Below the pieces are notes generated by a model, which saw only the letters and a list, made by a program, of their open reading frames with translations, did not search any database and was not told where the DNA came from. Position numbers and translations under genes: made by a program. From assembly GCA_041662665.1 (NCBI GenBank), contig JBAZSC010000001.1, forward strand, positions 577,511 to 641,510: DNA of 64,000 nt, written 5' to 3'. How positions within the stretch are numbered: the first letter of the stretch is position 1; every line of letters starts with the position of its first letter. Shown here piece by piece: positions 1 through 64,000 of the stretch. This DNA comes from Patescibacteria group bacterium. GTDB lineage: Bacteria > Patescibacteriota > JABMPQ01 > JAQVVF01.

Positions 1-924
1 AGATCAATCAAACAAGCTCTTTTATTTAGCTTAAGCGTATTTATTCCTTTATTGCAAGAAAAATTTGACATCATCGAAGCAGATCAAGTTCCATACTTCC
101 AATTATTTCCATTGAAACTAGTTACGCTGTTAAAAAGAAAAAAACTAAATGTTTCTTGGCTTGAAGTCTGGGGTAGAGAATATTGGATGAAATATCTTGG
201 ATGGAAAGGGATTTTCGGTTACTTAGTAGAAAAATTTTCTACTTATTTGCCTGACAATTTCATAGCTATTTCTGAATTAACCAAGGATAAGTTAATCCAG
301 AAATTTAATGTTTCAACAAATAAAATTGTATTTATACCGCCAACTGGAATAGATGAAAACAAATTTAAAAATTTTAAAAAAGTCGAACAATCAGATTGCA
401 TTTATTTTGGCAGACTTCTAAATCATAAAAATGTTGATTTATTTATTGAGGCCATAAATATTCTTAAAATAAAAAAACCAGAAATAAAATGTATAATAGT
501 TGGTGAAGGTCCAGAAAAAGAATCACTCCAAAAGATTACAAAAATATACGAACTTGAAAATAATATTAAATTTCTTGCTTCTCAAGAAGAAAACAAGCTT
601 TTTTCATATGTTAATGCCTCAAAAGTATTCGTTTTTCCTTCAACAAGAGAAGGATTCGGTATCTCAGTCCTAGAGGCAAATGCCTGTGGCAAACAAGCAA
701 TCGTAATCGATCATGAAGATAATGCAGCCAAAGATTTAGTCATCGACAATGTTACAGGGCATACCAGCAAATTAGATAAGTTGCAATTAGCACAAAAGAT
801 TGAGATAGCTTTGCAACAGTATAGCGATGACAGAATTAAGAAGGAATGTATCGAAAAAGCTGCAAGCTATCAGTGGCCAAAGATTATAAATAAAGTCACA
901 AATTTATATAATAATTGTCTTTAA
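1..924 (+). CDS. GT4-family glycosyltransferase, 5' end outside window
   Basis: The ORF is open from position 1 in the same frame as the listed 52..924. The C-terminal domain has GT4 motifs (GRL...K, EGFGISVLEA). Confidence 0.8.
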   Translation, partial: RSIKQALLFSLSVFIPLLQEKFDIIEADQVPYFQLFPLKLVTLLKRKKLNVSWLEVWGREYWMKYLGWKGIFGYLVEKFSTYLPDNFIAISELTKDKLIQKFNVSTNKIVFIPPTGIDENKFKNFKKVEQSDCIYFGRLLNHKNVDLFIEAINILKIKKPEIKCIIVGEGPEKESLQKITKIYELENNIKFLASQEENKLFSYVNASKVFVFPSTREGFGISVLEANACGKQAIVIDHEDNAAKDLVIDNVTGHTSKLDKLQLAQKIEIALQQYSDDRIKKECIEKAASYQWPKIINKVTNLYNNCL

Positions 925-953
925 TATATTTATTAATAATTAAAACAAACAAA

Positions 954-1523
954 ATGAAGAACAAAAAAGTATTGATTCTGTCATTAGTTTTAGGTGGAGC
1001 ATTTATTTTGACTACCGCCTTTGCTAGTGCAGCATCAATTTGGACAATCGACAATGGTCTAGTTAACAAAGTACTAACTATTGGTAACAAGAAAAACAAA
1101 GGTAAACTCTACGTAAAGGGTAAAATTTCTAACCCAAATAAGAAAAAATCAGTTACTGTTGATGACAATCTAAAAGTTAAAGGCACAGCTACGATTGAAG
1201 AGAATCTTAGCGTTGCAGGCACCACTACAATTAATGATGTTATTGATGGAGACGGTCTCTATAGAACGCCGGGGATAATTAAAGCGGCTGTGCATCTTTT
1301 AAGTAATGGTACTATATCTAAGTCATTTAACAAACTTTCCAATGAAGATGTAAGCTCAACAGCCATTAATGAAACTACAACTCAATTAGATTTTGGAGCA
1401 GATCTATCAAACGAATATATACAATTAACTGGGGTTTCAACTAATTTTTCACACATCGAAACCATATCTGGAGAAACCATAACTGTTCATTGTGGAGTTG
1501 TCTGCTATATAACAGTCTACTAG
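954..1523 (+). CDS. secreted hypothetical protein with Sec signal peptide (MKNKKVLILSLVLGGAFILTTAFASA) and a K/T-rich repetitive beta-rich mature region
   Basis: Start moved to the ATG at 954, where the signal peptide begins. There is no recognisable catalytic motif. Confidence 0.55.
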   Translation: MKNKKVLILSLVLGGAFILTTAFASAASIWTIDNGLVNKVLTIGNKKNKGKLYVKGKISNPNKKKSVTVDDNLKVKGTATIEENLSVAGTTTINDVIDGDGLYRTPGIIKAAVHLLSNGTISKSFNKLSNEDVSSTAINETTTQLDFGADLSNEYIQLTGVSTNFSHIETISGETITVHCGVVCYITVY

Positions 1524-1582
1524 ATTTCAGGTAGCACTAAAAATAATTAGTGCTACTCATTAATCTAGTATTCAAAATATTT

Positions 1583-2680
1583 ATGAAAATTATTCAAACT
1601 CCTGTTCGATTTTATCCAGCAATTGGCGGAGTCGAAAAATATGCCTTAGATTTGAGCTCTGAATTAGCCAAAAACAATAATGTCAAAGTTATTTGTGCAG
1701 ATGAACCTAAGACAAATCTTAACGAATCAAATAGTATAAAAATAAGTAGGCTTAGAACCTTTTTAAAAATTGCAAATACAAATATTACTTTATCTTTACC
1801 ATTTAGATTGCTAAGAGAAAAATTTGACTTGATTCACACTTATTTCCCAACTCCATGGAGTTCTGATTGGTCAGTTCTAATCGCAAAACTCAAAGGCAAA
1901 AAGGCAGTAATATCTTATTGTAATGATATAAAAGGAAGCGGAATCAGCGATATTATTGCAAAAATATATAATAATACAGTTCTAAGGCTTACATTGAGAC
2001 TAGCTGATAAAATTATCATTATCGGCCCAAATTTTTTAGAAACATCTAAATATTTAAAAAAATATTCAAATAAAATAATATTTATTCCAATTGGTGTTGA
2101 TACTGAAAAATTCAAAAAAATAAATATTGATAAAGAAAAAAATACATTATTTTTCTTAAGCATTTTAGATGAATATCATCAGTACAAAGGATTAGATTAT
2201 CTTCTTGAAGCAATCAGGTTAGTTAAAAAAGAAAATCCAGACGTTAAATTGATTGTTGGAGGAAAAGGAAAATTACAAAGTGATTATATTAAAAAAGCAA
2301 AAGGTTTAGGTATTGAAAGCAATGTCAAATTTATTGGATTTGTTGCTGATAATGAATTAATTAGTTATTATAATAAATGCGAGTGTTTTATTCTTCCTTC
2401 ATGCGATTCAGAGCAAGAAGGGTTTGGAATTGTCCTGCTTGAAGCACTATCCTGCGACACTCCAGTCATAGCAACAGACGTTGTCGGCATAGCAAGGGAA
2501 ATAAAAGAAAATAATGCTGGAATAATTATAGAGCCAAAAAAAGCCGACCAACTGGCAAGTGCAATAAATACCTTACTTAGAGATCCAGCAGTTTATACAA
2601 AAAACATTGATAATCTTGTTTCAAAGTACTGTATCCAGAAAACTGCTCAACAAGTAAGAAAACTGTATAATTCTCTTTAA
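1583..2680 (+). CDS. GT4 glycosyltransferase
   Basis: Carries EQEGFGIVLLEALSCDTPVIATDVVG, the GT4 E-x7-E region. Start trimmed to the ATG at 1583 (MKIIQTP). Confidence 0.8.
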   Translation: MKIIQTPVRFYPAIGGVEKYALDLSSELAKNNNVKVICADEPKTNLNESNSIKISRLRTFLKIANTNITLSLPFRLLREKFDLIHTYFPTPWSSDWSVLIAKLKGKKAVISYCNDIKGSGISDIIAKIYNNTVLRLTLRLADKIIIIGPNFLETSKYLKKYSNKIIFIPIGVDTEKFKKINIDKEKNTLFFLSILDEYHQYKGLDYLLEAIRLVKKENPDVKLIVGGKGKLQSDYIKKAKGLGIESNVKFIGFVADNELISYYNKCECFILPSCDSEQEGFGIVLLEALSCDTPVIATDVVGIAREIKENNAGIIIEPKKADQLASAINTLLRDPAVYTKNIDNLVSKYCIQKTAQQVRKLYNSL

Positions 2681-2705
2681 GAATTTACTAAAATAAAAAA
2701 GCGTA

Positions 2706-4265
2706 ATGAAAAACAAAACAAAATATCTAATTTTCCTATCACTATTGCTCGCAATAGGTATTTTGTTTTATACTAGTATTTTTTATAACCAATATCCAAT
2801 TCTTTTAGGCGATGATGGAATTAGGCATATCAGCCATGCTCAGGAAATTATTAAAACAGGATATCCAAATCAAGTTCTTGATCCTCCAGTATTCCATATT
2901 TTGATTGCTACAATTTCCTTAATAACAGGCCAATCTAGTGCTACAGTCCTTACGTTTGGAGTTCCATTTATATTAATGCTTGTCCTCGCAGCAATTTTCA
3001 TGTTTGCAAAGAAAGCTTTTGGAATAAATATCGCTATTTTAGCATGTTTTTTAGTTGCTTTTGTTTCAAGACAGCCGATTCAAACATTGGAAGATGGTTC
3101 ATTACCAAGTGTCTTTACTAGCGGTTTCTTATTTATTTTTGGATTATATTTCTTATATCAAGCGCTAAAAAGTAACTACGATGTTCGGTATATCTCGTTA
3201 TCTTCCATTTTCTTTATATGTCTAATCTTGACCCATCATCTTACATTTACATATTTTTGTATATTTTTAGGCTTAATGTTTATCTATCTACTAGTAAATT
3301 CACTAATTAAAAAAGACTTCAGAGCATTATTGATCTTTTTAATCATATGTGCAGCAATCGCTATCCTTGGTTTTTTGTTTGCCTTGCCATATTATGGATA
3401 TGCAATAATCAATAGCGTTTTTAAAAATATATTTCCAGATATTGCAGTCGGAGGAACAAATGCAGCTCAAATAGTATTGGCAGAAACTGATGTTATGCCA
3501 TCATTCGCAAGGATTAGCGATCTACTGAGCAATAATTTATTGCTTTATTTAACAATTCTAGGAATTATTTTATGTATATTTTTTAAAGCTAAAAATAATA
3601 AAACAAATGACTTTTCTGCTCCAATACTTTTTTCCTGGCTATTGGCATTAATTATTGGCGCATCAATACCAATAACAGTAGAACATCTCCGCTATATGCG
3701 TGATATGGCCATACCGATTTGTATCTTATCAAGCATCGCTATAATTCTGAGCATCAGCATTATAAATAATATAAAATACAAACTGTATGTTTCATTTGCA
3801 ATTACACTTTTACTTATTATTCCAACAGCAAAAAGAGTTGACCACATAATTAGCTATAATACGATGCAAAGAGTTCAGCCTGTAGATACGCAAGCAATCA
3901 ATTGGATAAAAAACAATACTCTGAAAAACTCTAAAATCTTAATTACTCCTGGTTTTGGAACAAGAGGTTGGGGAGATTATATATCGTTATTAACAGATCG
4001 TGAAACAGTTATCATTCAAAACATTAAAGATAAAAAAGAATATTTAGCTTTTAACGATCCAGACAACGAATCATCAAAAAAGTATTTTCAAGAAAATAAC
4101 ATTAGCTATATTTATGCGGGCAAGGAACCAATTGGCTGGTGGCCTGGGTTAGAAAAATTTCCATGGCATAATAGCAATCTAACAAAAGCTAGTAATTTGG
4201 ATAAAAAAACCGAATTCAATAGTAAATTCGGCAATGTAGAGATATTCGAAGTTTTGAATAACTAA
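2706..4265 (+). CDS. GT-C polytopic membrane glycosyltransferase, candidate STT3/AglB/PglB-like oligosaccharyltransferase (GT66-like)
   Basis: About 12 TM segments, then a C-terminal soluble domain. The first loop has GDDGIRH, resembling the STT3 DPYFNYR motif. The C-terminal domain has RGWGDYISLLTDRETVIIQN, resembling WWDYGYxI...RTTLVDNN. It is a paralog of 22307..24409. Confidence 0.55.
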   Translation: MKNKTKYLIFLSLLLAIGILFYTSIFYNQYPILLGDDGIRHISHAQEIIKTGYPNQVLDPPVFHILIATISLITGQSSATVLTFGVPFILMLVLAAIFMFAKKAFGINIAILACFLVAFVSRQPIQTLEDGSLPSVFTSGFLFIFGLYFLYQALKSNYDVRYISLSSIFFICLILTHHLTFTYFCIFLGLMFIYLLVNSLIKKDFRALLIFLIICAAIAILGFLFALPYYGYAIINSVFKNIFPDIAVGGTNAAQIVLAETDVMPSFARISDLLSNNLLLYLTILGIILCIFFKAKNNKTNDFSAPILFSWLLALIIGASIPITVEHLRYMRDMAIPICILSSIAIILSISIINNIKYKLYVSFAITLLLIIPTAKRVDHIISYNTMQRVQPVDTQAINWIKNNTLKNSKILITPGFGTRGWGDYISLLTDRETVIIQNIKDKKEYLAFNDPDNESSKKYFQENNISYIYAGKEPIGWWPGLEKFPWHNSNLTKASNLDKKTEFNSKFGNVEIFEVLNN

Positions 4266-5221
4266 TATTTAATTAAAAAAATCCTTTTATCAAATAGTTT
4301 CCTTATTTCTTTATTCGAAATACGGATTTTTTTTTGTATTATATTTCTCTTTTTAAAAACCAAGCCTATTTTTTTAAAAGCATCAATTTTTGACTTCAAA
4401 AAAAGTTTTAGTTTGCGTCTTTTCAAATAAACAAAGAAACCAGTAATCTGACCAAGTAAAATATACATTCCATATCTAAAAATTAATCCAACTGGAAAAT
4501 TTTTAGCTATCAACCAAATATGATTTCTCTGATTATAAAAGCAAGAAAAATCGCTACCTGATTTCGAGCTTGCAGAAATCTTATGATAAACAAATGATTT
4601 TTCAGATTTTAAAGCTTTATATCCGAGCAAATGACCGCGAAACGCGAGATCAACATCTTCAGCATACATAAAAAAATCAGAATCAAAATATTTTCCATCT
4701 ATTTCAATGTCTCTCAGCATTTTTGTAGAATATAAAGCAGCTCCGCCACATGGTCCTAAGTACTTATAATTATCATTTTTAATGCTGAAACTTAAGCCAG
4801 ATTTTGTTATTAAAATACCCTCATTATCAATCTTTTTTTGATCATAATAGTTAATCATAATTCCGCCGATCATCCCAACATCATTATCAGCAAACTTTAT
4901 CATCTCCCGTAAAAAATTTGGCTCCACAACAGTGTCATTATTCAAGCAAAGAACATAATCAGTACCATTTTTTAAGGCAGCAGAAATACCGATATTATTG
5001 CCTTCAGCAAATCCGTAATTACGGTTATTGCAAATTAATTTAATAAAATTGCCAAATTTATCTTTGAGTATTTTTGCTTCACTATTCTTAGAATTATTAT
5101 CGACTAAAATTACTTCATAATTATCATAATTAATATTTTTTAACGAATTCAAACATTCCATAGTATCGCTAAGGCCATTCCAATTTAAAATAACAATTGA
5201 TACCCTTGGATTATTGCTCAT
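4262..5221 (-). CDS. GT2 glycosyltransferase
   Basis: The N-terminus VSIVILNWNGLSDTMECLNSL...VILVDNNS is the GT2 signature. Confidence 0.85.
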   Translation of the reverse strand: MSNNPRVSIVILNWNGLSDTMECLNSLKNINYDNYEVILVDNNSKNSEAKILKDKFGNFIKLICNNRNYGFAEGNNIGISAALKNGTDYVLCLNNDTVVEPNFLREMIKFADNDVGMIGGIMINYYDQKKIDNEGILITKSGLSFSIKNDNYKYLGPCGGAALYSTKMLRDIEIDGKYFDSDFFMYAEDVDLAFRGHLLGYKALKSEKSFVYHKISASSKSGSDFSCFYNQRNHIWLIAKNFPVGLIFRYGMYILLGQITGFFVYLKRRKLKLFLKSKIDAFKKIGLVFKKRNIIQKKIRISNKEIRKLFDKRIFLIKY

Positions 5222-6329
5222 TTACACGAGTTAAAACTTCTAAAGTTTGTTTAGCGCATTTTTCCCATGAAAATAATCTAGCGCGCTCTAGACCTTTTGA
5301 AGAAAGATTACTTCTCAATAAATCATCATCAATCAAACCCAAAATTCTTTCTGCAATTTCTTCAATAGAATATGGATTGTTAATCAAGATGCCGGCATCA
5401 GAGCAAATCTCAGGAAGTGAAGAAACATTTGACGTAACTACCGGAGTTCCGCATGCCATTGCTTCTAAAAGAGGCAAGCCAAAACCTTCATACAGAGAAG
5501 GAAGAACAAAACATTTTGCGCCAGAAATCAATGCTGATAAATCATTTTCAGGAACATAATCAGTAAATATGACATTGTCTTTTAGTCTAAGTTCCGAAAC
5601 TGCATTAAAAATATCATCATATAGCCAGCCCTTTTTACCAACAATAACAAGTTTTTCTTTTCTTCCTTTTTTCACTAGCAAATCATAAGCTCTAATTAAT
5701 CTTTCGACATTCTTTCTTTTTTGCAACGTTCCAACAAAAATAATGTAGTCATTATTTATTTTATATCTTATCTTAGTTTTCTCAATTTCTTCGCTCGATC
5801 TTCTATAAAATTTATTCTTATCATAACCAAGATAGATAACAGAAATTTTTTCTGGCTTAACGTCATAGAATTCAATAATATCGTTTTTTGTTGATATTGA
5901 ATCAGCAATTAAATGATCAGAATATTTTATTGCAAAATTAGTTGTCAATTTAGACAGCATTATATAATCAAAATTTGTAAAATATTCTCTAAATTTTTTG
6001 TAAGCCAAGTCATGGATAACTGCTACTTTTTTGCAGCCTGTATAAAAGGGGATAGAGTGAGCTGGTGCAAAAAACAAATCAAATTTATCTTTATTCGTCA
6101 AAAAATGGTAAGTTAGTCTAGTTTGAGGCCAGCACATTTTGGGATTCTTCAATATCTTCAAATCAATCTTTCTTGAATCAAAATTATTAGCACAATCCTC
6201 ATTAACAAACAAAGTATAATCATTACTATGATCAATTTTGACAATATTATCTAATAGATTAGTAAAATATCCAGATATTCCATCTTTCTGTTTCTCAAAA
6301 TATGGCCTTGAATCAATTGCTATGTTCAT
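5211..6329 (-). CDS. GT4 glycosyltransferase (tandem paralog 1)
   Basis: Carries GT4 C-terminal motifs (EGFGLPLLEAMACGTPVV). It is very similar to the adjacent 6331..7482. Confidence 0.85.
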   Translation of the reverse strand: MNIAIDSRPYFEKQKDGISGYFTNLLDNIVKIDHSNDYTLFVNEDCANNFDSRKIDLKILKNPKMCWPQTRLTYHFLTNKDKFDLFFAPAHSIPFYTGCKKVAVIHDLAYKKFREYFTNFDYIMLSKLTTNFAIKYSDHLIADSISTKNDIIEFYDVKPEKISVIYLGYDKNKFYRRSSEEIEKTKIRYKINNDYIIFVGTLQKRKNVERLIRAYDLLVKKGRKEKLVIVGKKGWLYDDIFNAVSELRLKDNVIFTDYVPENDLSALISGAKCFVLPSLYEGFGLPLLEAMACGTPVVTSNVSSLPEICSDAGILINNPYSIEEIAERILGLIDDDLLRSNLSSKGLERARLFSWEKCAKQTLEVLTRVNEQ

Positions 6330-6330
6330 T

Positions 6331-7482
6331 TTATCTAATATAATTATTAAAAACTTTTAAGTATTCATCAGACATTTTCTTCCAGGAAAAGTAATTTACT
6401 CTCTTCAAGCCACGCTTTGAAAAATCATTTCTTAAATTATTATCAGTAATTATTAATTTAATCTTCTCGGCTATTTCTTCAACTGAATTAGGATTGTTAA
6501 TTAAGACTGCTGCATCAGATGTAACTTCTGGTAGTGAAGAAATATTTGAAGCAACTACAGGAGTTCCAGTAGCCATTGATTCCAAAATAGGAATACCAAA
6601 ACCCTCGTATAGAGATGGCAAAACAAAAACTTTTGCGCCGGCTAATAATGGAGAGATGTCATCTTTAGAGACATAATCAGTGAATATTACATCGTTTTCT
6701 AACTTTTTTTCCATAATAGTTGCAAAAATATCTTGATAAAGCCAGCCTTTTTTGCCTGCGATTACAAGTTTTTCATTAATTTCATATTTTTTCTTCAGTA
6801 AATCAAAAGCTAATATTAAATTTCTGATATTTTTTCTTTTTTGAAGAGTGCCTACAAAAAGCATATATTCAGAGTCTATATTGTATTTTTGTTTTAACCT
6901 AATGATTTCAGACTTTTTTTGCAAGCAAAATTTATTTTTATCATAACCCAAATAAACGACATTAATCTTTTCGTGAGAAACATTGTAAAACTTGATTAAA
7001 TCATTTTTTGTGGCAATCGAATCTGCAAAAATTTTCTTAGATTTTAGGATAGTTAGTCTAGCAAAAAATTTAAAAATCAAACGGTCTTTAAAATTAAAAC
7101 ATTCCTGTTGAGTTAGAAAAGAAAGATCATGAATTACAGTAAACAAATTTGTTGTACAAAATAAAGGCCCCATCTGATTAGTTGATAAAAAAATATCCAA
7201 CTTATCTTTCGCAATCATGATTGGTAAAGACAAAACATTCCAAAATAAAAACATTAGAATGTCTCTTCCTACTGATGGTTTTAATTTACATATTCTAATT
7301 GAAAAATTATCAGGCAAAATAAAATCAGGAGCCAAATCATAATAAGAATACAAAACATACTTGTTATTGCGATCAAGTTTTAAATTTTCTATTAAATTAT
7401 AAATAAAAGTCTCAGTACCAGTTTTTTCAACTCTATGGATACCAGTAACATCTATTCCGATTTTTAATTGCTTGATTGCCAT
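6331..7482 (-). CDS. GT4 glycosyltransferase (tandem paralog 2)
   Basis: Carries EGFGIPILESMATGTPVV. It is colinear with 5211..6329. Confidence 0.85.
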   Translation of the reverse strand: MAIKQLKIGIDVTGIHRVEKTGTETFIYNLIENLKLDRNNKYVLYSYYDLAPDFILPDNFSIRICKLKPSVGRDILMFLFWNVLSLPIMIAKDKLDIFLSTNQMGPLFCTTNLFTVIHDLSFLTQQECFNFKDRLIFKFFARLTILKSKKIFADSIATKNDLIKFYNVSHEKINVVYLGYDKNKFCLQKKSEIIRLKQKYNIDSEYMLFVGTLQKRKNIRNLILAFDLLKKKYEINEKLVIAGKKGWLYQDIFATIMEKKLENDVIFTDYVSKDDISPLLAGAKVFVLPSLYEGFGIPILESMATGTPVVASNISSLPEVTSDAAVLINNPNSVEEIAEKIKLIITDNNLRNDFSKRGLKRVNYFSWKKMSDEYLKVFNNYIR

Positions 7483-7550
7483 TTATATGCTTAAATTAAA
7501 TAAATACTCAAATTTCACTGAACTAAATTAAGATAAATATATAAGCTTGT

Positions 7551-8702
7551 ATGAAAGTCGCAATAGTACGTGGAGCAACAATCAATAAATGGGAAATGCA
7601 AAATTACGAGCCTCTCGCAAAAAATTTTAGCGTAGAAGGAATTTATGCAAAGCCACAATTTTTTAAAACAGAAGATATAAAATTACCGCTTATGAATTTT
7701 TTTTCTCTGGCAAAACCAATTAATGATTCAAAAATTGGCCATTATTTTGGTGAATTCTTTTTTGGCAATATAGATTATCCTTTTTTTCTAACAAAATATT
7801 TATCAAAATTCGATATTATAAATACAATTGAAACATTTAATCCTTATACTATCCAATCGCTAGATTCAAAAAAGAAAAATCCTAAGCAGAAAGTTATTGT
7901 AACAGTATGGGAAAATATACCATTTAATAATGAATTTTTCAATAAACAACGATTAAACAAGAAAAAAACATTGAAAGAAGCGGATCATTTTATTGCAACC
8001 TCGATTCGTGCAAAAGAAGCATTGATACTAGAAGGCGCTGATCCAAAAAAAATTACAGTCTTGTATATGGGAATAGATCTAAACAGATTTAAACCTCAGT
8101 CAAAAGATACTGAAATGCTTAACAGACTAGGATTTAAAAAAAATGATTTTATTATTCTTTGCATCGGCAGATTGGTTTGGGAAAAGGGGATACAAGATGT
8201 CTTAAAATCGGTGGCAAGCATAATAAGAAAAAATTCAAAAGTTAAATTATTGATAGTCGGGGACGGTCCTATGTCTAAGAAAATTACTTCATTATCGAAA
8301 AAAATGAAAATTGATAAAAATATCAGATTAATTAAGAACTTTCCTTATCAAGATCTACCAAAAGTACATAACTTGGCTGATATCTTCGTCTTGCCAAGCA
8401 TTCCAGTAAAACAATGGCAGGAACAATTTGGTATGGTTTTTATAGAGAGCATGGCATGCGCCAAACCAGTCATTTCTACATTATCAGGATCAATTCCTGA
8501 AGTTATCGGGGATGCGGGAATCTTAGTATCACCAGCAGATAGCTATGAATTGTCTAAAAAAATAGATTTATTGTATAAGAACAAGAATTTAAGGATTGAG
8601 TTAGGTACTAAAGCAAGAAAAAGAGCATTAGATCTATTTGACTGTCAAAAAGCTGGAGAAAAAATAAGTCAAATATTCCAAAAAGTTTACAATCAAAATT
8701 AA
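7551..8702 (+). CDS. GT4 glycosyltransferase
   Basis: Carries EQFGMVFIESMACAKPVISTLSGSIPEV. Confidence 0.8.
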   Translation: MKVAIVRGATINKWEMQNYEPLAKNFSVEGIYAKPQFFKTEDIKLPLMNFFSLAKPINDSKIGHYFGEFFFGNIDYPFFLTKYLSKFDIINTIETFNPYTIQSLDSKKKNPKQKVIVTVWENIPFNNEFFNKQRLNKKKTLKEADHFIATSIRAKEALILEGADPKKITVLYMGIDLNRFKPQSKDTEMLNRLGFKKNDFIILCIGRLVWEKGIQDVLKSVASIIRKNSKVKLLIVGDGPMSKKITSLSKKMKIDKNIRLIKNFPYQDLPKVHNLADIFVLPSIPVKQWQEQFGMVFIESMACAKPVISTLSGSIPEVIGDAGILVSPADSYELSKKIDLLYKNKNLRIELGTKARKRALDLFDCQKAGEKISQIFQKVYNQN

Positions 8703-9853
8703 AGATTAGCAAAAATATCAATAGTTTTTAAAGCAGCTCTATCCCATGTAAATCTCTTAACATTTTCGTGGGATTTTTTAATTAATTCATTTCTAAGATC
8801 AGAATCGGATAGAATTTTTGTCATCGCATTTTTTATTGAATCAGTATCTAACGGATCAACTAAAATCGCTCCAATGTTAGCAATCTCTTTTAATGAAGAA
8901 TTGTCAGAGGTTACAACTGGACATCCAAATCGCATTGCATCAGCTACTGGCAAACCAAAACCTTCATAAAGAGAAGGAAAAACAAACAATGCAGCATTTC
9001 TATACAAATTAGGAAGATCTTTATTATCAATAAAACCTGCAAAAATAACGTTCTTTTTAAGATTTAATTTAGAAATAATACTATCTAGTTCAATTTTATC
9101 ATTTGTTGGAATCTTGCCAGCTAAAATTAATTTATAGTTGTTCTTAATATCTAAATCTAATTTATTGTAGGACTCAAGAATCATTTTAACGTTTTTTCTA
9201 AAATCATATCCGCCTAAATGAAGAATATATTTGCCTTCAATTCCGTATTTCTTAATATTTGATTTTTCTAATTTATCGAACCTAACATCTACTCCAGGAT
9301 ATGCAACAAAAACTTTATTTCTATCAAATTTAATTTTTGAAAGTAAATCATTTTTAGCACTTTCAGAAATTGCTAATATTGCATTAGAATCAGTAAAACT
9401 TTGCAAATAATTAAGATATTTTTTCTTCAACTTTTCAGATCTTAAATATTGCTTTTCAAAAATCAGCGGAATCATATCAAAAAATACTCTTATGACTTTA
9501 TAGTTTCCTTTCTGAATTCTAAAATCGCTATCACCAGTAGAAAAAGTCAACAAAATATCAACGTTATTTTTTTCGAGAGTTTTTTTAAGTAGATAGCTTT
9601 CAATAAACTGAAAATTTCTATAAAAATTAAAATAAATATTACTATCAATAAAAGATAATGGTTTTAAAATAGTATATTTTTCTAAATTAAGTATGCTAAA
9701 ATTTGAAAAATTATTATATCCAATTATAAAGAATTCATGATTTCCAGAATGCTTTTCAAGCAAAGATTTTGTCAAATTTTTTGCAACGTAACCAAAGCCT
9801 CTGTAAGAGTAGGGTAAAAACTGCGCGATTCTAACATCTAAAGCAATTTTCAT
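8699..9853 (-). CDS. GT4 glycosyltransferase
   Basis: Carries EGFGLPVADAMRFGCPVVTSDNSSLKE. Confidence 0.8.
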   Translation of the reverse strand: MKIALDVRIAQFLPYSYRGFGYVAKNLTKSLLEKHSGNHEFFIIGYNNFSNFSILNLEKYTILKPLSFIDSNIYFNFYRNFQFIESYLLKKTLEKNNVDILLTFSTGDSDFRIQKGNYKVIRVFFDMIPLIFEKQYLRSEKLKKKYLNYLQSFTDSNAILAISESAKNDLLSKIKFDRNKVFVAYPGVDVRFDKLEKSNIKKYGIEGKYILHLGGYDFRKNVKMILESYNKLDLDIKNNYKLILAGKIPTNDKIELDSIISKLNLKKNVIFAGFIDNKDLPNLYRNAALFVFPSLYEGFGLPVADAMRFGCPVVTSDNSSLKEIANIGAILVDPLDTDSIKNAMTKILSDSDLRNELIKKSHENVKRFTWDRAALKTIDIFANL

Positions 9854-10464
9854 TTTTTTGCTACTATATAAGAATTTATCCCAGTAATTTTTAAATTAAT
9901 AATGCTCTCAAAACTGCGTTTTAGATAATCGTATATGCTATTAGCAGAAATAAGACTGCATGAATCAACAATTTTAAAACCCTGTTCTTTCAATAAATCA
10001 GAAAGCAAGAGTAATGGATATGGTCGAACATGAGTTGGATCAAGCCAGAATATTTCTGACATAACCTGAAACGAAGCAGAATTAGGAGTTATAATACCCA
10101 AAACTCCTTCGTCGGACAAAGAATTATAGCAGGAATGCAATAAATGCTTTGCATCGTTAACGGAAAAGTGTTCAATGATATGCCCCAAGAATATGCCGTC
10201 AAACTTATTTTTATTTTTGTTCAAAAAATCTACAATATTACTCTTATAAACATTCAAGTTTTTTTCTTTGCAACATTTTATTGATTCATCGCTATTGTCA
10301 ACCCCGATTGATTTAACGTTAATTCCTTTTAACATTTCCATAAAAACTCCTCGACCACAACCTAGATCTAGAACATTTTTGCGACCTGCAAAAAAATTCA
10401 AAAAATATTTTTGAGTTTTATAGACATCTAATTCTGAGCCACCAAAATTATATTGAGATTTCAT
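9850..10464 (-). CDS. class I SAM-dependent methyltransferase
   Basis: Carries motif I, VLDLGCGRGVF. Its stop and start overlap the neighbouring genes, so it is operonic. Confidence 0.8.
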   Translation of the reverse strand: MKSQYNFGGSELDVYKTQKYFLNFFAGRKNVLDLGCGRGVFMEMLKGINVKSIGVDNSDESIKCCKEKNLNVYKSNIVDFLNKNKNKFDGIFLGHIIEHFSVNDAKHLLHSCYNSLSDEGVLGIITPNSASFQVMSEIFWLDPTHVRPYPLLLLSDLLKEQGFKIVDSCSLISANSIYDYLKRSFESIINLKITGINSYIVAKK

Positions 10465-11903
10465 CTATTTAAGATTAGCTTTAAAAATAATTTTATAACA
10501 TTTTTATCAATAACTTTAAACATATATATTAAAACAGAATAGACGATAGCGCTTAAAATTATTACAACAAAAAGATTCAAATTCAACACAAAATAAACAA
10601 AAACACCCATAATAGCAGTACACACAACTATCTTCAAAACACTTAAAATAGTAAATCTTGATATTTTAAAATTGTATTTATGACTAAAACAAAGTAGTAA
10701 AATAAATGCTAATATTTCTGATAAAACAGTTGTGAAGCTTGCACCAGCAGCTCCATACTTTGGAATAATAAACACGTTGGCAACAATATTAAAAATTGCT
10801 GCAATAATGATTTGATAAGCTACTATTTTTTGTAAATTAACAACATTCATAAGATTGGCGATGGATACATTCAAGAACATAAATACTAAAGCCCAAATCA
10901 GAACTCTCAGTGAGGATGAAGCTGCAATAAACTTTTCGCCATAGATAAGCAAAATAAGTCTATCAGCTAGTAGAGCTGTTCCGACTCCTATTGGAAAAGC
11001 AAAAATCGCCAAAATCCTGATTGATATTTCAAACAATTTCATTAGTTGTTCTCGAGACGATACAAAAAGTTTTGACATTATCGGATATATCGATGTAATA
11101 ACAATTCCTTGTATAAAATTCAATGCAAAGATTAAATTATAAGCTGCATTATACAAGCCGACTTCGCTATCTCCTTTAAAAAATTTAAGCATTACGCTAT
11201 CAATACGATAATAAATTGTCACAAATATTACTGAGATACCAAACGGCAAAGCTAGCTTGATAATATTTAACCAATGTTTTTTTGCAAAAGTAAATCTAAT
11301 TTTTGCCTTAAAATAAAAAATATAAATCAATAATGACAGAAGAAATAGAACAATGCTAGAAGCGAGATAAAGAAAAGCAAAGTCTACAGCATTTGCATTA
11401 ACATCTATCCTGATCAAAAAGAAAGCACCTATCAAAATAACCAAAGTCGAAACAATTCTGCCAATTGAAACATACTGCATCTTATTAAATGCCTGAAAAA
11501 CTGAAGTTAAAATTAATGCAAACGAATTAATAATTGCTGTAATAAACAAAACAACAATTATAATATTTAAATCATGTCCGTAGTTTACAAAATATAAGAT
11601 TAATCCAGTGATTAAAGACGTGACAAGAATTAAAATTATTTTAATGAACAAAACATTATTAAAATAGGAATTCATCTTTGACTCGTTTTTAGAAATCTCG
11701 CGTATCAGAATTGCAGATAGTCCAAGATCTAATCCAATACCACAAATTTCAACAAAAGACATGCCAAACATTAGCATGCCGTAGTCATCAACTCCTAAAA
11801 ATCTAGCAGAAATTACTACATAAAAAAAATTGATAATCTTAGAAAGAATATCAGCTGTAAATAAAAACAAAACATTTTTTGTCGCAGTCTTTGCTATTTC
11901 CAT
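10461..11903 (-). CDS. Wzx/MOP-superfamily oligosaccharide flippase (polysaccharide biosynthesis protein)
   Basis: A roughly 12-14 TM hydrophobic protein of 480 aa with the typical MOP layout. Confidence 0.7.
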   Translation of the reverse strand: MEIAKTATKNVLFLFTADILSKIINFFYVVISARFLGVDDYGMLMFGMSFVEICGIGLDLGLSAILIREISKNESKMNSYFNNVLFIKIILILVTSLITGLILYFVNYGHDLNIIIVVLFITAIINSFALILTSVFQAFNKMQYVSIGRIVSTLVILIGAFFLIRIDVNANAVDFAFLYLASSIVLFLLSLLIYIFYFKAKIRFTFAKKHWLNIIKLALPFGISVIFVTIYYRIDSVMLKFFKGDSEVGLYNAAYNLIFALNFIQGIVITSIYPIMSKLFVSSREQLMKLFEISIRILAIFAFPIGVGTALLADRLILLIYGEKFIAASSSLRVLIWALVFMFLNVSIANLMNVVNLQKIVAYQIIIAAIFNIVANVFIIPKYGAAGASFTTVLSEILAFILLLCFSHKYNFKISRFTILSVLKIVVCTAIMGVFVYFVLNLNLFVVIILSAIVYSVLIYMFKVIDKNVIKLFLKLILNR

Positions 11904-11904
11904 G

Positions 11905-12833
11905 CTAATTATTTTTAATCCACCAATTCAAACTATCTTTCAAAGTCTTATCGATATTATATTTGAATTTAAAACCAAGTTTTCTAAACTTTTTATTGTC
12001 TCCTTTTAAATCCATAATATCAACTGGCCTAAACTTATTTTTATCAATAACAACCTTAACTTTCTTTCCAGACATTTTAATCATTTTTGAAAGCAAGCTC
12101 TTAATTACATAAGACTTGCCGGAACAAACATTATAGGTCTCATGGCTTTTTCCTTTTTCAAGTAAAATTCGATAAGCAGCGACAACATCTCGAACATCGC
12201 TAAAATCACGTTTTGCATCTAAATTACCGACAAAAATTTCAGGTTCTGATTTTTTCAACTTTATCTCTGCTAATTGCTTAGCAAATTCTGGAATAACAAA
12301 AATAGGTTGTTGGCCTGGCCCAGTATGATTAAAACTGCGTGAAACAATCCAATCTAGATTTTTATAATTTAATAATAATTTTTCTTGCTCAACTCTTGAT
12401 TTTGCATAAGGACTTTCCGGATGCAATTCAAAAGATTCTTTAAGAGGCAATACTTTTGGCTTGCCATAAACTTCAGCAGAAGTAATAACTAATATTTTAG
12501 GATTAATATTTAATTTAACAATTGCATCGAGCAAATTCTTAGTGCCTTCAACATTTATTTTTCTACATAATTCCGGTTTGTCCCAACTATCTTTAACAGA
12601 ACTAAAACCAGCAAGATGAAAAACAAAATCTGGCTTAATTTTATTTATAACTTGAAAAACATTTTTTTTATCCAACAAATCGCATTTTAAAATCTTACTA
12701 GTTACTAGTTCCTTATTACTTGTTCCAGTTCTGTCTATTCCAAAAACCTCATATTTATATTTTAGCAATTCTTTTGCCAAATATGGTCCGACAAATCCTG
12801 ATATTCCTGTTATTAAAGCTTTCTTTTTCATCA

Positions 12834-12834
<1 letters not shown>
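11905..12834 (-). CDS. NAD-dependent epimerase/dehydratase (SDR), probably a GDP-4-keto-6-deoxymannose reductase (Rmd/fucose-synthase-like)
   Basis: Has a Rossmann GxxGxxG motif (ITGISGFVG). It is immediately downstream of gmd, and the specific function is inferred from that context. Confidence 0.65.
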
Positions 12835-15018
<2,184 letters not shown>

Positions 15019-15056
15019 GTAGTAAGTAGCAAGTAGTTCTTTCTACTTTCTACATT

Positions 15057-15491
15057 CTACTTTCTACTTAAACTTATATAATTCTTTACAACTATTATTG
15101 TTACCCCAATTAAAATAATTCCAAAAATTTCAATCATTACACTCAGCAGATTTATTTTTACACCAATCTTATTTACAAAAAATATCACTAACGGCACCAA
15201 AGCCAAAGATAAAGCAATAGATAAAATAATTCTTTCAACCCAATCAATACCGTCATTTTTTTCGTCAGAACTATTTATCAGCGTCGTATCAGCGTTAGTA
15301 TCAGCGTCAAATCCGCTTCTACGAAAAAAGACATAGCTCCACACAAAACCAGGAATAAATAAAACATAAATAATTCCAAATACCAATCTAAAAGAATTTG
15401 CAAAACCAAGCCAAATAGAAGATATTAAAGCAATGATTGACAAAATTGCTAGAAATATTAATATAAATTTAATGATTTGTTTTGGATCCAT
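15057..15491 (-). CDS. small 4-TM membrane protein, a stand-alone paralog of the N-terminal module of 22307..24409
   Basis: Shares LFIPGFVWSYVFFRRSGFDADTNADTT and VERIILSIALS...KIGVKINLLS with the large protein. The NADTNAD loop is encoded by an ATCAGCGT repeat element. Confidence 0.6.
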   Translation of the reverse strand: MDPKQIIKFILIFLAILSIIALISSIWLGFANSFRLVFGIIYVLFIPGFVWSYVFFRRSGFDADTNADTTLINSSDEKNDGIDWVERIILSIALSLALVPLVIFFVNKIGVKINLLSVMIEIFGIILIGVTIIVVKNYISLSRK

Positions 15492-15561
15492 GTATTTAGA
15501 TTATCTTCTTTATTTTAACCTAAAAATAAAAAAAATCAAGGAATTATCTACAGTTTGATAC

Positions 15562-15590
15562 TTGCAAATAATTATACTACAAGCTACAAT
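15562..15590 (+). promoter_or_regulatory. putative sigma70 promoter of cysD (TTGCAA-N17-TACAAT)
   Basis: The hexamers and spacing were read directly. It lies about 50 bp upstream of the cysD ATG. Confidence 0.35.
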
Positions 15591-15641
15591 TAGAGTGTTG
15601 AAATTATATTTTATTTTTTAGAAACTTAAATTATTAAAAAT

Positions 15642-16445
15642 ATGACACATTTAGACAATCTAGAAGCAAAAAGTATTTACATTATTAGAGAAGCTTACAA
15701 GCAATATCATGACATTGCTCAACTTTGGTCAATTGGTAAAGATTCAACAACATTATTATGGCTTTGTCGAAAAGCATTTTATGGTCACTTACCATTTCCA
15801 GTTATGCATATTGATACTAGCTTTAAATTTAAAGAAATCTATCAATTCCGCGATGAATATACAAAAAAATGGAATTTAAAATTGATTGTTCATAGGAATG
15901 AAGAAGCCTTAAAAGCTGGAATGAATCCAAAGACAAAAGACAAACTTGAATGTTGTGGTCAATTAAAAACAGAAGCTCTAAAACAAGGAATTGCTCAATA
16001 CAAATTCAAAGCTTTATTATTAGGCATCAGACGCGATGAACATGGCATCAGAGCAAAAGAAAGAGTTTTTTCGCCACGAAATCAACAATTTCAATGGAAC
16101 TACAAAGATCAGCCAGCAGAATTATGGGATCAATATAAATCAAAACAAGCATCTGAACAACACATTCGCGTACATCCGCTTTTAGATTGGACAGAAAAAG
16201 ATATTTGGGCATATGTAGAAAGAGAAAATATTCCAATCGTTGATTTATATTTTGCAAAAAATGGCAAAAGATTCAGATCAATTGGCTGTGAAACATGTTG
16301 TGGTCCTGTTGATTCTAATGCATGCAATGTTCATCAAGTTGTTGAAGAATTAGAAACAACAAAGGTTGCTGAAAGATCAGGCAGAGCACAAGATAAAGAA
16401 AGTGTTTATGTGATGAATAAATTGAGAGCACTTGGTTATATGTAG
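15642..16445 (+). CDS. cysD: sulfate adenylyltransferase subunit 2
   Basis: Carries the PAPS-reductase-like motif SIGKDSTTLLWLCRKAF and is colinear with E. coli CysD. Confidence 0.9.
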   Translation: MTHLDNLEAKSIYIIREAYKQYHDIAQLWSIGKDSTTLLWLCRKAFYGHLPFPVMHIDTSFKFKEIYQFRDEYTKKWNLKLIVHRNEEALKAGMNPKTKDKLECCGQLKTEALKQGIAQYKFKALLLGIRRDEHGIRAKERVFSPRNQQFQWNYKDQPAELWDQYKSKQASEQHIRVHPLLDWTEKDIWAYVERENIPIVDLYFAKNGKRFRSIGCETCCGPVDSNACNVHQVVEELETTKVAERSGRAQDKESVYVMNKLRALGYM

Positions 16446-16455
16446 TCTTTATAAA

Positions 16456-16561
16456 GATACAAGAAACAAGATACAAACAATTTCCAATATCCAAATTAAA
16501 ATAACCAAACGCGACGAGTTTGAATATTGGTTATTGAAATTTGTTTGTATCTTGTATCTTG
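16456..16561 (+). other. long imperfect inverted repeat (arms of about 40 nt, loop GCGACGAG) between cysD and cysN
   Basis: caagaaacaagatacaaacaatttcc...ggttattgaaatttgtttgtatcttgtatcttg; the arms are near-perfect reverse complements. Confidence 0.6.
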
Positions 16562-16585
16562 ATTATTTATTTAATTAAAAAAAAT

Positions 16586-17827
16586 ATGTTAGAAAAGCAA
16601 TATTTGAAATTGGTCATAACTGGTCACGTTGATCATGGTAAATCAACTTTAATTGGTCGTTTGCTTTATGATACCGGTGCTGTTCCAGAAGACAAAGTTG
16701 CCGAAGTAAAGCAAGTTTGTGAATCTTTGGGCAGAGAAATGGAATTTGGTTTTATTACCGACCATTTTCAAGAAGAAAGAGAGCAAGGAATCACAATTGA
16801 TACAACTCAAATATTCTTCAAAACAGAAAAAAGAGAATATGTCATCATTGATGCTCCTGGTCACAAAGAATTTTTGAAAAACATGATTACTGGCGCTTCA
16901 CAAGCTGAAGCAGCTATTTTGATTGTTGATGCCAGCGAAGGCGTTCAAGAGCAAACAAAACGCCATGCTTATGTTTTAAGTATGCTTGGTATTCAACAAG
17001 TTATTGTTGCCGTAAATAAAATGGATTTAGTTGAATATAAATTAGATAGATTCAATGAAGTTGTCCAAGAATTAAAAACATTCTTATCTTCAATTAATTT
17101 AAAACCAACTTATATCATTCCAGTTTCAGCAAACAAGGGTGAAAACATTGCCAAAAGATCAACAAGCATGAAATGGTACAACGAAAAAACAATTTTGGAA
17201 GCTTTAGACAGCTTTACTCCGCTTAAAGATAAAGCAAATGAAACTTTACGTTTTCCAATTCAAGACGTTTACAAAGTAGGTGATAAGAGAGTTTTGGTTG
17301 GCAGGTTAGAATCAGGTTCAATCAAGCAAGGTGATAAAATAATCATGTTGCCATCAAATAATGAGTCAGAAGTCACATCCATTGAAGAATTTGGCAATCC
17401 AAATAAAAAAGAAGCTCATGCAGGCGAAAGCATCGGCATTACAATCAAAGATGATCCTTTTATTGAAAGAGGAGAAATAATTTGCAAAAAAGAAGAAGCA
17501 CCACAAGTTTCTGATACAATCAAAGCAAATGTTTTTTGGATGTCAAAACAAGGCTATAAAAAAGGCCAAAAAATAGTTTTCAGATCAGTTACTCAAGAAG
17601 TTCCAGGAACAATTTCAATAATTAATAAAAGAGTAAATTCATCAACATTAGAAACCTTAGAAGAAAATGCACCAGTAATTAATAATACTGAAGTTGGCGA
17701 AGTTACAATAAAATTAGAAAAACCAATTGTAATAGACGCTTTTTCCAAAGTCCAAGAAACAGGACGTTTCGTTCTTGCTGATCAATATGATACTGTGGCT
17801 GGAGGAATTATTCCAGATATTAAATAA
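16586..17827 (+). CDS. cysN: sulfate adenylyltransferase subunit 1 (GTPase); no APS-kinase domain
   Basis: Carries the G1 motif GHVDHGKSTL, DAPGH and NKMD. Start trimmed to the ATG at 16586. It is 414 aa, so not a CysNC fusion. Confidence 0.88.
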   Translation: MLEKQYLKLVITGHVDHGKSTLIGRLLYDTGAVPEDKVAEVKQVCESLGREMEFGFITDHFQEEREQGITIDTTQIFFKTEKREYVIIDAPGHKEFLKNMITGASQAEAAILIVDASEGVQEQTKRHAYVLSMLGIQQVIVAVNKMDLVEYKLDRFNEVVQELKTFLSSINLKPTYIIPVSANKGENIAKRSTSMKWYNEKTILEALDSFTPLKDKANETLRFPIQDVYKVGDKRVLVGRLESGSIKQGDKIIMLPSNNESEVTSIEEFGNPNKKEAHAGESIGITIKDDPFIERGEIICKKEEAPQVSDTIKANVFWMSKQGYKKGQKIVFRSVTQEVPGTISIINKRVNSSTLETLEENAPVINNTEVGEVTIKLEKPIVIDAFSKVQETGRFVLADQYDTVAGGIIPDIK

Positions 17828-17831
17828 TTTT

Positions 17832-17943
17832 ACGAGAATCTAGAATTTAGAATCTTGAATCTTGAATCGAATTTAGAATGTAGAATTCTAAATTCCAAAT
17901 TCTTCATTCATTCTAGAATCTAGATTCCAGATTCTAAATTCTT
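17832..17943 (+). repeat. tandem heptamer array (TWGAATY, about 10 units) followed by inverted copies (GATTCTA); a large palindromic structure
   Basis: gagaatc tagaatt tagaatc ttgaatc ttgaatc ... ttctagaatctagattccagattctaaattctt. Confidence 0.7.
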
Positions 17944-18657
17944 ATGTTTATAATTCTAGGTTACGATGGTTTGGAATACGATTTTGTCGAAAAAAACAAT
18001 TTTCCAAATCTCAAACAACAATCACATGGCATGACAGATTTGTCCGAATTTAAAGAACCAAGAACAATTGTTATTTGGTCATCTTTTATGGTTGGCAAAA
18101 ATTTAGAAGCAGACATCTTGAAGCAAGGCGCCAAAATGTGGGGTTCAAAAATCAAACCAGAAGATACTTTTTTAAAAAATTTCAAAAGCCATTACACAAT
18201 TGATGTTCCAGGATTTTCCTATGTCCTAAAACAACATGAAACAGAACGCGATTTGCTAAAAGGCTTTTTTGACAAAAAAAATGGAATTAAAGAATTTGAT
18301 AAATGCGCCTTTGACCATCACAAATTTGTTAAAGAACAATTTTTTAAAGAATTAAAGACTAATAAAGATTTAGTTTTTGGCTATTTTAATTTAGCTGATG
18401 TTGTTGGCCACTTGAGTTTCGGACAAGAATTAAAGATGAAATTAATCTATCAAGAATTAAATGATATTGCCAAAAAAGTCCAAACAGAACACCCAGATGC
18501 AACTATATTAATCATTTCTGATCATGGTATGCAAGCCATTGGCCAATTTGGCGATCATTCAAGACATGGTTTTTGGTCATTAAACAAGCAAATTAGTTTA
18601 AATAACCCAAAACCAACTGACTTCGCTAATTTGATATCTCAAAATTTTCAAATTTAA
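17944..18657 (+). CDS. short alkaline-phosphatase-superfamily (type I phosphodiesterase/nucleotide pyrophosphatase-like) protein, a truncated paralog of 31004..32575
   Basis: The N-terminus GYDGLEYDF is comparable to GLDGGTFRA. The SDHG metal-site motif is shared. It is only 237 aa versus 523. Confidence 0.5.
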   Translation: MFIILGYDGLEYDFVEKNNFPNLKQQSHGMTDLSEFKEPRTIVIWSSFMVGKNLEADILKQGAKMWGSKIKPEDTFLKNFKSHYTIDVPGFSYVLKQHETERDLLKGFFDKKNGIKEFDKCAFDHHKFVKEQFFKELKTNKDLVFGYFNLADVVGHLSFGQELKMKLIYQELNDIAKKVQTEHPDATILIISDHGMQAIGQFGDHSRHGFWSLNKQISLNNPKPTDFANLISQNFQI

Positions 18658-18672
18658 GACTTAAAATATTTC

Positions 18673-18701
18673 TTGTCAAAAGCAGGAACATAAGTTAAAA
18701 T
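18673..18701 (+). promoter_or_regulatory. putative sigma70 promoter (TTGTCA-N17-TAAAAT)
   Basis: Read directly upstream of 18726. Confidence 0.4.
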
Positions 18702-18725
18702 TAATACATAAAGAACAAACAAATC

Positions 18726-20495
18726 ATGAAAAAATTTGTTATTTTTTGTATAACGATCTTTACTTTATTCCAAACAAGTAATTTTGTTTTTGCTGAATCA
18801 ATTATTGTCACTGGTATAAAACAAAATGAGTTACAGCCAATCAGAACTTATAGTTTGAATACAGGTAATAAAATTAAAGAATTTTATCCATATGGAAAAT
18901 ATTTTTCTGGTGGCATTAATATTGCTGTAGGTGATCTAACTGGTGATAATAAAGATGAAATCGTTGTCTCACCAAAAAGCTCATGGCAACCAGAAATTAG
19001 AGTCTACACAAAAAGAGGAAAACTCCTTTCAAAGTTTTTAGCTTATGGAAAAAGTTTCAAAAACGGCATCGATATTGCAGTTGGCGATACAAACAATGAT
19101 GGCAAAAAAGAAATTATTACTGCTCCTGGCATACATAGCGATCCGATATTAAGCATTTTTAATTATAAAGGTAAAAAAATAATGCCAGATATTTTGGCAT
19201 TTCCAACAAATTTCAATAGAGGATTAAGTGTTGCTACAGGAGATATAAATTCTGACAGCAAAGACGAAATTATTGTTACAACTAATTCTGGCCAAGCGCC
19301 ATATGTAGAAATTTATAATGACCAAGCAAAAAAAATCGGACAATTTCTAATCTTTGACCAAGAATTCAGAGGCGGAGTAAATATTGCAGCAGGAGATATG
19401 AATAACGACAGTTACGATGAAATTGCTGCTTGCCAAGCATCACAAGGCACAGCATGCAAAATCTTTCGTTTTGGTTTCAAAACAAATGCTGTAAAAGAAT
19501 TGAGTGTTGTCAAATATCCAACGAATATTATTCCAAATTTCGGCAATGTTAATTCAGACAATAATAAAGAATTATTAATCTCTGATAGCAAAAAACCAAT
19601 TTTAAGTAGTTATAGCTTGGCTTTAAATTCAAGAACAACATTAAAATTAGCAAATGAAAACGTTCATTCAGAAATAGCTTTTATTCCTGATAATACTTTC
19701 AATTTTGTTGTCTATGGTGATACTCAACAAGTAGATCGTACAAATCATTTAAGAATAATCGAAGGAATTAACAACCAAAAATACGATTTTGCCTTTCATG
19801 TTGGCGATTTTACCCAAGATGATTCTGTTAATGAATGGGAAGTGTTTCAAAGACTGGAAAGCTCTATCATCAATAAAACACCCAAAAAAGGATTAAGCTC
19901 TGCTTTTTTTCCTGTCATTGGAAATCACGAATATGCATTAGATAATTATTTTACTCTTTTTAATACTTATCCAAAAAATCAATCATATTATTCATTTGAT
20001 TATAAAAATGCCCATTTCGTAGTACTAGATACCGAAACTGATTTTTCTATGGGCAGTACTCAATATGATTGGTTAAATTCTGATTTAGCCCTAACAAACA
20101 AAACCTGGAAAATTGTTTTATTGCATCGTCCTCCATACAATTCAAATTATAAATACAATTATTTTCATCCCAATGTAGATGTTAAAAATGATATTGTTCC
20201 AATATTAGAGCAATATAAAGTTAATATAGTCTTTGGCGGACATTCTCATATTTATGAACGGACTTATCCGATTTTTCAAGATCAAGCAAATTTTGTTAAT
20301 GGAATCACATATGTTATAACTGCTGTCGCTGATTCAAATCCAATTATGCCAAATTGGTGGACAGCAAAAAGCAAATCAGAATCATCATTTGTTAAAATTC
20401 AATTACGTGATAACATACTGAAAGGATACGCATATAACGAAATGCAAGGCTCGATAGACAAATTCGCAATCAATTCTAACTTATCAAATTTATAA
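18726..20495 (+). CDS. secreted protein with N-terminal FG-GAP/VCBS-like repeats and a C-terminal calcineurin-like metallophosphatase (purple acid phosphatase-like)
   Basis: Has a signal peptide and repeated GDxNxDxxDEI motifs (GDLTGDNKDEIVV, GDTNNDGKKEII, GDINSDSKDEII, GDMNNDSYDEIA). The metallophosphatase motifs are GDTQQ, GNHEY, LLHRPPY, GHSHIYER. Confidence 0.8.
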   Translation: MKKFVIFCITIFTLFQTSNFVFAESIIVTGIKQNELQPIRTYSLNTGNKIKEFYPYGKYFSGGINIAVGDLTGDNKDEIVVSPKSSWQPEIRVYTKRGKLLSKFLAYGKSFKNGIDIAVGDTNNDGKKEIITAPGIHSDPILSIFNYKGKKIMPDILAFPTNFNRGLSVATGDINSDSKDEIIVTTNSGQAPYVEIYNDQAKKIGQFLIFDQEFRGGVNIAAGDMNNDSYDEIAACQASQGTACKIFRFGFKTNAVKELSVVKYPTNIIPNFGNVNSDNNKELLISDSKKPILSSYSLALNSRTTLKLANENVHSEIAFIPDNTFNFVVYGDTQQVDRTNHLRIIEGINNQKYDFAFHVGDFTQDDSVNEWEVFQRLESSIINKTPKKGLSSAFFPVIGNHEYALDNYFTLFNTYPKNQSYYSFDYKNAHFVVLDTETDFSMGSTQYDWLNSDLALTNKTWKIVLLHRPPYNSNYKYNYFHPNVDVKNDIVPILEQYKVNIVFGGHSHIYERTYPIFQDQANFVNGITYVITAVADSNPIMPNWWTAKSKSESSFVKIQLRDNILKGYAYNEMQGSIDKFAINSNLSNL

Positions 20496-20542
20496 TAATT
20501 CAGTTTTTCTTCGCAACTTATTAAACTTATATTTATTAAGTA

Positions 20543-20707
20543 ATGCCAAGAAAGCTAAACAAAATAATGTGTGATTGTACAAAATGCGATTGCGGATGCA
20601 ATTGCGAACATGATGAAGAAGAAAAAAAAGATGATCAAAAAGAATATACGAATGATGAAGAAAAAATGATCAAGGACAAATTAAAAGGTCTAGGTTATCT
20701 TGACTAA
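20543..20707 (+). CDS. small Cys-rich protein (54 aa) missing from the ORF track: MPRKLNKIMCDCTKCDCGCNCEHDEEEKKDDQKEYTNDEEKMIKDKLKGLGYLD
   Basis: An ATG at 20543 reaches TAA at 20705-20707. It has a CxCxxCxCxCxC cluster and an acidic/Lys tail, and is metallothionein-like. Confidence 0.4.
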   Translation: MPRKLNKIMCDCTKCDCGCNCEHDEEEKKDDQKEYTNDEEKMIKDKLKGLGYLD

Positions 20708-20714
20708 AAAATCT

Positions 20715-20790
20715 CAAATTTACACAAATTTAGCACGAATTACACAAATATTAGTTCGTGAAATTTGTGTTTAATTTGTGTAAATTAGCG
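20715..20790 (+). other. complex palindrome (aatttacacaaat ... atttgtgtaaatt) downstream of the small Cys-rich ORF and upstream of the flippase
   Basis: Inverted repeats of TTACACAAAT were read directly. It may be a terminator or an operator. Confidence 0.5.
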
Positions 20791-20795
20791 ATTCT

Positions 20796-22241
20796 ATGTT
20801 TAAAAGGTTATTATTTGATACAATGTTTGCCTTATCAGCAAATACAATCTTCAAAGTATTGAATGCAATCATTGTTATCGTTCTAGCAAACTATTTAGGA
20901 CCTGATAAATACGGCATCTATTCAACAGCCATTGCTTTCATTGGTATTTTTTTAGTCTTCAGCGATATGGGCTTAAGAATGCTTTTAATTCAAGAAGGCT
21001 CTAAAGATATCAAAAAAGCGCCAGTTTATTTTGGCAATGCAATAATATTTCAGTCAATTCTAACTGTTTTAGTCATTCCGATTCTATTTATTACTTCAAA
21101 ATTATTTGGCTATTCACACATTACAGTTATCTTGATATTGGTTTTAGGTCCAGCTTTATTTCTGATTGAACAATCTCGAGTCAGTTGGGCAGTTTTAAGA
21201 TTAAAAAATATTAATAATAGCGTTTCAATTTCTGAAGTCTTGCAAGGTTTTGCATCATTAGGCGCAATATTTTTTATCACAAAACTTTCCGATACTCCTA
21301 CAAATCAAACTCTATTTTATATTGCCATTTCACAACTTGTTATAAATTTTGTTTATTTTATAGTTTTATTTATCTATGCCTCAAAAGCTGTTTTTAAGCC
21401 AGAATTTGCTTTAAAAGCTTTAAAAGGCATGCTGAAAAAATCATATATTTTTGCCTTGTCAGAATTATTTTTCACTGTTTATTTTCAAGTCGATCAAATC
21501 GTAATATCAATCATAAAAAATGCTCAAGACGTTGGTTTTTATTCCGCACCATTTAAAGTCATTATTTTCTTTCTTTTTATTCCAAGAATTTTAGTTAGAA
21601 TTTCACGTCCATTCATGTACAAACTGTTTTATGGAGGAATGGACAAATACAAAAGAATAAATATTTTTTTTCATCGATATTATTCAGCAATTGGCATTCC
21701 ATTAGGCATTCTAACTATTTTGCTAGCTCAACCAATCATTTTGTTTTTGTTTAAAGAAAAATATTCAGCTTCAATTCCTGTTTTAAAAGTTTTTGGCTGG
21801 TTTATAATGTTTTATTTTATCTCAGTTGCATCTTCACAATCTTTAACAACATTATTAAAACAAAAAACATTAACCAAAATTCAAGCGACAACAGTTATAT
21901 TAAATCTTATTTTAGATATTATTTTTGTTTGTTATTTTGGCTTCGTCGGTGCTGCTTATGCCACATTAATTGTCCAAATCATCGCATCATGTCTATTCAT
22001 TTATTTTGATGCAAAATATATGCAAGAAAAAATAATAAACATAATAAAACCGCTATTTTCAATAATAGCGGCGGGAATCGGTATGGCAATTTTTACCTAT
22101 TTATTACGTAATACAGTAGAATTTATACTCTTAGGAATAATGTCTTGTTTCGTTTATATTTTATTTCTTTATATTTTCAGATTTTTCAACGAATATGATA
22201 TTAAATTATATCAACAAATAATTAAGAAAAAACATAATTAA
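20796..22241 (+). CDS. Wzx/MOP-superfamily flippase (polysaccharide biosynthesis protein)
   Basis: A 481 aa polytopic membrane protein with a Wzx-like N-terminus. Confidence 0.7.
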   Translation: MFKRLLFDTMFALSANTIFKVLNAIIVIVLANYLGPDKYGIYSTAIAFIGIFLVFSDMGLRMLLIQEGSKDIKKAPVYFGNAIIFQSILTVLVIPILFITSKLFGYSHITVILILVLGPALFLIEQSRVSWAVLRLKNINNSVSISEVLQGFASLGAIFFITKLSDTPTNQTLFYIAISQLVINFVYFIVLFIYASKAVFKPEFALKALKGMLKKSYIFALSELFFTVYFQVDQIVISIIKNAQDVGFYSAPFKVIIFFLFIPRILVRISRPFMYKLFYGGMDKYKRINIFFHRYYSAIGIPLGILTILLAQPIILFLFKEKYSASIPVLKVFGWFIMFYFISVASSQSLTTLLKQKTLTKIQATTVILNLILDIIFVCYFGFVGAAYATLIVQIIASCLFIYFDAKYMQEKIINIIKPLFSIIAAGIGMAIFTYLLRNTVEFILLGIMSCFVYILFLYIFRFFNEYDIKLYQQIIKKKHN

Positions 22242-22306
22242 TTTTGACAATATCTCGATATCATAATATCCGTAATATTAACCAATTTAAAATAACAAAC
22301 CTAAAA

Positions 22307-24409
22307 CTATAAATTATCTTTATTGATTTTGAATATTATAATTGATCCTAATTTGTCTGAGTCAAAAAACTCAGCTTTTTTTTCTAAAAAATCTGTATTT
22401 AATAATTTTTCCTGATATTTCCAGTCGATGTCAGCTTTTGTACTAAAAGATCCAAGTACTTTTTTGCCAGCATAGACAAATTCAATATTATTTTTTTTAT
22501 AAAATGATCTCGATAATTCAGAATTTGGATCAAAGATCCAAGGACATTCGCCTTTATAATCATTGCAATCGCTACCGTCGATTACAGCTCTGCCAGTCAA
22601 TAAATTAATATAGCTACCCCAACTTCTCATTGCTAATGTCTTTGGATAAGATAAAATAATAGCATTTTGGTCAGTATTATTTCTTATCCAAGATAAAGCT
22701 TTTGCATCAGAATCTTGCAATCTAACTTTTTGATTATATTCTGTTGAATCTTTAATGAAATTTAATGTACTAAATGACAATATTAATATTAAAACAATCT
22801 TGAGAGCTAAATAGCTTTTATTTCTCAAAAATAATCCAATTGTCAAGAAAAAATAAGCAATCATAACTATCAAAGGCAAAGCTAAATCCAAAGCAAATCT
22901 ATTAGGTAAAATAAAAAATGAAAAACGAGTCCCAATAAACAAAGCGATAGCCCAGGAAATTATAATAATTTTTTCAGCTTTCTGTAGAGACTTAAAAAAG
23001 AAAAAGGGGATTGATATCAAACCAAGGCTAAATATAAAAACACCTAAATGATTATCATACGCTTTCCAAGATACAGCTAATTCTGGTATTTCCGAAGTTA
23101 CGCTCACATCGTTAATTTGGTTATTTACAGACATTGCACTTTGGAATTGAGCAATTATACTATTTAGAAAAATTTGAGAATAATATTCATAAGTCAAAGG
23201 CAATATTAGGACAAACAAAGAAAATATAAGAATTAAGAAATTTTTAAAATAAATATTCTCAAAAATTTTTAAATGTTTTTTAAAAGAATCAAATCTCGAT
23301 AAAAATTTAAGAATAAGTAATAAAAATGCTATCAAAAACAAAGTCAAAATCATATATGTACTCGATAGTGAATGAGTCAAAAACACTCCACCAAAGAATA
23401 AAAAACATAATATTATTTTTTTATAATTAATTTCTTTGCTCAAAAATAGATCCTTCAGAAATGCCAAGCCAAACAAGAATAAGCACAATCCAGCAAAAAG
23501 ATTTAGATAAGTACCAGTTGAATAAGAATTACCAGGCTGTCTTGATATAAAAACTAGCAAAACCAAAGAAATAATTGCTATCAACTCATTTTTAAATAAT
23601 TTCCTCACCAAAAAATAAAAAGCAAGATAAGAAATAATAAAAATAAATGGCACGAAAAATATTGTTGTTGTTACAACGTCTTGACCAGTAAAAAACGTTT
23701 CTAATGCTAATAGAGTGTGAAATAATGGGGGATCTAAAGATCCTTCCCAAGCTTTTGTAAAACCTTGTTCAATAATTCCTTTTGCTTCAGTCATGTGTCT
23801 TGTTGGATCATCACCTGGAGGAACAATGTAGTTATGATGGAAAATTCCGTAATAAAAATGGAAAGCTAGCAAAATAATCAGCAAAACCAAAATTATCGCT
23901 CCGAGATTATTTTTAACAAATTGCCAAAAATTAACTTTTTTTGATGCTATTATCGCAGAACTAAAAAAATTCTTATTAAAACCGTTTCTCAAAGAATAGA
24001 TTGATTGAGAAACAATAAATTCTTTGACAAATAAAATTATCAAGCCAATCATAATCAACAACGATATTTCAATCGCAGAGCTTAACAATGTAATTTTCAC
24101 ACCAAGCTTACTTGATAGAAACACAATTAAAGGCGACATTACAAAGGATAATCCAAACGACAAAATTATTCTATCCGCCAATCTTATAGAACCATTTTTC
24201 GGCGTTCTATCAGCGTTAGTATCAGCGTTAAATCTGCCTCTAAGCAACAAAAAGCCCCAAACAAAACCTGGCAAAAATAAAGCAAACACACTTCCTAAAA
24301 CAAATCTTAAAGATTCAAGTGCTGTAAATTTAAAAGTCAAAACAAAAAAAGCAACCATAGCAGATGCAATAAAAAGAAAAACGCCAAAAATAACTTTTTT
24401 ATTACTCAT
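22307..24409 (-). CDS. GT-C membrane glycosyltransferase, candidate STT3/AglB-like OST paralog, with an extra N-terminal 4-TM module
   Basis: The N-terminal 140 aa are paralogous to 15057..15491. The core has GDDPTRH and LDPPLFH, like 2706..4265. The C-terminus has SWGSYINLLTGRAVIDG, which is WWDYG...TGR...D-like, and matches the C-terminal domain of 2706..4265. Confidence 0.55.
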   Translation of the reverse strand: MSNKKVIFGVFLFIASAMVAFFVLTFKFTALESLRFVLGSVFALFLPGFVWGFLLLRGRFNADTNADRTPKNGSIRLADRIILSFGLSFVMSPLIVFLSSKLGVKITLLSSAIEISLLIMIGLIILFVKEFIVSQSIYSLRNGFNKNFFSSAIIASKKVNFWQFVKNNLGAIILVLLIILLAFHFYYGIFHHNYIVPPGDDPTRHMTEAKGIIEQGFTKAWEGSLDPPLFHTLLALETFFTGQDVVTTTIFFVPFIFIISYLAFYFLVRKLFKNELIAIISLVLLVFISRQPGNSYSTGTYLNLFAGLCLFLFGLAFLKDLFLSKEINYKKIILCFLFFGGVFLTHSLSSTYMILTLFLIAFLLLILKFLSRFDSFKKHLKIFENIYFKNFLILIFSLFVLILPLTYEYYSQIFLNSIIAQFQSAMSVNNQINDVSVTSEIPELAVSWKAYDNHLGVFIFSLGLISIPFFFFKSLQKAEKIIIISWAIALFIGTRFSFFILPNRFALDLALPLIVMIAYFFLTIGLFLRNKSYLALKIVLILILSFSTLNFIKDSTEYNQKVRLQDSDAKALSWIRNNTDQNAIILSYPKTLAMRSWGSYINLLTGRAVIDGSDCNDYKGECPWIFDPNSELSRSFYKKNNIEFVYAGKKVLGSFSTKADIDWKYQEKLLNTDFLEKKAEFFDSDKLGSIIIFKINKDNL

Positions 24410-24411
24410 TT

Positions 24412-24615
24412 TTATTTTTTTATTTCGAAAGAATCATCTGATACAAAAGCTAAGATAATTCCGAAAGCTAAGCCTAAAATCAAAACAATTTGACTGTTTA
24501 AATATCTATCATTAATCACATAATCTGTCCAAGAGTTTAAAACAGTTAGCAGAATAAACAATATCATACTTAATAAAAATCCATATTTACAAATTGTAGC
24601 TAAATATTTTTTCAT
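24412..24615 (-). CDS. small 2-TM membrane protein (67 aa)
   Basis: The ORF abuts the start of the GT-C gene. It is hydrophobic. Confidence 0.35.
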   Translation of the reverse strand: MKKYLATICKYGFLLSMILFILLTVLNSWTDYVINDRYLNSQIVLILGLAFGIILAFVSDDSFEIKK

Positions 24616-24617
24616 AT

Positions 24618-24660
24618 TTTTGAATTTATCAGCGTTAAATCAGCGTTAGAAATCAGCGTC
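24618..24660 (+). repeat. 4 x ATCAGCGT element (periods 11-13-11)
   Basis: atcagcgttaa atcagcgttagaa atcagcgtcga atcagcgc. Confidence 0.85.
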
Positions 24661-25237
24661 GAATCAGCGCTTGCTTCAATCTTGCATAAAAATTCTGCAT
24701 TTCATTTTTACTATAATTTTTCTTTAAGTTTAAGTCAATTTCAGTCAGTGTTAACAAATTTTGATCTGTTACACCAGCTGCAGAAATCGCAAAAGTCAGC
24801 TTATTATTTTTAATATAATAATTACTCAACAAAAATTCTCTCAAATTAAAATTAGCACATGCTTTTTTCCATTGTGAATCGATATCTGTAACTTTTGTAT
24901 CAACAAATTCATATTTATCAAATGCTTTTTCAGCACCTAATCTTATTGAACTTGGCTGTCCACTATATTTTACGCATAAATTTGCATCATTAAAATTGGG
25001 TGGAATTCTAACTGAAAAATAAATTAATTCTGCCTTAACTTTTTGCGAATAATCACTGCCAACATGTTCAACGGGCAATAGTCTATACCAAGGATACGGA
25101 TTAGAAAAACGCAACGAATCATCAGGATTAAAATTATAAACAATTGTCATATTCTTATCAAACACAAAAAACATTGATAAAACATAGATTATCACTGCGA
25201 CAAACAGAATCCAAATTATTATCTTCAAAATTTTCAT
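24653..25237 (-). CDS. membrane-anchored hypothetical protein (N-terminal TM plus an extracytoplasmic domain)
   Basis: An ORF bracketed by two ATCAGCGT elements. The C-terminal ALIRR is encoded by the element. Confidence 0.5.
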   Translation of the reverse strand: MKILKIIIWILFVAVIIYVLSMFFVFDKNMTIVYNFNPDDSLRFSNPYPWYRLLPVEHVGSDYSQKVKAELIYFSVRIPPNFNDANLCVKYSGQPSSIRLGAEKAFDKYEFVDTKVTDIDSQWKKACANFNLREFLLSNYYIKNNKLTFAISAAGVTDQNLLTLTEIDLNLKKNYSKNEMQNFYARLKQALIRR

Positions 25238-25254
25238 ATTTGTAAAATCAAAAT

Positions 25255-25297
25255 GTCAGCGTCATATCTGCGTTAGAAATCAGCGTCGAATCAGCGA
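25255..25297 (+). repeat. 4 x ATCAGCGT element (periods 11-13-11)
   Basis: gtcagcgtcat atctgcgttagaa atcagcgtcga atcagcga; nearly identical to 24618..24660. Confidence 0.85.
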
Positions 25298-25299
25298 TT

Positions 25300-27435
25300 T
25301 TAGAAGTTTGCTTCCAAAGAATCTTCTAAATAATTTCTAAAATCTTCGATAGCATCAACATCATAAACTCGTTCAGATAAATATAAATTATTTTTATCTT
25401 TTGCTTTATATAAACTCAATGATAGAAAATTATCAACAGAAGATAAAGCTGGCACATTATACATTTTATCAGCAACTTTTTTATCTTTTGTATCGCTATT
25501 TTTAAAATATTTTATAGATAGCGTACTAGAACTTAATGTTTTATAGTTCAAATAATTTTTCTTTAATAATTCCAAATTATCAACTCTATACGGATAAACA
25601 ATTAGTTCATCTTTTGCCACAAGAAGATAAACATGATCATAATCCATTACTATTTTATTTAAAGTTTCAAATGATTTTTCATCCAAAAAAGTTTTTAATT
25701 TGATAATAACGTCATCATTATCTAAATCATTTTCAAATTTATTTGCTTCAACTAAAAATTCTTTTTTAGAAAATAATTCTCTTCGAGGAACTGCATTAAC
25801 ATTATATAAATAATGTAAAACGTAAGACCATTTTTGCCAAGCCCATCCAGGATTCATTACGACTAAATCGTCAGTTTTAAAATTTTGGCTAATTTTTTGC
25901 AACTCCTTATCCATTCCATAATTTTCTCTATAGAAAACAATTGGCAAAGATATCAAAAAATTTCCAACAATTAAAACTATGATTGCTTTCTTAACAAAGC
26001 TTGTTAAATTTGAATTTAAATTGCTTAATCTAAACCATACAAAAGAAACAAGAATAAAGATGAAAGGCAAGAATATCGGATAAAATCTCCTCATAAACCA
26101 AGGCTGATCAATTGCAATTTGTGCTCGAAATAAAAATAATAATGAAGGCAGACATAATATAACTAAAATAAATTCTTCTTTTTTAAAGACTTTTTTGTAA
26201 AGTCCAATCAAGACGATAACAAAATAAAACAAAATTAAGTAAAAACCTAATGCTTTAAAATTGAATTGTATTTGATAAAATGACCAAGCCAGATTTGAAC
26301 CTTTTAAAAATAAAACAATTTCGTATAAACAAGCACCTAAAATGATTATACTGAAAATAATTCTTTGACCATTATTCATTAAATAATCAATTGTCTTTTT
26401 GCTAAAACCAAAAGCATATTTTCGAAGAAGATAATATACGATTAAGCATAATGCCAAAATCAAAAGCAAAACTAAAAAGACTTTAGAAAACAATTTCCAT
26501 GGATCGTAAAATTGTTTATAAAAATAAGCTAAGCCATTATATTTCTGCAGATACGCACCAAAAAATACTAAAGAAGCAACAGTTATGCCTGCACAAATAA
26601 GAGAATTCCATCCTAATTCGATTTTTTCGCCAAAATAACTAACTCTTAATTTCTTAATAGCCAAAATAATTAATAAAATTGCGATTGCAACAGCAAAATA
26701 CAGTAATGCCTCAGCACGAATAAAGATACAGAATAATAATGAATATAAACCAAAAAACAAACTAGATATTTTTTTGTTCTTCAAGCCTTCCATAAATAAT
26801 AAAATTCCAAGCCAGAAAAAAACCATAAACAAATTTTCTGAATTCAATCTCTTCGTAAACCAGAAAGTAGTATAAAAAGTACTAAGCAACAACAACGAAA
26901 ATAAAGCAGCCTTTCTGTTTGCCAAATCAGAAACAAGACAATAAATCAAACTTAAAAACAAAATCATTAATAAGCAATTCGCCCAAAGCATTGCATTTAT
27001 TCCGCCAAAAAGAAAATAAACAGCTAAATAAACAATATAGCCAGGCAAAAATTGAGATGTAAAAACATTTCCTTCTAAATTTCTAAAACCTGAATAAGCA
27101 TGAGTCAACTGATCATTAAAAGATAATGAACTAGTTTTAGTCAGCATAATCGCTGCTGACATATAACTCGCATCATCTCTGCCAGAAGGAATTCCATGAT
27201 GAAAAAAAGAAACAATTAAAGAAAAAACAATGATTGCTCCAAAAACAATCAGATCTTTTCTCTCAAGCTTAATTTTTTGTTTTCTCAGAAAAATCCAAGC
27301 TAGAAAACCTATACCAAATAAAATTAAAGATATAATTACGCTAATTTTATTAAACCAGCCAAAAACAGCCAAACCTAGCAAAAAAGTTAGACAAAAAGCA
27401 AAAAATAAAGTAAAATATTTTAAACAGTTAAACAT
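25300..27435 (-). CDS. GT-C family membrane glycosyltransferase (PMT/ArnT-like, PMT_2-type)
   Basis: A 711 aa polytopic protein. The first loop has HGIPSGRDDASY, a DD/DE motif typical of the ArnT/PMT fold. Confidence 0.6.
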   Translation of the reverse strand: MFNCLKYFTLFFAFCLTFLLGLAVFGWFNKISVIISLILFGIGFLAWIFLRKQKIKLERKDLIVFGAIIVFSLIVSFFHHGIPSGRDDASYMSAAIMLTKTSSLSFNDQLTHAYSGFRNLEGNVFTSQFLPGYIVYLAVYFLFGGINAMLWANCLLMILFLSLIYCLVSDLANRKAALFSLLLLSTFYTTFWFTKRLNSENLFMVFFWLGILLFMEGLKNKKISSLFFGLYSLLFCIFIRAEALLYFAVAIAILLIILAIKKLRVSYFGEKIELGWNSLICAGITVASLVFFGAYLQKYNGLAYFYKQFYDPWKLFSKVFLVLLLILALCLIVYYLLRKYAFGFSKKTIDYLMNNGQRIIFSIIILGACLYEIVLFLKGSNLAWSFYQIQFNFKALGFYLILFYFVIVLIGLYKKVFKKEEFILVILCLPSLLFLFRAQIAIDQPWFMRRFYPIFLPFIFILVSFVWFRLSNLNSNLTSFVKKAIIVLIVGNFLISLPIVFYRENYGMDKELQKISQNFKTDDLVVMNPGWAWQKWSYVLHYLYNVNAVPRRELFSKKEFLVEANKFENDLDNDDVIIKLKTFLDEKSFETLNKIVMDYDHVYLLVAKDELIVYPYRVDNLELLKKNYLNYKTLSSSTLSIKYFKNSDTKDKKVADKMYNVPALSSVDNFLSLSLYKAKDKNNLYLSERVYDVDAIEDFRNYLEDSLEANF

Positions 27436-27446
27436 ATTAAAATTTA

Positions 27447-27489
27447 TTCAGCGCAATATCAGCGTTAGCAATCAGCGTCAAATCAGCTT
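27447..27489 (+). repeat. 4 x ATCAGCGT element in a divergent promoter region (periods 11-13-11, terminal atcagcttctaca)
   Basis: ttcagcgcaat atcagcgttagca atcagcgtcaa atcagcttctaca. Confidence 0.85.
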
Positions 27490-27512
27490 CTACAAAAGAT
27501 TATAACATAAAA

Positions 27513-28463
27513 ATGAAAAATCAGGAAGTTAACAACTGGCCAAAAGTAACAATCGTTTTTCCTAATTGGAATGGCAAAAATGATACTTTAGAATGCTTGA
27601 AATCATTAGCTAAGCTTAATTATCAAAAAAATAATTTAGAAATAATTATTGCCGACAATGGTTCAAACGATGGCTCTCAAAAAGCAATCAAGCAGGAATT
27701 ATCAAAAATGACTGGTTACGCAAACTTGAAATTAATAGAAATTGGCCAAAATATTGGCGCTCCAGCTGCTCTGAATCTAGCAATCAAATCTGCAAAACAA
27801 AATTATGATTTTATCTGGAAATTAGATAATGATGTTGTAGTTGATCAAAATTCATTATTATGTTTAGTCAAAGAAGCAATAAAAGAAAAAAATATTGGCA
27901 TGGTTGCGGGCACAAATTACTATTATGATCAACAAACAACTATTTGGGCAATTGGTGGAAAAGTTAATTTAACATTTGGATTAAGCCGTAATATTGGTAA
28001 AAACAAACAAGACCAAGATCAATTTAAAAAAGATTCTACTTTTGATTATTTGCCAGGATGTGCCTTATTAGTAAAAAAAGAAGTAATTCAAAAAATTGGC
28101 TTGCTAGATGAAAAATATTTTGTATATTATGATGAAACAGATTGGAATATCAGAGCAAAACAAGCTGGCTTTGATTTAGTCTACATTCCAGAAGCAAAAA
28201 TCTGGCACAAAGCATCAAGATCAACACAAGAAGGAAGCATTTTTAAAAACTATTACTTAACCAGAAATAAGCTATTATTTATCAAAAAATTTAATAATAA
28301 AAAGCTAAATATAGTTTTACCGATTGCCGCGATCTGCTTAGTTGACCTTCCATTCCGCTGGATTTTTAGAAGCAAAATAAAAGATCTGCCGAATATTTTA
28401 AAAGGTGCGACTTGGGGAATAATCGATGCCTTAAGTAAATATCCTAAAATAAGAAAGTTCTAG
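27513..28463 (+). CDS. GT2 glycosyltransferase
   Basis: Carries VTIVFPNWNGKNDTLECLKSL...IIADNGSNDGS. Confidence 0.85.
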   Translation: MKNQEVNNWPKVTIVFPNWNGKNDTLECLKSLAKLNYQKNNLEIIIADNGSNDGSQKAIKQELSKMTGYANLKLIEIGQNIGAPAALNLAIKSAKQNYDFIWKLDNDVVVDQNSLLCLVKEAIKEKNIGMVAGTNYYYDQQTTIWAIGGKVNLTFGLSRNIGKNKQDQDQFKKDSTFDYLPGCALLVKKEVIQKIGLLDEKYFVYYDETDWNIRAKQAGFDLVYIPEAKIWHKASRSTQEGSIFKNYYLTRNKLLFIKKFNNKKLNIVLPIAAICLVDLPFRWIFRSKIKDLPNILKGATWGIIDALSKYPKIRKF

Positions 28464-28530
28464 AGTTTAGAAATTTAAGCATTAAAAATTTAATAGAAAT
28501 TAGAAATTGAAAATTAGAAATTCGCTATAT
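28464..28530 (+). repeat. tandem TWGAAAT heptamer array
   Basis: tagagtt tagaaat ... tagaaat tgaaaat tagaaat. Confidence 0.6.
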
Positions 28531-29592
28531 ATGCTAAAATTTTTCTTCAAATATTTAATTAAAGATAAAATCAGACTAACAACTTTCAACAAATTAGTTA
28601 TTTTAAAATTGTTAAAACATTCCCTCAAAAAATCAGAAATGCCAGAATCATATCTCTATGAATATAATGCCAAAACAATTCAAAAGACACTTGACTTCAT
28701 GCACAAAAAACAAGATACAATTGATTCAATGTGGTTGCAAAGAGGCTTAATCTGCGAAAATAAAAATTTTAAAGACACATCAAAAATCGCCAATGGTTCA
28801 ACAACCACACTCAAACAAACTAATGGCAAAAATTATTTAACTGATGAAGATTTGAGTTTTATCGAAAAAAATGATCCAGAAAAAGCAAAGATAATTAGAG
28901 AAACACACCTGCAAATGGAGGATTTCTATAAAAAAGCACTGTGCAATAAAAACTTGATTTATCATCCTGAAGAATTAGCAAAAATAGGCCAAATCTTAAA
29001 TCAAGGCTTAGCTTTTAAAAAAGATTTTACTTTTCATCGTGGAGAAATTAATAATTCCTTAAAATTATATTTCAATCGAATAGGGGAGTTCAAAAAAATA
29101 GATAAAACTGGAATTTTTGTTTTTGATGAAAAAATTGATTTATTAGTAAAAGGTTCGGAATTTATTTTTAATTTAAAAACTGCCAAAGCAATCGAGAAAA
29201 AAACTGGAGGAAAATTTTATGCTTTAAATCCTTTTGCCAAAAAATATATTGCTCCAAATGTTATCAGAGTTTTAAATACTGGAGTTTATGATTTGCCACA
29301 TCTTGGCCATGCTTCAAAAATAAAGAATCTAAAACAAGCAATTGCAAAAAATGGCAAATTAATCATTGGTTTAACCAGCAATAAAAATGTCCGAGGCATA
29401 AAAAACAAACAAGTTGTATTTTTAGCAAAAGACCGTAAAACAATGCTTGAATCATTAAAATATCCAGATAAGATAATTCTTGAACCAGGCAATAGCAAAA
29501 TCTTCAAAGAATTCTATAATTACGCTCAATTACCTTTTTATACAAAAACAATTTATAATTTTAAATCCATATTTAACAGAACGAACAATTGA
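28531..29592 (+). CDS. two-domain protein: N-terminal domain of unknown function plus a C-terminal HxGH cytidylyltransferase-like domain (TagD/RfaE-dII-like)
   Basis: GVYDLPHLGHAS is the HxGH nucleotidyltransferase motif. Start trimmed to the ATG at 28531; the track start is a TTG inside the repeat array. Confidence 0.6.
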   Translation: MLKFFFKYLIKDKIRLTTFNKLVILKLLKHSLKKSEMPESYLYEYNAKTIQKTLDFMHKKQDTIDSMWLQRGLICENKNFKDTSKIANGSTTTLKQTNGKNYLTDEDLSFIEKNDPEKAKIIRETHLQMEDFYKKALCNKNLIYHPEELAKIGQILNQGLAFKKDFTFHRGEINNSLKLYFNRIGEFKKIDKTGIFVFDEKIDLLVKGSEFIFNLKTAKAIEKKTGGKFYALNPFAKKYIAPNVIRVLNTGVYDLPHLGHASKIKNLKQAIAKNGKLIIGLTSNKNVRGIKNKQVVFLAKDRKTMLESLKYPDKIILEPGNSKIFKEFYNYAQLPFYTKTIYNFKSIFNRTNN

Positions 29593-29600
29593 TAATAAGA

Positions 29601-29639
29601 TTCTGCTTTTTCTGCGTTAGCTTCTGCGTTCTTCTGCGT
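29601..29639 (+). repeat. 4 x TTCTGCGT element (periods 9-12-10)
   Basis: ttctgcttt ttctgcgttagc ttctgcgttc ttctgcgtc. Confidence 0.85.
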
Positions 29640-29650
29640 CAAATTAAAGT

Positions 29651-30445
29651 ATGCCCACATTAACAGAATTAAAAAGAATCTGCCGTAAAAAAAATTACCA
29701 TAACTATTGGTCAAAGATTTTTTCTCGCCATATTTCCATTTATTTCACTTGGTTTTTTTGTCATACACCAATTACTCCAAATCAATTAACTTTTATTCAA
29801 ATAATTTTAGCTTGGCTAGCAGGATTATCATTAATTATCTGGCAATGGAACGGAATTATCGCCTGGATAATTTTAATGCAATTATCATTTATCTTTGATC
29901 TAGTTGATGGAGAAGTTGCGAGATATAAGAAAAAATCATCTTTATTTGGTGTAATCTTAGATTCATTTGGCCATGTCTTAATTAATCCAGCAGTATATTG
30001 GAGTCTTGCAATTTTTGTCTATTATCAAACATTTGATGTCTGGATAATCTACTTAACAATTATTTTATCAATCTTTTTAATTTCTCCATCAAAACACGCT
30101 TTAATGCGCGGAATTTTATTTTTAACAACCAAAAAAGACAATCCAATCTATAATTACGAAAATCTAAGCAAGCAGTTTAAACAAGAATATCTTCCTCCAA
30201 AACAAAGGAATAGCTCTCTAAAACAAGTTGAAAAAATATTGAAAACAATCTCCGAATTTCCAAATGACATGAATATTTTCTGCATTTTATTAATCTTAAC
30301 TCTAATTTTTCATAATACATTATTCACAACAATTGGCTTGGTTTTCTTTTCTGGATTAATAATCATAAAAGAATTTTACTTTTTATATCAAATCAAAAAG
30401 AAGAATTTAATTGAAAAAGAATACCTCAAGATTTATCAAAAATAA
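29651..30445 (+). CDS. CDP-alcohol phosphatidyltransferase family membrane protein
   Basis: DLVDGEVARYKKKSSLFGVILDSFGH matches DG-x2-AR-x8-G-x3-D. Confidence 0.7.
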   Translation: MPTLTELKRICRKKNYHNYWSKIFSRHISIYFTWFFCHTPITPNQLTFIQIILAWLAGLSLIIWQWNGIIAWIILMQLSFIFDLVDGEVARYKKKSSLFGVILDSFGHVLINPAVYWSLAIFVYYQTFDVWIIYLTIILSIFLISPSKHALMRGILFLTTKKDNPIYNYENLSKQFKQEYLPPKQRNSSLKQVEKILKTISEFPNDMNIFCILLILTLIFHNTLFTTIGLVFFSGLIIIKEFYFLYQIKKKNLIEKEYLKIYQK

Positions 30446-30492
30446 ACTAAAAAACGTTATCGCCACCCAACTTTAGTTGGGGTTATATCAAA

Positions 30493-30513
30493 GCGAAATA
30501 ATTTCGTTTTTTT
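30493..30513 (+). terminator. intrinsic terminator (cgaaa-taa-tttcg plus a T-run)
   Basis: Read directly after the CDP-alcohol phosphotransferase gene. Confidence 0.5.
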
Positions 30514-30542
30514 GTTATCTTTAAGCCAAAAACCAAAAAATA

Positions 30543-30571
30543 TTGACATTTTATTGAAAAAATGCTATCAT
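30543..30571 (+). promoter_or_regulatory. sigma70 promoter of small gene D (TTGACA-N17-TATCAT)
   Basis: The -35 consensus and the 17 nt spacer were read directly. Confidence 0.5.
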
Positions 30572-30601
30572 TATATGTTCACTCAAGCCAGGGAGGAAAG
30601 A

Positions 30602-30925
30602 ATGGCCAAGAATAAAAGACATGAATTGTTCGAAAGGTTGCATGAAATTCTTGGCAAATATCCGACTTGTCTCGAGACAAAGCCAGAAGATTTCAGATTC
30701 ATCATGTTGAAACTTGCTCCAAACAAAGCAGAAGGTTTCCTGTTCGAAGGAAGAAATCTGAGAGATGACAAAATTTACAGATTTCTTGTATACAAAGAGG
30801 CAGAATCCATCAAATTCGTTCTTTCAATCGATGGTGAAATCACCAAGCAAAGCTCCTTCTATCCGACCGCCACAGAAATGACATCACTTTTCGAAGAAAC
30901 TATCGACCACATCCTCATGTTCTAA
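30602..30925 (+). CDS. small cytoplasmic protein, cassette family member D (107 aa)
   Basis: SD GGGAGG sits 5 nt before the ATG at 30602. The C-terminal TIDHILMF strand is shared with cassettes A-C. Confidence 0.6.
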   Translation: MAKNKRHELFERLHEILGKYPTCLETKPEDFRFIMLKLAPNKAEGFLFEGRNLRDDKIYRFLVYKEAESIKFVLSIDGEITKQSSFYPTATEMTSLFEETIDHILMF

Positions 30926-30926
30926 T

Positions 30927-30949
30927 AGACCCTAATCGGTCTTTTTTTA
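30927..30949 (+). terminator. intrinsic terminator (agacc-ctaatc-ggtct plus T7)
   Basis: Read directly. Confidence 0.6.
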
Positions 30950-30951
30950 TA

Positions 30952-30975
30952 CAAAAAATCGGACAATCAGTCCGA
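30952..30975 (-). terminator. intrinsic terminator for the minus-strand gene 31004..32575 (tcggac-aatca-gtccga, T-run on the minus strand)
   Basis: Read directly; it forms a convergent terminator pair. Confidence 0.55.
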
Positions 30976-31007
30976 CTTTATAAACTTTATAACTTTAAGA
31001 ACTTTAT
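30974..31007 (+). repeat. 4 x AACTTTAT element (periods 9-8-9)
   Basis: gactttat aa aactttat aactttaa g aactttat. Confidence 0.8.
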
Positions 31008-32575
31008 AGACTGTTAGTCATCACATTTTTAACAACATTAACTGGAATATTTACAAAATCCTTATAAATTTCACTTGCCGGCTTCCCATCCATGTATTCC
31101 GGTACTTGCAACCCCATATAATTCAAAACAGTTGGCGTAATATCCAAAATACTGATTGGTTTAATTTCCTTGCCAGCCAAGATATTTGGACCTAAAGACA
31201 TAAATATTCCATCTTGATCATGATATGAATTTGTATGCGATGTCGTTTCCACAAAAAGTTTATCATCAAATCTTGCAACAGCCAATCTTTTTTCACCATT
31301 AACTTTAAAAATAATGTCTGGCGCTTCAGCAACATAATTTCCATGATATTGCTCTTCACATGACATTACTTCTGTAAAAACTTTATCGCCATTTGGATCA
31401 GTAACCAACTTTAATTTTTCAATAATTTCTGATCTTAATTTTTTATATTCTTCTTTACTGACAGTTCCATTATTCTCTCGACCTATCAAATTAATATTTA
31501 CGCCCCAAGTTGATTTTGCGCCTAATTGAGCATAAGCAGTTGTATTTTTCCAATCAATCGTCTTTGTTGATTGCGGAATATTTTCTCTTATAATATTTTT
31601 AATTGATCTTGGAACAATATTCCTAAATTTATCAATAAACTTATTTTTAAATAATTTCTGTCTATCAAATTTAATTAAGTGAAAAAATCTGCGAAGTAGG
31701 GAAGTATTGCCTTGTTTTTCATGAACTTGTCTCCAGCCTTTTGCAACAACATCATTAATTTCTGATTTTTTGTATTGCATATAACCATTCTGATTCAACC
31801 AAGCCATGATATTAAATGTTTGATCATAATCATTAAAGCCATGATCAGACATAACAAATAATCCAGTTTCATTATCCATTAATTTCAAAATCTTGCCCAT
31901 CAAATCATCAAGAGTTTTATAAGTCCTAATAACCTTGTCTTCTTCATGCCAAAAATCATGCCCACAAATATCTGAACAACGAAACACAATCATAGAAAAA
32001 TCCCATTTTTCAGAAGTATAATATTTTTTCCAAATTTCATATCTTGCTTTATCAACTGAAACCATTGCATCAAATCTTTCTTCTCCGCCTTTATGTCGTA
32101 AATTTAATTCCATTGAATCAATAACATAATTTTGTTTTCGAAGCTCTTGTTCAAAAGACAATGGTTCAGCATATCTCTGAGTTGACAAAGATAATAGTCC
32201 GCCAACTAATTTGCCATTAATGCTTTCTGGAGGATAAGTCATTGGCACATTCCAAACCAAGCATCTCTTGCCATTTTCTGACAATATTTTCCATAATGAT
32301 TTAACTTTTACATCAGAAAAAGTATGAATTTTTCGATCTTCAATATTGAATTTATGCGTTGATAAAAAATGAAAGATTCCATGTTTGCCAGGATTCACGC
32401 CAGTATAAAAAGAAGGCCAAGCTGGCACAGTCAAAAAAGGAATTGTACTTTTCAAAATTCCATGACTTCCTTTTTCTAAAATATGTTTGAATGTTGGCAA
32501 TAAACCTTGATCACTATATTTTTTTATAGCTCTAAAAGTTCCGCCATCTAAACCCACGATTAACGCTTTTTTCAT
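31004..32575 (-). CDS. alkaline-phosphatase-superfamily type I phosphodiesterase/nucleotide pyrophosphatase-like enzyme
   Basis: The N-terminus is ALIVGLDGGTF...VPAWPSFYTG, and it carries SDHG. Confidence 0.7.
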   Translation of the reverse strand: MKKALIVGLDGGTFRAIKKYSDQGLLPTFKHILEKGSHGILKSTIPFLTVPAWPSFYTGVNPGKHGIFHFLSTHKFNIEDRKIHTFSDVKVKSLWKILSENGKRCLVWNVPMTYPPESINGKLVGGLLSLSTQRYAEPLSFEQELRKQNYVIDSMELNLRHKGGEERFDAMVSVDKARYEIWKKYYTSEKWDFSMIVFRCSDICGHDFWHEEDKVIRTYKTLDDLMGKILKLMDNETGLFVMSDHGFNDYDQTFNIMAWLNQNGYMQYKKSEINDVVAKGWRQVHEKQGNTSLLRRFFHLIKFDRQKLFKNKFIDKFRNIVPRSIKNIIRENIPQSTKTIDWKNTTAYAQLGAKSTWGVNINLIGRENNGTVSKEEYKKLRSEIIEKLKLVTDPNGDKVFTEVMSCEEQYHGNYVAEAPDIIFKVNGEKRLAVARFDDKLFVETTSHTNSYHDQDGIFMSLGPNILAGKEIKPISILDITPTVLNYMGLQVPEYMDGKPASEIYKDFVNIPVNVVKNVMTNSL

Positions 32576-32599
32576 ATATGATTTTTATTTTACTCTATA

Positions 32600-32716
32600 T
32601 AATTTAGTCATAATATAATACGAATTTACGAATTATGCAAATGTTGCGAATATACAAATACGACGATTTGCATATTTGTATCATTTGCATTTATTTGTAT
32701 ATTCGTATTATATTTT
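32600..32716 (+). repeat. palindromic region built from ATTYGYAT-type 8-mers; the 3' 28-mer is identical to the pyrG leader
   Basis: atgcaaatgttgcgaatatacaaatacgacgatttgcatatttgtatcatttgcatttatttgtatattcgtattatattttca. Confidence 0.7.
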
Positions 32717-33818
32717 CAAACAAAGACAAATACTTTCCACAAATTCTATCCCAACTATATTGTTTAGAATTATATTCAAATGAATTTCTGGCAAACAATC
32801 TCGCATAATCTGGATCATTCAAAAATTTATTTATGTTCTTTATGAATGATTTCGAATTCAGAGATTCAACTAAAACACCATTTTTTTTATTTTTAATTGC
32901 ATCTTTGATGCCTTCAATATCAGAAGCCAAAACAGGTAAACCCCAATTTGAAGCTTCAATTGCCACAATTCCAAAACCTTCCAAATCATTCTTAATTTTT
33001 ATATTTGGCATTACAAAGACATCAGATGCATAACAAACTCTTTTTAATTCTATTTCAGAAAGTCTGCCTAATAAAAAAACTCTATTTTCCAATTTCTGTT
33101 TTGAAATAATACTTTTGATTCTTGAAGCATCATTTCCAGATCCAACGATAAGATAATCAATACTTTCATCTAAATTTGGCATTACATTTTTCACAAACCA
33201 AGCCACGCCTTTTCTCTTTATTAATCTTCCGACAGTTATCAAAACTTTTCTTTTTTTCATCTGCTTTTTACAATATTTAAACAGATATTTTTTATAACTT
33301 GATTTAACTTTTAAATAAGACAATCTAGATTTATGCAAAGAACTCAAAACATCATTTTTATAAAAATCAACGCCATTTGGAATAAACAAGCACTTTTCTT
33401 TTGGAACATTTCTTTTCACACATTCATCAATTGTTGAATTTGAAACACAAATAACTTTATCCAAATGTTTTAATTGTCTGACAATAACAAATTGATACAA
33501 AGGATTTGAATAAGTCACATCCAATCCATGAGCAGTTATCAAAACAGGTTTCTTTGTTAAAAATTTCAAAATAGAACCTGCCATTGCCATAAAAGAATCG
33601 CAGAAATAAATCAAATCGCAATCGCGCGACATAAAAAAACCTTTGATTATAGAATAGGGAATAAACCAAACTAAATGCCATTGCGATCTTTTTAAAGCAA
33701 TCAATCTTTTTTGACAATCAATATTCTCAATCAAACCCTTGCTATATTTTTCCATTCCACCAATTTGCGGTGGATATTTTCTAGTTATAAATAATACTTT
33801 CATAAATTTTAAAAGCAC
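32691..33818 (-). CDS. GT4 glycosyltransferase
   Basis: Carries EGFGIVAIEASNWGLPVLASDIEGIKD. The C-terminal NIIRIYK is encoded by the shared 28-mer. Confidence 0.8.
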   Translation of the reverse strand: MLLKFMKVLFITRKYPPQIGGMEKYSKGLIENIDCQKRLIALKRSQWHLVWFIPYSIIKGFFMSRDCDLIYFCDSFMAMAGSILKFLTKKPVLITAHGLDVTYSNPLYQFVIVRQLKHLDKVICVSNSTIDECVKRNVPKEKCLFIPNGVDFYKNDVLSSLHKSRLSYLKVKSSYKKYLFKYCKKQMKKRKVLITVGRLIKRKGVAWFVKNVMPNLDESIDYLIVGSGNDASRIKSIISKQKLENRVFLLGRLSEIELKRVCYASDVFVMPNIKIKNDLEGFGIVAIEASNWGLPVLASDIEGIKDAIKNKKNGVLVESLNSKSFIKNINKFLNDPDYARLFARNSFEYNSKQYSWDRICGKYLSLFENIIRIYK

Positions 33819-33823
33819 TTAAA

Positions 33824-33866
33824 ATCAGCATCGTATCAGCGTTCGAAATCAGCGTAGAATCTGCTT
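33824..33866 (+). repeat. 4 x ATCAGCGT element (periods 11-13-11)
   Basis: atcagcatcgt atcagcgttcgaa atcagcgtaga atctgcttctat. Confidence 0.85.
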
Positions 33867-34811
33867 CTATTTCCGAAATTCCATCCTTTTTATTTTATAC
33901 AATATTTCCTCCAATAATTTTCTATTCCATCCAATTGCAGATCCTAACAGCCCAATCACTAACACTTGAAAACCAATCATCATCAAAGCACCAGCCAAAA
34001 TCAAAGATTGAATATGGCCAGTTCCATTGCCAATAAGATAATAATATAAAAACCTAATAACAAATAATAAGCCAGCACCAAATAGAATAGAGCCCATTAT
34101 ACTCATTACTCGCAATGGTTTATAAATCGTAAAAGTTCTTGTTATAACCATCAAAGATTTTACAATGTGAGACGGAATGCTTTTGATCAATCTTGATTTT
34201 CTATTCACTTTCCTTGCACGAATTGGAACTTCAGCAATCAACATATCATGATCAAGAGCTTGAATTACTGATTCATGAGTATAAGTATGTTTTGATAAAA
34301 TATTTATTTTCATTGCCGCTTCTTTTGTATAAGCTCGAAATCCAGAAGAAACATCATATTTTCTTGGCAAATCAACAACTTTATATACAATATAATTTCC
34401 AAACATGTTTCCATATTTATTGAATTTCGGCATAAAATCCAAATCTCGCACACATCTATTTGCAATCACAATGTCAGCCTTATTTTTCAAAATTGGAGCA
34501 ATCAAATCAGGAATTCTTGTCTGATCATAGTGATTATCAGCATCAGTATTTACAATAATATCAGCCCCAAACCATAATGCAGCAGTTACCGCATCTTTGA
34601 AAGTAATTGCCAATCCTTTATTTTTTTTATGTGAAATAACATAATCAGCGCCAGCTTCTTTTGCGATGCTTGCTGTATTATCAATTGACCCATCATCCAA
34701 AACTAGCACTTCTACTTTTTTAATACCAAAAATCTGCCTAGGAATTTCTCTAATCACTTCAGCAATATTCGCTTCTTCGTTAAATGCCGGTATTGTAATA
34801 ATTAATTTCAT
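33867..34811 (-). CDS. GT2 polyprenyl-phosphate sugar synthase (Dpm1/GtrB-like) with a C-terminal TM anchor
   Basis: Carries ITIPAFNEEANI...VLVLDDGSIDNT and two C-terminal TM helices. Confidence 0.75.
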   Translation of the reverse strand: MKLIITIPAFNEEANIAEVIREIPRQIFGIKKVEVLVLDDGSIDNTASIAKEAGADYVISHKKNKGLAITFKDAVTAALWFGADIIVNTDADNHYDQTRIPDLIAPILKNKADIVIANRCVRDLDFMPKFNKYGNMFGNYIVYKVVDLPRKYDVSSGFRAYTKEAAMKINILSKHTYTHESVIQALDHDMLIAEVPIRARKVNRKSRLIKSIPSHIVKSLMVITRTFTIYKPLRVMSIMGSILFGAGLLFVIRFLYYYLIGNGTGHIQSLILAGALMMIGFQVLVIGLLGSAIGWNRKLLEEILYKIKRMEFRK

Positions 34812-34816
34812 AGTAG

Positions 34817-34850
34817 AACTTTATGGACTTTATAACTTTAAAAACTTTAT
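34817..34850 (+). repeat. 4 x AACTTTAT element 6 bp upstream of the Dpm1-like start codon
   Basis: aactttat g gactttat a aactttaa aactttat aaactaat. Confidence 0.8.
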
Positions 34851-34906
34851 AAACTAATTATCATATATCATCTTACATTTTACCCCATAATAAAAAAAAA
34901 TCAATC

Positions 34907-34935
34907 TTGACAGATTTAAAATATGTATCTATACT
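34907..34935 (+). promoter_or_regulatory. sigma70 promoter of cassette A (TTGACA-N17-TATACT)
   Basis: Consensus hexamers with exact 17 nt spacing. Confidence 0.65.
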
Positions 34936-34980
34936 TATTTAATTGTTCCTTACCACCCACGAAGAGGAGGAAAGAAAAAG

Positions 34981-35337
34981 ATGAAAATCGCCAAAATCAG
35001 AAAAAACAGAGCTATATCAGCTCAAAAAATCAGAGAAGACATGTATGCTACGCTTCTCAACTTTATGCTCGAACTCAACCAGCGTCTACCCTTTGACACA
35101 GATAGCCTCCATGAATTAGAAGGTATTACAGATGACCTTGAACAAAAAGGTGAAACAAGACTAGAGATTACAACAGATAAACCAAATCAAGTTATTGAAA
35201 TTTTCGCTAAAATTAACACCAGACACAGCAACGATAGTGGTATTTTTCTTCCTGGCACAAGATTCTCACTTAGCATAGCTCCACCTGAAGTTAACAATTC
35301 AACAATCGTTTTACACATCAGATTAGTACTTTTCTAA
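34981..35337 (+). CDS. small cytoplasmic protein, cassette A (118 aa)
   Basis: SD GAGGAGG is present. The C-terminal strand is TIVLHIRLVLF. Confidence 0.65.
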   Translation: MKIAKIRKNRAISAQKIREDMYATLLNFMLELNQRLPFDTDSLHELEGITDDLEQKGETRLEITTDKPNQVIEIFAKINTRHSNDSGIFLPGTRFSLSIAPPEVNNSTIVLHIRLVLF

Positions 35338-35344
35338 ACATATT

Positions 35345-35367
35345 ACTCCTTATTAGGAGTTTTTTTA
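35345..35367 (+). terminator. intrinsic terminator (actcct-tatt-aggagt plus T7)
   Basis: Read directly. Confidence 0.7.
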
Positions 35368-35381
35368 TTTACAATAGATTC

Positions 35382-35410
35382 TTTACAAATCAAAAATATT
35401 TATCTATACT
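35382..35410 (+). promoter_or_regulatory. sigma70 promoter of cassette B (TTTACA-N17-TATACT)
   Basis: Read directly. Confidence 0.6.
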
Positions 35411-35453
35411 TATTCAATTGTACATTCTCAACTCAAGAGAGGAGGAAAGAAAA

Positions 35454-35825
35454 ATGACCACCGACACAAACGAACTCAGAGAATTTCACAATAAATATCT
35501 AGAAGCACTTAAAATCGTCACAGCAATGCTTCAACAATACGAAAACGCTGTTCAAACACTACTAGATCAATATCCTGACATTCTCTCAATCATGACCCAA
35601 AGCGACTGGAATTACATGGTAAAACAAGCTCTGCTTTATGGAACACATTCTCAAGACTTTACAGGTTACAAATTACCAAAAAAATTTTTCTTCCAAAACC
35701 AATGCCTGACTATCAAACCGTCTCTTGAAATTTCTTTTGAAACGAAAGATGAAGACAATGAACCTTCGGGTTTCTGTACCACAAAAGTTACCATCAAAAT
35801 TACTTCGCACCCTTTGAACCAATAG
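35454..35825 (+). CDS. small cytoplasmic protein, cassette B (123 aa)
   Basis: The ATG at 35454 follows the SD GAGGAGGA; the track start at 35418 lies in the promoter. The C-terminus is IKITSHPLNQ. Confidence 0.65.
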   Translation: MTTDTNELREFHNKYLEALKIVTAMLQQYENAVQTLLDQYPDILSIMTQSDWNYMVKQALLYGTHSQDFTGYKLPKKFFFQNQCLTIKPSLEISFETKDEDNEPSGFCTTKVTIKITSHPLNQ

Positions 35826-35847
35826 CTCCTGAATTAGGAGTTTTTTT
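35826..35847 (+). terminator. intrinsic terminator (ctcct-gaatt-aggag plus T7)
   Basis: Read directly. Confidence 0.7.
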
Positions 35848-35858
35848 ATAAACACAAC

Positions 35859-35887
35859 TTGACAGATCAAAATTATTTTTTTATACT
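35859..35887 (+). promoter_or_regulatory. sigma70 promoter of cassette C (TTGACA-N17-TATACT)
   Basis: Read directly. Confidence 0.65.
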
Positions 35888-35925
35888 CATTTAAATTGTT
35901 CCTTCAACAAGGAGGGAAAGAAAAA

Positions 35926-36318
35926 GTGACACCAGAAGAATCCGCAAGTTTTACCCAAGATCTCCAACATCTTTCAGAACATGGTTCTCGCTATTTAAAG
36001 TTATATTTTCTAGTTAGAAATGAATGGAAACGACTTTTTAGTAATCTGTATCTAGGCGAAAGTCCAAAAGATGTAGAACAAATTGCTCTAGAATTGATCA
36101 TGAAAGGCAAATCAGAAAATAGCTTAGGACACTACGGAACGGTTGGAGATATCATTCAAGCGTATTTAAATTTCATGTCACTACTTCCCGAATCGGAAAT
36201 TATTAATGTCGAAATGAAATGGAATGAGAGTACTGATAAACAAATTGATAAACCAAATATTTATATTGATGTTACATTTTTCCTAATCCAACATCCCTTG
36301 AATATTCAAAAAGACTAA
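35926..36318 (+). CDS. small cytoplasmic protein, cassette C (about 130 aa, GTG start)
   Basis: The GTG at 35926 follows the SD GGAGGG; the track's TTG start at 35896 is unlikely. The C-terminus is FFLIQHPLNIQKD. Confidence 0.55.
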   Translation: MTPEESASFTQDLQHLSEHGSRYLKLYFLVRNEWKRLFSNLYLGESPKDVEQIALELIMKGKSENSLGHYGTVGDIIQAYLNFMSLLPESEIINVEMKWNESTDKQIDKPNIYIDVTFFLIQHPLNIQKD

Positions 36319-36327
36319 CCGCTCATT

Positions 36328-36351
36328 ACTCCTTAATCGGAGTTTTTTTTA
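36328..36351 (+). terminator. intrinsic terminator (actcc-ttaatc-ggagt plus T8)
   Basis: Read directly. Confidence 0.7.
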
Positions 36352-36352
36352 T

Positions 36353-36392
36353 TTCTGCGTTTTTCTGCGTTCACTTCTGCGTATTTCTGCGT
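36353..36392 (+). repeat. 4 x TTCTGCGT element (periods 10-12-10) overlapping the flippase 3' end
   Basis: ttctgcgt tt ttctgcgt tcac ttctgcgt at ttctgcgt; it encodes the flippase C-terminal NQRRNTQK. Confidence 0.85.
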
Positions 36393-37837
36393 TGATTTAA
36401 TAATAATTTAATCTGTCCAATTTCACCTTGTCTAAAAAATCTCGTTGCAAAAAGTAGAATAAAAAATAATATTAACAAACATAAATTCAAAAGTATGGAT
36501 GTATAAAAAGAATAATTATTAAACAAATAGCTTAATGCCAAAAGACCGCCAGAAATTAAAACTAATTTGATAATTCTCATCCATTCATATACAACTTTAT
36601 AATAAAAATTAGAAACAAAATAAGTTAAGACAACCATCAAAACAAAACAAACAAAAGTTGACCAGGCAGCAGCCATCATTCCATATTTTGGAATAAATAT
36701 TATGTTCAAAATAATATTTAAGATTGCAGGAATTCCAACTAATAGGGGATAATATTTTGTTTTTTCTTCTAAATGCAAACCCGGCACAATCACAAAATGC
36801 ATGCCGTACAAAACATAAGAAAAAGCAATCAATGGAATTATTTTATAAGCATCAAAATATTCTGGTGATGAAACAACTTCCACAATTTGTTTTGCAAAAA
36901 TAGAAATTGTCAAAGCAATAAAAGAAGAAACAAGCAACCAATATGTCAAAGTTCGCGCATAAATTTGTTTTGTGTCATTTCTTTTTGCAACTGAAAAAGA
37001 AATCGTAGGCCAAGCAAGTTGAAAAGGAGTTACGAGTAAAATTGAAACTATAAATCCAATTTTATAACCAAGAGAATACAAACCAACCTCTGTCAAAGAA
37101 TCATAAACTTTCAAAAAATATCTATCAGACAAATCCATTACCCACATTGCCAGAGATGCTGGAATAATTGGAATTCCAAAAGCAAATAATTTTCTCAACA
37201 AATCTTTTGAAAAACTTAATTTAAGATAAGGAATTAAATTAAAAAGGAAAGGCACGCTGATAAATACTTGAGCAATAAAATTACCAAGCATTATGCCAAA
37301 CACACCCATTTTTGCAAACGCTACAAAATAAATATTTAGTCCCAAAACTAAACCAAACTTTAATAACGAAAAAATAATATATTTTACAGATTTTTCTTCG
37401 GCGCGAAAAACAGAAAAAGCAAGTGCCAAAAATACTGCAAACAAATTTGTAATCAATAATAAATTTACTAAATTTGCATATTGTGTTCCACCCAAAAATG
37501 TGTTTGCAATAAAATCTCTAAATAACCACAAAACCAAAGTGGATAAAATAGCAAGCGGAATTATAAACAAAAATGCAGTGCCAACCAATTGTTTCTGTTC
37601 AACGTCAGTCTTGCAATCTCTTTCATAACATTTAAAAATTGCCGAAGCAAAACCAAAAGACAAAAGCATTGATAAAATCAAAATCAAAGTATTCAAAATT
37701 TCCAACTGGCCATAATCAGCAGGTGATAAATACCTCGTGTACATTGGAATCAAAATAAACCCAACAATACTTTGCGCTAATGATCCAATAGCATAAACAA
37801 AAGAATGTTTAAATAATCTCCTAAATTGATCTAGCAT
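36371..37837 (-). CDS. Wzx/MOP-superfamily flippase
   Basis: A 488 aa polytopic membrane protein of the polysaccharide biosynthesis protein type. Confidence 0.7.
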   Translation of the reverse strand: MLDQFRRLFKHSFVYAIGSLAQSIVGFILIPMYTRYLSPADYGQLEILNTLILILSMLLSFGFASAIFKCYERDCKTDVEQKQLVGTAFLFIIPLAILSTLVLWLFRDFIANTFLGGTQYANLVNLLLITNLFAVFLALAFSVFRAEEKSVKYIIFSLLKFGLVLGLNIYFVAFAKMGVFGIMLGNFIAQVFISVPFLFNLIPYLKLSFSKDLLRKLFAFGIPIIPASLAMWVMDLSDRYFLKVYDSLTEVGLYSLGYKIGFIVSILLVTPFQLAWPTISFSVAKRNDTKQIYARTLTYWLLVSSFIALTISIFAKQIVEVVSSPEYFDAYKIIPLIAFSYVLYGMHFVIVPGLHLEEKTKYYPLLVGIPAILNIILNIIFIPKYGMMAAAWSTFVCFVLMVVLTYFVSNFYYKVVYEWMRIIKLVLISGGLLALSYLFNNYSFYTSILLNLCLLILFFILLFATRFFRQGEIGQIKLLLNQRRNTQK

Positions 37838-37859
37838 TATTTAAAACCTAAATAAATTA

Positions 37860-37947
37860 TTCAGCTTTCGTATCAGCGTTAGAATCAGTGCGTAATCAAC
37901 TTCTACATATCAGCGTTCGAAATCAGCGCCGAATCAGCTTCTACATA
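37860..37947 (+). repeat. two consecutive ATCAGCGT-family elements (4 plus 3 units), each ending in atcaRcttctaca
   Basis: ttcagctttcgt atcagcgttaga atcagtgcgta atcaacttctaca t atcagcgttcgaa atcagcgccga atcagcttctaca. Confidence 0.85.
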
Positions 37948-38028
37948 AATTTAACACAAAAATACTATTTTGTGAATTTATTAAAAATGCTAAACTACAT
38001 TAAACAACAAAATTATATTAAAAACAAA

Positions 38029-39849
38029 ATGAAAAAAGTAACAATATCTCTTTTTATTGTTAGTTTAATAATTTTATTAGGACTTCCTGTCCAAGCCCAG
38101 CCTCAATTCATTTCAACTGATTTTATATTTGATTTTGCTGCTTATGGCGATCCTCAAAATAGTAATGTTGTTCATTTAGAATTAGTTGATCAAATTACTC
38201 CTTTAGCACCATCATTTACGTTAAACATGGGAGATATTGTCCAAAATGCGCTTCTTGAAGAACAGTGGACAATGTTTAAAACTGTAATAACTTCTTTATT
38301 AGTTCAGCCACTCAAAAAAGGACTTGATCGAAATTACTATCCGACAATTGGCAATCATGATATTCCTCTAGAAAATTATCAAAAAACTTTTGAACTAACA
38401 TCAGAATATTATTCATTTGACTATCAAGGATATCATTTTATCAGCTTAGATACCGAAATAGATGGGTTGCCTGACAGTCAACAATATTCTTGGCTTCAAA
38501 ATGATTTATCTATAGCAAATCAATCTGGAAAAAAATCGATTGTCTTTTTTCATGAACCTCTTTATGGAAGATTAATTCATTATACTGAAAATACGGAACT
38601 AAGAAATGCCTGGACTCCATTATTTCAACAAAATAATGTCAAATTAGTTTTTAATGGCCATGCTCATATTTATCAAAGAACATATCCATTATATGACAAT
38701 GCAATAAACTATGATCAAGGCATAATTTATATTACAACAGGAGGAGCAGGTGGAGAATTAGGAATAATTGAGAATAACTGGTGGGCAGAAAAAGAAGAAA
38801 GTGTTTATCATTATGTTTATATTCAAATTACAAATAGCAAAATTATTATTAGCGCAGTAAACGAAGCTGGACAAATTTTTGACAATTTTGAAATCATTAA
38901 CAATAACAATGAAAAAAATATTATTTCAACATCAACTGATCAAAGAAACAAAATTAATTTTTTTTCGGCATCAGGAAAATCAAAATCAAATTCATTTTAC
39001 CCGCTGAATAATTCGTCAAAAACAGGAGTCAGACTTGCAAGCGGAGATATTGATCTAGATGGGAAAGATGAAATTATCACTGGAGCAGGACAAGGAGAAC
39101 AATCATTAGTTAAAATATTTGAATCAGACGGAAGATTAGTAAGTAAATTTCATGCTTTCAAAAAAAATTATTTGGGTGGAATAGATGTTGCTGCCGGTGA
39201 TATAAATAACGATGGTCAAGATGAAATTGCAGTTTCAAAACTAACGGAAAATTCACAGACAAAAATATTTAACTATAATGGAAAAACAATATATTTCGAT
39301 AAAAAAGTTTTCAAAGAATTAATTGGTGCAACTGTTGCATTGGGAGACATCGACAATGATAAGCAAGACGAATTAATTATCGGAACAAATAATGGAATCA
39401 GATCTAAAGTCATTTTTTACGAAATACTTTCTTATTCAAAAAAAGGAAAGCTCAAAAAAATAGAAATTTCGCCATTCAAAAAAGAATATACAAATGGCAT
39501 CGACGTTTCTTCTGGAGATATTAATGGTGATGGCAAAGAAGAAATCGGCATTTCAAAATTAAATAAAAAATCAAAAGTTAAAATTTACAAATACAATAAA
39601 AAAAGAAAAGTTTTAGGAAATTTTAATGCATTTAATAAAAAATATGTAACTGGTACAAACATTGATATGTTTGATACAAATTCTGATGGTATAACTGAAA
39701 TAATTTCTAGTATGACTGAAAGTAAAACAAATCAACCTAAAACAATAGTTCATAATTATCTAGGCAATATTATAACTAAATCCTTTTTATCTATAAACAA
39801 AAAAATATCGAATAACGTTATTTCAATTGGAATAAATAAAAATAAATAA
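38029..39849 (+). CDS. secreted protein with an N-terminal calcineurin-like metallophosphatase and C-terminal FG-GAP/VCBS-like repeats (domain order reversed relative to 18726..20495)
   Basis: The signal peptide starts at the ATG at 38029. The metallophosphatase motifs are AAYGDPQN, MGDIVQN, GNHD, FFHEPLY, NGHAHIYQRT. The repeat motifs are GDIDLDGKDEII, GDINNDGQDEIA, GDIDNDKQDELI, GDINGDGKEEIG. Confidence 0.8.
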   Translation: MKKVTISLFIVSLIILLGLPVQAQPQFISTDFIFDFAAYGDPQNSNVVHLELVDQITPLAPSFTLNMGDIVQNALLEEQWTMFKTVITSLLVQPLKKGLDRNYYPTIGNHDIPLENYQKTFELTSEYYSFDYQGYHFISLDTEIDGLPDSQQYSWLQNDLSIANQSGKKSIVFFHEPLYGRLIHYTENTELRNAWTPLFQQNNVKLVFNGHAHIYQRTYPLYDNAINYDQGIIYITTGGAGGELGIIENNWWAEKEESVYHYVYIQITNSKIIISAVNEAGQIFDNFEIINNNNEKNIISTSTDQRNKINFFSASGKSKSNSFYPLNNSSKTGVRLASGDIDLDGKDEIITGAGQGEQSLVKIFESDGRLVSKFHAFKKNYLGGIDVAAGDINNDGQDEIAVSKLTENSQTKIFNYNGKTIYFDKKVFKELIGATVALGDIDNDKQDELIIGTNNGIRSKVIFYEILSYSKKGKLKKIEISPFKKEYTNGIDVSSGDINGDGKEEIGISKLNKKSKVKIYKYNKKRKVLGNFNAFNKKYVTGTNIDMFDTNSDGITEIISSMTESKTNQPKTIVHNYLGNIITKSFLSINKKISNNVISIGINKNK

Positions 39850-39857
39850 TAAAAAAT

Positions 39858-42137
39858 ATGAAAAAAATAGTCGCGATTCTAACATTTTTCTTCATCTGTT
39901 GCATTTCTCAAAACGCAAATGCAGCTTATGGAGATGTCACAACATGGCTTAGCAGAATTTATACAGGCGATGGTGGACAACCTAGACAAGCATATTTAGA
40001 CTTTTGTGAAGATGTCTTATTTGATAAAGGTGGCAATATGATAATTGCCGATACCTATAACAATGTTATCAGAAAAACAAACAGCAGTACGACAAAAATT
40101 ATAACTTTAGCAGGTACAGGATCATATGGAGAACGAGATGGAAAAGCCAACCAAGCAGAATTTGGACAACCTCGTGGCCTTGCATTATCAGGAAGTACAA
40201 CTTTTGTTGCAGATACTTGGAATCATAAAATAAGAAAAATATCTAATGGCAATGTTACTACAATAGTTGATGATGGATTATATTTTCCTGAAGGTGTTGA
40301 AGTTTATGGATCAACTCTTTATATAGCTGATACAGGACATGGATCAATTAAAAAAACATCTCTCAATGGGGGAAAAGTAACAACGCTCATAAGCGGAAAA
40401 GGATTAATTGCGCCTGTTAAACTTAGAGCTGATTTAACTGGTAAAAATCTTTATGTTGCAGATATAGAAGCGCATAAATTATTTAAAATTAGCACTTCAA
40501 ATGGCACAATTGAAACAATTGCCGGAAGTACAGAAGGATACAAAGATGCGACAGGAACAAATGCAAAATTTCGTTTTTTAGCAGGTGTTGTTTTGGATGA
40601 AATACAAAACAGCCTTTTTGTAACAGATGGCAATGGCTCAACTGATTATGTCAGAAAAATAAATTTAGCTACCAGAGAAGCTACCACAATCGCAACTGAT
40701 CCAATTATGGTTACTCTTAATTATCCAAAAGGTCTAGACATTAAAGGAAATTACATTTTTGTCGCCAATTCTGGCATCAGTTCAATACAAAGAATACATC
40801 GCTATACTGGAGTAACATTGCAAGATGGCGATCGTGTTGCTGGTAAAAAACGATTCGAAAACGATTTTGGAAAAAGAACACGCTCATTGGTGGGTCGTCC
40901 AAACGACATGATATATTCACTAAAGAAAAAGAATATTTATGTTGCTGAAAATAATTTAATTAGAAAAATTAGGGTAAAAGATCGTTTCACGAAACACGTA
41001 GTTGGAAGTGTTGTTGATGCATATAAAGAGGGTATTGGCTCAGCTGCACGATTTAGTAGTATTTCATCAATTATTTTAGATAAAACTGGCAAATACCTAT
41101 ATCTTACAGACCGTTGGAATAATAGGATTAGAAGAGTCAATTTAGCAACACAAGAAACAGAATTAGTCTCAGGCAGCGGCGAAAAAGACTGTACAGGACA
41201 ATGTAATGGCTATGAAGAAGGCTCAAAAAATACAGCTCATTTTAGCAATCCTTCAGGAATCACTATTTCTCCTGATAATAAATATCTATACGTTACAGAC
41301 ACATCTAATAATCGAATTAGAAGAGTGGAAATATCAACTGGAGAAACATCATTTATAGCTGGCTCTGGAGAATCAACCTATGCAGATGGAATCGGCAAAA
41401 CTGCATCATTCAACCGTCCTTATGCCATTACAATAAACAAGGCTGGAACAAAACTTTATGTCGCAGATTCATACAATAACAGAATCAGAGAAATCGATAT
41501 AGCTTCAAAAAAAGTAACAACATTAGCTGGCAATAATATCCGTGGCTATCGTGATGGTTATAGAACAGATGCTTCATTTTCAACACCAAACTATGTCAAA
41601 ATGGGGAGCGATAATTTTTTATATACAACAGAAGCTGGTACTCATACAGTTCGAGTCATTGATCCAAGAAATGGTTTAGTTAAAACAATCACCGGCACAG
41701 ATACAAGAGGCTTTCAAAACGGAGATAGATATCACACTGAATTCAATAACCCATCAGGCATCTTGCTTAGACCAAAAAAAGGAAAATTATACGTTGCCGA
41801 CACCTGGAATGATTTAATTAGAAAGGTTGACATCACAGGTTCTCACAAATTTTACGAAAAAGCTCCAGTTGTCACAGGAATTTTACCAACAAATCGTTAT
41901 CCATATTCAGGAAATCCGAGTGAAACAAAATATCTTGATGTCACAGGTTTTAATTTTATGTCAGCTGCAACAGCATATTTTGGATCCTTCAAAGCCAATA
42001 AAACATATTTCAAAAATTCAACTGCTTTGACAGCTGTCATTCCATTCGGTAAAATGCCAAAAGGTACCTATGATGTTAAAGTTGTAAATATTGATGGCCA
42101 GGAATATACCAAAAAGGGTGCATTCGTTATTGAATAA
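39858..42137 (+). CDS. secreted NHL-repeat beta-propeller protein with a C-terminal IPT/TIG-like domain
   Basis: Has a signal peptide and at least 8 NHL-like units (YNNVIRKTN, WNHKIRKIS, WNNRIRRVN, SNNRIRRVE, YNNRIREID, WNDLIRKVD). The C-terminal Ig-like tail is VKVVNIDGQEYT. Confidence 0.75.
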   Translation: MKKIVAILTFFFICCISQNANAAYGDVTTWLSRIYTGDGGQPRQAYLDFCEDVLFDKGGNMIIADTYNNVIRKTNSSTTKIITLAGTGSYGERDGKANQAEFGQPRGLALSGSTTFVADTWNHKIRKISNGNVTTIVDDGLYFPEGVEVYGSTLYIADTGHGSIKKTSLNGGKVTTLISGKGLIAPVKLRADLTGKNLYVADIEAHKLFKISTSNGTIETIAGSTEGYKDATGTNAKFRFLAGVVLDEIQNSLFVTDGNGSTDYVRKINLATREATTIATDPIMVTLNYPKGLDIKGNYIFVANSGISSIQRIHRYTGVTLQDGDRVAGKKRFENDFGKRTRSLVGRPNDMIYSLKKKNIYVAENNLIRKIRVKDRFTKHVVGSVVDAYKEGIGSAARFSSISSIILDKTGKYLYLTDRWNNRIRRVNLATQETELVSGSGEKDCTGQCNGYEEGSKNTAHFSNPSGITISPDNKYLYVTDTSNNRIRRVEISTGETSFIAGSGESTYADGIGKTASFNRPYAITINKAGTKLYVADSYNNRIREIDIASKKVTTLAGNNIRGYRDGYRTDASFSTPNYVKMGSDNFLYTTEAGTHTVRVIDPRNGLVKTITGTDTRGFQNGDRYHTEFNNPSGILLRPKKGKLYVADTWNDLIRKVDITGSHKFYEKAPVVTGILPTNRYPYSGNPSETKYLDVTGFNFMSAATAYFGSFKANKTYFKNSTALTAVIPFGKMPKGTYDVKVVNIDGQEYTKKGAFVIE

Positions 42138-42138
42138 G

Positions 42139-42186
42139 AATTCGAAAAGTAATTCGCAATATTCGAAAATTTATTTGAGTAATATT
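42139..42186 (+). repeat. 4 x ATTCGAAA-family element (intergenic copy)
   Basis: gaattcgaaaagta attcgcaatat tcgaaaattta tttgagtaatatt. Confidence 0.8.
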
Positions 42187-43392
42187 ATGAAGTACAACGT
42201 TATTATGTTTAACATGTCAGAATTCCGAGAATGGAAATCTGGCATTGTTAATCGAAATTATCATATTTTACATAATCTATTAGAAAAGGATCAAATCAAC
42301 AAAATATTTGCTGTCGATTTTTTGCCTTACACAAAAAAACGCGCTTTAAAAATTTTAATGCGTTCAATATTAAAATCACCTGGTGGCAAAAGAATTCATT
42401 TTGACTTAACTTCAAGATTAACAAAAATTAGTGATAAGCTTTACGTTTATTCAACAATAGATTCAATATTTAGCGAACAAAAAGTTTACAAAAAAATAAA
42501 CAAACTGATTAACAAGTATGATCTTTTTAACAATTTAACAGTTAAGCAATCAAACAATTTATTAGTTTGGTCATATTTTCCAATGTTTTCTGGCTATTTT
42601 AACTATTTTAAAAATTCGAAAATTAATTCGCAAAAATTCGAAAAAGAATTCGAGTGCGTCAGCGTCTTTGATACAGTTGATAATTGGATGGAGCATCCAA
42701 ACTTTACTAATTATAAAGACAGAATCAAAAATAATTATGAAATAATTTCTAAAGAATCAGATTATATTTTTACAGTTTCCAAAGATTTGCTTAACATTTT
42801 TCCAAACGCCAAAAATAAAGAATGGATTCCAAATGGCGTTGATCTAGAACATTTTAATAAAAAATCTGACAAAACAATAATCCATGCTGGTCATCCAATT
42901 ATCGGCTATGTTGGTACAATTGAAAAAAGATTGGATTTTGAATTGATAAAATATTTAAGCCTAAAAAATCCAGAAAAATCAATTGTTTTAATTGGCCCAG
43001 TTTGGAAAAACGCTCAAGTTGATGAACTAAAATCACAAAACAATATTCATTTTCTGGGCAGAAAATCATATTCAGAACTTCCATATTATATTAATGAGTT
43101 TGATGTTTGTATCATTCCTCACAAAATTGACAAATTCACAAAATCAATGAATCCATTAAAACTTTATGAATATTTGGCTTGTGGCAAACCAATTGTTACA
43201 ACCAAAGTTTCTGGCATCGAAAAGTTCCAAGAATTAATTTACACAGCTAAAACAAAAGAAGAATTCAATGAAAAAATAAGTCAAGCTTTATCAGAAAATA
43301 GTAAAGAGAAAATCGAAAGCAGAAAAAATGCAGTTCAAGATGAAAATTGGAAAAACAGAGTTAATCAAATGTTAGAAACAATCTCAAAATAA
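42187..43392 (+). CDS. GT1/GT4-family glycosyltransferase carrying an in-frame ATTCGAAA element (NSKINSQKFEKEFE)
   Basis: Start trimmed to the ATG at 42187; the track's N-terminal extension reads through the repeat element. The C-terminal domain has YVGTIEKRLDFELI...YEYLACGKPIVTT. Confidence 0.7.
   Translation: MKYNVIMFNMSEFREWKSGIVNRNYHILHNLLEKDQINKIFAVDFLPYTKKRALKILMRSILKSPGGKRIHFDLTSRLTKISDKLYVYSTIDSIFSEQKVYKKINKLINKYDLFNNLTVKQSNNLLVWSYFPMFSGYFNYFKNSKINSQKFEKEFECVSVFDTVDNWMEHPNFTNYKDRIKNNYEIISKESDYIFTVSKDLLNIFPNAKNKEWIPNGVDLEHFNKKSDKTIIHAGHPIIGYVGTIEKRLDFELIKYLSLKNPEKSIVLIGPVWKNAQVDELKSQNNIHFLGRKSYSELPYYINEFDVCIIPHKIDKFTKSMNPLKLYEYLACGKPIVTTKVSGIEKFQELIYTAKTKEEFNEKISQALSENSKEKIESRKNAVQDENWKNRVNQMLETISK
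42613..42656 (+). repeat. 4 x ATTCGAAA-family element inserted in-frame within the GT coding sequence
   Basis: aattcgaaaatta attcgcaaaa attcgaaaaag aattcgagtg. Confidence 0.8.
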
Positions 43393-43513
43393 AACGCTCC
43401 GAAACTTGGTTTCCTGTGTTAATATTCACAGCCATTATAAATAAATTAGACTTAAATAAAATTTGCATATTTAGAAAATTAGTACGAAACCGAGTTTCTT
43501 AAGATAATTCACA

Positions 43514-45475
43514 ATGAAACATTTCAAAAAATATTTATTCCCAATTCTTATAATCGCAATAGCGTTTCTTTTTTATTTTCCTTCTCTTAATGACAATTTT
43601 TTGTCAGACGATTATGATCATTTAATGTTTGCCAGATCGGTTGATAATGTAAAAATGATTCCGGGCATCTTCAAGATTCCAGGCGATATGTATCGACCAG
43701 TCATGAATTTATCAATTGTCATTGATTATTTAATTTATCATTACCATCCAACAGGCTTCCATTTTACAAGTTTATTATTATTTATTTTGTCTGCACTCTT
43801 AATTTATGCAATTGTCAAAAAGATTTCTAAAAATAGCTTAATGTCTTTTTTTGCTAGCTTAATTTTTATTGTCATTCCAAATCATTTCGAAACAACAATT
43901 TGGATCGCTGGCCGAACAGATTTGCTTGCTTGTTTTTTCTATTTATTAACAATTTATTTATTTATCCAATTTATTTTTAAAGAAAAATATTCTTGGCTCA
44001 TTTTATCTTATTTAGCTGCCATTCCCACATTTTTCAGTAAAGAAATTTCCATGACCTTGCCATTCACAATTGCCTTAATCTATTTAGTCTACTTAAGAAA
44101 AGAATCAAAGTTTAGCTTCAAAAAAATATTCTTGCTTTGGCTACCTTATATTGCACTTCTCATCATTTACTTAGTAATTCGTAAACAAATCGTCGGCAGT
44201 TGGATCGGAGGCTACAGATTATTTGGCGAAGTGTCTTCAACGTCTTTCTCTCCAAAAGCAATTTTATTGCCATTTTATTTTGTAAAATATCTATTTAATT
44301 TTGATTACCTTGCATCTTTTATTCCCAAATTTGCTACCAATTTTTCTGCTAATTTAGTTGCCATTTCAGGAATTGCAATTTTTTCAATTACAGCATTTTT
44401 ATTAAATTTAAAAAATCTCAAAAATCTAAAATTTTGGAAAAATATTGTCTTTTTAATTTTCATTACATATTTCGTCTCCATTCCAAATTTTTCAATTCTG
44501 CCTTCTTTGAAATTAAATTTAATGAATACTAGAGTCTTGTACATCGCCTCAATTCCAATTGCCATTTTAATCTCATATTTAATTTTTTCTACCCTCCCCA
44601 TGGGAGGGGTGGGCAAAAAGCTAAGAATAATTTTTGCATCTTTGATTTGCATTATCTTTAGCATCGGATTTTTCTTTAATTACATGCCTTGGCACAAGGC
44701 CCAAGCTAAATCAAAAATAATTCTAGATAGTATACAACAATTGCATCCAGAATTTTCCCAAATAGTTTATGCAACTTATGACAAAGAATTATTTTTCAAA
44801 AATTTGCCAGACAATATTTATGGCGCCTTTGTTTATCGCAATGGATTTCCAGAAGCTTTAAGAATTAAATTTAATAATAAAAAGATTTTCGTAAATCCAA
44901 AAGAAAAAATTGTTTGGGTTGTTAAAAATAATAAGGATGCCATTACATCTTTATGTAATTTCAAAAAAAATCCGCAGACAACTGGAATTCAAGTTTTTAA
45001 TTGGAATGACCTAGATGAAGTAAACAGATTTATTGAACAGCCAAGCATCGCCGAAAAACAAGAAAATAAAAAAATACTTAAACAACAATATTCTCAGCAA
45101 ATTCAAGAGTTTAATCAACAATTAAACAATTTAGCGCTTGAGCAATTTAACAATATAAATTCAAGTGGAAAAACAACAGCATTAAAAAGTCCTGAATTAA
45201 ATTTTCCTCCACAAATTATTGATGAATTAAGTTTTAAAATGACAGCGCAACAAAATTCTATCGCTGACTTTTTATGGCGTACAAAAAATTCAAAATTTAA
45301 CGACTTAAATAATAATATTTTACTGCCAATTAAAGCAGGGGATAATGAATACAAAATTGATTTAACAAAATGCCCAGCCTGGTTTACATCAACAACAAAT
45401 GATATCAACCAATTTGAATTAATTCCAACTGAAAAAAGACAGAAAATTAAAATAGATAATATAGAAATAAAATAA
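43514..45475 (+). CDS. GT-C family membrane glycosyltransferase (PMT/ArnT-like) carrying an in-frame REP-like insertion
   Basis: A polytopic protein with the first-loop motif FLSDDYDHLMFARS. The GC-rich palindrome at 44587..44613 encodes STLPMGGVGKK. Confidence 0.6.
   Translation: MKHFKKYLFPILIIAIAFLFYFPSLNDNFLSDDYDHLMFARSVDNVKMIPGIFKIPGDMYRPVMNLSIVIDYLIYHYHPTGFHFTSLLLFILSALLIYAIVKKISKNSLMSFFASLIFIVIPNHFETTIWIAGRTDLLACFFYLLTIYLFIQFIFKEKYSWLILSYLAAIPTFFSKEISMTLPFTIALIYLVYLRKESKFSFKKIFLLWLPYIALLIIYLVIRKQIVGSWIGGYRLFGEVSSTSFSPKAILLPFYFVKYLFNFDYLASFIPKFATNFSANLVAISGIAIFSITAFLLNLKNLKNLKFWKNIVFLIFITYFVSIPNFSILPSLKLNLMNTRVLYIASIPIAILISYLIFSTLPMGGVGKKLRIIFASLICIIFSIGFFFNYMPWHKAQAKSKIILDSIQQLHPEFSQIVYATYDKELFFKNLPDNIYGAFVYRNGFPEALRIKFNNKKIFVNPKEKIVWVVKNNKDAITSLCNFKKNPQTTGIQVFNWNDLDEVNRFIEQPSIAEKQENKKILKQQYSQQIQEFNQQLNNLALEQFNNINSSGKTTALKSPELNFPPQIIDELSFKMTAQQNSIADFLWRTKNSKFNDLNNNILLPIKAGDNEYKIDLTKCPAWFTSTTNDINQFELIPTEKRQKIKIDNIEIK
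44587..44613 (+). repeat. REP-like GC-rich palindrome (ccctccccatgggaggg), an in-frame copy
   Basis: ttctaccctccccatgggaggggtggg matches the hairpins flanking the RAYT gene. Confidence 0.75.
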
Positions 45476-45476
45476 A

Positions 45477-45498
45477 AAAATCATGTTTTCACATGATC
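45477..45498. terminator. hairpin (atcatg-ttttca-catgat) between convergent genes
   Basis: Read directly. Confidence 0.45.
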
Positions 45499-45784
45499 AA
45501 AAGTTCCATTTTATGCCTTTCTTCAACGAATCAATTCGTTTGAATGCTATTAAAATAATTATTACTGCTTCGCCTAAACCAAGAAACAAAAGACCCTCAT
45601 CCCCCTCTTTTAAATAGAAACCACCCAGTATTAACATAAAAGAAAGAAAAATCCCAAATTTCCAAAATCGTATTGAATCAAGCCAACTCTTTTTCTTAGC
45701 AAAGAAAACATATGAAATAATAATTGTACAAGAAAACATTACGATACAAAACAAACACTTTAGTATTAGCATTATTGTTTCCAT
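45497..45784 (-). CDS. small membrane protein (95 aa, 2-3 TM)
   Basis: An ORF with a hydrophobic profile, divergent from the GT2 gene. Confidence 0.4.
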   Translation of the reverse strand: METIMLILKCLFCIVMFSCTIIISYVFFAKKKSWLDSIRFWKFGIFLSFMLILGGFYLKEGDEGLLFLGLGEAVIIILIAFKRIDSLKKGIKWNF

Positions 45785-45913
45785 CCCTTCCTCCTCCTCC
45801 AGTTTCTGCTTTCAACGACAACCAAATATAGCATAAATTAAAAATAATATCAAATAATATAACAATTTATATTTATTCTAACCAAAATTATTAATATTTA
45901 ATATTCAACATTC

Positions 45914-46828
45914 ATGCTTCTCTCAATCATCATAGTCAACTGGAACACTAAAGAATTATTACGCAAATGCATTCAATCAATCATGTCAAACGCGCCTAGT
46001 TTTGATTATGAAATAATTGTCATCGACAATGCCTCAACTGATGGTTCAGCTGATATGCTAAAATATGAGCTTTCCAAAGATCAATATTTAGATCGTTTTG
46101 ATTCTGTTACCAATGCTCATGTCATTATCAATGAAAAAAACTTAGGCTTTGCAAAAGCAAACAATCAAGGAATAAAAAGAGCAAAAGGGGATTATATTTT
46201 ATTATTAAATCCAGATACCGAAGTCCAGCATAATTGTCTTCAAAGAACAGTTAATTTTTTGAATGAATTCAAAGAAGTTGGAATTTTAGGATGCAAACTT
46301 TTAAATCCAGACAGAACACTTCAACATTCAGTCAGAAAATTTCCAACTCTCATGTCTCAAGTTCTAATTCTCTTAAAACTTCATAATTTATTTCCAACCT
46401 TAAAGTCCTTACAAAATTACTTTCTTCCAAACTTTGATTACAATAAAAGCCAAGAAGTTGACCAAGTCATGGGCGCATATTTTTTAATTAACAGAAAAGT
46501 AATAGACAAAATTGGCATGCTGGATGAAAAATATTGGATCTGGTTTGAAGAAGTTGATTATTGCAAAATGGCCAAAAATGCTGGTTTTCAAGTTTATTAT
46601 TTCAAAGATGCAGAAACAATCCATCAAAAAGCCCAAGCTTTTAATCAAGTTTTAGGAATAAAAAAACAAGTTTATTTAAATAATTCACTTTTGCATTATT
46701 TCAATAAATTCCATTCACTATTTAGCGTTCTTGTAATTTTATTTTTATATCCAATAAGTTTATTTTTAGCCTTGATTGTTGATTTTGTAAAATTGTTTAT
46801 TCCCGTAAAGAAAAAAGAAAACCTTTAG
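45914..46828 (+). CDS. GT2 glycosyltransferase with a C-terminal TM segment
   Basis: Carries LSIIIVNWNTKELLRKCIQSI...IVIDNASTDGS. Confidence 0.85.
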   Translation: MLLSIIIVNWNTKELLRKCIQSIMSNAPSFDYEIIVIDNASTDGSADMLKYELSKDQYLDRFDSVTNAHVIINEKNLGFAKANNQGIKRAKGDYILLLNPDTEVQHNCLQRTVNFLNEFKEVGILGCKLLNPDRTLQHSVRKFPTLMSQVLILLKLHNLFPTLKSLQNYFLPNFDYNKSQEVDQVMGAYFLINRKVIDKIGMLDEKYWIWFEEVDYCKMAKNAGFQVYYFKDAETIHQKAQAFNQVLGIKKQVYLNNSLLHYFNKFHSLFSVLVILFLYPISLFLALIVDFVKLFIPVKKKENL

Positions 46829-46862
46829 CTTCTACCCTCCCCATGGGAGGGGTTTGTGAAAC
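46829..46862 (+). repeat. REP-like GC-rich hairpin (left flank of RAYT)
   Basis: cttctaccctccccatgggaggggtttgtgaaac contains the 17-bp perfect palindrome ccctccccatgggaggg. Confidence 0.8.
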
Positions 46863-46881
46863 AAAAATAAAACAAAAATCA

Positions 46882-47496
46882 ATGCAACAACCCCTTCCAC
46901 AAAAACAAAAAATATTTTGGCAAGATAATTCTTTTTATTTTTTAACAACCTCAACATTTCTGCATTATCCATATTTTAAAGTGCCTGAACAAAAACAAAT
47001 TGTTTTAAATAAATTCAAGCAAATCAAAGAGATTTTAAAAGTTCCTTTTCAATCACACAGCATTGCAATCAACCATTTTCATATTATGTTTTATTTAAAA
47101 TCCGGAAAAACAATGGCTCAACTAAAAAATATGTTGCACAGTGGAATATCAAGAGAATACAAAAAATTTTATCAAATCAAATGCAAAAATTTCTGGCAAA
47201 CAACAAAAATATTTTTTATTAAGGATGAAAAAATGTACTGGCAAATTATTGGATACATCAATGGCAATCTACTAAAACATCGAGAAGTTAGCAGATTTGA
47301 AGACTTAAAAGAGAATCCTTTTTCAAGCTACAAATATTATGCAGAAAAATATGGCGATGAAACAATGCAAGGATTAATTCGAAATGTTATAAATCTTGAC
47401 GAAGACAATGAAGGAACGCTTGATCTTAAACAGCTTAAATCATTAAAAACAAAGAATTTACCTCAAACCACGCAACCCTTGGCATGGCCAAGGTAG
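46882..47496 (+). mobile_element. REP-associated tyrosine transposase (RAYT, IS200/IS605 TnpA-like Y1 HUH transposase)
   Basis: Has the HUH motif HFHIM followed by MAQLKNMLHSGIS, comparable to IS200 HxHhh...KGxSS. The N-terminal YFLTTST resembles the RAYT YHVTxR block. A candidate catalytic Tyr lies in MYWQIIGYINGN. GC-rich REP-like hairpins flank it on both sides. Start trimmed to the ATG at 46882. Confidence 0.6.
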
Positions 47497-47498
47497 AA

Positions 47499-47533
47499 GT
47501 TCTACCCTGCCCACGGCAGGGGTTCGTAAAACA
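47499..47533 (+). repeat. REP-like GC-rich hairpin (right flank of RAYT)
   Basis: gttctaccctgcccacggcaggggttcgtaaaac has a 7-bp stem ccctgcc/ggcaggg and the same flanks as the left copy. Confidence 0.8.
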
Positions 47534-47541
47534 AGCAAAAA

Positions 47542-49263
47542 TCATTCAATCATTATCTTCTTAAACTCAACTGAACCCTTTTTACTTCCTACAAAATCCA
47601 ATCTAATAATCTGCACCAAATCATTTTTTCTTAAATCAAAATCAAATTCATAAGCATGAAATTTTCCATCTTTATGAATTTTTTTTATAACAGAATTACT
47701 AGACAAAAAATCCTTATCGCCAAGATATCTAAATTCAACTTTCAACTTTTTAAATTCAGTATTCTTTAATTTTAATTTTAAACATTTAACAACATTAGTA
47801 TCCAATCTCAAATTCGGATCACTTCTCAAAAATGCATCTTTCTTATTTATTTTTAAAACATAATTCTTATTTTTATTTTTCCATTTAGAATTTTTAGCAA
47901 TCCATTTTTTAGATATTAAATTATATTTTTCATCATTCGAAATTAATGGTTTATGTTCATTTGTCCAATCAATATGCAAAAAAGCATTCTTATTTAAAAA
48001 CGCTAGAATAATCAAAATCAAAACTGGCATAATAAATTTTAACTTGCCAGCAAAAATAATATTTATTGCCAAAACAAACATTAACATTGCAGAAAATAAT
48101 GCTGGCAAAAGATATCGTCCTTGTGGCTGATAATTATCTAAGCTGTAATAAAAAGTTGTCAAAAAAGCAACAATAAAAAACAAAAATATTATCAAAACAA
48201 TATTAAATTTATCTTTTTGCTTTTTCCAAATTAAAAATAAAGAAACAGGCAATAATATTGCAACTAAAATTAAAAAATATAAAAAATAATCATAATATTT
48301 TGGATCAAAACCGATATTAGCTTGTCCAAAAACACCTAAAAAATTCTTAAATAATTCATTTAGCCAAGTTACAAAATTATTAAAATTCCATAGATCTCGA
48401 TGCTGTCCTTCCCAAAATTTATTGGCAAATTTCAATCCAAAGATGTCACCAACAAAAATCAGATTTCTAAACATCCAAGCAAAGCAAACAATCAAAGCAG
48501 GCGATAAAGTAAATTTCAAATAATCTTTCCAATTGTTTCTATTTTTCCAAAATATAATTATTAAAAATAACATTGCAAATGGATACAACGTCAATTTTGT
48601 CAAAAACGCCAAACCAGCAATCACTCCACAAACGAATAAATCAAGATTAAAAAATCGTAATTCGCCAATTCGCATATTCGTATCATTTGCATAAATTCGT
48701 ATATTTGTATTATGCTTAACAACAAAATACAGCATCATCACACCCAGCAAATTAGCTAAAACATCATTATTAAGCACCCCAGAAATAAACAAAAACATTG
48801 GCCAAAAACAAAAAGCCAATGTCAAACTATAATAAATTATTCTTTCTTTGTCCGCCGTAGTCCCGCAGGCTTGTCTGCCGTAGCCGAAGCGAAGGCAGGA
48901 CGAAGGCGGATTAAACAATAACTTAGCGGTAAGAAAAGCAAAAATGACGGTTAAAACGCCAAGCAAGCTTGAAAAAAATCTTAAAATTTTTATTTCGGAA
49001 TCAATTAATATTTTATTTTTTAAGACAAGATCAATAGGCGATAAAAAAAGATAATATAATGGCGGTTGATGCGCTTCCCAAAAAGAAGTTTTATTTGTTA
49101 GAGCAGGAAAGTGATGATTATTATTTAAAAATCTGATATATTCAAAATGAGAGAACTCATCTGGTGCAGAAAACTTTTCTGTCTTAAAATTATATATATT
49201 TGCAACAATCAAAAATATCCCACACATCAGAATTAAGAAAATAGCATCAACTTTATTTTTCAT
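47542..49263 (-). CDS. GT-C family membrane glycosyltransferase (GT39 PMT-like, DE motif) carrying two in-frame repeat insertions
   Basis: The first loop has FSAPDEFSHFEYIRFL, resembling the PMT DEVHFG motif. The GC-rich insert at 48851..48910 encodes PSSCLRFGYGRQACGTTADKE. The AT-rich ATTYGYAT insert at 48655..48720 encodes NIRIYANDTNMRIGE. Confidence 0.6.
   Translation of the reverse strand: MKNKVDAIFLILMCGIFLIVANIYNFKTEKFSAPDEFSHFEYIRFLNNNHHFPALTNKTSFWEAHQPPLYYLFLSPIDLVLKNKILIDSEIKILRFFSSLLGVLTVIFAFLTAKLLFNPPSSCLRFGYGRQACGTTADKERIIYYSLTLAFCFWPMFLFISGVLNNDVLANLLGVMMLYFVVKHNTNIRIYANDTNMRIGELRFFNLDLFVCGVIAGLAFLTKLTLYPFAMLFLIIIFWKNRNNWKDYLKFTLSPALIVCFAWMFRNLIFVGDIFGLKFANKFWEGQHRDLWNFNNFVTWLNELFKNFLGVFGQANIGFDPKYYDYFLYFLILVAILLPVSLFLIWKKQKDKFNIVLIIFLFFIVAFLTTFYYSLDNYQPQGRYLLPALFSAMLMFVLAINIIFAGKLKFIMPVLILIILAFLNKNAFLHIDWTNEHKPLISNDEKYNLISKKWIAKNSKWKNKNKNYVLKINKKDAFLRSDPNLRLDTNVVKCLKLKLKNTEFKKLKVEFRYLGDKDFLSSNSVIKKIHKDGKFHAYEFDFDLRKNDLVQIIRLDFVGSKKGSVEFKKIMIE
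48851..48910 (+). repeat. GC-rich imperfect inverted repeat inserted in-frame in the GT-C gene
   Basis: tccgccgtagtcccgcaggc...gcaggacgaaggcgga; about 65% GC in a roughly 30% GC context. Confidence 0.7.
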
Positions 49264-49269
49264 AACAAA

Positions 49270-49301
49270 TCAATTTAACAATTTAACAATTCAGCAATTT
49301 A
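49270..49301 (+). repeat. 4 x 8-mer array with no spacers (CAATTTAA CAATTTAA CAATTCAG CAATTTAG)
   Basis: Read directly in the divergent intergenic region. Confidence 0.6.
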
Positions 49302-49313
49302 GTTTAGTCTATC

Positions 49314-50501
49314 ATGAAAATAAAAAAAATTTTAGCATTAATACCAGCCTTGATTATTTTAATTTTTCCATTCTTTTCGCAAGCTTACAATATTCAAGAC
49401 TATATTAAAACAACATATAATCGTTATTCAAAACATTTTGACAAAAATGGCTGGCATTATAATCAGCCAAATTATTCTATAGATAACAAATACCCAAACA
49501 CTGCGCGCGAATGGTCAATGTTTGCATCTTATTATTATAATCGATTAGATAATCAAAAAACAAAAATACAGATTAAGGCAGCTTTAAACAATGCAATCCT
49601 AGAATTGCAGGCTAGACCAACAATCACTCAATCATTTAACGATTCAATCGCTCATTACTTAATTTATCAGCAAAAAAACTTATTTAGCAAAGAGGAAAAA
49701 GAAATTTATTATTCTCAAGTAAAAGAATCACTTTTCGCTAGAGTGAATATTAACGATAGTGAAAATCGAGGAATAATTGCTGGAGTTCTAGATTCATATT
49801 TAGCTAACAAACTATATTTTGATAAACAAATTGATAGGCAACAATACAAATTTCTAATTAAAAGAAACAAGCAAAAAATTTCCAAAAGCATAAATCAATG
49901 TATTGATGAAAATGACTGGTATTTTGAAGGCGATCAAAAATATTTTTCAACCCATTATCATGTTTTATCAGCATATTTGTTAATGTTCTACAGTGATTAT
50001 TTTAACAACGAAAAATATCTAGATTTGTCCAAAAAAATGACATCAAACATCAGAAAACTAACTTTCCAGAATGGATTTATTGAGGCAAAAATAGGCATGC
50101 GACCAATTGGCTTGGGCGCTCAAACATATTTAATGCTTGGCATTTTAAACAAAAGATTTAACCACAAAGATTATAGTGTTTATTTAAATTATGTTAAACC
50201 TCGTTTTTTTAATGATAAAGCATCTCCAAATCGCTTAGAATTTCATTCAACTATGATAGACACAGAACCAAATTATCATGACGATATTGGATTCAGTTTG
50301 ATTGCTGAAATTTCCAAGAATGATAATAAAATAATAAACACAAAATTTAAAAAAGAAATAAATAGAATAAATTTAAAAAATAACTCGTATCAAGATAAAA
50401 GGTTTACAATAAAAAATAATGGTGGGATAATTATAATAAATAATAAAGAATACCAACTCGCCACAAACGGCGATTATTCCCGAATCTTCACGATTAAATA
50501 G
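49314..50501 (+). CDS. secreted hypothetical protein (signal peptide, 395 aa)
   Basis: The N-terminus MKIKKILALIPALIILIFPFFSQA is a signal peptide. No motif was recognised. Confidence 0.5.
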   Translation: MKIKKILALIPALIILIFPFFSQAYNIQDYIKTTYNRYSKHFDKNGWHYNQPNYSIDNKYPNTAREWSMFASYYYNRLDNQKTKIQIKAALNNAILELQARPTITQSFNDSIAHYLIYQQKNLFSKEEKEIYYSQVKESLFARVNINDSENRGIIAGVLDSYLANKLYFDKQIDRQQYKFLIKRNKQKISKSINQCIDENDWYFEGDQKYFSTHYHVLSAYLLMFYSDYFNNEKYLDLSKKMTSNIRKLTFQNGFIEAKIGMRPIGLGAQTYLMLGILNKRFNHKDYSVYLNYVKPRFFNDKASPNRLEFHSTMIDTEPNYHDDIGFSLIAEISKNDNKIINTKFKKEINRINLKNNSYQDKRFTIKNNGGIIIINNKEYQLATNGDYSRIFTIK

Positions 50502-50514
50502 TTTTACGAAGCAT

Positions 50515-50585
50515 TTATTCGAAAAGGTATTCGCTTATATTCGCAAAAGTATTAGAGTGAGCCCCGAAAAAGTATTAGAGTAAGG
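50515..50585 (+). repeat. divergent ATTCGAAA-family element
   Basis: attcgaaaaggt attcgcttat attcgcaaaagtattagagtgagccccgaaaaagtattagagt. Confidence 0.6.
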
Positions 50586-50612
50586 CAACAAAAAAGACTA
50601 CAAGCAGTAGTC

Positions 50613-51332
50613 TTAACCCAAAATGATCTTCAATAAATGTGCAGTATTCGTCAAGTCGTCAAACAGATAATCAGGAGATGCAATTACTAATTCTTCTCTA
50701 GAAACCAATCCAGTAGAAACACCAATCGTTTTTACACCAGCAATTTTTCCTGTTTTAACATCTCTAGGCGTATCACCAAACAGAAAAACCCTGTCTTCAG
50801 GTGCCCAATGATTTTCTTCATTTTTCTTCAAAGCCATTTTGACCAAATCTAAACGCTGTAATGCTTGATCACCAAATTGCCTAATTCTGAAAAATGGAAT
50901 CAATCCAGCTTTCCGAAGTTTACATTTAGCAATTCCTTCAACAGCACCAGTAACAACTCCCAACGCAACACCATTTCTAATCAATGCCCTAAGCAGTTCT
51001 TTCACTCCTGGCAAAGCACAAATTTCCATTTGCCTAACATCAGATTCATAAAACGCAGCCATTTCCGAAAAAATTGCAAATAACTTTTCATGAGCTACAA
51101 TTTTATCCATTCCATATTTTGCAAGCAAAGCATAAATCAATTGCGTGTCTGTCAAACCATGGTAATCAATTCCATCCAAAGAAGCATCCTTAATCCCACA
51201 AACTTTTTCCAATGCATAATAAACTGCTTTTCCATGCCCACCATTGTTAATTCCAGACGGAATCAAAGTTCCATCCATATCAAACAAAACCAAAACCTTA
51301 AACATATAGCTCCTGAACTGTGCATCTGACAT
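50613..51332 (-). CDS. HAD-superfamily hydrolase (phosphatase/beta-phosphoglucomutase-like)
   Basis: Carries motif I, VLFDMDGTL, and a motif IV region, LFGDTPRDVKTG. There is a strong SD; an alternative ATG at 51305 is also SD-preceded. Confidence 0.75.
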   Translation of the reverse strand: MSDAQFRSYMFKVLVLFDMDGTLIPSGINNGGHGKAVYYALEKVCGIKDASLDGIDYHGLTDTQLIYALLAKYGMDKIVAHEKLFAIFSEMAAFYESDVRQMEICALPGVKELLRALIRNGVALGVVTGAVEGIAKCKLRKAGLIPFFRIRQFGDQALQRLDLVKMALKKNEENHWAPEDRVFLFGDTPRDVKTGKIAGVKTIGVSTGLVSREELVIASPDYLFDDLTNTAHLLKIILG

Positions 51333-51379
51333 CTCTCCCTCCTCTGCATGTAAAGAACCTACCGAAATCTGACTAATAA

Positions 51380-51408
51380 AATATATACTAAATAAGTATT
51401 TTTGTCAA
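51380..51408 (-). promoter_or_regulatory. sigma70 promoter of the HAD gene (TTGACA-N17-TATATT on the minus strand)
   Basis: Read directly; it has the same style as the cassette promoters. Confidence 0.55.
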
Positions 51409-51451
51409 AGCTTTAATATAAAAATAAATATTTAACTCAAAACAAAAAATA

Positions 51452-53056
51452 ATGCCTAATTTCTTACAACCAAAATTAATCTTAAAAATAACAGCAATTT
51501 GCCTTCTTTTTTATATTCTATCATTTTTTGCATACCTATTTCCCATTTTTAACAGCCTAATTTTTTGGTTAATTGTGATTGGAGCTTTTGCCTTAACAAT
51601 AAAAAAATTAGAATATGGCGTATTTATCGTTCTTACAGAATTGTTTATTGGCGTCAAAGGCTATTTATTTTCTTTTGATTTTGGCGGCAGATTTGTTCTA
51701 TCAATCAGAATCGCTCTTTTTGCAATGGTCTTTCTAATTTGGTTATTTAGAAGAGCAAAAACATATGAAGCAGGTAAATATAATTTTCTTTATTCAAAAT
51801 TTTTTGTTCCTTTTGCAATTTTCACTTTTTTTATTCTAATTGGTTTTTCAACTGGACTAATTAATGGCAATTTTGCTAAAAATATTTTCTTTGATGCTAA
51901 TGGATATCTTTATCTAGCTTTTGTTTTTCCAATTTTTGATATTATTCATAATAAAATTAAAGTTAGAAAACTAATTCAATATCTGGTTGCCGGAAGTTTG
52001 GCAATTACAATTTTAACTTTTTATGTTTCTATTGGCTTTACCATAATGCATCAAGACGCAAGACCAGGAATGGCTGGAGCAAAATCAACAGAGCAAACAT
52101 TAGAATCAGAAGAAGCTGGAGAGTTTATGATTTCACACTCAATTTTTGCTAAAGAAGAATTAATGTCTCGTGCCTTCTTCAGAAATCTAGATACCCCAAA
52201 ACCATACATTTATCGTTGGACACAAGATACTGGAATGGGCGAAATATCATATTTGACAGGTCCATTTTTTCGTTTCTTTTCAGCTGGACAACTCTATTCA
52301 GCTTTAGTATTTATAATTCTACTGGCAAAATTTTTGCAAGACAAAAAATTACAATTTAAAAATAATATCTTCCAATTATTAATATCTGCTTTGTGCGGAC
52401 TTGCTGTTATAGTTGGTTTTTCAAGAAGTCTTTGGATTGGACTAGTATTCGCATTAATCTTTTTGCTTTTCAATCTTCCAAAAAGAAGAGCTGCAAAAAT
52501 TGCTCTCTATTCAATTGGCATAATTTCATTAATTATTATAATATTTGGAACATTATTGCCTCAAGTTTACGACGTAGTAGGCGATAGAGTCGCCAGTATT
52601 TTTCAGCCAAAAACAGAAGCTGCAGCCTCAAATCGTTATAATGTATTAACACCAGCTCTTCAAAAAATAAAAGAACATCCTATTTTAGGCTCAGGATATG
52701 GAACAACAATTGAATATACAAGCGTCGCACTTGAAAAATTTGGCACAGTCAGAGTTTTTTCATTTGAATGGGCTTATTTAGATACAATCATTGAAATCGG
52801 TATTTTAGGATTGCTTTCATATTTATGGTTTATTTTTTCAATCTTCAAAGATGGCTACAAAACAAAAGAAGAAGATAATAAAAAATTAGTCATTTGTTTT
52901 TTAACTGGAATTGTTTTAATATTATTTACTAACATTACAACTCCATTTTTAAATCATCCTTTAGGCATTGGATTTATTCTAATTACTGCTGCAATAATTT
53001 ACGCCTTAGAAAAAATTAAAGCTCAGACAATTACTAAATCAAGTTCAAAAGCCTAA
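51452..53056 (+). CDS. O-antigen ligase/polymerase-like (Wzy_C domain) polytopic membrane protein
   Basis: About 12 TM segments. Has the periplasmic loop motif GFSRSLWIGL...GSGYGTT. Confidence 0.6.
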   Translation: MPNFLQPKLILKITAICLLFYILSFFAYLFPIFNSLIFWLIVIGAFALTIKKLEYGVFIVLTELFIGVKGYLFSFDFGGRFVLSIRIALFAMVFLIWLFRRAKTYEAGKYNFLYSKFFVPFAIFTFFILIGFSTGLINGNFAKNIFFDANGYLYLAFVFPIFDIIHNKIKVRKLIQYLVAGSLAITILTFYVSIGFTIMHQDARPGMAGAKSTEQTLESEEAGEFMISHSIFAKEELMSRAFFRNLDTPKPYIYRWTQDTGMGEISYLTGPFFRFFSAGQLYSALVFIILLAKFLQDKKLQFKNNIFQLLISALCGLAVIVGFSRSLWIGLVFALIFLLFNLPKRRAAKIALYSIGIISLIIIIFGTLLPQVYDVVGDRVASIFQPKTEAAASNRYNVLTPALQKIKEHPILGSGYGTTIEYTSVALEKFGTVRVFSFEWAYLDTIIEIGILGLLSYLWFIFSIFKDGYKTKEEDNKKLVICFLTGIVLILFTNITTPFLNHPLGIGFILITAAIIYALEKIKAQTITKSSSKA

Positions 53057-53065
53057 CACAAAACA

Positions 53066-53626
53066 ATGATCTTATCCGACAAAGACATCAAAAAAGCATT
53101 AGTTAATCAAGACATAAGTATTGATCCATTTGATAAAAAATACATTCAGCCAGCATCAATTGACTTACATCTAGACCGACATTTTTTAATTTATAACACC
53201 AGCAAAAATTACGTCATTGATCCAAAAAAGAAAATAGATACAATGATGGAAAAGATTTCTATCGAAAAAGATAATCCTTTTGTTTTACATCCTGGAGAAT
53301 TTGCTCTTGGAATGATCTATGAAAAAACAGGTGTTTCTTCATCATATGTCGGCCGTCTAGAAGGCAAGAGCTCAGTTGGCAGAATGGGCTTGCTAATTCA
53401 TGTCACTGCTGGCTTTCTTGATCCAGGAAATTCATTAAAAATGACATTAGAATTACATAATACAGCTAATCTACCAATTTTGTTATATTACAAAATGCCA
53501 ATCGCTCAAATGGCTTTCGAAAAATTATCATCTCCTTGCGATAATCCTTATTCAAAAAAGAATAACAATAAGTATGTCGGCGATCTCATGCCAAAAGCAA
53601 GTCAAATGTGGAAAAATTTTTGCTAA
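53066..53626 (+). CDS. dcd: dCTP deaminase
   Basis: MILSDKDIKKAL...PASIDLHLD...HPGEFALG...GRLEGKSSVGRMGLLIHVTAGFLDPG is colinear with E. coli Dcd. Confidence 0.9.
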   Translation: MILSDKDIKKALVNQDISIDPFDKKYIQPASIDLHLDRHFLIYNTSKNYVIDPKKKIDTMMEKISIEKDNPFVLHPGEFALGMIYEKTGVSSSYVGRLEGKSSVGRMGLLIHVTAGFLDPGNSLKMTLELHNTANLPILLYYKMPIAQMAFEKLSSPCDNPYSKKNNNKYVGDLMPKASQMWKNFC

Positions 53627-53650
53627 AAAAAACAGTAGGAATTAAAAATC

Positions 53651-54703
53651 ATGAAAGTCACAATTTCGTTATTAAATTATAATAAGAAAAAATATCTTCC
53701 ATATTGTCTAGATTCAGTTCTTCAGCAATCACATCAAGATCTAGAAATATTTTTTGTAGATAATGCATCATCAGACAGTTCTTTTGAATACCTAAAAAGT
53801 TATGCTGAGCATAAATACCCATTAGCAAAAATAAATTTTATCAGAAACCAAGAAAATTTAGGATATTCAAAAGCACATAATGAAGTTATTAAAAAAGCAA
53901 CAGGTGAATTTATTTTTTGCTTAAATCCAGACATTATTTTAAACAAAGATTATATTAAAAATTGCCTAGAAATTTTGATGCAAAATCCAAAAATGGGTGC
54001 AATTACAGGAAAACTTTTTAAATGGGATTTTGCTCAAAATACAAAAACTAATATCATTGATTCCTGCGGACATAGAATTTTAAAAACACATCGCATTATA
54101 GAATGGGGAAGCAATCAAAAAGATTCTCCAGAATTTGAAACTATAAAAAAAATATTCAGCGTCTCTGGTGCGGCTCCAATTTATCGCAAAGAAGCACTTG
54201 AAAGTATAAAATTCAAAATTCCCCAAAATTCGAAAAATAATTCGCAAACATTCGAAAATAAATTTGAGTATTTCGACGAGTCATTTTTTGCCTACAAAGA
54301 AGACATTGATCTATCATGGCGCTTATTACATGCGGGCTGGGAAATCTGGTTTGATCACAAATCACATGCCTGGCATGACCGCTGGGAGACAGGAACAGGA
54401 GAAACAGCTCTAAAAACAGCAGAGCAAAGAAACAAAAAATCTGACTTAATTAACAAATTATCATACCGTAATCATTTATTATTGTTATACAAAAATGAAT
54501 TTGCAAGTAATTTCTTAATTTATTTCCCATGGATCTTCTTTTATGAACTTGGCAAATTCTTTTACACCTTATTCAGAGAACCAAAAAATCTATCAGCTAT
54601 AATTGAATTATTCAAACTCTGCAAATTGACCAAAGCAAAAAGAAATGCTATAATAAAAAATAGCAAGATCAAGCCAAAAGATATCAGAAAATATATCTAC
54701 TAA
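53651..54703 (+). CDS. GT2 glycosyltransferase carrying an in-frame ATTCGAAA element (NSKNNSQTFENKFEYF)
   Basis: Carries VTISLLNYNKKKYLPYCLDSV...FFVDNASSDSS. The element is at 54227..54276. Confidence 0.8.
   Translation: MKVTISLLNYNKKKYLPYCLDSVLQQSHQDLEIFFVDNASSDSSFEYLKSYAEHKYPLAKINFIRNQENLGYSKAHNEVIKKATGEFIFCLNPDIILNKDYIKNCLEILMQNPKMGAITGKLFKWDFAQNTKTNIIDSCGHRILKTHRIIEWGSNQKDSPEFETIKKIFSVSGAAPIYRKEALESIKFKIPQNSKNNSQTFENKFEYFDESFFAYKEDIDLSWRLLHAGWEIWFDHKSHAWHDRWETGTGETALKTAEQRNKKSDLINKLSYRNHLLLLYKNEFASNFLIYFPWIFFYELGKFFYTLFREPKNLSAIIELFKLCKLTKAKRNAIIKNSKIKPKDIRKYIY
54227..54276 (+). repeat. 4 x ATTCGAAA-family element in-frame within the GT2 gene
   Basis: aattcgaaaaata attcgcaaac attcgaaaata aatttgagta. 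Confidence 0.8.
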
Positions 54704-54747
54704 TTTTAAAATAGAATCATTTTTACATAAAATTTAGACTTGAGATT

Positions 54748-55611
54748 ATGAAATACACAAAAGATCTCTCCATAATTATCATTAATTACAAAACGCCTTC
54801 TCACTTGAAACAGTGCATTAAATCAATCAGAAAACATGCTCCAAAAATGGAATATGAGATTATTGTTGTTGATAATAATTCTCAAGATATAACTGTCCAG
54901 ATGATCGAAGACGATTTTATGTATAATTATAAAAATCAAAAAATCAGCAACGTTGAATTAATAGCTAATGACAAAAATTTAGGCTTTCCAAAAGCCGTCA
55001 ATCAAGGCGTCAAAATGGCAAAAGGAAAATATATCTTATTGCTAAATCCAGATATTACTATTTTAGAAGATTCTCTTGAACAAATGATGGCTTATCTTGA
55101 AAAGCATCCAAAAGTCGCAGTTATAGGTCCAAAGCTCATTAATCCTAATGGCTCAATTCAATTATCTTGTTTCAATAAATTTACATCTCCAGAATTAGTA
55201 TTATATCGTCGAACATTATTTGGAAAAATGAATCATGCTAGAAAAATATTAGACGATTTTACTATGAAATCGTGGGATCATTCAACAGAAAAAAATGTCG
55301 CTTGGATTCTAGGCTCATGCATGCTAATCAAAAAAGATATAATCGACGAAGTCGGCATTATGGATGAAAGATATTTTATGTACATGGAAGATGTTGATTG
55401 GTGCCGAAGATTCTGGCAAGCAGGATATGAAGTAAAATATTATCCAAAAGTCAAAATGGTTCATTATTACGCCAGAGAATCTTCGTCTGAATCAGGATTA
55501 ATAAAAGCAATGCTCAAAAAACAAACCAGAACACACATTACATCTGCTTTAAAATTTTTTCTAAAATATTTTGGACAAAAAGATGAACAATATCAATCAG
55601 CCAGTAAATAA
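54748..55611 (+). CDS. GT2 glycosyltransferase
   Basis: Carries LSIIIINYKTPSHLKQCIKSI...IVVDNNSQD. Confidence 0.85.
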   Translation: MKYTKDLSIIIINYKTPSHLKQCIKSIRKHAPKMEYEIIVVDNNSQDITVQMIEDDFMYNYKNQKISNVELIANDKNLGFPKAVNQGVKMAKGKYILLLNPDITILEDSLEQMMAYLEKHPKVAVIGPKLINPNGSIQLSCFNKFTSPELVLYRRTLFGKMNHARKILDDFTMKSWDHSTEKNVAWILGSCMLIKKDIIDEVGIMDERYFMYMEDVDWCRRFWQAGYEVKYYPKVKMVHYYARESSSESGLIKAMLKKQTRTHITSALKFFLKYFGQKDEQYQSASK

Positions 55612-57520
55612 TAAACCAATTAACAACGAAATCAAGAAAAATAAAATAAAACCAATTCACATTACTTTAGGTATTATTGGTCTATTTTTGTTATTGATTT
55701 TAGGAAGTATCTATCCAGCTTTCGATGCCTACAAATATGCAATGCAAGGCAAACAAAATCTTCTTGATGCCGAAAATGCAATTAAAGACCAAAATTTTGC
55801 TCAAGCTGCAACAACATTAAAAAAATCAAGTGATAATTTCAGAAGAGCAAAAAATGACCTTTATTTTTTAGTCTGGCTAAAAATAATTCCATATGTCGGA
55901 ATTCAATACAGTGCAGCTGATCATCTTGTCAAAGCAGCATATAACATCACTTCAGGACTTCATGAAACAACTCTTGCAATCGAAAACATTATAAAACCAT
56001 TACAATCTGAAAATGTAAAATCAGTCAGAGCAGTTTCAGAAAATCAAAAAACAGAAATTATTAAAAATATTTATAATGCATCACCAAATTTTGCCGAAAG
56101 TTCAAGCAAAATTGAAATGGCTGAGATTGAAATAAATCGAATTCCAACTTTTTTAACGTTACAAAAAATAACTGATGCAAAAAAACAAGTTAATCAATAT
56201 TTGCCTCAAATCAATGAGATAATGAAACAGGTTGCGCAAGGCTCAAAATTATTGCCTGAAGCTTTAGGATATCCAAACGAACAAACATATTTATTTTTAT
56301 TAGAAAATAATTCTGAATTGCGTCCTGGAGGTGGCTTTATCGGAACCTACGGAATTATAAAAATAAAAGGCGGGGAACTGACAAAGTTAAAAACTGACAA
56401 TATTTACAATTTAGATTATCCATCAAAAATCAAAGTTACACCTCCATGGCAAATCCTAAAATACATCGATCCAAAATTAAAATCATTATATTTCAGAGAT
56501 TCAAATTGGTCGCCTGATTTTCCAACCAATGCCGAAAAAGCAATTTGGTTCTATCAACAAGAAGGTGGAGAAGAAAAAAATATTGATGGCGTAGTAGCAA
56601 TCACTCCAACTTTTATTGAATATCTTTTGGAAGTTATTGGGCCAATTAAAGCTCGAGATGAAACCTTCAATGCTGATAACATAACAGAAAAAGTTCAGCA
56701 AATTACTACTGGTGCTTACGAGGGAAAGGTTGTAATTTTAGAACAAAAAACAAGAAAAGGTATTATCGGCGATCTATCAAAATCTTTACTTGGAAAAATA
56801 TTTTTATTAAAAAAAGACAAGTGGCCAAATATGTTAAAAGCAATTCAAAAAGGCTTTCAAGATAAGCAAGCTCTTGTTTACTTTAAAGATAAAAATAAAG
56901 AAAAGATGCTCGAAAAAAATGATTTTGCCGGATCTGTAAATCAAGATACAAAAAACAGCGACTACTTAATGGTTGTTGATTCCAATATGGCTAGCTTAAA
57001 AACTGATCCATTCATGGAAAGAAATATAGATTATACTATTAAGCCAAATGGTCAAGCAAAAGTTGCTATTACTTACACAAACAATGCTGTTCCTGCATTA
57101 TTAACAACAAGATATCGATCTTGGACAAGAATTTATGTCCCAAAAGGCAGCGAATTTTTGAGTGTTGAAAATAATGAAAAAGGATTAGATCTTTACAACT
57201 CTGATCAAAGCTATGAAATAACGGAAGAATTAAATAAATCTGTTTTTGGAACTTTCATAAATATTGAAACTCAAGAAACAAAAACAATTACTTATAATTA
57301 TATTCTTCCAAAATACGTACAAGATCAAATTAAAAAAGGCGAGTACAAAATAATTGTTCAGAAACAAGCTGGAGTTGTAAATCAAAATTTAATTGTTAAT
57401 TACAATTCAACAAACCCAATAAAAAGTATTGAACCAACAAATTCTGGCAAGATTGAAAATAATTCGGCAATCTTTGAAACAAAATTGCAAAGTGACAAAG
57501 AATATACAATAAAATATTAA
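55571..57520 (+). CDS. membrane-anchored extracytoplasmic protein of unknown function (possibly DUF4012-like)
   Basis: Has one N-terminal TM helix then a roughly 600 aa soluble domain. It overlaps the end of the upstream GT2 gene; an alternative start is at 55583. Confidence 0.5.
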   Translation: MDKKMNNINQPVNNKPINNEIKKNKIKPIHITLGIIGLFLLLILGSIYPAFDAYKYAMQGKQNLLDAENAIKDQNFAQAATTLKKSSDNFRRAKNDLYFLVWLKIIPYVGIQYSAADHLVKAAYNITSGLHETTLAIENIIKPLQSENVKSVRAVSENQKTEIIKNIYNASPNFAESSSKIEMAEIEINRIPTFLTLQKITDAKKQVNQYLPQINEIMKQVAQGSKLLPEALGYPNEQTYLFLLENNSELRPGGGFIGTYGIIKIKGGELTKLKTDNIYNLDYPSKIKVTPPWQILKYIDPKLKSLYFRDSNWSPDFPTNAEKAIWFYQQEGGEEKNIDGVVAITPTFIEYLLEVIGPIKARDETFNADNITEKVQQITTGAYEGKVVILEQKTRKGIIGDLSKSLLGKIFLLKKDKWPNMLKAIQKGFQDKQALVYFKDKNKEKMLEKNDFAGSVNQDTKNSDYLMVVDSNMASLKTDPFMERNIDYTIKPNGQAKVAITYTNNAVPALLTTRYRSWTRIYVPKGSEFLSVENNEKGLDLYNSDQSYEITEELNKSVFGTFINIETQETKTITYNYILPKYVQDQIKKGEYKIIVQKQAGVVNQNLIVNYNSTNPIKSIEPTNSGKIENNSAIFETKLQSDKEYTIKY

Positions 57521-57556
57521 AATGTGCAAATATTAAATTTAACAATTATCAGTTAC

Positions 57557-57593
57557 GTGTTAACTGTTAATTGTTAACTGTTAATTGTTAACT
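57557..57593 (+). repeat. tandem TTAACTG/TTAATTG array upstream of ctpA
   Basis: gttaactgttaattgttaactgttaattgttaac. Confidence 0.6.
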
Positions 57594-57595
57594 TC

Positions 57596-58822
57596 TTGTA
57601 CAAACAACAACCGCAAAAAAATAAAAGTCTTCGAATATATTTAATATTGATAGCAATTCTTGCTAGTTTTACGATTGGTTTATTCGTTGGCAGAAGTAGG
57701 GCAGTCACTCAAAATACAGCACGACAAATAGATCAAGTAGAAAACAAATACACTAATCAAACTGGCGGTAAAGTTGACTTTAAAATATTTTGGGATGTTT
57801 GGGATTTACTTCAACAAAAATTTATTCATCAGCCTCTTGATTATAAAAAAATGGTTTATGGCGCAATTTCAGGTATGGTTAATTCTCTTGATGATCCTTA
57901 TACTGCCTTTTTTGATCCTGAACAATCCAAAGAATTTATGGACGAAATCGAAGGAAATCTCGAAGGTATAGGAGCAGAATTAGGCATAAAAAATGACGTT
58001 TTAACAGTTATTGCGCCTCTTTCAGGCTCTCCAGCAGAAAAAGCAGGTTTAAAACCAAATGATGTTATCCTTAAAATAAATGACGAAGTTGCCACAGAGA
58101 TGTCTTTGCAAGAAGCAGTATCAAAAATTAGAGGTACAGAAGGAACACAAGTAAAACTTACGGTTCTTCATGAAGGCGACAAAGAACCAAAAGAGATTAC
58201 TGTAACAAGACAAAAAATTACTGTTAAAAGTGTAGAATGGTCCTTAAAAAGTAATAACATTGCTTACATTAAACTTGGTTATTTTGGAAAAGATACAGCT
58301 TCAGATTTTCAAAATGCAGTTTCACAAATTTTACCACAAAATCCTAAAGGCATTATTTTAGATTTAAGAAATAATTCTGGCGGATATTTAGACAGCTCAA
58401 TAGATATTATCAATTTCTTTGTTCCAAAAGGAAAAATCGCAGCAATTGAATCATTTAGCGATGGCACAAAAGAAGAATTCAAAACAAAATCAAATGCGCC
58501 ATTAGAAAATATTCCAGTAATTGTTTTAATCAACAATGGATCTGCTAGTGCATCAGAAATCGTTGCTGGAGCATTAAGAGATATTAGACAAATCAAATTA
58601 ATAGGTGAAAAATCATTCGGCAAGGGCACTGTTCAACAACTAGAAGATTTAAAAGATGGCTCATCAGTCAAAATCAGCATTGCAGAATGGTTAACTCCTA
58701 ATGGCACAAGTATTAATAAAAAAGGGTTAGAACCAGATATCAATGTAAAATTAACTGAAAAAGATTATAACGAAAACAAAGATCCGCAGTTAGATCAAGC
58801 AATTCAAGAATTAACAAAATAA
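57596..58822 (+). CDS. ctpA: carboxyl-terminal processing protease (S41 peptidase with a PDZ domain)
   Basis: The PDZ domain has GIGAELGI...SPAEKAGLKPNDVILKIN. The S41 motifs are LDLRNNSGGYL and GEKSFGKGTVQ. Confidence 0.85.
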   Translation: MYKQQPQKNKSLRIYLILIAILASFTIGLFVGRSRAVTQNTARQIDQVENKYTNQTGGKVDFKIFWDVWDLLQQKFIHQPLDYKKMVYGAISGMVNSLDDPYTAFFDPEQSKEFMDEIEGNLEGIGAELGIKNDVLTVIAPLSGSPAEKAGLKPNDVILKINDEVATEMSLQEAVSKIRGTEGTQVKLTVLHEGDKEPKEITVTRQKITVKSVEWSLKSNNIAYIKLGYFGKDTASDFQNAVSQILPQNPKGIILDLRNNSGGYLDSSIDIINFFVPKGKIAAIESFSDGTKEEFKTKSNAPLENIPVIVLINNGSASASEIVAGALRDIRQIKLIGEKSFGKGTVQQLEDLKDGSSVKISIAEWLTPNGTSINKKGLEPDINVKLTEKDYNENKDPQLDQAIQELTK

Positions 58823-58831
58823 CTTTTCATT

Positions 58832-59026
58832 ATGCCATGCCTCAAATGCGGTGAATGCTGCAAAACATTATATTGGTCAGATAGGATAAAAATTTCCTTA
58901 AAAACAAAAAAAATCATGATCTCTAAAAAATGCGGATTTTTAGACAAAAATAATTTATGTACCATACACGCTATAAGGCCAGATGTATGCAAAAATTGGC
59001 GCTGTGGCGCATCAATACAAAAATAA
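58832..59026 (+). CDS. YkgJ-family cysteine-cluster protein (UPF0153)
   Basis: Carries CLKCGECCK...CGFLDKNNLCTIHAIRPDVCKNWRC. Confidence 0.7.
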   Translation: MPCLKCGECCKTLYWSDRIKISLKTKKIMISKKCGFLDKNNLCTIHAIRPDVCKNWRCGASIQK

Positions 59027-59038
59027 TTCAATTCAAAA

Positions 59039-59245
59039 ATGATAAAAAACTTAATAAAAAAGCATCAAAATATTCATTCAATATTAGTTGGCATGGCCTT
59101 AATCTTCTTTTGGCGAGGTATTTGGATTCTCACGGAAATGTATCTTTTTCCGAATAATCACACCTTAAGCGCAATAATTTGTATTGTAGTAGGGCTTTTT
59201 ATCCTTTACATAGATGACCGCAAATTTAAAGAATTAAATATCTAA
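59039..59245 (+). CDS. small 2-TM membrane protein
   Basis: A hydrophobic ORF; weak evidence. Confidence 0.3.
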   Translation: MIKNLIKKHQNIHSILVGMALIFFWRGIWILTEMYLFPNNHTLSAIICIVVGLFILYIDDRKFKELNI

Positions 59246-59248
59246 AAT

Positions 59249-59479
59249 ATGCGTAAATTTCATCAAACCTTCAAACCTGTCAGACAAGCAGGTAGATTAT
59301 TCTTTAGAAAAGAAACTCCTTTTTTATATAAGCTTATACCAATAGGTGCAATTTTATACATTATTTTTCCTCTAGATTTTATTACTGATGTAATTCCAGT
59401 TTTAGGTCAAATAGATGACTTGGGAATCCTTGCAGGATCGATTGGTCTCTTTAATTCTCTTGCCAAAAACAAAAATTAA
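59249..59479 (+). CDS. DUF1232 (YkvA-like) membrane protein
   Basis: DVIPVLGQIDDLGILA matches the DUF1232 signature. Confidence 0.6.
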   Translation: MRKFHQTFKPVRQAGRLFFRKETPFLYKLIPIGAILYIIFPLDFITDVIPVLGQIDDLGILAGSIGLFNSLAKNKN

Positions 59480-59494
59480 GTATATTATAATTTA

Positions 59495-59770
59495 ATGTAT
59501 AAAAGATTAGAACTAATCATTTCTGGAAAAGTCCAAGGCATTTTTTTTCGACAATTCGTCAAAGAGAATGCTGTTCATTTAAATCTGAAAGGTTCCGTCG
59601 AAAATAGAACTGATGGAACAGTCAAAGTAATTGTCGAAGGAGAAGAAAATAATCTCGAAAAATTGATTGAGCTTTGTGAGATAGGTCCGAAACAAGCATT
59701 TATCGAAAACATTGAAATCAGTTGGTCAGAACCAACAAATGAGTTTAAAGAATTTATTATAAAATATTAG
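59495..59770 (+). CDS. acyP: acylphosphatase
   Basis: ISGKVQGIFFRQFVKE is the acylphosphatase signature (VxGxVQGVxFR). Confidence 0.85.
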   Translation: MYKRLELIISGKVQGIFFRQFVKENAVHLNLKGSVENRTDGTVKVIVEGEENNLEKLIELCEIGPKQAFIENIEISWSEPTNEFKEFIIKY

Positions 59771-59805
59771 TTTGTATAAACTGTTAACTATTAACTATAA
59801 TCACG

Positions 59806-60252
59806 ATGAAAGTTGTATTAAAAAAAGATGTTGAAAAATTAGGTTTTGCTGGAGAAATAAAAGAAGTTACTTTAGGTTATGGTAAGAATTTTTTGTTACC
59901 ACAAAAATTAGCTGTTTTAGCTACTGAAAAAGAAATTCAGATTGCTAAACAAATGCAAGCAGAAATTAAAAAAAGAAAAGAAGAAGCTTTAAAACAAGCT
60001 AAAGATCTAGCTGAAAAGATTAACCAAAAAGAAATCAAAATTTCTTCAAAAGCTAATGAAGAAGGAATTTTATTTGGCTCTATCACTGCAAAAGACATTT
60101 CAGAAAATATCAAAGAACAATTAAAATTAGATATTGATGAAAAAGTAGTCGCTCTTGCTTCTGCAATCAAAAATACAGGCGAGTACGAAGTCAAACTAAA
60201 ATTTGCACCTGAAATCTCAGCTGACATTAAAGTTATTGTCGTTAAAAAATAA
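59806..60252 (+). CDS. rplI: 50S ribosomal protein L9
   Basis: MKVVLKKDVEKLGFAGEIKEVTLGYGKNFLLPQKLAV is the L9 N-terminus. Confidence 0.9.
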   Translation: MKVVLKKDVEKLGFAGEIKEVTLGYGKNFLLPQKLAVLATEKEIQIAKQMQAEIKKRKEEALKQAKDLAEKINQKEIKISSKANEEGILFGSITAKDISENIKEQLKLDIDEKVVALASAIKNTGEYEVKLKFAPEISADIKVIVVKK

Positions 60253-60329
60253 AATAACAAAATTTTAAAATATTTATAGGCAAGAATAATTAAATCAAAT
60301 TTATTATTCTATAAATAAACATTACGACT

Positions 60330-60389
60330 ATTCAAATAATTTGCATATTCGCTAGATTTGCATTATTTGTATATTCGTATTATATTTTC
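60330..60389 (+). repeat. ATTYGYAT-family element forming the pyrG leader (shares a 28-mer with 32689..32716)
   Basis: atttgcatattcgctagatttgcattatttgtatattcgtattatattttc, followed by the ATG. Confidence 0.7.
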
Positions 60390-62018
60390 ATGCAACCAAA
60401 ATACATCTTTATCACTGGAGGCGTAATTTCATCTTTAGGAAAAGGCATCACGTCTGCTTCAATTGGCAAACTTTTGCAAGATCTTGGATTCAAGGTCGTA
60501 AACATTAAATGCGAAATGTACGTTAACATTGATGCAGGAACAATTCGACCAACAGAACATGGGGAAGTTTATGTTACAGAAGATGGAATGGAATGTGATC
60601 AAGATTTGGGAACTTACGAAAGATTTTTGAATCAAGACATTAAGAAAGAGTGTTTTTTAACAACTGGCCAAATCTATCAAGAAGTTATCAGAAGAGAAAG
60701 AAATCTTGAATATGATGGTGAAGATGTTGAAGTTGTACCGCATGTCCCAAAAGAAATTATTAGAAGAATTAAATTAGCTACAGAAAAAAGTAAAGCCGAT
60801 TTTGCAATCGTTGAATTTGGCGGCACAGTAGGCGAGTATCAACAAGTTCTTTTTCTAGAAGCTGACAGAATGATGAAACATGAACTAAAAAAGGATGTGC
60901 TAAACATTCATATTGCTTATCTTCCTATTCCTCCAAGCGTTGGTGAAATGAAATCAAAACCAGCTCAATATTCAGTTAGAACATTGTTCTCAGCTGGAAT
61001 TGTACCAGATATTTTTATTGGCCGTTCAACAACATATATGGATCAACATAGAATGGAAGTCCTTTCAAGAAATACTAACATTGCAATTGAAAACATTTTT
61101 TCTAATCCAGATGTTAAATCAATTTATGAAGTTCCATTGATTTTAGCAAAACAAAAAGTCGCAGAATGTGTTTTAGGATTTTTTGGTGTTAAACCTAGAA
61201 AAAAAGCAAGTTTAACAAACTGGAAAAAATTAGTTAAAACAATCAAAGAAGTAAAAAAAGAAATAAAAATTGGTATCGTCGGAAAATATTTTGCCTCTGG
61301 AGATTTCTCACAAGGCGATTCATATATATCTGTCATCGAAGCAATAAAACACGCTTGCTGGGCTAATAATGTCAATCCAATAATAAAATGGCTTGATTCA
61401 GAATCATACGAAAAAGATCCAAAAAAAGTAACAGAATTAAAAGAATGCGATGGCATCATTGTACCAGGCGGTTACGGAAAAAGGGGAGTCGAAGGTAAAA
61501 TAAATGCTATTAAATTTGTTCGCGAAAATAAAATTCCATATTTAGGATTATGCTATGGCTTGCAAATGGCTGTCATTGAATTTGCTAGAAATATTTGTAA
61601 AATTAAAGATGCCAATACTACAGAGAATGAACCAAATACAAAGAATCCAGTCATTGATGTCATGGAAGCACAAAAAAAACTTTTGGCTAAAAAACAATAT
61701 GGAGCTTCTAATCGTCTAGGATCATACGAGTGCAAACTCAAAAAAGATAGCAAAACATTTAAAGCTTATGGCAAAGAAACAATTTTCGAACGCCATCGAC
61801 ATCGCTATGAATTAAATAATAGCTACAAAGAAATTCTAGAAAAAAATGGCTTAAAAATAGTTGGCCACAATCCATATTTGAATCTAGCAGAAATAGTTGA
61901 GCTAGAAAATCATCCATGGTTTATCGGTACTCAATTCCATCCAGAATTTAAATCAAGACTAGAAAGTCCACATCCACTATTTGTCAGTTTTATCAAAGCT
62001 GCAATAGATAATAAATAA
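60390..62018 (+). CDS. pyrG: CTP synthase
   Basis: MQPKYIFITGGVISSLGKGITSASIG plus a glutamine amidotransferase C-terminus (GLCYGLQ, HPEF). Confidence 0.95.
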   Translation: MQPKYIFITGGVISSLGKGITSASIGKLLQDLGFKVVNIKCEMYVNIDAGTIRPTEHGEVYVTEDGMECDQDLGTYERFLNQDIKKECFLTTGQIYQEVIRRERNLEYDGEDVEVVPHVPKEIIRRIKLATEKSKADFAIVEFGGTVGEYQQVLFLEADRMMKHELKKDVLNIHIAYLPIPPSVGEMKSKPAQYSVRTLFSAGIVPDIFIGRSTTYMDQHRMEVLSRNTNIAIENIFSNPDVKSIYEVPLILAKQKVAECVLGFFGVKPRKKASLTNWKKLVKTIKEVKKEIKIGIVGKYFASGDFSQGDSYISVIEAIKHACWANNVNPIIKWLDSESYEKDPKKVTELKECDGIIVPGGYGKRGVEGKINAIKFVRENKIPYLGLCYGLQMAVIEFARNICKIKDANTTENEPNTKNPVIDVMEAQKKLLAKKQYGASNRLGSYECKLKKDSKTFKAYGKETIFERHRHRYELNNSYKEILEKNGLKIVGHNPYLNLAEIVELENHPWFIGTQFHPEFKSRLESPHPLFVSFIKAAIDNK

Positions 62019-62061
62019 CCAAAAATAAAATCGCCTCATCGGCGATTTTTAGTTTTAAAGT

Positions 62062-62100
62062 TTCTGCATTTTCTGCGTCAGCTTCTGCGTCATTCTGCGC
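62062..62100 (+). repeat. 4 x TTCTGCGT element (periods 9-12-10) between convergent pyrG and rpmA
   Basis: ttctgcatt ttctgcgtcagc ttctgcgtca ttctgcgc. Confidence 0.85.
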
Positions 62101-62372
62101 TATTTCACGTTAACAAAACAAGTCTTTTTTAAACGTCCATTAAATTTCTTTGTCATTTTTGAATTGAATTCAACAACGCCTTCTTTCATAGCAAAAATTG
62201 TATCGTCACAACCTTGTTTAACATTTTTTCCAGGATAGTATTTTGTACCTCTTTGGCGTACAATAATATTGCCAGGTTTTACTACTTCACCAGCAAATTT
62301 CTTAACACCTAAACGTTGTGATTGTGAATCGCGACCAAGTTGGGTACTTCCGCCTGCTTTACGATGTGCCAT
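62100..62372 (-). CDS. rpmA: 50S ribosomal protein L27
   Basis: Carries [29 protein letters not shown]. Confidence 0.9.
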
Positions 62373-62440
62373 ATATTTACAATATTAATGATTAGTATAT
62401 ATAATAGATTAGCATTTAAAAAATAAATTGTCAATAAAAA

Positions 62441-62461
62441 CAAAAAAGAGCAACAGGCTCT
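62441..62461 (-). terminator. intrinsic terminator (agagc-aacag-gctct, T-run on the minus strand) after ORF 62473..62760
   Basis: Read directly. Confidence 0.5.
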
Positions 62462-62472
62462 TCAAAAAAGGT

Positions 62473-62760
62473 TCAATTTTGAATTCTTTTCAATACACAT
62501 GGTATAGTTGGTATTATCAATGCGCTAAAAATAAATGAAGAAATTGTCATCAATGTGGTTTCAAAATCGTGATAACAATCCAAAAAATTGTTCATGTTAT
62601 CAGATAATGTAGTATACAAGCCACTAGCACCAAGAGATAAAACTACAAAAACATATAGAAACCAGGGAGCAATAGAAATAAACCAAAAAATGAAAATTGA
62701 ACGCTGATGACGACTCGAAAAATTCGATAATCTCAACAACACATTCTTTACTCTTCTCAT
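62473..62760 (-). CDS. hypothetical small membrane protein (95 aa)
   Basis: An ORF followed by a terminator. No homology was recognised. Confidence 0.35.
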   Translation of the reverse strand: MRRVKNVLLRLSNFSSRHQRSIFIFWFISIAPWFLYVFVVLSLGASGLYTTLSDNMNNFLDCYHDFETTLMTISSFIFSALIIPTIPCVLKRIQN

Positions 62761-62773
62761 ATTTCCTCCTCTC

Positions 62774-63298
62774 TTGCAAACCTACATACATAATATCAAA
62801 AATATGCAAAAAATCAAGGAATTTATAAAAAACAATCATGACAGAATTATCCTAACAGTCGGCGCAATTTTAATTGCAGGAACTAGTTTTGCCATTGGCA
62901 GATTATCAATAAATAAACAAACGATACCTATAGTTATAAATGAGAATACTAAACAAGAAGCCAAAACAGAGCAACCACTCCAGAACATAAACACCCTAGA
63001 CACAGAAACACAAAAACAAGATAACGACTCAAACACCAAAGACACTAATGCGCAAGAACAAAATACACAGAAGAATGATACAAAACAACAAAAACAAGTC
63101 CCAAAAAAAACACAAGCACCAAAAGCAACACAAACATCAAAAAATGATTGCGCATTTGTTGCAAGTAGTAGAGGACATAAATATTACAATGCAGATTCAT
63201 CATCAGCAAAAAGCTTAAGTGAGCAAAATAAGATCTGCTTTCCAGATGCCAAATCAGCTGAAAAAGCCGGTTACGAACCAAGTGCCAGCATAAAATAA
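62774..63298 (+). CDS. secreted or membrane-anchored low-complexity (Q/K/T/N-rich) protein with a small Cys-containing C-terminal module
   Basis: Has an N-terminal TM or signal segment. The C-terminus DCAFVASSRGHKYYNADSSSAKSLSEQNKICFPDAKSAEKAGYEP resembles a small conserved module found in secreted proteins. Confidence 0.5.
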   Translation: MQTYIHNIKNMQKIKEFIKNNHDRIILTVGAILIAGTSFAIGRLSINKQTIPIVINENTKQEAKTEQPLQNINTLDTETQKQDNDSNTKDTNAQEQNTQKNDTKQQKQVPKKTQAPKATQTSKNDCAFVASSRGHKYYNADSSSAKSLSEQNKICFPDAKSAEKAGYEPSASIK

Positions 63299-63303
63299 GC
63301 ACT

Positions 63304-63337
63304 TACTTTATAACTTTAAAAACTTTATGAACTTTAC
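63304..63337 (+). repeat. 4 x AACTTTAT element
   Basis: tactttat aactttaa a aactttat g aactttac aaactaat. Confidence 0.8.
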
Positions 63338-63415
63338 AAACTAATCATGTTTATGCTATATTAAAAATGTTATTTTTAACTTTAAATTTTACTTTTAATT
63401 TTAGACTTTAGACTT

Positions 63416-64000
63416 ATGATCTACTTAGACCATGCTGCAACAACACCTTTAGATCCAGAAGTTCTAGAAGCAATGTTGCCATATTTTAATAAATTTTTTG
63501 CTAATACAGGTTCAATCCATTCAGCTGGACAAGAAGCATTAGCAGGAATTGATAAAGCAAGACAGCAAGTTGCGCAATTTTTGAATTGTGAAACAAATGA
63601 AGTTATCTTTACTTCAGGTGCTACTGAAAGCAACAATTTAGCGATAACTGGAATTGTTGATGCCACAGAAATCAAAAAACCACATATCATTACTTCATGC
63701 ATAGAACATCCAGCAGTCTTAGAAGTTGTCAAAAATCTAAAAAATAGGGGAGTTGAAATAACTATTTTGCCAGTTGAGCACGATGGAACATTGAACACAA
63801 ATATTGTTCAAAAAGAAATTAAAGAAAATACAATCTTAATTTCAATCATGTATGCCAACAATGAAATTGGAACGGTCCAACCAATCAAAGAGATAGGTAA
63901 ACTAATAGAAGAAATCAATCAAAAAAGAAAAAATAAAATCTATTTTCATACTGATGCAACACAAGCATCTGGATATCTAAATTGCGATACAAAAGTTTTA
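63416..64000 (+). CDS. cysteine desulfurase (IscS/NifS-like), 3' end outside window
   Basis: MIYLDHAATTPLDPEVLEAMLPYF...ANTGSIHSAGQEA. It is missing from the ORF track because there is no stop within the window. Confidence 0.85.
   Translation, partial: MIYLDHAATTPLDPEVLEAMLPYFNKFFANTGSIHSAGQEALAGIDKARQQVAQFLNCETNEVIFTSGATESNNLAITGIVDATEIKKPHIITSCIEHPAVLEVVKNLKNRGVEITILPVEHDGTLNTNIVQKEIKENTILISIMYANNEIGTVQPIKEIGKLIEEINQKRKNKIYFHTDATQASGYLNCDTKVL

Follow-up and report, generated by a model that had tools for sequence, protein, structure and literature searches.

In the stretch of 64 kb analysed here (the window), two paralogous membrane proteins carry an in-frame copy of a short dispersed DNA element. 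The reading that we favor, with rather better than even confidence, has two layers: a DUF1616 module that cooperates with GT-C glycosyltransferases, and a REP/MITE-like protein-binding array that is tolerated in a disordered loop of this module.

A DUF1616 module in free and fused form

Both open reading frames named by a sequence-only reading of this DNA are present. The first (15057..15491, minus strand) encodes a stand-alone DUF1616 four-helix membrane protein of 144 aa, identified from its ORF and a Pfam match. It opens a minus-strand operon with glf, GDP-mannose dehydratase, epimerase, Wzx, methyltransferase and GT4 genes, and orthologues are found at the equivalent position in the related loci L003, L005 and L008. 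The second (22307..24409, minus strand) encodes a fusion protein of 700 aa, characterized from its ORF and with Pfam, AF2 and Foldseek, in which a cytoplasmic linker joins a DUF1616 module (residues 1–140; 23990..24409, minus strand) to a GT-C glycosyltransferase part (about residues 160–700; 22307..23932, minus strand). The colinearity proposed for the 144-aa protein and the N-terminus of the 700-aa protein holds: BLASTP aligns them at 40% identity over 139 residues (E=6e-23), and the three stretches quoted in support lie inside the alignment. Because the match spans all four predicted helices, the similarity is not limited to the repeat-encoded segment. Judged by this alignment, the 144-aa protein and the first 140 residues of the 700-aa protein are paralogous DUF1616 modules.

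The Pfam family DUF1616 (PF07760) matches the two proteins with 62.9 and 38 bits, respectively, both above the curated gathering score of 31.6 bits, and it matches 19 of 19 aligned homologues. Only the N-terminal four-helix part of the profile is covered, positions 3–115 for the 144-aa protein and 5–171 for the 700-aa protein, out of 307. A search with the profile gave 1795 representatives, mostly stand-alone proteins of 95–160 aa. The same protein sequence is on record in NCBI, JGI, ENA and Logan assemblies; the locus is therefore not an assembly artefact. In the only paper mentioning the family, a Haloferax DUF1616 protein is listed among glycoproteins (PMC8241124).

Beyond its DUF1616 module, the 700-aa protein has a GT-C fold in the AF2 model (pLDDT 74, pTM 0.77), as had been proposed. 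Foldseek against the PDB returned 23 matches at E<=1e-3, all of them GT-C (STT3, AglB, DPY19, AftA, AftD, PglB, ArnT and ALG12; TM 0.41–0.49). STT3 provides the top structural matches, and those of the STT3/AglB/PglB/ArnT type reach E values down to 8e-10 with TM 0.45–0.49. At the sequence level, residues 163–427 match positions 89–355 of the 646 in DUF6541 (Pfam PF20176; 32.8 bits, cut-off 29), and NCBI names the protein 'DUF6541 family protein'. G199, D200, D201, R204 and H205, which come directly behind helix 1 of the GT-C part, do not vary among 12 homologues; G199-D200-D201, in the first outer loop, is the predicted acidic motif of GT-C type. The earlier label 'OST-like' is thus apt for the fold, where STT3 is matched, and goes too far for the sequence. 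The WWDYG motif is absent from the protein (the nearest string is SWGSY at 596–600), Pfam gives no STT3 match, and with the archaeal STT3 model (TIGR04154 archaeo_STT3) it reaches 20.3 bits, where the cut-off is 450. We rejected an assignment as an oligosaccharyltransferase (STT3/AglB/PglB) on the grounds of the missing motif and a score far under this cut-off. Common to the 700-aa protein and these enzymes are an acidic motif in outer loop 1 and a soluble domain at the C-terminus, beyond the last helix; its sequence identity to them, however, is only 12–15%, and its four extra N-terminal helices are no part of STT3.

Among the homologue clusters of the 700-aa protein, 3 have the fused form and 9 the unfused one. 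At the same locus of the sister genome (L008–L010), a 122-aa DUF1616 gene is followed by a 544-aa GT-C gene with an overlap of 11 nt, the GT-C ATG lying 8 nt ahead of the upstream TAA. The survey of relatives therefore contains both arrangements, including a syntenic split pair, and bears out the suggested fission/fusion relationship. The free DUF1616 gene adjoins GT-C, Wzx or glf genes in L003, L005, L007 and L008. In the window, 2706..4265 (plus strand) encodes a 519-aa unfused paralogue of the GT-C part, aligned by BLASTP to residues 185–695 of the 700-aa protein (31% identity, E=4e-54) and with no match in Pfam or NCBIfam searches; its product may act in trans as the partner of the free DUF1616 protein. 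Gene fusion and neighborhood together suggest that the DUF1616 module cooperates physically with the GT-C enzyme, and point to a possible role as an accessory subunit.

Based on these observations, we propose that DUF1616, a small membrane module of four helices, has both termini inside the cell and works in this Patescibacteria lineage with DUF6541-type GT-C glycosyltransferases. It would do so either as an N-terminal fusion to the enzyme, as in the 700-aa protein, or as a separate chain, as in the 144-aa protein and in the coupled 122-aa and 544-aa pair of the sister genome. The GT-C part presumably takes sugars from a polyprenyl-phosphate carrier and attaches them to an acceptor on the outside of the membrane. 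Such an arrangement would resemble the three-component periplasmic glycosylation systems GtrA/GtrB/GtrC and GtcA/CsbB/YfhO, in which a small four-helix membrane protein is likewise encoded beside a GT-C enzyme and polyprenyl-phosphate glycosyltransferases (GT2) and the modules can be separate or fused. DUF1616 differs in that a scan with E values allowed up to 10 showed no sequence resemblance to GtrA (PF04138): this family is absent from the match table of the 144-aa protein and, for 19 DUF1616 homologues, from the listed top 25 of the 40 families that were matched. To our knowledge, no flippase activity is known for DUF1616.

A four-octamer element at gene boundaries

The element is about 46 nt long and consists of a head, (G/A)TAG-AAGC or TAR-CAAGCGC, followed by four ACGCTGAT octamers at a spacing of 11/12–13/11 nt. 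TRF detects part of it as a period-12 TATCAGCGTTAG array at 15276..15307 (2.8 copies) and 24208..24230 (1.9 copies), close to the positions given in the sequence-only reading; the full elements, at 15277..15322 and 24198..24243, are longer. The repeat is indeed dispersed: where 0.12 would be expected, the window contains 11 occurrences of ACGCTGATA, a number reached in 0 of 100 shuffles. Eight copies could be aligned in the 64 kb, two coding and six between genes, all on the minus strand. At least 16 are present in the related genome GCA_964574655.1, and the element is also found in four other Patescibacteria MAGs and at 47 metagenome loci.

The two coding copies are read in frame. The first, GTAGAAGCGGATTTGACGCTGATACTAACGCTGATACGACGCTGAT (15277..15322, minus strand), encodes residues 57–72 of the 144-aa protein (RRSGFDADTNADTTLI), the other two frames being closed by TAG or TGA. 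The second, TTAGAGGCAGATTTAACGCTGATACTAACGCTGATAGAACGCCGAA (24198..24243, minus strand), encodes residues 56–71 of the 700-aa protein (LRGRFNADTNADRTPK) and falls in a segment of the AF2 model with pLDDT below 50 (residues 58–74). The split orthologue in L008 is exactly 16 codons shorter at this site.

The remaining copies, also on the minus strand, lie close to gene ends and starts. The intercistronic copy at 24628..24673 ends 12 nt ahead of the ATG of a 67-aa ORF (24412..24615); the ORF 24653..25174/25237 runs into it (…KQALIRR*). A nearly identical orthologous copy is found at L003:563, and the site is empty in L008, with an ATGA gene overlap. The next intercistronic copy (25255..25299) begins right after the TAA of 25300..27435, a PMT_2-like GT-C gene for 711 aa, and is followed after 18 nt by the next ATG; L008 is empty here as well (stop, 4 nt, ATG). 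The copy at 27447..27493 occupies a divergent intergenic region, 11 nt ahead of the ATG of the 711-aa gene, and has an orthologous copy at L025:7261, upstream of the orthologous gene, in which the octamers are kept and the spacers are not. At 33824..33869, the leading TAG of an intercistronic copy is the stop codon of a GT2 gene (33867..34811), and the copy ends about 20 nt ahead of a GT4 gene start. Finally, two tandem copies, 37909..37944 with three units and 37860..37906 with four (a period-38 row in TRF), lie upstream of a Wzx-like gene (36371..37837).

The position of these copies raises the question whether the element is an operator array for a DNA-binding factor, for example a response regulator of OmpR/PhoB type governing a regulon for cell-envelope glycans, with the loop copies as intragenic operators. 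Four direct repeats at 11–13 bp are the classical layout for such regulators (PhoB/PhoP boxes), which the spacing of 11/12–13/11 fits, and all six non-coding window copies lie 11–22 nt upstream of glycan-gene starts and are followed by TAAAT-like -10 sequences. However, the copies in GCA_964574655.1 flank unrelated housekeeping genes (lepA, a DEAD-box helicase gene, rplU, rpmA, recG, tpiA, phosphoglucomutase), and the element is therefore not a glycan-regulon signal. Several copies sit between convergent genes, right after a stop codon and ahead of a terminator hairpin, with no promoter to control, a placement that also led us to reject a PhoB/OmpR-type -35 operator. The strict link is with the upstream stop codon and not with the downstream start codon, and we regard the operator explanation as improbable.

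Outside genes, the start of the element usually coincides exactly with a stop codon. A same-strand ORF stops 5–14 nt ahead of the core, within the head or beside it, in at least 11 of 18 GTDB Patescibacteria copies; TAG or TAA precedes the 5' edge in 11 of the 16 copies of GCA_964574655.1, and the same placement is seen at metagenome loci L035, L038, L047, L055, L070 and L081. One explanation is a cis-acting host signal in the transcript, where a multimeric RNA-binding protein would read the four ACGCUGAU units. Sites in 3' UTRs and between cistrons would set mRNA stability, processing or re-initiation in a genome mostly without Shine-Dalgarno sites, the element would now be immobile, and the loop copy would be a working intragenic site. 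About 25 of 26 non-coding copies are co-directional with the upstream gene and start at its stop codon, copies occupy every junction of the operon from 27493 to 22307, and most genes have no Shine-Dalgarno site. Furthermore, the array lacks structure and in many cases precedes a terminator hairpin (the hairpins downstream do fold, z -3.0 and -2.2), orthologous sites keep the octamers while the spacers vary freely, and the sister lineage lacks the whole set of copies. An RNA signal is harder to reconcile with the divergent-promoter copies at 27447..27493 and 37860..37944, which have no upstream ORF, and with the copy in L034, which is antisense to both flanking genes. Because the L034 copy nevertheless lies on the same strand as the 12 others on its contig, orientation may follow replication rather than transcription. 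In related metagenomes, copies are paired head to head or tail to tail into palindromes, as is typical of mobile or REP-like repeats, and no Rfam family matches the element. We consider the RNA signal possible, though rather unlikely.

Constraint on the nucleotides of the loop

In both paralogues the loop is encoded by the dispersed element, as had been noted; the accompanying descriptions of its peptide as conserved and of the loop as external did not survive. The same octamer reads as xAD or as TLI in orthologues, and because the frames differ, so do the loop peptides made from the same octamers: SSADSTLISNADNTLI, PNADSTLISNADKTL, IADKTLISNADTTLK and TSADSSADTNADVDADRTL. Comparison of four orthologous sites gives 90% identity for the octamers and 43% for the spacers (Fisher p=1.6e-9), and third-codon-position identity in the flanking codons is 0.40–0.63. 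By these comparisons, the constraint acts on nucleotides and not on the peptide. As for topology, K+R counts are 2.0 at the N-terminus, 4.7 in loop 2 and 3.8 at the C-terminus, and 1.1 and 1.6 in loops 1 and 3. The positive-inside rule, together with helix counting from the GT-C catalytic loop, places the loop between helices 2 and 3 probably in the cytoplasm.

Could the peptide itself be selected, as an acidic Asp/Thr/Asn repeat binding cations or a partner, with the DNA similarity due to shared ancestry or gene conversion? The two window loops are alike (FDADTNADTT and FNADTNADRT) and share a 4-nt ACTA spacer that otherwise occurs in 1 of 30 aligned copies (37860..37906), which suggests conversion between the paralogues. 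The frame changes among orthologues largely refute selection on the peptide. In addition, the loop is hypervariable among homologues, distant ones carrying unrelated loops of varying length; it is 16 residues shorter in the sister genome and disordered in the AF2 model, and the same DNA occurs dozens of times at non-coding positions. We give this explanation very little credence.

In the two-layer reading, the element would belong to a REP/MITE-like repeat family of some Patescibacteria and normally occupy gene boundaries, from a stop codon to the next start codon or terminator hairpin. Since selection keeps the octamers and their spacing and not the spacers, we read the octamers as putative recognition sites for a sequence-specific protein; both this binding and the way the element spreads are inferred. 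The copy in the disordered, probably cytoplasmic loop of both paralogues would persist because its frame is the only one free of stops (22 of 30 aligned copies have exactly one open frame) and because the loop tolerates any sequence. The loop peptide (…DADTNAD… or …ADSTLISNAD…) would be a by-product.

Relation to known repeats and possible function

A dispersed in-frame repeat conserved as DNA and not as peptide is unusual, yet precedents exist: Rickettsia palindromic elements (RPEs) and intragenic MITEs (ERIC, BOX) are dispersed repeats found in frame within protein-coding genes (PMC10969869). Like RPEs, the element is a short multicopy non-coding repeat that also occurs inside ORFs in an open frame, adding a peptide segment where the fold tolerates it, in a small, reduced genome. 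RPEs, however, are about 150 bp long and palindromic and occur in many unrelated genes with one conserved peptide per family, whereas here 46 nt of direct repeats without a hairpin are read in frames that vary between orthologues, and among the copies surveyed the coding ones are found only in the two DUF1616 paralogues, with a further match (L017) amid overlapping ORFs. The multiple copies and the filled and empty sites of MITEs and RPEs are seen (8 in 64 kb and a minimum of 16 in GCA_964574655.1; L008 is cleanly empty at three sites). Terminal inverted repeats are absent in the solo window copies, which have no folding of their own (z -0.5 to +0.9 versus shuffles), and the three junctions between filled and empty sites show no sign of a duplication. 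Lacking inverted repeats, and with no target duplication seen at these junctions, the solo copies do not fit the definition of a MITE or a REP.

Similarity to the REP/BIME repeats of enterobacteria lies in the multicopy extragenic placement just after stop codons in 3' UTRs, the inverted pairs in related lineages and the uniform orientation along a contig. REPs also start with a GTAG head. Most window copies have a GTAG or ATAG head, but no palindrome follows it, and we rejected a RAYT-associated REP on this ground. Where a REP is a single stem-loop, the element here is an 8-mer iterated four times; no binding-protein, transposase or RAYT-like gene was identified within the 64-kb window.

Gene identities place L008 inside the group of element-bearing genomes, which makes the absence of the element there look like loss. 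Elsewhere, the element is kept at orthologous sites over roughly 60–90% protein identity, which argues for a host function and against a purely selfish repeat. Tentatively, and as a minority view, we suggest that the four-octamer array is an undescribed gene-boundary signal in Shine-Dalgarno-poor Patescibacteria, a single-stranded platform that starts at the stop codon and is read by a dedicated multimeric protein. If this is true, the protein would govern the fate of the transcript or the passage to the next cistron. In that case, the DUF1616 genes would be truly dual-coding, with a nucleic-acid signal kept within an ORF even as the frame in which it is read drifts, and the all-at-once loss in the sister lineage would open a way to the trans-acting factor through a comparison of gene content.

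A DUF1616 module in free, fused and split forms

The window derives from a MAG of the Patescibacteria (candidate phyla radiation) with a G+C content of about 29%. Pfam scans place a single, long glycan-synthesis region across approximately its first 57 kb, with many GT4 and GT2 enzymes, four Wzx-like flippases, one Wzy, glf, GDP-mannose dehydratase, two PMT_2-like GT-C proteins and two DUF6541-type GT-C proteins. Both ORFs named in the sequence-only reading are present: a free protein of 144 residues (15057..15491, minus strand) and a fused protein of 700 residues (22307..24409, minus strand). The free protein is colinear with residues 1–140 of the fused one (BLASTP, 40% identity over 139 residues, E=6e-23). 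The alignment covers all four predicted helices, so the similarity is not restricted to the repeat-encoded segment. DUF1616 is matched above the Pfam threshold by both proteins, and DUF6541 by the 700-residue protein as well. The database record for the 144-residue protein reads 'DUF1616 domain-containing protein [Patescibacteria group bacterium]'.

The larger protein had been described as OST-like, which holds for its fold. All PDB matches to its AF2 model (pLDDT 74, pTM 0.77) are GT-C enzymes, STT3 being the best (E=8e-10, TM 0.47-0.49), followed by AglB, DPY19, AftA, PglB and ArnT. Residues G199, D200, D201, R204 and H205, located right after the first GT-C helix, are invariant in 12 homologues. 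The description does not extend to the sequence: no WWDYG motif was found in the protein, and it scores 20 bits against the archaeal STT3 model, for which the cut-off is 450 bits. Judged by sequence, the protein is not an OST.

Fusion and fission both occur. Among 12 homologue clusters of the 700-residue protein, three are fused (700, 683 and 685 residues) and nine are unfused; in the window itself, the protein encoded at 2706..4265 is a paralogue of the GT-C part without the fusion (31% identity, E=4e-54). In a sister genome, represented by three independent JGI assemblies (L008:915-2907, L009 and L010), the counterpart of the fused gene, at the same locus, is split into a 122-residue DUF1616 ORF and a 544-residue GT-C ORF. 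The two ORFs overlap, the downstream ATG lying 8 nt 5' of the upstream TAA, and the cytoplasmic linker is absent. The gene for the free protein is the first of a glf-GMD-Wzx-GT4 operon in the window and at the related loci L003, L005 and L008, and in the more distant L007 a free DUF1616 gene is flanked by a PMT_2 GT-C and Wzx. A profile search of 1.8 billion representatives returned 1795 relatives, mostly stand-alone proteins of 95-160 residues; in some the module forms the C-terminus of other membrane proteins, and one GT-C fusion occurs among the top 150.

From the fusion and the gene neighbourhood, we infer that the DUF1616 module is a partner of the GT-C enzyme. These two lines carry the assignment, since other sources gave no link: kinship with GtrA was dropped for lack of profile similarity, our search for solved structures related to the module found none, and the domain content of longer DUF1616 proteins was uninformative. 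The literature search returned one paper on DUF1616, where it appears as a glycoprotein in a proteomics table, and no mention of DUF6541. A 67-residue, two-helix ORF without a family match (24412-24615) lies 2 nt upstream of the 700-residue gene. It is kept in L003, L008 and L011 (64-70 residues), often coupled or overlapping, and its product may be a further small GT-C partner.

A loop conserved as nucleotides

The loop between helices 2 and 3 had been called external. To our knowledge, the acidic first loop faces outward in every GT-C enzyme. Counting helices backwards from this loop in the model places the linker (residues 142-168) inside, helix 4 out-to-in, helix 3 in-to-out, and residues 57-76, the repeat-encoded loop, inside. 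The mean number of lysines and arginines in 19 homologues is 2.0 in the N-terminus, 4.7 in loop 2 and 3.8 in the C-terminus, compared with 1.1 and 1.6 in loops 1 and 3. Helix counting and charge distribution both indicate that the loop is most likely cytoplasmic rather than external. The model shows it as disordered, with pLDDT <50 at residues 58-74, and both its length and its sequence are hypervariable across homologues.

The repeats reported in both genes were recovered by TRF with a period of 12 (15276..15307 and 24208..24230). They belong to a larger unit: the window contains 11 occurrences of ACGCTGATA where 0.12 would be expected, and alignment of eight copies defines an element of approximately 46 nt. 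It consists of a head, (G)TAGAAGCnGATT or CAAGCGCTGATT, followed by (A/G)CGCTGAT, ACGCTGAT and (A/G)nGCTGA(T/A), with octamer centres spaced 11, 12-13 and 11 nt apart. Every one of the eight has minus-strand orientation. Start codons follow the six non-coding copies at a distance of 11-22 nt, and three of these copies (25255..25299, 33824..33869 and 24628..24673) start at, or extend across, the upstream gene's stop codon.

The claim that the repeat contributes conserved peptide sequence is contradicted by the translations, which differ among orthologues and paralogues carrying the same element. The loop reads RRSGFDADTNADTTLI, SSADSTLISNADNTLI and PNADSTLISNADKTL in the free proteins of the window, L003 and L005, and RGRFNADTNADRTPK, IADKTLISNADTTLK and TSADSSADTNADVDADRTL in the fused proteins of the window, L003 and L011. 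With a middle spacer of either 4 or 5 nt, the frame of ACGCTGAT varies, and the same octamer is translated as xAD in some DUF1616 genes and as TLI in others. Identity at third positions of the flanking codons is 0.53-0.63 for the close orthologues in the window, L003 and L005. It falls to 0.44-0.46 in comparisons with L011, which is more distant, and is 0.40-0.50 for pairs of paralogues. We compared the window with GCA_964574655.1, a related genome labelled Ca. Saccharibacteria, at two coding pairs (24198..24243 with L003:987; 15277..15322 with L003:10178) and two non-coding pairs (24628..24673 with L003:563; 27447..27493 with L025:7261). Identity at these four orthologous sites is 90% for octamers, compared with 43% for spacers (Fisher p=1.6e-9). 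As octamers are kept while spacers and peptide are not, selection acts on the sequence and spacing of the octamers rather than on the peptide, and a peptide-level function of the loop is poorly supported.

Exactly one frame is free of stops in 22 of 30 copies, and the coding copies use an open frame. The two coding copies in the window have in common a 4-nt ACTA spacer found elsewhere in one of 30 copies, a tandem intergenic one (37860..37906), which suggests conversion between the two loops.

A repeat at gene boundaries

Exact matches to the element pattern were counted in 185,579 species genomes. GCA_964574655.1 contains 16; the remaining matches are one each in four other Patescibacteria MAGs and four that are likely due to chance. 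A metagenome scan identified 47 loci with the element. A literature search on Saccharibacteria repeat elements found none. Of 18 copies from GCA_964574655.1 and other GTDB Patescibacteria, 11 have the stop codon of a same-strand ORF in or beside the head, 5-14 nt ahead of the core; for at least eight of the 11, this stop coincides exactly with the TAG or TAA found at the element's 5' edge. This placement recurs in the metagenome loci L035, L038, L047, L055, L070 and L081. Directly 3' of five copies is a strong hairpin with a U-run (for example L028, z=-3.0, and L026, z=-2.2). On contig 1 of GCA_964574655.1, all 13 copies are on the same strand, including the one at L034, which is antisense to both neighbours.

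All window copies precede glycan genes, raising the question whether the element is the operator of a glycan regulon. This reading is poorly supported: by Pfam and sequence reading, the neighbours in GCA_964574655.1 include lepA, a DEAD-box helicase, rplU, rpmA, recG, tpiA and phosphoglucomutase, along with an M23 peptidase, GT2s and a Wzz-like protein, and other copies sit ahead of terminators between convergent genes. Given these varied flanking genes, the element is a genome-wide gene-boundary repeat, not a glycan-specific signal.

Several other roles were considered and dropped. The array folds no better than shuffles (z -0.5 to +0.9), arguing against RNA structure as its basis. A Rho-utilisation site would fit the period of about 12 nt; the octamer, however, lacks YC dinucleotides and is not rich in C. 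If GCUGAU paired with the 3' end of 16S like a Shine-Dalgarno sequence, the duplex would contain one mismatch, and the motif lies at the wrong distance from start codons (12-22 nt). Back-up stops in all frames do not fit, as only two frames are closed.

By the identities of CysD, CysN, metallophosphatase and Glf, the lineage nearest to the window is L008-L010; GCA_964574655.1, though more distant, bears the element. No array was found across the 12.9 kb of L008. There, the stop of a 711-residue gene is 4 nt from the next ATG, the two ORFs that follow share an ATGA overlap, the loop of the split DUF1616 protein is shorter by exactly 16 codons, and that of the free DUF1616 protein is unrelated in sequence. 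The simplest reading is that the whole element set was lost in this lineage.

In the window's clade, all copies are solo. In other groundwater-type or CPR metagenome contigs, the four-octamer array forms imperfect palindromic composites of about 110 nt, head-to-head (L036, L040 and L049) or tail-to-tail (L047, L066, L071 and L080). The L040 and L049 composites have a nested GC-rich hairpin inserted in one arm.

The intergenic spacers of this genome consist mostly of short tandem repeats of several families. A second dispersed array, with unit ACGCAGAA and a period of 10-11, is found on the minus strand at 29601-29639, 36352-36393 and 62071-62099; its unit resembles that of ACGCTGAT, and all three copies have the same absolute orientation. 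Two of these arrays start at or run over minus-strand stops (Wzx, 36371..37837; 62100..62372) and are followed by a hairpin common with the convergent gene. GTAGAAA/GTAGTAA heptads (15017-15069), a further repeat overlapping a coding end, cross the TAG stop of the 144-residue gene and fill the spacer to the glf start. About eight AGAATCT heptads, in part present as inverted halves (17835-17942), occupy the 116-nt spacer after a cysN-like gene. Three intergenic spacers contain 9-nt ACTTTATAA-type arrays, all oriented alike in absolute terms (30975-31012, 34812-34860 and 63305-63342), one immediately 5' of a GT2 start and one immediately 3' of a stop codon. TGTTAAC/TGTTAAT and CAATTTAA arrays lie just 5' of starts (57558-57593, 59775-59798 and 49271-49301); the downstream genes are an S41 peptidase, ribosomal protein L9 and a divergent pair.

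The window contains no Rfam match at gathering thresholds and no tRNA or tmRNA, and a scan for consensus promoters and terminators showed no enrichment over shuffles. Most genes lack a Shine-Dalgarno sequence, and in many a TATAAT-like box immediately precedes the ATG; a strong GAGGAGGA is present only at the gene starts at 34981, 50613 and 62473. Three small same-strand ORFs at 34981-36318 (118, 135 and 140 residues) have no Pfam match, and each has a similar 'tatctatacttatt'-like sequence 5' and a 'ttaggagttttttt' hairpin/T-run 3'.

Nature and significance of the element

The observations of the sequence-only reading are borne out for the ORFs, their homology and the repeat positions; of its interpretation, homology, fusion/fission and a dispersed repeat stand, and the conserved peptide and external loop do not. 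We propose that the element is a REP/MITE-like dispersed repeat whose octamers would be recognition sites for a putative sequence-specific protein. This reader may be a host factor that acts on transcripts, or else an enzyme spreading the element. The DUF1616 loop copy is old, being present in both paralogues and in a fused homologue of 46% identity. It would persist because the DNA or RNA signal is retained, and be tolerated because the loop is disordered and the frame open. The nearest precedent for repeats within ORFs is the RPE family of Rickettsia (PMC10969869), whose members, in contrast to this element, are palindromic, longer, spread across many genes and conserved as peptides.

The unusual side of this system is the DNA: a short direct repeat is held at the nucleotide level inside an ORF while the encoded frame shifts between orthologues, and the same element marks the stop codons of unrelated genes throughout a reduced genome. 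Should a host factor bind the octamers, they would represent a new cis-signal in bacteria of the candidate phyla radiation, whose gene expression is poorly understood; if the element is selfish, it would be a non-palindromic counterpart of the Rickettsia RPEs. In either case, gene callers and motif hunters should not take the 'NADTNAD' loop as a functional peptide motif. For the proteins, naturally fused, split and free forms in one gene neighbourhood link the uncharacterised DUF1616 to GT-C glycosyltransferases, a modest but useful gain in annotation that offers a testable partner for a family of about 1800 representative clusters.

Follow-up and report, generated by a model that had tools for sequence, protein, structure and literature searches.

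Among short repeated elements of bacterial chromosomes, REPs carry a GTAG foot, and REP, BIME and REPIN elements are mobilised by RAYT (Y1 HUH) transposases. An orientation that tracks replication direction is known from the REP and IS200/IS605 systems. Rickettsia palindromic elements (RPE) are palindromes of 100-150 bp confined to Rickettsia. Intervening sequences (IVS) are small selfish insertions with terminal inverted repeats, which give a stem cut by RNase III, and sometimes with a small ORF (PMC4990558). In the present study we analysed a segment of 64,000 nucleotides from a Patescibacteria (CPR) chromosome with 29% G+C, hereafter the window, which contains about twenty insertions of 40-50 bp apiece made of directly repeated octamers. 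We give about even odds (0.5) to the reading that these arrays are solo arms of a short inserted element that is not catalogued, a cassette or an IVS-like one.

Eleven arrays are composed of 3-4 units of the octamer WTCWGCGT with a short-long-short spacing (11-13-11 or 10-12-10), the ATCAGCGT-type arrays being spaced 11-12/13-11 and the TTCTGCGT-type arrays 9/10-12-10. Another 8-9 arrays belong to three further 8-mer families, ACTTTAWA, AATTCGMA and ATTYGYAT. The original prediction was right about related subfamilies sharing one architecture, and an array is present at every position it had listed. Counts in the window were strongly biased to the + strand and clustered, with 15 copies of ATCAGCGT on + and 2, both isolated, on - (0.8 expected), 9 and 0 copies of TTCTGCGT (1.2 expected), and 26 against 2 copies of the degenerate unit. 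Arrays of at least three units of an 8-mer with at least three G/C were found 12 times, compared to a mean of 0.05 in 20 dinucleotide shuffles. Across 59 units, the T, C, G and C at positions 2, 3, 5 and 6 hardly vary, if at all. An assembly artefact, considered as a possible refutation, does not account for the arrays, because two independent assemblies (Logan SRR18595301, spanning the arrays at 15300-28506, and JGI Ga0172379, spanning 60339-63342) match the window at 100% identity in the covered stretches, arrays included. The arrays are real and non-random. The proposed 11-bp phasing, with all units on one DNA face, is not exactly given, as 11-13-11 amounts to 35 bp over four units; the units within an array rather look like two pairs. 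The intergenic spacers of the window are also full of many other 7-9 bp tandem arrays.

Five arrays lie within ORFs. The ATCAGCGT-type array at 15277-15322 (+, four units, 11-12-11, last unit ATCCGCTTCTAC) is in frame within the minus-strand DUF1616-like ORF 15057-15491 and contributes the peptide RRSGFDADTNADTTLI. The four-unit ATCAGCGT-type array at 24198-24244 (+; 24209 in the original prediction) is in frame within the DUF1616 ORF 22307-24409(-) as an insertion of about 15 amino acids, which the ortholog of the syntenic relative L124 does not have and which relative L122 reads in another frame. Two AATTCGMA arrays are in frame within glycosyltransferase ORFs: 42613-42654 (+, four units, 12-10-12) encodes the peptide NSKINSQKFEKEFE in the GT4-like ORF 42187-43392(+), and 54215-54258 (+) forms a 19-aa insertion in the GT2 ORF 53651-54703(+) relative to the paralog 27513-28463. 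An ATTYGYAT array of 5-6 units (48659-48710, +) lies within the minus-strand ORF 47542-49263.

Further arrays precede start codons. A four-unit ATCAGCGT-type array with terminal ATCAGCTTCTACA (27447-27494, +) separates the divergent starts 27435(-) and 27513(+); L122 has an array here, and L124 only a 39-nt spacer. Two tandem ATCAGCGT-type arrays of 4 and 3 units (37860-37945, +, the second at 37909), each with terminal CTTCTACA, lie between a predicted minus-strand -10 element (37953-37948) and the ATG at 37837; in L122 there is no array and the -10 is only 6 nt from the ATG. An ACTTTAWA array of four units (34812-34855, +) is located between a conserved minus-strand promoter (TTGATT-16-TAAAAT, 34904-34877) and the ATG at 34811, a site occupied by a ATCAGCGT array in L122 and by AAATTCGAA-like repeats in L124. 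The ATTYGYAT array at 60339-60380 (+) is separated by 9 nt from the downstream pyrG ATG (60390); in L139 and L141 this position is taken by ATTMGCAA-type arrays, and in L140 there is no array. The four-unit ATCAGCGT-type array at 25255-25297 (+) lies past the 25300-27435(-) stop codon and ahead of the 24653-25237(-) start, with six units in L122 and none in L124. The four-unit TTCTGCGT-type array at 29601-29639 (+, 9-12-10) lies between two + genes, 8 nt past the stop of 28507-29592 and 11 nt ahead of the ATG at 29651, and is replaced by an unrelated hairpin in L122. The AATTCGMA array at 42139-42169 (+, three units) follows the stop of 39858-42137(+) by 1 nt and precedes the ATG at 42187 by 18 nt.

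Other arrays lie at or near stop codons. The four-unit ATCAGCGT-type array at 24628-24670 (+, 11-13-11) shares bases with the 24653-25237(-) stop codon, precedes a 67-aa minus gene (24412-24615) by 12 nt and has an orthologous array in L122. The gene 33867-34811(-) takes its stop codon from ATCTGCTTCTAT, the last unit of a four-unit ATCAGCGT-type array (33824-33870, +) just upstream of 32691-33818(-); in L122 the corresponding site is occupied by inverted AATTGCTC arrays. The TTCTGCGT-type array at 36353-36392 (+, four exact units, 10-12-10) begins immediately past the terminator of 35896-36318(+) and overlaps the final codons and stop of 36371-37837(-). The one at 62062-62100 (+, four units) has the bidirectional terminator hairpin of pyrG/rpmA on one side and the rpmA stop codon on the other. 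The 31004-32575(-) stop codon falls within the ACTTTAWA array at 30974-31012 (+, four units, period about 9), and a terminator-like hairpin comes after this array on the minus strand. The ACTTTAWA array at 63305-63342 (+, four units) lies past the stop of 62774-63298(+), its last unit containing the -35-like TTTACA of the next gene. The contexts had been described correctly: between divergent genes, at the ends of convergent genes next to stop codons or providing them, and in ORF interiors. A single inverted pair of ATTYGYAT arms (32618-32715; left arm 32618-32659 reversed, right arm 32666-32715) lies between 31004-32575(-) and 32691-33818(-) and folds as a hairpin (z = -5.85); it is conserved in L122 and missing from L124.

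The comparison of orthologous loci, suggested by the original prediction, revealed presence/absence polymorphism. L122 shares arrays with the window at 4-5 sites and L124 shares none, and the sister genomes L124 and L140 keep the same genes and promoters without arrays. In four genomes with PyrG identities of 85-96%, the pyrG|rpmA site contains TTCTGCGT (window), ATCAGCGT (L139), no array (L140) and ATCAGCGT (L141), respectively. Orthologous arrays differ at 8/96 octamer positions but at 12/33 spacer positions (Fisher p = 4e-4) with unchanged spacing, and this conservation of octamers and spacing while the spacers drift suggests a recognition of the octamers by a sequence-specific protein. As such conservation is unexpected for dead selfish DNA, the arrays may have a host function. 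Where flanks could be compared, no target-site duplication was visible and the array replaces 12-20 nt instead of being simply added, so that copying/conversion or slippage fit as well as transposition. Local slippage does contribute to unit number, which varies between relatives (4 in the window and L139 but only 1 in L140 at 63305, 4 vs 6 at 25255). Together with the other short tandem arrays of the spacers this would fit minisatellite-like arrays that arose by local slippage during replication of AT-rich spacers and serve no sequence-specific function. As the whole explanation we consider it quite unlikely, since slippage can neither produce identical arrays at unrelated sites nor impose one orientation, and the same octamer, short-long-short spacing and special last unit recur at 11 window loci and in distant phyla.

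A search with a three-unit pattern yielded more than 120 genome loci among the matches listed, compared to roughly 9 expected by a rough estimate, in Chloroflexota, Verrucomicrobiota, Cyanobacteria, Acidobacteriota, Planctomycetota, CPR and Methanosarcina. Outside the window the arrays are mostly inverted pairs at gene ends. At 11 loci the inverted arms bracket a GxxExxY gene (PF13366, PD-(D/E)XK; TIGR04256 match, E = 1e-25); seven of these were reached from arrays, and all four loci sampled from the protein (L133 Elusimicrobia, L135 Sungbacteria, L136 and L138) have arms. The cassette is laid out as [GTAGAAGCNGAT-(ACGCNGAT)n]-ORF-[(ATCNGCGT)n-ATCNGCTTCTA], and its ends GTAGAAGCNGAT...ATCNGCTTCTAC agree with the last unit of the window arrays. 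The cassette of L136 is built of TTCTGCGT units, and one in a sister MAG of the window organism (L080) has the same four units with the same short-long-short spacing. Elsewhere (L118, L093 and the UML_A MAG) unrelated sequence of 10-170 bp is enclosed by arms, which serve as its terminal inverted repeats. Two CPR loci have arrays within 23S and 16S genes, an IVP ORF with tandem-unit arms is located within a 16S gene, and IVP genes were found near GxxExxY cassettes; the window itself contains neither a GxxExxY nor an IVP gene. Read as single arms of a repeat that in other bacteria brackets GxxExxY genes, the arrays resemble components of a selfish element and not a code of gene regulation. The mobile-element origin proposed earlier fits far better than chance; what had been missed is that the arrays would be single arms of a normally paired, inverted element. 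Rfam gave no match, and full-text literature searches found no description of a four-octamer architecture, in agreement with the original prediction. The repeat is widespread and, apparently, has not been described before.

Alternatively, the arrays might be operators of a host transcription factor (OmpR/PhoB-like tandem winged-helix or ribbon-helix-helix) for a cell-envelope glycosylation cluster, as eight ATCAGCGT arrays are concentrated on a 23-kb stretch that encodes glycosyltransferase, flippase and DUF1616 proteins, many arrays are 5-23 nt from start codons, and the conserved octamers keep a spacing near one helical turn. The iteron or OmpR/PhoB-type binding of the original prediction is, however, disfavoured by the arrays' absence from L124 and L140 despite conserved promoters, by their positions in leaders, 3' ends, behind terminators and between pyrG and rpmA, by an orientation independent of gene direction, and by their occurrence across phyla beside GxxExxY genes and within rRNA genes. 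The window ORFs scanned (20 with Pfam, 9 with NCBIfam; part of the remaining ORFs are known via Pfam tables of syntenic loci) included no regulator gene. We therefore regard operators as unlikely. A local regulon was rejected in view of array-free sister genomes with the same genes and in-frame arrays within ORFs on both strands.

An action at RNA level, either as leader or trailer sites of an RNA-binding protein or as half processing stems, was considered because predicted promoters put the arrays at 34812 and 37860 within 5' leaders, three others (30974, 36353, 62062) are flanked by a stop codon and a terminator, and paired arms in rRNA or around cassettes could make RNase III-type stems comparable to IVS (PMC4990558). 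The solo arrays, however, have no secondary structure and are less structured than shuffles (z = +0.6 to +1.45). Minus-strand transcripts would contain ACGCUGAU and plus-strand ones AUCAGCGU or UUCUGCGU (29601, L128), so that there is no constant RNA sense. Moreover, of the 54 unit pairs from 17 inverted pairs only 16 are complementary at the free fourth position, vs a chance expectation of 35%, which means that the arms preserve the motif and not the pairing. To us this makes an RNA-level role improbable.

The strict co-orientation claimed before was borne out. All window arrays are oriented + independently of the neighbouring gene strand (11/11 for WTCWGCGT, over at least 47 kb), the sole exceptions being the partial inverted partner 32618-32659 and two stray single octamers on -. 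Lineage-specific arrays of L122, L139 (two) and L140 match this orientation. The + strand is C-rich and A-rich throughout, and this uniform skew (C>G, A>T) fits a single replichore. These facts, and units that are octamers like KOPS and Chi, might point to polar signals of host replication or segregation, e.g. KOPS-, Chi- or Ter-like sites. We hold this to be very unlikely: several unrelated octamer families have a common architecture, sister genomes do without arrays, known polar motifs are single and dispersed instead of forming four-unit arrays, and other genomes, including other CPR, carry inverted pairs, which would defeat a polar signal. Replication-linked insertion or retention is possibly the cause of the polarity; the uniform orientation would then stem from insertion into, or retention on, one strand as defined by the direction of replication, with a + strand that is lagging-strand-like throughout. 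Against such a link, solo arrays of other phyla are unrelated to local skew (n = 78, p = 0.6), and on a short contig of the same sample (L128), ATCAGCGT and ACTTTATA arrays are oppositely oriented relative to each other.

For solo arms of an inserted element we propose the following model. An arm consists of 3-4 head-to-tail octamers (consensus ATCNGCGT, WTCWGCGT in the window), grouped as two pairs by the short-long-short spacing with about one helical turn per unit, and of a distinct outer unit, ATCNGCTTCTAC. In other bacteria two facing arms form a palindrome of 60-90 bp at gene ends or bracket a small GxxExxY/PDDEXK_3 nuclease-like gene, and analogous arms of other short units bracket 23S-rRNA-IVS-protein genes, also within rRNA genes. 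In the Patescibacteria lineage, single arms may have been inserted or copied into places tolerating about 45 bp, i.e. between promoter and start, between stop and terminator (where the array often provides the stop codon itself), and into loops of membrane and glycosyltransferase proteins, in which they keep the frame. The octamers are putative recognition sites of a sequence-specific protein bound head to tail. The obvious candidate is the cassette's own PD-(D/E)XK protein; that two unrelated families, PDDEXK_3 and 23S_rRNA_IVP, are found between arms of such design weakens the case for the encoded protein as binder. Retained arrays might have gained a host role.

Compared to described systems, the arrays share with KOPS and Chi octamers of extreme strand bias along a replichore-sized stretch, but are tandem, of several sequence families, dispensable and elsewhere paired in inverted orientation. 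Like iterons and OmpR/PhoB operators they are direct repeats with a period near one helical turn and a pairwise arrangement; they differ in lying at about 20 dispersed sites with no replication gene and no fixed promoter position, in being missing from sister genomes, and in occurring in ORFs and rRNA genes. With MITEs they have in common that they are non-autonomous, multicopy and polymorphic in presence and that arms serve as terminal inverted repeats in other genomes, whereas the window shows one arm only, no visible target-site duplication and no known transposase partner. RPEs likewise are short repeats in frame in genes, adding a peptide segment without destroying the protein, but the array units are direct, co-oriented octamers of 40-50 bp in total.

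REP, BIME and REPIN elements are also short (about 35-90 bp), multicopy, often inverted doublets and mostly found at gene ends or between convergent genes, and the GTAG...CTAC at the outer end of the arms recalls the REP foot. Each REP is itself a hairpin, however, while an array arm consists of direct octamers without self-pairing; the gene between the arms is a PD-(D/E)XK GxxExxY gene and not a RAYT; and five arrays lie in ORFs and the octamer is common across phyla, whereas REPs are species-specific. For IVS (S23p/23S_rRNA_IVP ORF), tandem-octamer arms and a spread through protein-coding regions have, to our knowledge, not been described, and the window has single arms only, with no rRNA gene or ORF-bearing cassette. 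The likeness to IVS lies in the arrays within CPR 23S and 16S genes, in the arm-flanked IVP ORF of a 16S gene and in the IVP genes near GxxExxY cassettes.

An array was present at each coordinate of the original prediction. The finding proved real and non-random, and it is not an ordinary one. The octamer ATCAGCGT occurs 15 times on the + strand of the window and only twice, as isolated copies, on the - strand (0.8 expected), and TTCTGCGT is found nine times on the + strand and never on the - strand (1.2 expected). The consensus of 59 units, taken from the window and its relatives, is W-T-C-W-G-C-G-T, with T2, C3, G5 and C6 invariant or nearly so. The units (8 bp, followed by a spacer of 2-5 bp) lie at about 20 dispersed sites and are spaced short-long-short (11-12/13-11 or 9/10-12-10), 15 arrays showing 11-13-11 or 10-12-10. 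Six arrays are closed by a special last unit, ATCNGC(T/C)TCTA(C/T/A), whose end is CTAC in four of them (15277, 27447 and both copies at 37860) and CTAT or CTAA in two (33824 and 24198). Arrays of at least three units with at least three G/C per 8-mer were observed 12 times, compared to 0.05 in dinucleotide shuffles. Three further families of the same build, all on the + strand, are ACTTTAWA (30974, 34812 and 63305), AATTCGMA (42139, 42613 and 54215) and ATTYGYAT (32666, 48659 and 60339). Compared to shuffled versions, the solo arrays show poorer folding (z = +0.6 to +1.45), and they are unstructured. A hairpin is formed by a partial inverted partner at 32618-32659 with 32666-32715 (z = -5.85).

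Apart from this partial inverted partner, the claim that all arrays lie on the + strand proved correct. They point in this direction in spacers that separate minus-strand genes (24628, 25255, 33824), plus-strand genes (29601, 42139, 60339, 63305), divergent gene starts (27447, 37860) or a + terminator from the stop codon of a - gene (30974, 36353, 62062), and likewise in frame within ORFs of the - strand (15277, 24198, 48659) as well as of the + strand (42613, 54215). Array orientation is chromosomal and not gene-relative, and arrays are tolerated in leaders, trailers and protein loops. Gene-relative rules (array 5' of minus genes, outer end at stop codons) were rejected because the same orientation occurs after + genes, in + operons and in + ORFs. 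For four sites in syntenic relatives (one in L122, two in L139 and one in L140) the window has no ATCAGCGT-type counterpart. Together with 11 window arrays these sites give 15 of 15 sites in one orientation (two-sided binomial, about 6e-5, orthologous sites not being independent), with gain in at least five separate layers behind them. In other phyla the orientation of 78 solo arrays was unrelated to local GC or AT skew, a weak test because the gene strand dominates the skew over 8 kb, and at locus L128 from the same sample two families show opposite relative orientation. Therefore, the polarity may be restricted to one lineage or family. The lineage-specific array pattern matched four short contigs in a metagenome collection.

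The G+C content of the window is 29-31%. Its + strand is rich in C and A in nearly all 4-kb bins, and the skew is uniform across the 64 kb plus about 5 kb more of the source. Walking beyond the window by exact-protein look-ups gained about 5.5 kb with zero new arrays. With table 11 the window is tiled by long ORFs, which rules out an alternative genetic code. The Logan SRR18595301 and JGI Ga0172379 assemblies are 100% identical to the window where they overlap it. The gene content is chiefly devoted to cell-envelope glycosylation (GT2, GT4, GT39-like, flippases, DUF1616), and rplI, pyrG, rpmA and an EF-Tu-like gene are present, too. No tRNA, rRNA gene or Rfam family was detected in the window, and at gathering thresholds Rfam assigned no family to the arrays of the window or of 20 array-bearing loci. 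Pfam and NCBIfam revealed no transposase, nuclease or DNA-binding candidate among the small or unannotated ORFs of the window, nor do the Pfam tables of the syntenic loci contain a transposase or DNA-binding gene.

Four small genes without family match (137, 118, 135 and 140 aa) at 30446-30973 and 34856-36352 each possess a near-consensus promoter: TTGACA-17-TATCAT at 30543, TTGACA-17-TATACT at 34907 and 35859, and TTTACA-17-TATACT (10/12) at 35382. A predicted terminator ends the first, third and fourth of these genes and also the 118-aa gene. Compared to L122 they represent an insertion in the glycosylation cluster, and in L124 other small genes are found there. The intergenic DNA of the source genome consists largely of tandem short units. 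Between the EF-Tu-like gene at 16541-17827 and the gene at 17944-18657, inverted arms of 7-mers (17835-17942; AGAATCT x7 facing AGATTCT-like units) fold into a long hairpin (-36.1 kcal/mol, z = -5.8) and display a cassette-like tandem-unit-arm design. At 15017-15069 three copies of AAGTAGT precede four of CTTTCTA, in an element located between 13903-15018(-), at its start, and the stop of 15057-15491(-); the ATCAGCTTCTACA unit has TTCTAC as its terminal motif. Tandem 7-mers also occupy short spacers 5' of gene starts at 57558-57593 (TGTTAAC/TGTTAAT x5) and 28494-28522 (TAGAAAT x4).

The arrays are real, inserted and variably present. Comparison of orthologous loci revealed presence/absence polymorphism between related genomes. 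L122 and L124 are syntenic with the window and show 75-76% identity to it in the 711-aa GT39-like protein. L122 carries ATCAGCGT arrays at the orthologs of 24198, 24628, 25255 (six units) and 27447 and keeps the ATTCGTAT hairpin orthologous to 32618-32715. L124 lacks the arrays at all four orthologs as well as the hairpin, and its spacers are shorter to match (39 nt at the 27447 site, compared to 77/84 nt). The window and L122 differ at 8 of 96 octamer positions versus 12 of 33 spacer positions (Fisher p = 4e-4) with identical array spacing, and octamers and phasing are kept under constraint. The array in the DUF1616 gene is a 15-aa in-frame insertion missing in the L124 protein; it is read as RGRFNADTNADRTPKNGS in the window and as ADKTLISNADTTLKKKS in L122, in different frames, so that the periodic DNA and not the peptide is kept.

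At several sites one family takes the place of another. The promoter TTGATT-16-TAAAAT (minus strand, 5' of the GT2 gene 33867-34811) is kept in the window, L122 and L124, and just 3' of it the window has a ACTTTATA array, L122 a ATCAGCGT array and L124 AAATTCGAA-like repeats; at this site the families are interchangeable modules between promoter and start codon. In three closer syntenic relatives PyrG exhibits 96% (L139), 94% (L140) and 85% (L141) identity to that of the window. Between a conserved terminator hairpin and the rpmA stop codon at the pyrG/rpmA site, the window contains TTCTGCGT x4, L139 ATCAGCGT x4 and L141 ATCAGCGT x4 ending in ATCAGCTTCTAC, which is the source of the stop codon; L140 has no array. 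In front of pyrG, ATTYGYAT units occur in the window, ATTMGCAA units in L139 and L141, and none in L140. L140 possesses a ATCAGCGT array of its own, located between the genes for NifU and YkuD, and L139 two extra arrays past the end of the window, all in the + orientation of the window. The number of units differs between relatives (1 vs 4, 4 vs 6). No target-site duplication was visible between filled and empty sites, the flanks being diverged at most of them, and an array replaces 12-20 nt instead of being a pure addition. Therefore, cut-and-paste may be no more important for the spread of the arrays than copying, conversion and slippage.

The -10 boxes 6-7 nt from start codons (27496-27515; 37948-37976; L122 1377-1461) include a TATAAC before ATG 27513, kept in three genomes, and a TATTAT before the flippase ATG of L122; this distance suggests leaderless mRNAs. 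In L122 the -10 of the flippase gene lies 6 nt from the ATG, and in the window an 86-bp double array is located between them. Array insertion would thereby convert predicted leaderless genes into long-leader genes without a Shine-Dalgarno sequence.

Two unrelated glycosyltransferase genes on the + strand contain a AATTCGAA-type array in the same frame (42613-42654 and 54215-54258), adding the near-same peptide NSK(I/N)NSQ(K/T)FE(K/N)(E/K)FE. The array at 54215-54258, in a GT2, is a 19-aa insertion relative to a paralog, and in the L141 ortholog this position is occupied by a diverged insert. At 63305-63342 four units are found in the window and in L139, and L140 (3764-3838) has a single ACTTTACAA unit holding the -35-like TTTACA of the cysteine-desulfurase promoter; either a promoter element has expanded into an array here or an array has contracted. 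Other small palindromes are present at array sites of the window in L122 (6937-7023, 7825-7925) and L141 (8967-9120), namely GTAGAGACGTTGCAATGCAACGTCTCTAC, TGTCATTTCGAGCGAAGCGAGAAATCCCG... and CCTGCCTGCC...GGCAGGGG. Several kinds of short elements seem to be in competition for the same spacer sites.

Such arrays are not confined to one phylum. The three-unit pattern ATCAGCGT N2-5 ATCAGCGT N2-5 ATCWGC matched at least 120 genome stretches in a species-representative genome set, compared to about 9 expected (rough estimate). Among the matches listed, about 20 are coding Asp/Ala repeats and the rest non-coding arrays, the latter from Anaerolineae and other Chloroflexota, Verrucomicrobiota, Cyanobacteria, Acidobacteriota, Planctomycetota, Omnitrophota, several CPR groups and Methanosarcina. 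Viral contigs showed chiefly coding Asp/Ala repeats and a few solo arrays. Across phyla the units follow the general form ATCNGCGT, in which the fourth base is free, and recur with a period of 10 bp (11 bp in Verrucomicrobiota; in CPR it alternates, 10-13 bp). A distinct outer unit ends in ...GCGG, ...GCGTCC or, in CPR, ...GCTTCTA. Many arrays form inverted pairs (ACGCNGAT x3-4, a short loop, ATCNGCGT x3-4) with a preference for positions directly after stop codons and between convergent genes. A hairpin or covariation between the arms was considered and rejected, because in mirrored units of 17 inverted pairs the free position is complementary in 16 of 54 cases versus 35% by chance; what the arms conserve is the motif and not base pairing. 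At L126 a ATTCGTAT-type left arm is paired with a ATCAGCGT-type right arm. In two CPR loci the arrays lie within rRNA genes, in the 23S gene at L031 and in the 16S gene at L033.

Tandem units of 215 bp or about 170 bp, bounded by CCGCNGAT...ATCNGCGG arms and adjoining a GxxExxY gene, were detected in an Acidobacteriota locus (L093, 1098-1856) and a Geobacter-like one (L118, 1244-1824). They look like repeated MITE-like insertions. The MAG UML_A.mb.15 (L008, L028, L036, L054, L114) contains a multicopy element of about 140 bp with terminal inverted repeats of its own, TGTGTAAAAAT(A)TTATTT, and a ATCAGCGT array near one end; its assembly is broken there at five contig ends.

When array-adjacent small ORFs were clustered, GxxExxY was the only cross-phylum neighbour family, found beside arrays in seven loci from CPR, Chloroflexota, Acidobacteriota and Verrucomicrobiota. 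At L044 a left and a right arm exactly enclose an ORF of 133 aa, which encodes a GxxExxY protein (TIGR04256, E = 1e-25; Pfam PF13366, PDDEXK_3). Reverse sampling started from four GxxExxY proteins encoded on long contigs (Elusimicrobia, Sungbacteria and two other MAGs), and all four loci exhibited the same structure: a left arm of GTAGAAGCNGAT followed by n ACGCNGAT units, the gene from ATG to stop, and a right arm of n ATCNGCGT units followed by ATCNGCTTCTA. GTAGAAGC starts the cassette arms in L135 and L136, the latter cassette being built of TTCTGCGT units. The cassette at L080, from the same MAG as L124 and a sister of the organism of the window, has four units per arm, spaced short-long-short. 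Arms of ATCNGCGT units with the outer ATCNGCTTCTA(C) are found in the cassettes of L135, L136, L138 and L104 and likewise in the window at 15277, 27447, 33824 and 37860 (both copies). Units and terminal unit being shared, the window arrays are of the same sequence family as the right-hand arm and belong to the arm family of GxxExxY cassettes. We term them solo arms and not cassettes because neither a partner arm for the WTCWGCGT arrays nor a GxxExxY or IVP ORF, let alone such an ORF between paired inverted arms, was found within the window.

A second gene family was detected between arms of this design. Genes for 23S_rRNA_IVP (PF05635) at L133, L135 and L033 are bracketed by inverted arms of other short tandem units (CCACTTAT, GAACTTGG/AACTTAG and TCAGAnn). 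The IVP ORF with TCAGAnn/nnTCTGA arms at L033 (7304-7687) lies within a 16S gene, which contains a group I intron as well, and an ORF-less inverted pair with ACGCNGAT/ATCNGCGT arms lies within the 23S gene at L031 (5135-5219). IVP genes between tandem-unit arms, one of them in a 16S gene, link the arm design to the classical rRNA intervening sequence (IVS). One PF13366 member matches 5,562 clusters at 50% identity; the function of the family is described as 'unknown', with multiple transfers between divisions (PMC3424549). Many GxxExxY representatives at 50% identity have a length of 300-900 aa and a central domain, which may reflect either gene callers reading through stop-free arms into adjacent genes or cassettes in frame in host genes. 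GxxExxY was not found in cultured phages, and on plasmids there was one diverged case from Fusobacteria, with ATCNGTG-like units in direct orientation. No solved structure matched GxxExxY by sequence, and full-text searches of the literature for the repeat strings, GxxExxY, PF13366/TIGR04256 and IVS proteins yielded no description of the arrays.

The suggestion of a mobile element with polarity was supported in part. We file the arrays as a short interspersed repeat, putatively solo arms of GxxExxY/IVS-type cassettes. A sequence-specific protein would bind the octamers head to tail as two pairs, the first candidate being the nuclease-like protein of the cassette; this candidate is weakened because a second, unrelated gene family lies between arms of the same design. 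The polarity could arise because insertion is strand-specific, as in IS200/IS605, or because one orientation is counter-selected. Single-strand transposition that targets the lagging-strand template is known for IS200/IS605 and has been suggested for REPs. Tentatively, with a probability of roughly 0.3, the ATCNGCGT arrays would be the ends of an undescribed cross-phylum small mobile cassette whose PD-(D/E)XK GxxExxY protein recognises the phased octamers, the same design underlying the rRNA IVS. Single arms would insert or stay strand-specifically with respect to the replication fork, giving co-oriented arrays throughout a replichore that are then selected as protein-binding sites in leaders, trailers and protein loops.

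If this is true, PF13366, a very common family without known function, gains a concrete DNA partner that can be put to the test, namely a phased array of octamers whose end is defined, and the old question of the origin of rRNA intervening sequences gains the same partner. In CPR and other environmental genomes it would also account for spacers filled with short tandem units, for contig breaks at GxxExxY genes, for additional peptide segments in membrane and glycosyltransferase proteins and for stop codons contributed by repeats. What surprises most is the strict co-orientation. If this tracks the direction of replication, it would point to single-strand or fork-coupled insertion or retention of an element without HUH transposase and provide a new marker of replichore structure for uncultured genomes.

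Among known systems, operators of transcription factors share the repeat period of about 10-11 bp, which had led to the reading as an OmpR/PhoB regulon. This reading was not supported, as the arrays are absent in L124 and L140 despite kept genes and core promoters. Furthermore, operators have a fixed promoter position and an orientation set by the promoter, whereas the arrays are located in leaders, after stops, behind terminators and in ORFs of both strands and point one way for + and - genes. A promoter function was rejected, too, because the conserved sigma-70-like promoters do not overlap the arrays and persist in relatives that have no array. Plasmid and phage iterons, the other proposal, are tandem repeats of 17-22 bp beside a replication initiator gene or origin; the arrays differ in their 8-bp units at about 20 dispersed sites, and no rep-like gene was found in the ORFs scanned with Pfam/NCBIfam or in the Pfam tables of the syntenic loci. 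KOPS, Chi and Ter are each one host-specific motif kept in relatives, whereas the arrays comprise several families and are dispensable in L124 and L140. In REP/BIME each repeat is an imperfect-palindrome hairpin with GTAG (CTAC) at its foot, flanking a RAYT gene; four window arrays end in CTAC, a possible cleavage signal. The folding of solo arrays is poorer than that of shuffles, and the gene between the arms elsewhere is GxxExxY and not a Y1 transposase. Classical rRNA IVS are selfish elements and possess terminal inverted repeats at which RNase III cuts, as in the RNase III excision of the Coxiella IVS (PMC4990558). Their location in an rRNA helix between inverted repeats is found for the arrays of L031 (23S) and L033 (16S), not for those of the window. 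With MITEs, finally, the arrays share presence/absence polymorphism; MITEs have terminal inverted repeats, and the WTCWGCGT arrays are single arms in the window and inverted pairs in other genomes.

Follow-up and report, generated by a model that had tools for sequence, protein, structure and literature searches.

A cysD-cysN pair and a small alkaline-phosphatase-superfamily gene as a candidate glycan-sulfation module in a Patescibacteria genome

NodPQ of rhizobia and RaxPQ of Xanthomonas are second-purpose CysD/CysN systems that are encoded amid genes for secreted or surface molecules and provide sulfate for sulfation, not for cysteine. NodQ and RaxQ include an APS-kinase domain, and the sulfotransferases of these systems, NodH and RaxST, depend on PAPS. 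To our knowledge, all well-studied glycan O-sulfation uses PAPS, through an APS kinase and a PAPS-dependent sulfotransferase. In Haloferax and Halobacterium, a lipid-linked sugar of a surface glycan receives the sulfate; the genes form part of a glycosylation cluster (PMC3892788).

Here we describe a cysD and cysN pair from a Patescibacteria genome, located inside a glycan locus of 60 kb. The whole stretch of DNA that was analysed, referred to below as the window, is 64,000 nucleotides long and was found by Pfam scans to consist almost wholly of glycan genes. In this case, the sulfate-activating pair is tied, in archaea as well as bacteria, to a tiny uncharacterised enzyme of the alkaline phosphatase (AP) fold and not to an APS kinase, usually within glycan loci. 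Literature searches on a module of cysDN with an AP-superfamily gene, on an APS-dependent sulfotransferase and on a CPR/DPANN sulfation pathway returned nothing relevant.

Sulfate-activation genes within a glycan locus

The cysD gene (15642..16445, forward strand) encodes the small, catalytic PP-loop subunit of ATP sulfurylase in a short form of 267 aa that terminates in ...KLRALGYM. The protein contains the PP-loop motif SIGKDS and scored 354 bits against NF003587 (NCBIfam), above the family cutoff of 195, and 155 bits against Pfam PAPS_reduct (PF01507). A full-length alignment with E. coli CysD gave 40% identity, and homologues from DPANN, Methanosarcinales and CPR showed 72-94%. Two narrower models returned scores below their cutoffs (TIGR02039, 270 bits vs 397; NF009214, 275 vs 413), which indicated that the window CysD belongs to a divergent short subfamily.

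The cysN gene (16586..17827, forward strand) encodes a 413-aa GTPase subunit of ATP sulfurylase without an APS-kinase domain. Its open reading frame opens at a TTG at 16541, and homologues back the ATG at 16586 as the start. CysN scored 382 bits against TIGR02034 (cutoff 336) and was 35% identical to E. coli CysN. Its translation contains the EF-Tu-type GTPase motifs GHVDHGKST, DAPGH and NKMD, representing G1, G3 and G4, and these motifs, together with the adjoining cysD and the score above the family cutoff, assign it to the family. When aligned to the bifunctional model PRK05506, CysN covered positions 18-430 (of 632), and its 409 bits fell short of the cutoff of 715. Since this match stops before the kinase part and tblastn with CysC was negative, a bifunctional CysN/CysC of the NodQ type was ruled out; the preliminary description had likewise read CysN as not fused to CysC, at a length of 414 aa. 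By homology, CysD and CysN are predicted to form adenosine 5'-phosphosulfate (APS) from sulfate, ATP and GTP.

The pair is flanked by glf, encoding UDP-galactopyranose mutase (13903..15018, reverse strand; TIGR00031, 371 bits), and this arrangement of glf and cassette is kept in the close relatives L002, L003 and L005 (L numbers denote loci). On the other side lie an AP-superfamily gene (17944..18657), described below, and a gene for which profile matches identified an FG-GAP propeller and Metallophos protein (18726..20495). Family models and neighbours thus agree with the placement of cysD and cysN between glf and AP-superfamily or propeller genes in the preliminary description.

We scanned all window open reading frames of at least 90 aa, except those inside a larger one, with Pfam. 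No match was obtained in these frames for APS_kinase, the Sulfotransfer families, CysH (besides CysD itself) or sulfite reductase, nor for PAPS-dependent sulfotransferases (PF00685, PF03567, PF13469 and related). A tblastn search of the window with E. coli CysC, CysH, CysI and CysJ picked up only cysD itself, so that both approaches bear out the absence of cysC, cysH and cysIJ from the window that had been noted earlier. Extended to the window and 90 loci (1.21 Mb), tblastn found CysC, CysI and CysJ absent, and the sole CysH-like gene was located in a Bathyarchaeia locus (L062), 9 kb from the cassette. A complete assimilatory sulfate-reduction locus was therefore rejected, the window having no cysC, cysH or sulfite reductase. 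A search of the window and loci for a hidden APS kinase by P-loop/DGDxxR motif found none, and the PSB-loop (5'-phosphosulfate-binding) motif of sulfotransferases was absent from the open reading frames of 77 species loci. No sulfate transporter is encoded in the window.

The third gene and its linkage to cysD and cysN across genomes

The third gene of the module, which we call miniAP (17944..18657, forward strand), encodes a minimal NPP-like member of the AP superfamily with 237 aa and, judged from its sequence, no evident signal peptide or membrane segment. The match to PF01663 was 25.1 bits at a cutoff of 23. Residues D8, T41, D152, H156, D193, H194 and H205 were invariant across 30 miniAP homologues, and from these sequences the two-metal site is predicted to be complete, with T41 as the Thr nucleophile. 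R40, R102, K106, K130 and K164 are conserved basic residues. An AlphaFold2 model had a pLDDT of 97, and its closest folds in the PDB were ENPP4, ENPP5, ENPP6, Xac NPP and MCR-1 (TM ~0.5, 12-14% identity), with a Foldseek probability of 1.0 for the first four. The two-metal site, the Ser/Thr nucleophile and the core fold place miniAP in the NPP-like branch of the AP superfamily. A profile search of 1.84 billion representatives returned 476 clusters at E <= 1e-10, every one of them 382 aa or shorter, and in none was miniAP fused to another domain.

Members of the miniAP family were recovered from 77 species-representative genomes, mainly DPANN archaea and Bathyarchaeia, with a few bacteria, and in essentially all of these loci miniAP is linked to cysD and cysN. 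Where at least 2.5 kb of sequence was available on both sides (41 loci), cysD and cysN were both located within 3 kb of miniAP in 37 loci, and the other four had one of the two within this distance. The gene order is cysD-cysN-miniAP in DPANN and CPR and cysD-miniAP-cysN in Bathyarchaeia, with adjacency kept in both, and stop and start codons of the module genes often overlap. Between CPR and Bathyarchaeia, miniAP is conserved to the same degree as its partners, with identities of 43-50% for miniAP, 55-62% for CysD and 34-40% for CysN. The involvement of the AP-superfamily frame at 17944..18657, offered as a possibility in the preliminary description, was strongly borne out: of all partners of cysDN in archaea and bacteria, miniAP is the one most tightly linked. 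One contig of Planctomycetota or Brocadiaceae has miniAP among sulfatases, without cysDN.

The wider surroundings of the cassette point to glycans. Counting epimerase, flippase, glycosyltransferase, NDP-sugar and aminotransferase genes, we found glycan-biosynthesis genes in 31 of 37 cassette-bearing species loci of at least 12 kb and three or more such genes in 26 of the 37; recognisable glycan genes were missing from six. In four close relatives (L002, L005, L011 and L012), the cassette is found amid glf and genes for epimerases, flippases and glycosyltransferases. Fifteen loci encode TauE-family anion permeases, in one relative (L005) directly upstream of cysD, and a PBP_like_2 binding protein follows miniAP in L009. 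Sulfatase-family proteins recur near the module. Together with the archaeal-type DUF1616 membrane proteins of this bacterium, the module looks to have been acquired from DPANN-like archaea.

A second AP-superfamily gene lies further along the window. This gene, bigAP (31004..32575, reverse strand), encodes 523 aa assigned to COG3379/PF01663 (PF01663, 129.7 bits) and is a distant paralogue of miniAP and possibly a glycan-modifying transferase. In 12 of the 77 loci, homologues of bigAP lie no more than 10 kb from the triad. In loci of Doudnabacteria (L089) and Calderihabitans (L090), miniAP is missing and a bigAP-related COG3379 AP protein is encoded directly after cysN; in Doudnabacteria and the cultured Calderihabitans maritimus, this gene 3' of cysN lies within a polysaccharide locus. 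Two distant homologues were found in glycan loci without cysDN within 10 kb, and a strict coupling of bigAP to cysDN was rejected. The tie of 31004..32575 to sulfate, offered earlier as a possibility, is looser than that of miniAP: its family is located 3' of cysN in Doudnabacteria and Calderihabitans, and is also encountered in cysDN-free glycan loci. We tentatively count bigAP as belonging to the module.

The spacers of the cassette contain hairpins. Between cysD and cysN lies a long imperfect palindrome (16451..16570, forward strand), one of a family of dispersed intergenic palindromic elements, with arms of 44 nt at 16451-16494 and 16527-16570 (inverted repeat I1) and a folding energy of -38.2 kcal/mol (z = -6.1 to -7.3 vs shuffles). 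An equally strong hairpin (17835..17943, forward strand; inverted repeats I4, I12, I20 and I25) occupies the spacer between cysN and miniAP (-36.1 kcal/mol, z = -7.0 to -7.9). The whole window gave no match in Rfam, and the hairpins and a 672-nt spacer are not known RNAs. The preliminary description had proposed that the hairpin between cysD and cysN, given as 16456..16561, may regulate their stoichiometry. The element is indeed real and very stable, and it separates two co-directional genes, with a T-rich stretch after it, as would suit an attenuator fixing the CysD:CysN ratio. Strong hairpins in the window are further confined to co-directional and convergent spacers, with none in a divergent spacer, and this distribution suggests that they act at the 3' ends of transcripts. 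If the hairpin were dedicated to this ratio, then it should keep its position and structure. In L012, a homologue of the element (85% mean column identity) is located instead in the spacer between cysN and miniAP, and the cysD-cysN spacer contains a copy of another window element (32606..32715). The cysD-cysN spacer of L014 is 52 nt long and unstructured, its structure is different or absent in L011 and L013, and in archaeal cassettes the genes abut or overlap and hence leave no spacer. At least eight further spacers of the window contain similar hairpins, and a simple intrinsic-terminator scan did not call the one between cysD and cysN. We therefore consider a conserved regulator of stoichiometry improbable.

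Proposed role and competing explanations

The explanation that we favour, and to which we give about as much credence as doubt when taken as a whole, is that cysD-cysN-miniAP is a conserved, horizontally shared three-gene module, not a set of stray assimilation genes, and that it sulfates the surface glycan of the surrounding locus without PAPS or a nearby canonical sulfotransferase. In the classical systems, the genetic position of miniAP is that of APS kinase (CysC or the C-terminal domain of NodQ). We infer that this cytoplasmic protein acts on the immediate products of CysDN, with sulfate as the substrate of the pair, APS as the substrate of miniAP and the glycan as the final acceptor. In the most likely mechanism, the sulfuryl group of APS made by CysD and CysN would be transferred onto Thr41 and then to a common acceptor, in a ping-pong group transfer modelled on the AP-superfamily transferases EptA/MCR-1 and LtaS. 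Alternatively, miniAP may pull the unfavourable ATP-sulfurylase equilibrium. The chemistry of miniAP could accordingly be APS-dependent sulfuryl transfer, a pyrophosphatase pull or that of a CysC analogue. Glycan sulfation is supported by context: of the earlier suggestion that the glycan of this locus is sulfated, the gene identities and the glycan surroundings across relatives held up, and the sulfate on the glycan itself is what we infer from them.

More tentatively, miniAP may be the founder of a new enzyme class, an AP-fold, PAPS-independent transferase acting in complex with CysDN. In one version, the APS sulfuryl group would pass via sulfo-Thr41 to a common sugar or nucleotide-sugar acceptor. 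In the other, miniAP would phosphorylate APS with the PPi that CysD sets free and would thus be a non-homologous replacement of APS kinase. We know of no AP-superfamily enzyme for which APS serves as sulfuryl donor. Either version would establish a second, APS-based sulfation route, spread widely among DPANN, Bathyarchaeia and some CPR and Firmicutes. Direct consumption of APS by miniAP would be new sulfation chemistry and would account for reports of sulfate adenylyltransferase in DPANN/CPR without a sensible downstream pathway (e.g. PMC8091004). It would also suggest that ultra-small episymbionts, in which surface charge may affect host attachment, commonly bear sulfated surface glycans, and it would provide a PAPS-free biocatalyst. 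The module proteins are small and soluble, and the related cysD-cysN-COG3379 arrangement has a cultured carrier in Calderihabitans maritimus.

The module could instead feed glycan sulfation through PAPS, if the genome has an ordinary APS kinase and a PAPS-dependent sulfotransferase at other sites, and miniAP would then be an accessory hydrolase. Acting as such a helper, miniAP could be an inorganic pyrophosphatase that pulls ATP sulfurylase or a CysQ-like PAP/APS phosphatase. The conservation of miniAP across phyla resembles that of CysD, which suggests a small universal substrate, and such high conservation would be expected of a housekeeping helper (a PPi or PAP hydrolase) no less than of a sulfotransferase. 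In fold, miniAP comes closest to nucleotide pyrophosphatases/phosphodiesterases, enzymes that cleave bonds of the pyrophosphate type, and the conserved R40, R102, K106, K130 and K164 would suit a polyanion. In some eukaryotes, a pyrophosphatase is fused to PAPS synthase, again in favour of a helper. On the other hand, a Thr nucleophile in NPP-type enzymes typically goes with diesterase or transferase activity and not with hydrolysis of PPi or monoesters, and cysC is usually fused to or beside cysN, whereas neither cysC nor a canonical sulfotransferase motif was found within 10 kb of any of the 77 triads. PF03567 sulfotransferases have been reported in some DPANN genomes (PMC11625862), which speaks for this route, and we regard it overall as rather unlikely.

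The same APS could also enter ordinary assimilation, passing through APS reductase and sulfite reductase to cysteine, and the placement in a glycan locus would then be incidental. We give this little credence. Patescibacteria generally lack amino-acid biosynthesis, and the present host is a Patescibacteria genome; extreme metabolic limitation has been described (PMC12239599). The literature treats archaeal CysDN as assimilatory (PMC6286981; PMC8091004), and the APS-reductase route has no need of CysC. Sulfate-type transporters adjoin the cassette in some loci, and the CysH-like gene of L062 counts in favour. Against this, L062 is the only one of 77 loci with a cysH-like gene, sulfite reductase was found in none, the triad is repeatedly ringed by glycan genes in unrelated lineages, and in four related genomes synteny extends from the cassette to glf and flippase genes. 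It is less probable still that, in place of sulfate, the CysD/CysN-like pair activates another anion, which the AP-fold enzyme would move to the glycan. AP-superfamily transferases normally move phospho-groups, and the scores of CysD below the TIGR02039 and NF009214 cutoffs would be in keeping with another anion, as would the TauE and PBP_like_2 transporters, which are not specific for sulfate; oxyanion transporters are promiscuous (PMC6286981). The full-length identity of both proteins to their E. coli counterparts and their scores above the NF003587 and TIGR02034 cutoffs argue for sulfate, the neighbours point to no alternative substrate, and the sulfatase-family proteins that recur nearby argue in the same direction.

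Comparison with known systems

Like E. coli CysDNC, the window encodes a heterodimer-type ATP sulfurylase composed of a PP-loop CysD and an EF-Tu-like GTPase CysN, with cysD and cysN adjacent and co-directional. In E. coli, cysC is located 3' of cysN and cysJIH completes the reduction, whereas in the window the 237-aa AP-superfamily gene is found instead. The window CysD is also ~35 aa shorter than that of E. coli, and its context is a glycan locus. As a dedicated sulfation module, the window cassette can be likened to rhizobial NodP/NodQ with NodH and to Xanthomonas RaxP/RaxQ/RaxST. Unlike the NodQ and RaxQ systems, its CysN tested as lacking the kinase domain and no PAPS-loop sulfotransferase is encoded nearby. 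Archaeal sulfated N-glycans, namely the low-salt tetrasaccharide of Haloferax volcanii (Agl7) and that of Halobacterium salinarum, resemble the proposed product in that sulfate sits on a sugar of a surface glycan, and the sulfate donor pathway is undefined there. With EptA/MCR-1, LtaS, ENPP4-6 and Xanthomonas NPP, miniAP shares the alpha/beta core, the two-metal site and the Thr nucleophile. It is ~60% of the size of the smallest NPPs and is predicted to be cytoplasmic, whereas the NPPs, EptA and LtaS are extracytoplasmic.

Sulfate-activation genes within the glycan locus

The identities of cysD and cysN in the window are unambiguous from their sequences. cysD (15642..16445) scored 354 bits against NCBIfam NF003587 (cutoff 195), and cysN (ATG 16586..17827) scored 382 bits against TIGR02034 (cutoff 336). 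PP-loop and GTPase motifs were intact, and identities to the E. coli proteins were 40% for CysD and 35% for CysN. Profile comparison found no APS-kinase domain in the window CysN, and no window ORF matched APS (adenosine 5'-phosphosulfate) kinase, PAPS/APS reductase, sulfite reductase or any sulfotransferase family. Profile scores, motifs and window scans thus bear out the preliminary description of a CysD/CysN pair in a glycan locus that lacks APS kinase and reductases; CysN is unfused to CysC, as had been stated, and is 413 rather than 414 aa long.

An ORF and Pfam scan assigned nearly the whole window (G+C ~30%) to glycan biosynthesis, including many GT4 and GT2 glycosyltransferases, three Wzx-type flippases, a Wzy-like polymerase, GDP-mannose dehydratase/epimerase genes, glf and PMT_2-type transferases. 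Cytidylyltransferase-like and CDP-alcohol phosphatidyltransferase genes lie side by side at 28507..30445, near a 523-aa alkaline-phosphatase-superfamily (AP) protein (31004..32575, minus strand), and suggest that the same glycan or lipid is decorated with a CDP-activated phospho-alcohol. Two DUF1616 membrane proteins (15057..15491 and 22307..24409, the second also matching DUF6541) flank the cassette formed by cysD, cysN and a 237-aa AP protein, miniAP (17944..18657, plus strand). DUF1616, which we take to be an archaeal family, occurs twice in this bacterial genome, and the window CysD shares 72-78% identity with archaeal sequences; together, these points suggest that part of this locus moved between DPANN-like archaea and Patescibacteria. 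At 58823..59494, 672 nt without an ORF of at least 90 aa have moderately significant predicted structure (z = -3.1) and no Rfam match.

The preliminary description had also proposed that a hairpin between cysD and cysN regulates their stoichiometry. The hairpin is real, spanning 16451..16570 rather than 16456..16561, but it is no dedicated regulator of this gene pair. An equally strong hairpin occupies the cysN-miniAP spacer, and at least eight other window spacers hold significant structure. In the related locus L012, the cysN-miniAP spacer contains a homologue of the cysD-cysN element (85% mean column identity), and the cysD-cysN spacer carries a copy of another window element, 32606..32715, partial copies of which also occur at 48672..48713 and 60339..60387. 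The cysD-cysN spacer of L014, a further comparison locus, is unstructured, and the archaeal genes abut. The hairpins are dispersed palindromic elements that colonise spacers, and they may affect expression locally. Because those in the window lie between co-directional or convergent genes and never between divergent ones, we suggest that they act as transcript 3'-end elements. Families of long AT-rich palindromes fill such spacers (also at 20701..20795 and 57531..57596 in the window, and at 8506..8568 and 12780..12870 in L012), with copies common to this genome and a relative but in different spacers, in the manner of REP- or MITE-type dispersed elements.

A minimal AP-fold protein linked to cysD and cysN

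APS kinase usually occupies the position that is taken here by miniAP, a minimal AP-fold enzyme identical to WC663_03045. The protein barely reaches the PF01663 threshold, yet its homologues are numerous. Across an alignment of 30 homologues, D8, T41, D152, H156, D193, H194 and H205 are invariant, and they make up the complete two-metal site and the Thr nucleophile that mark the NPP-like branch of the superfamily. The AlphaFold2 model, which has very high confidence (pLDDT 97, pTM 0.93), is closest to the solved folds of ENPP4, ENPP5, ENPP6, Xanthomonas NPP and the MCR-1 catalytic domain, all of them distant (TM ~0.5, 12-14% identity); no sequence relative of miniAP has a solved structure. The family is small, with 476 clusters at E <= 1e-10 in a profile search of 1.84 billion representatives, and none of these clusters showed a fusion to another domain.

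We scanned one genome per species and obtained 77 miniAP loci. Most are archaeal, from DPANN (Micr-, Aenigm-, Woese-, Iain-, Alti-, Undin- and Nanoarchaeota), Bathyarchaeia, Thermoproteota, Methanosarcinales and Thermoplasmata, and a few are bacterial (Patescibacteria, Omnitrophota, Hydrothermota, Brocadiaceae). Among the 41 loci in which miniAP is full-length and flanked on each side by 2.5 kb or more, cysD and cysN both lay within 3 kb of miniAP in 37, and one of the two did so in the other four. The order is cysD-cysN-miniAP in DPANN and Patescibacteria-type bacteria (CPR) but cysD-miniAP-cysN in Bathyarchaeia, and stop and start codons frequently overlap. Adjacency conserved despite rearranged order is a classical signature of a functional unit. 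Between CPR and Bathyarchaeia, miniAP (43-50%) is by our reading as conserved as CysD (55-62%) and CysN (34-40%). Close relatives (L002, L003, L005, L006) keep the window's order within the same glf/epimerase/flippase neighbourhood. A protein with FG-GAP propeller repeats and a calcineurin-like metallophosphoesterase domain (18726..20495) directly follows miniAP in the window, L002 and L012 but does not belong to the wider module; its large paralogue (37888..39849) has the opposite domain order.

A miniAP homologue on the 11.8-kb contig L010 (Planctomycetota or Brocadiaceae; 8063..8803) has no cysDN beside it on that contig. Its neighbours are methyltransferases, four genes of the sulfatase family and a pair of radical-SAM enzymes, one of them similar to an anaerobic sulfatase-maturating enzyme, which makes for a different type of sulfate-ester context. 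Two lineages, Doudnabacteria (L089) and Calderihabitans maritimus (L090, a cultured Firmicute), lack miniAP but share the short form of CysD (71-74% identical). In both, cysN is followed directly by a COG3379/PF01663 protein of 430-485 aa within a polysaccharide locus, and this protein is a homologue of the 523-aa AP protein in the window. A strict tie of this larger family to cysDN is ruled out by two distant members, whose glycan loci have no cysDN closer than 10 kb.

Recurrent neighbours of the module

Clustering all ORFs of the 77 loci returned as recurrent neighbours a small protein of ~74 aa upstream of cysD (42 loci), NAD-dependent epimerases/dehydratases (26), Wzx flippases (23), GT4 glycosyltransferases (18), TauE-family anion permeases (15), DUF2061 (15), NDP-sugar pyrophosphorylases (14), UDP-glucose dehydrogenases (12) and sulfatase-family proteins (11), together with aminotransferases and acetyltransferases. 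Loci 12 kb or longer numbered 37; 31 of them contained at least one glycan-gene cluster, and 26 contained at least three. In the 1.21 Mb of window and loci there was no CysC, CysI or CysJ homologue and a single CysH-like gene (in L062), and the 77 species loci contained no canonical sulfotransferase PAPS-loop motif.

The small DUF2061 membrane protein, absent from the window, lies within or beside the cysD-cysN-miniAP unit in its 15 loci (L016, L018, L022, L031-L033, L039, L043, L054-L056, L064, L068, L075, L090), and in Calderihabitans too it is upstream of cysD. The ~74-aa protein precedes cysD in many archaeal loci and has no copy in the window. Several different proteins end in L[RK]xLGY[LMIF]-COOH: 60 of 64 clustered CysD proteins (16421..16445 in the window), 19 of 50 of the ~74-aa proteins, 3 of 12 sulfatase-family neighbours and a 545-aa AP-family protein, with sites at L033 2027..2251 and L035 6433..7677 and 3293..4930, among others. 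This tail may be a common docking peptide.

Possible roles of the module

Contextual grounds best support sulfate activation for a glycan rather than for cysteine, as the preliminary description had it, and do so across many unrelated lineages in addition to the present locus. Plain assimilation by cysDN is possible but unlikely, since the host here is a Patescibacteria genome and the contexts of the loci speak against it. Published surveys interpret the sulfate adenylyltransferase genes of DPANN and of some CPR genomes as assimilatory or dissimilatory (PMC8091004, PMC6286981, PMC12239599), and reviews of polysaccharide sulfotransferases name only PAPS-dependent and aryl-sulfate-dependent classes (PMC11625862). 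Our literature search, of incomplete coverage, returned no cysDN plus AP-superfamily module, and an earlier description is possible. The preliminary interpretation is partly supported, and what emerges is a dedicated sulfate-activation module in which an uncharacterised AP-fold partner replaces APS kinase. Established here are the gene identities, the intact residues of the active site, the linkage, the glycan setting and the lack of the classical genes nearby; the chemistry set out below is inference.

The products of CysDN are most probably the substrates of miniAP. By analogy with EptA/MCR-1 and LtaS, which carry out covalent, Thr-mediated group transfer, miniAP may accept the sulfuryl group from APS. 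A strong rival to direct transfer is a helper role in which miniAP hydrolyses PPi or PAP, because conservation this high points to a small, universal substrate and not to a glycan acceptor that differs between lineages. Alternatively, miniAP could phosphorylate APS as a non-homologous analogue of CysC. That the module hides genuinely new sulfation chemistry strikes us as doubtful, though worth entertaining.
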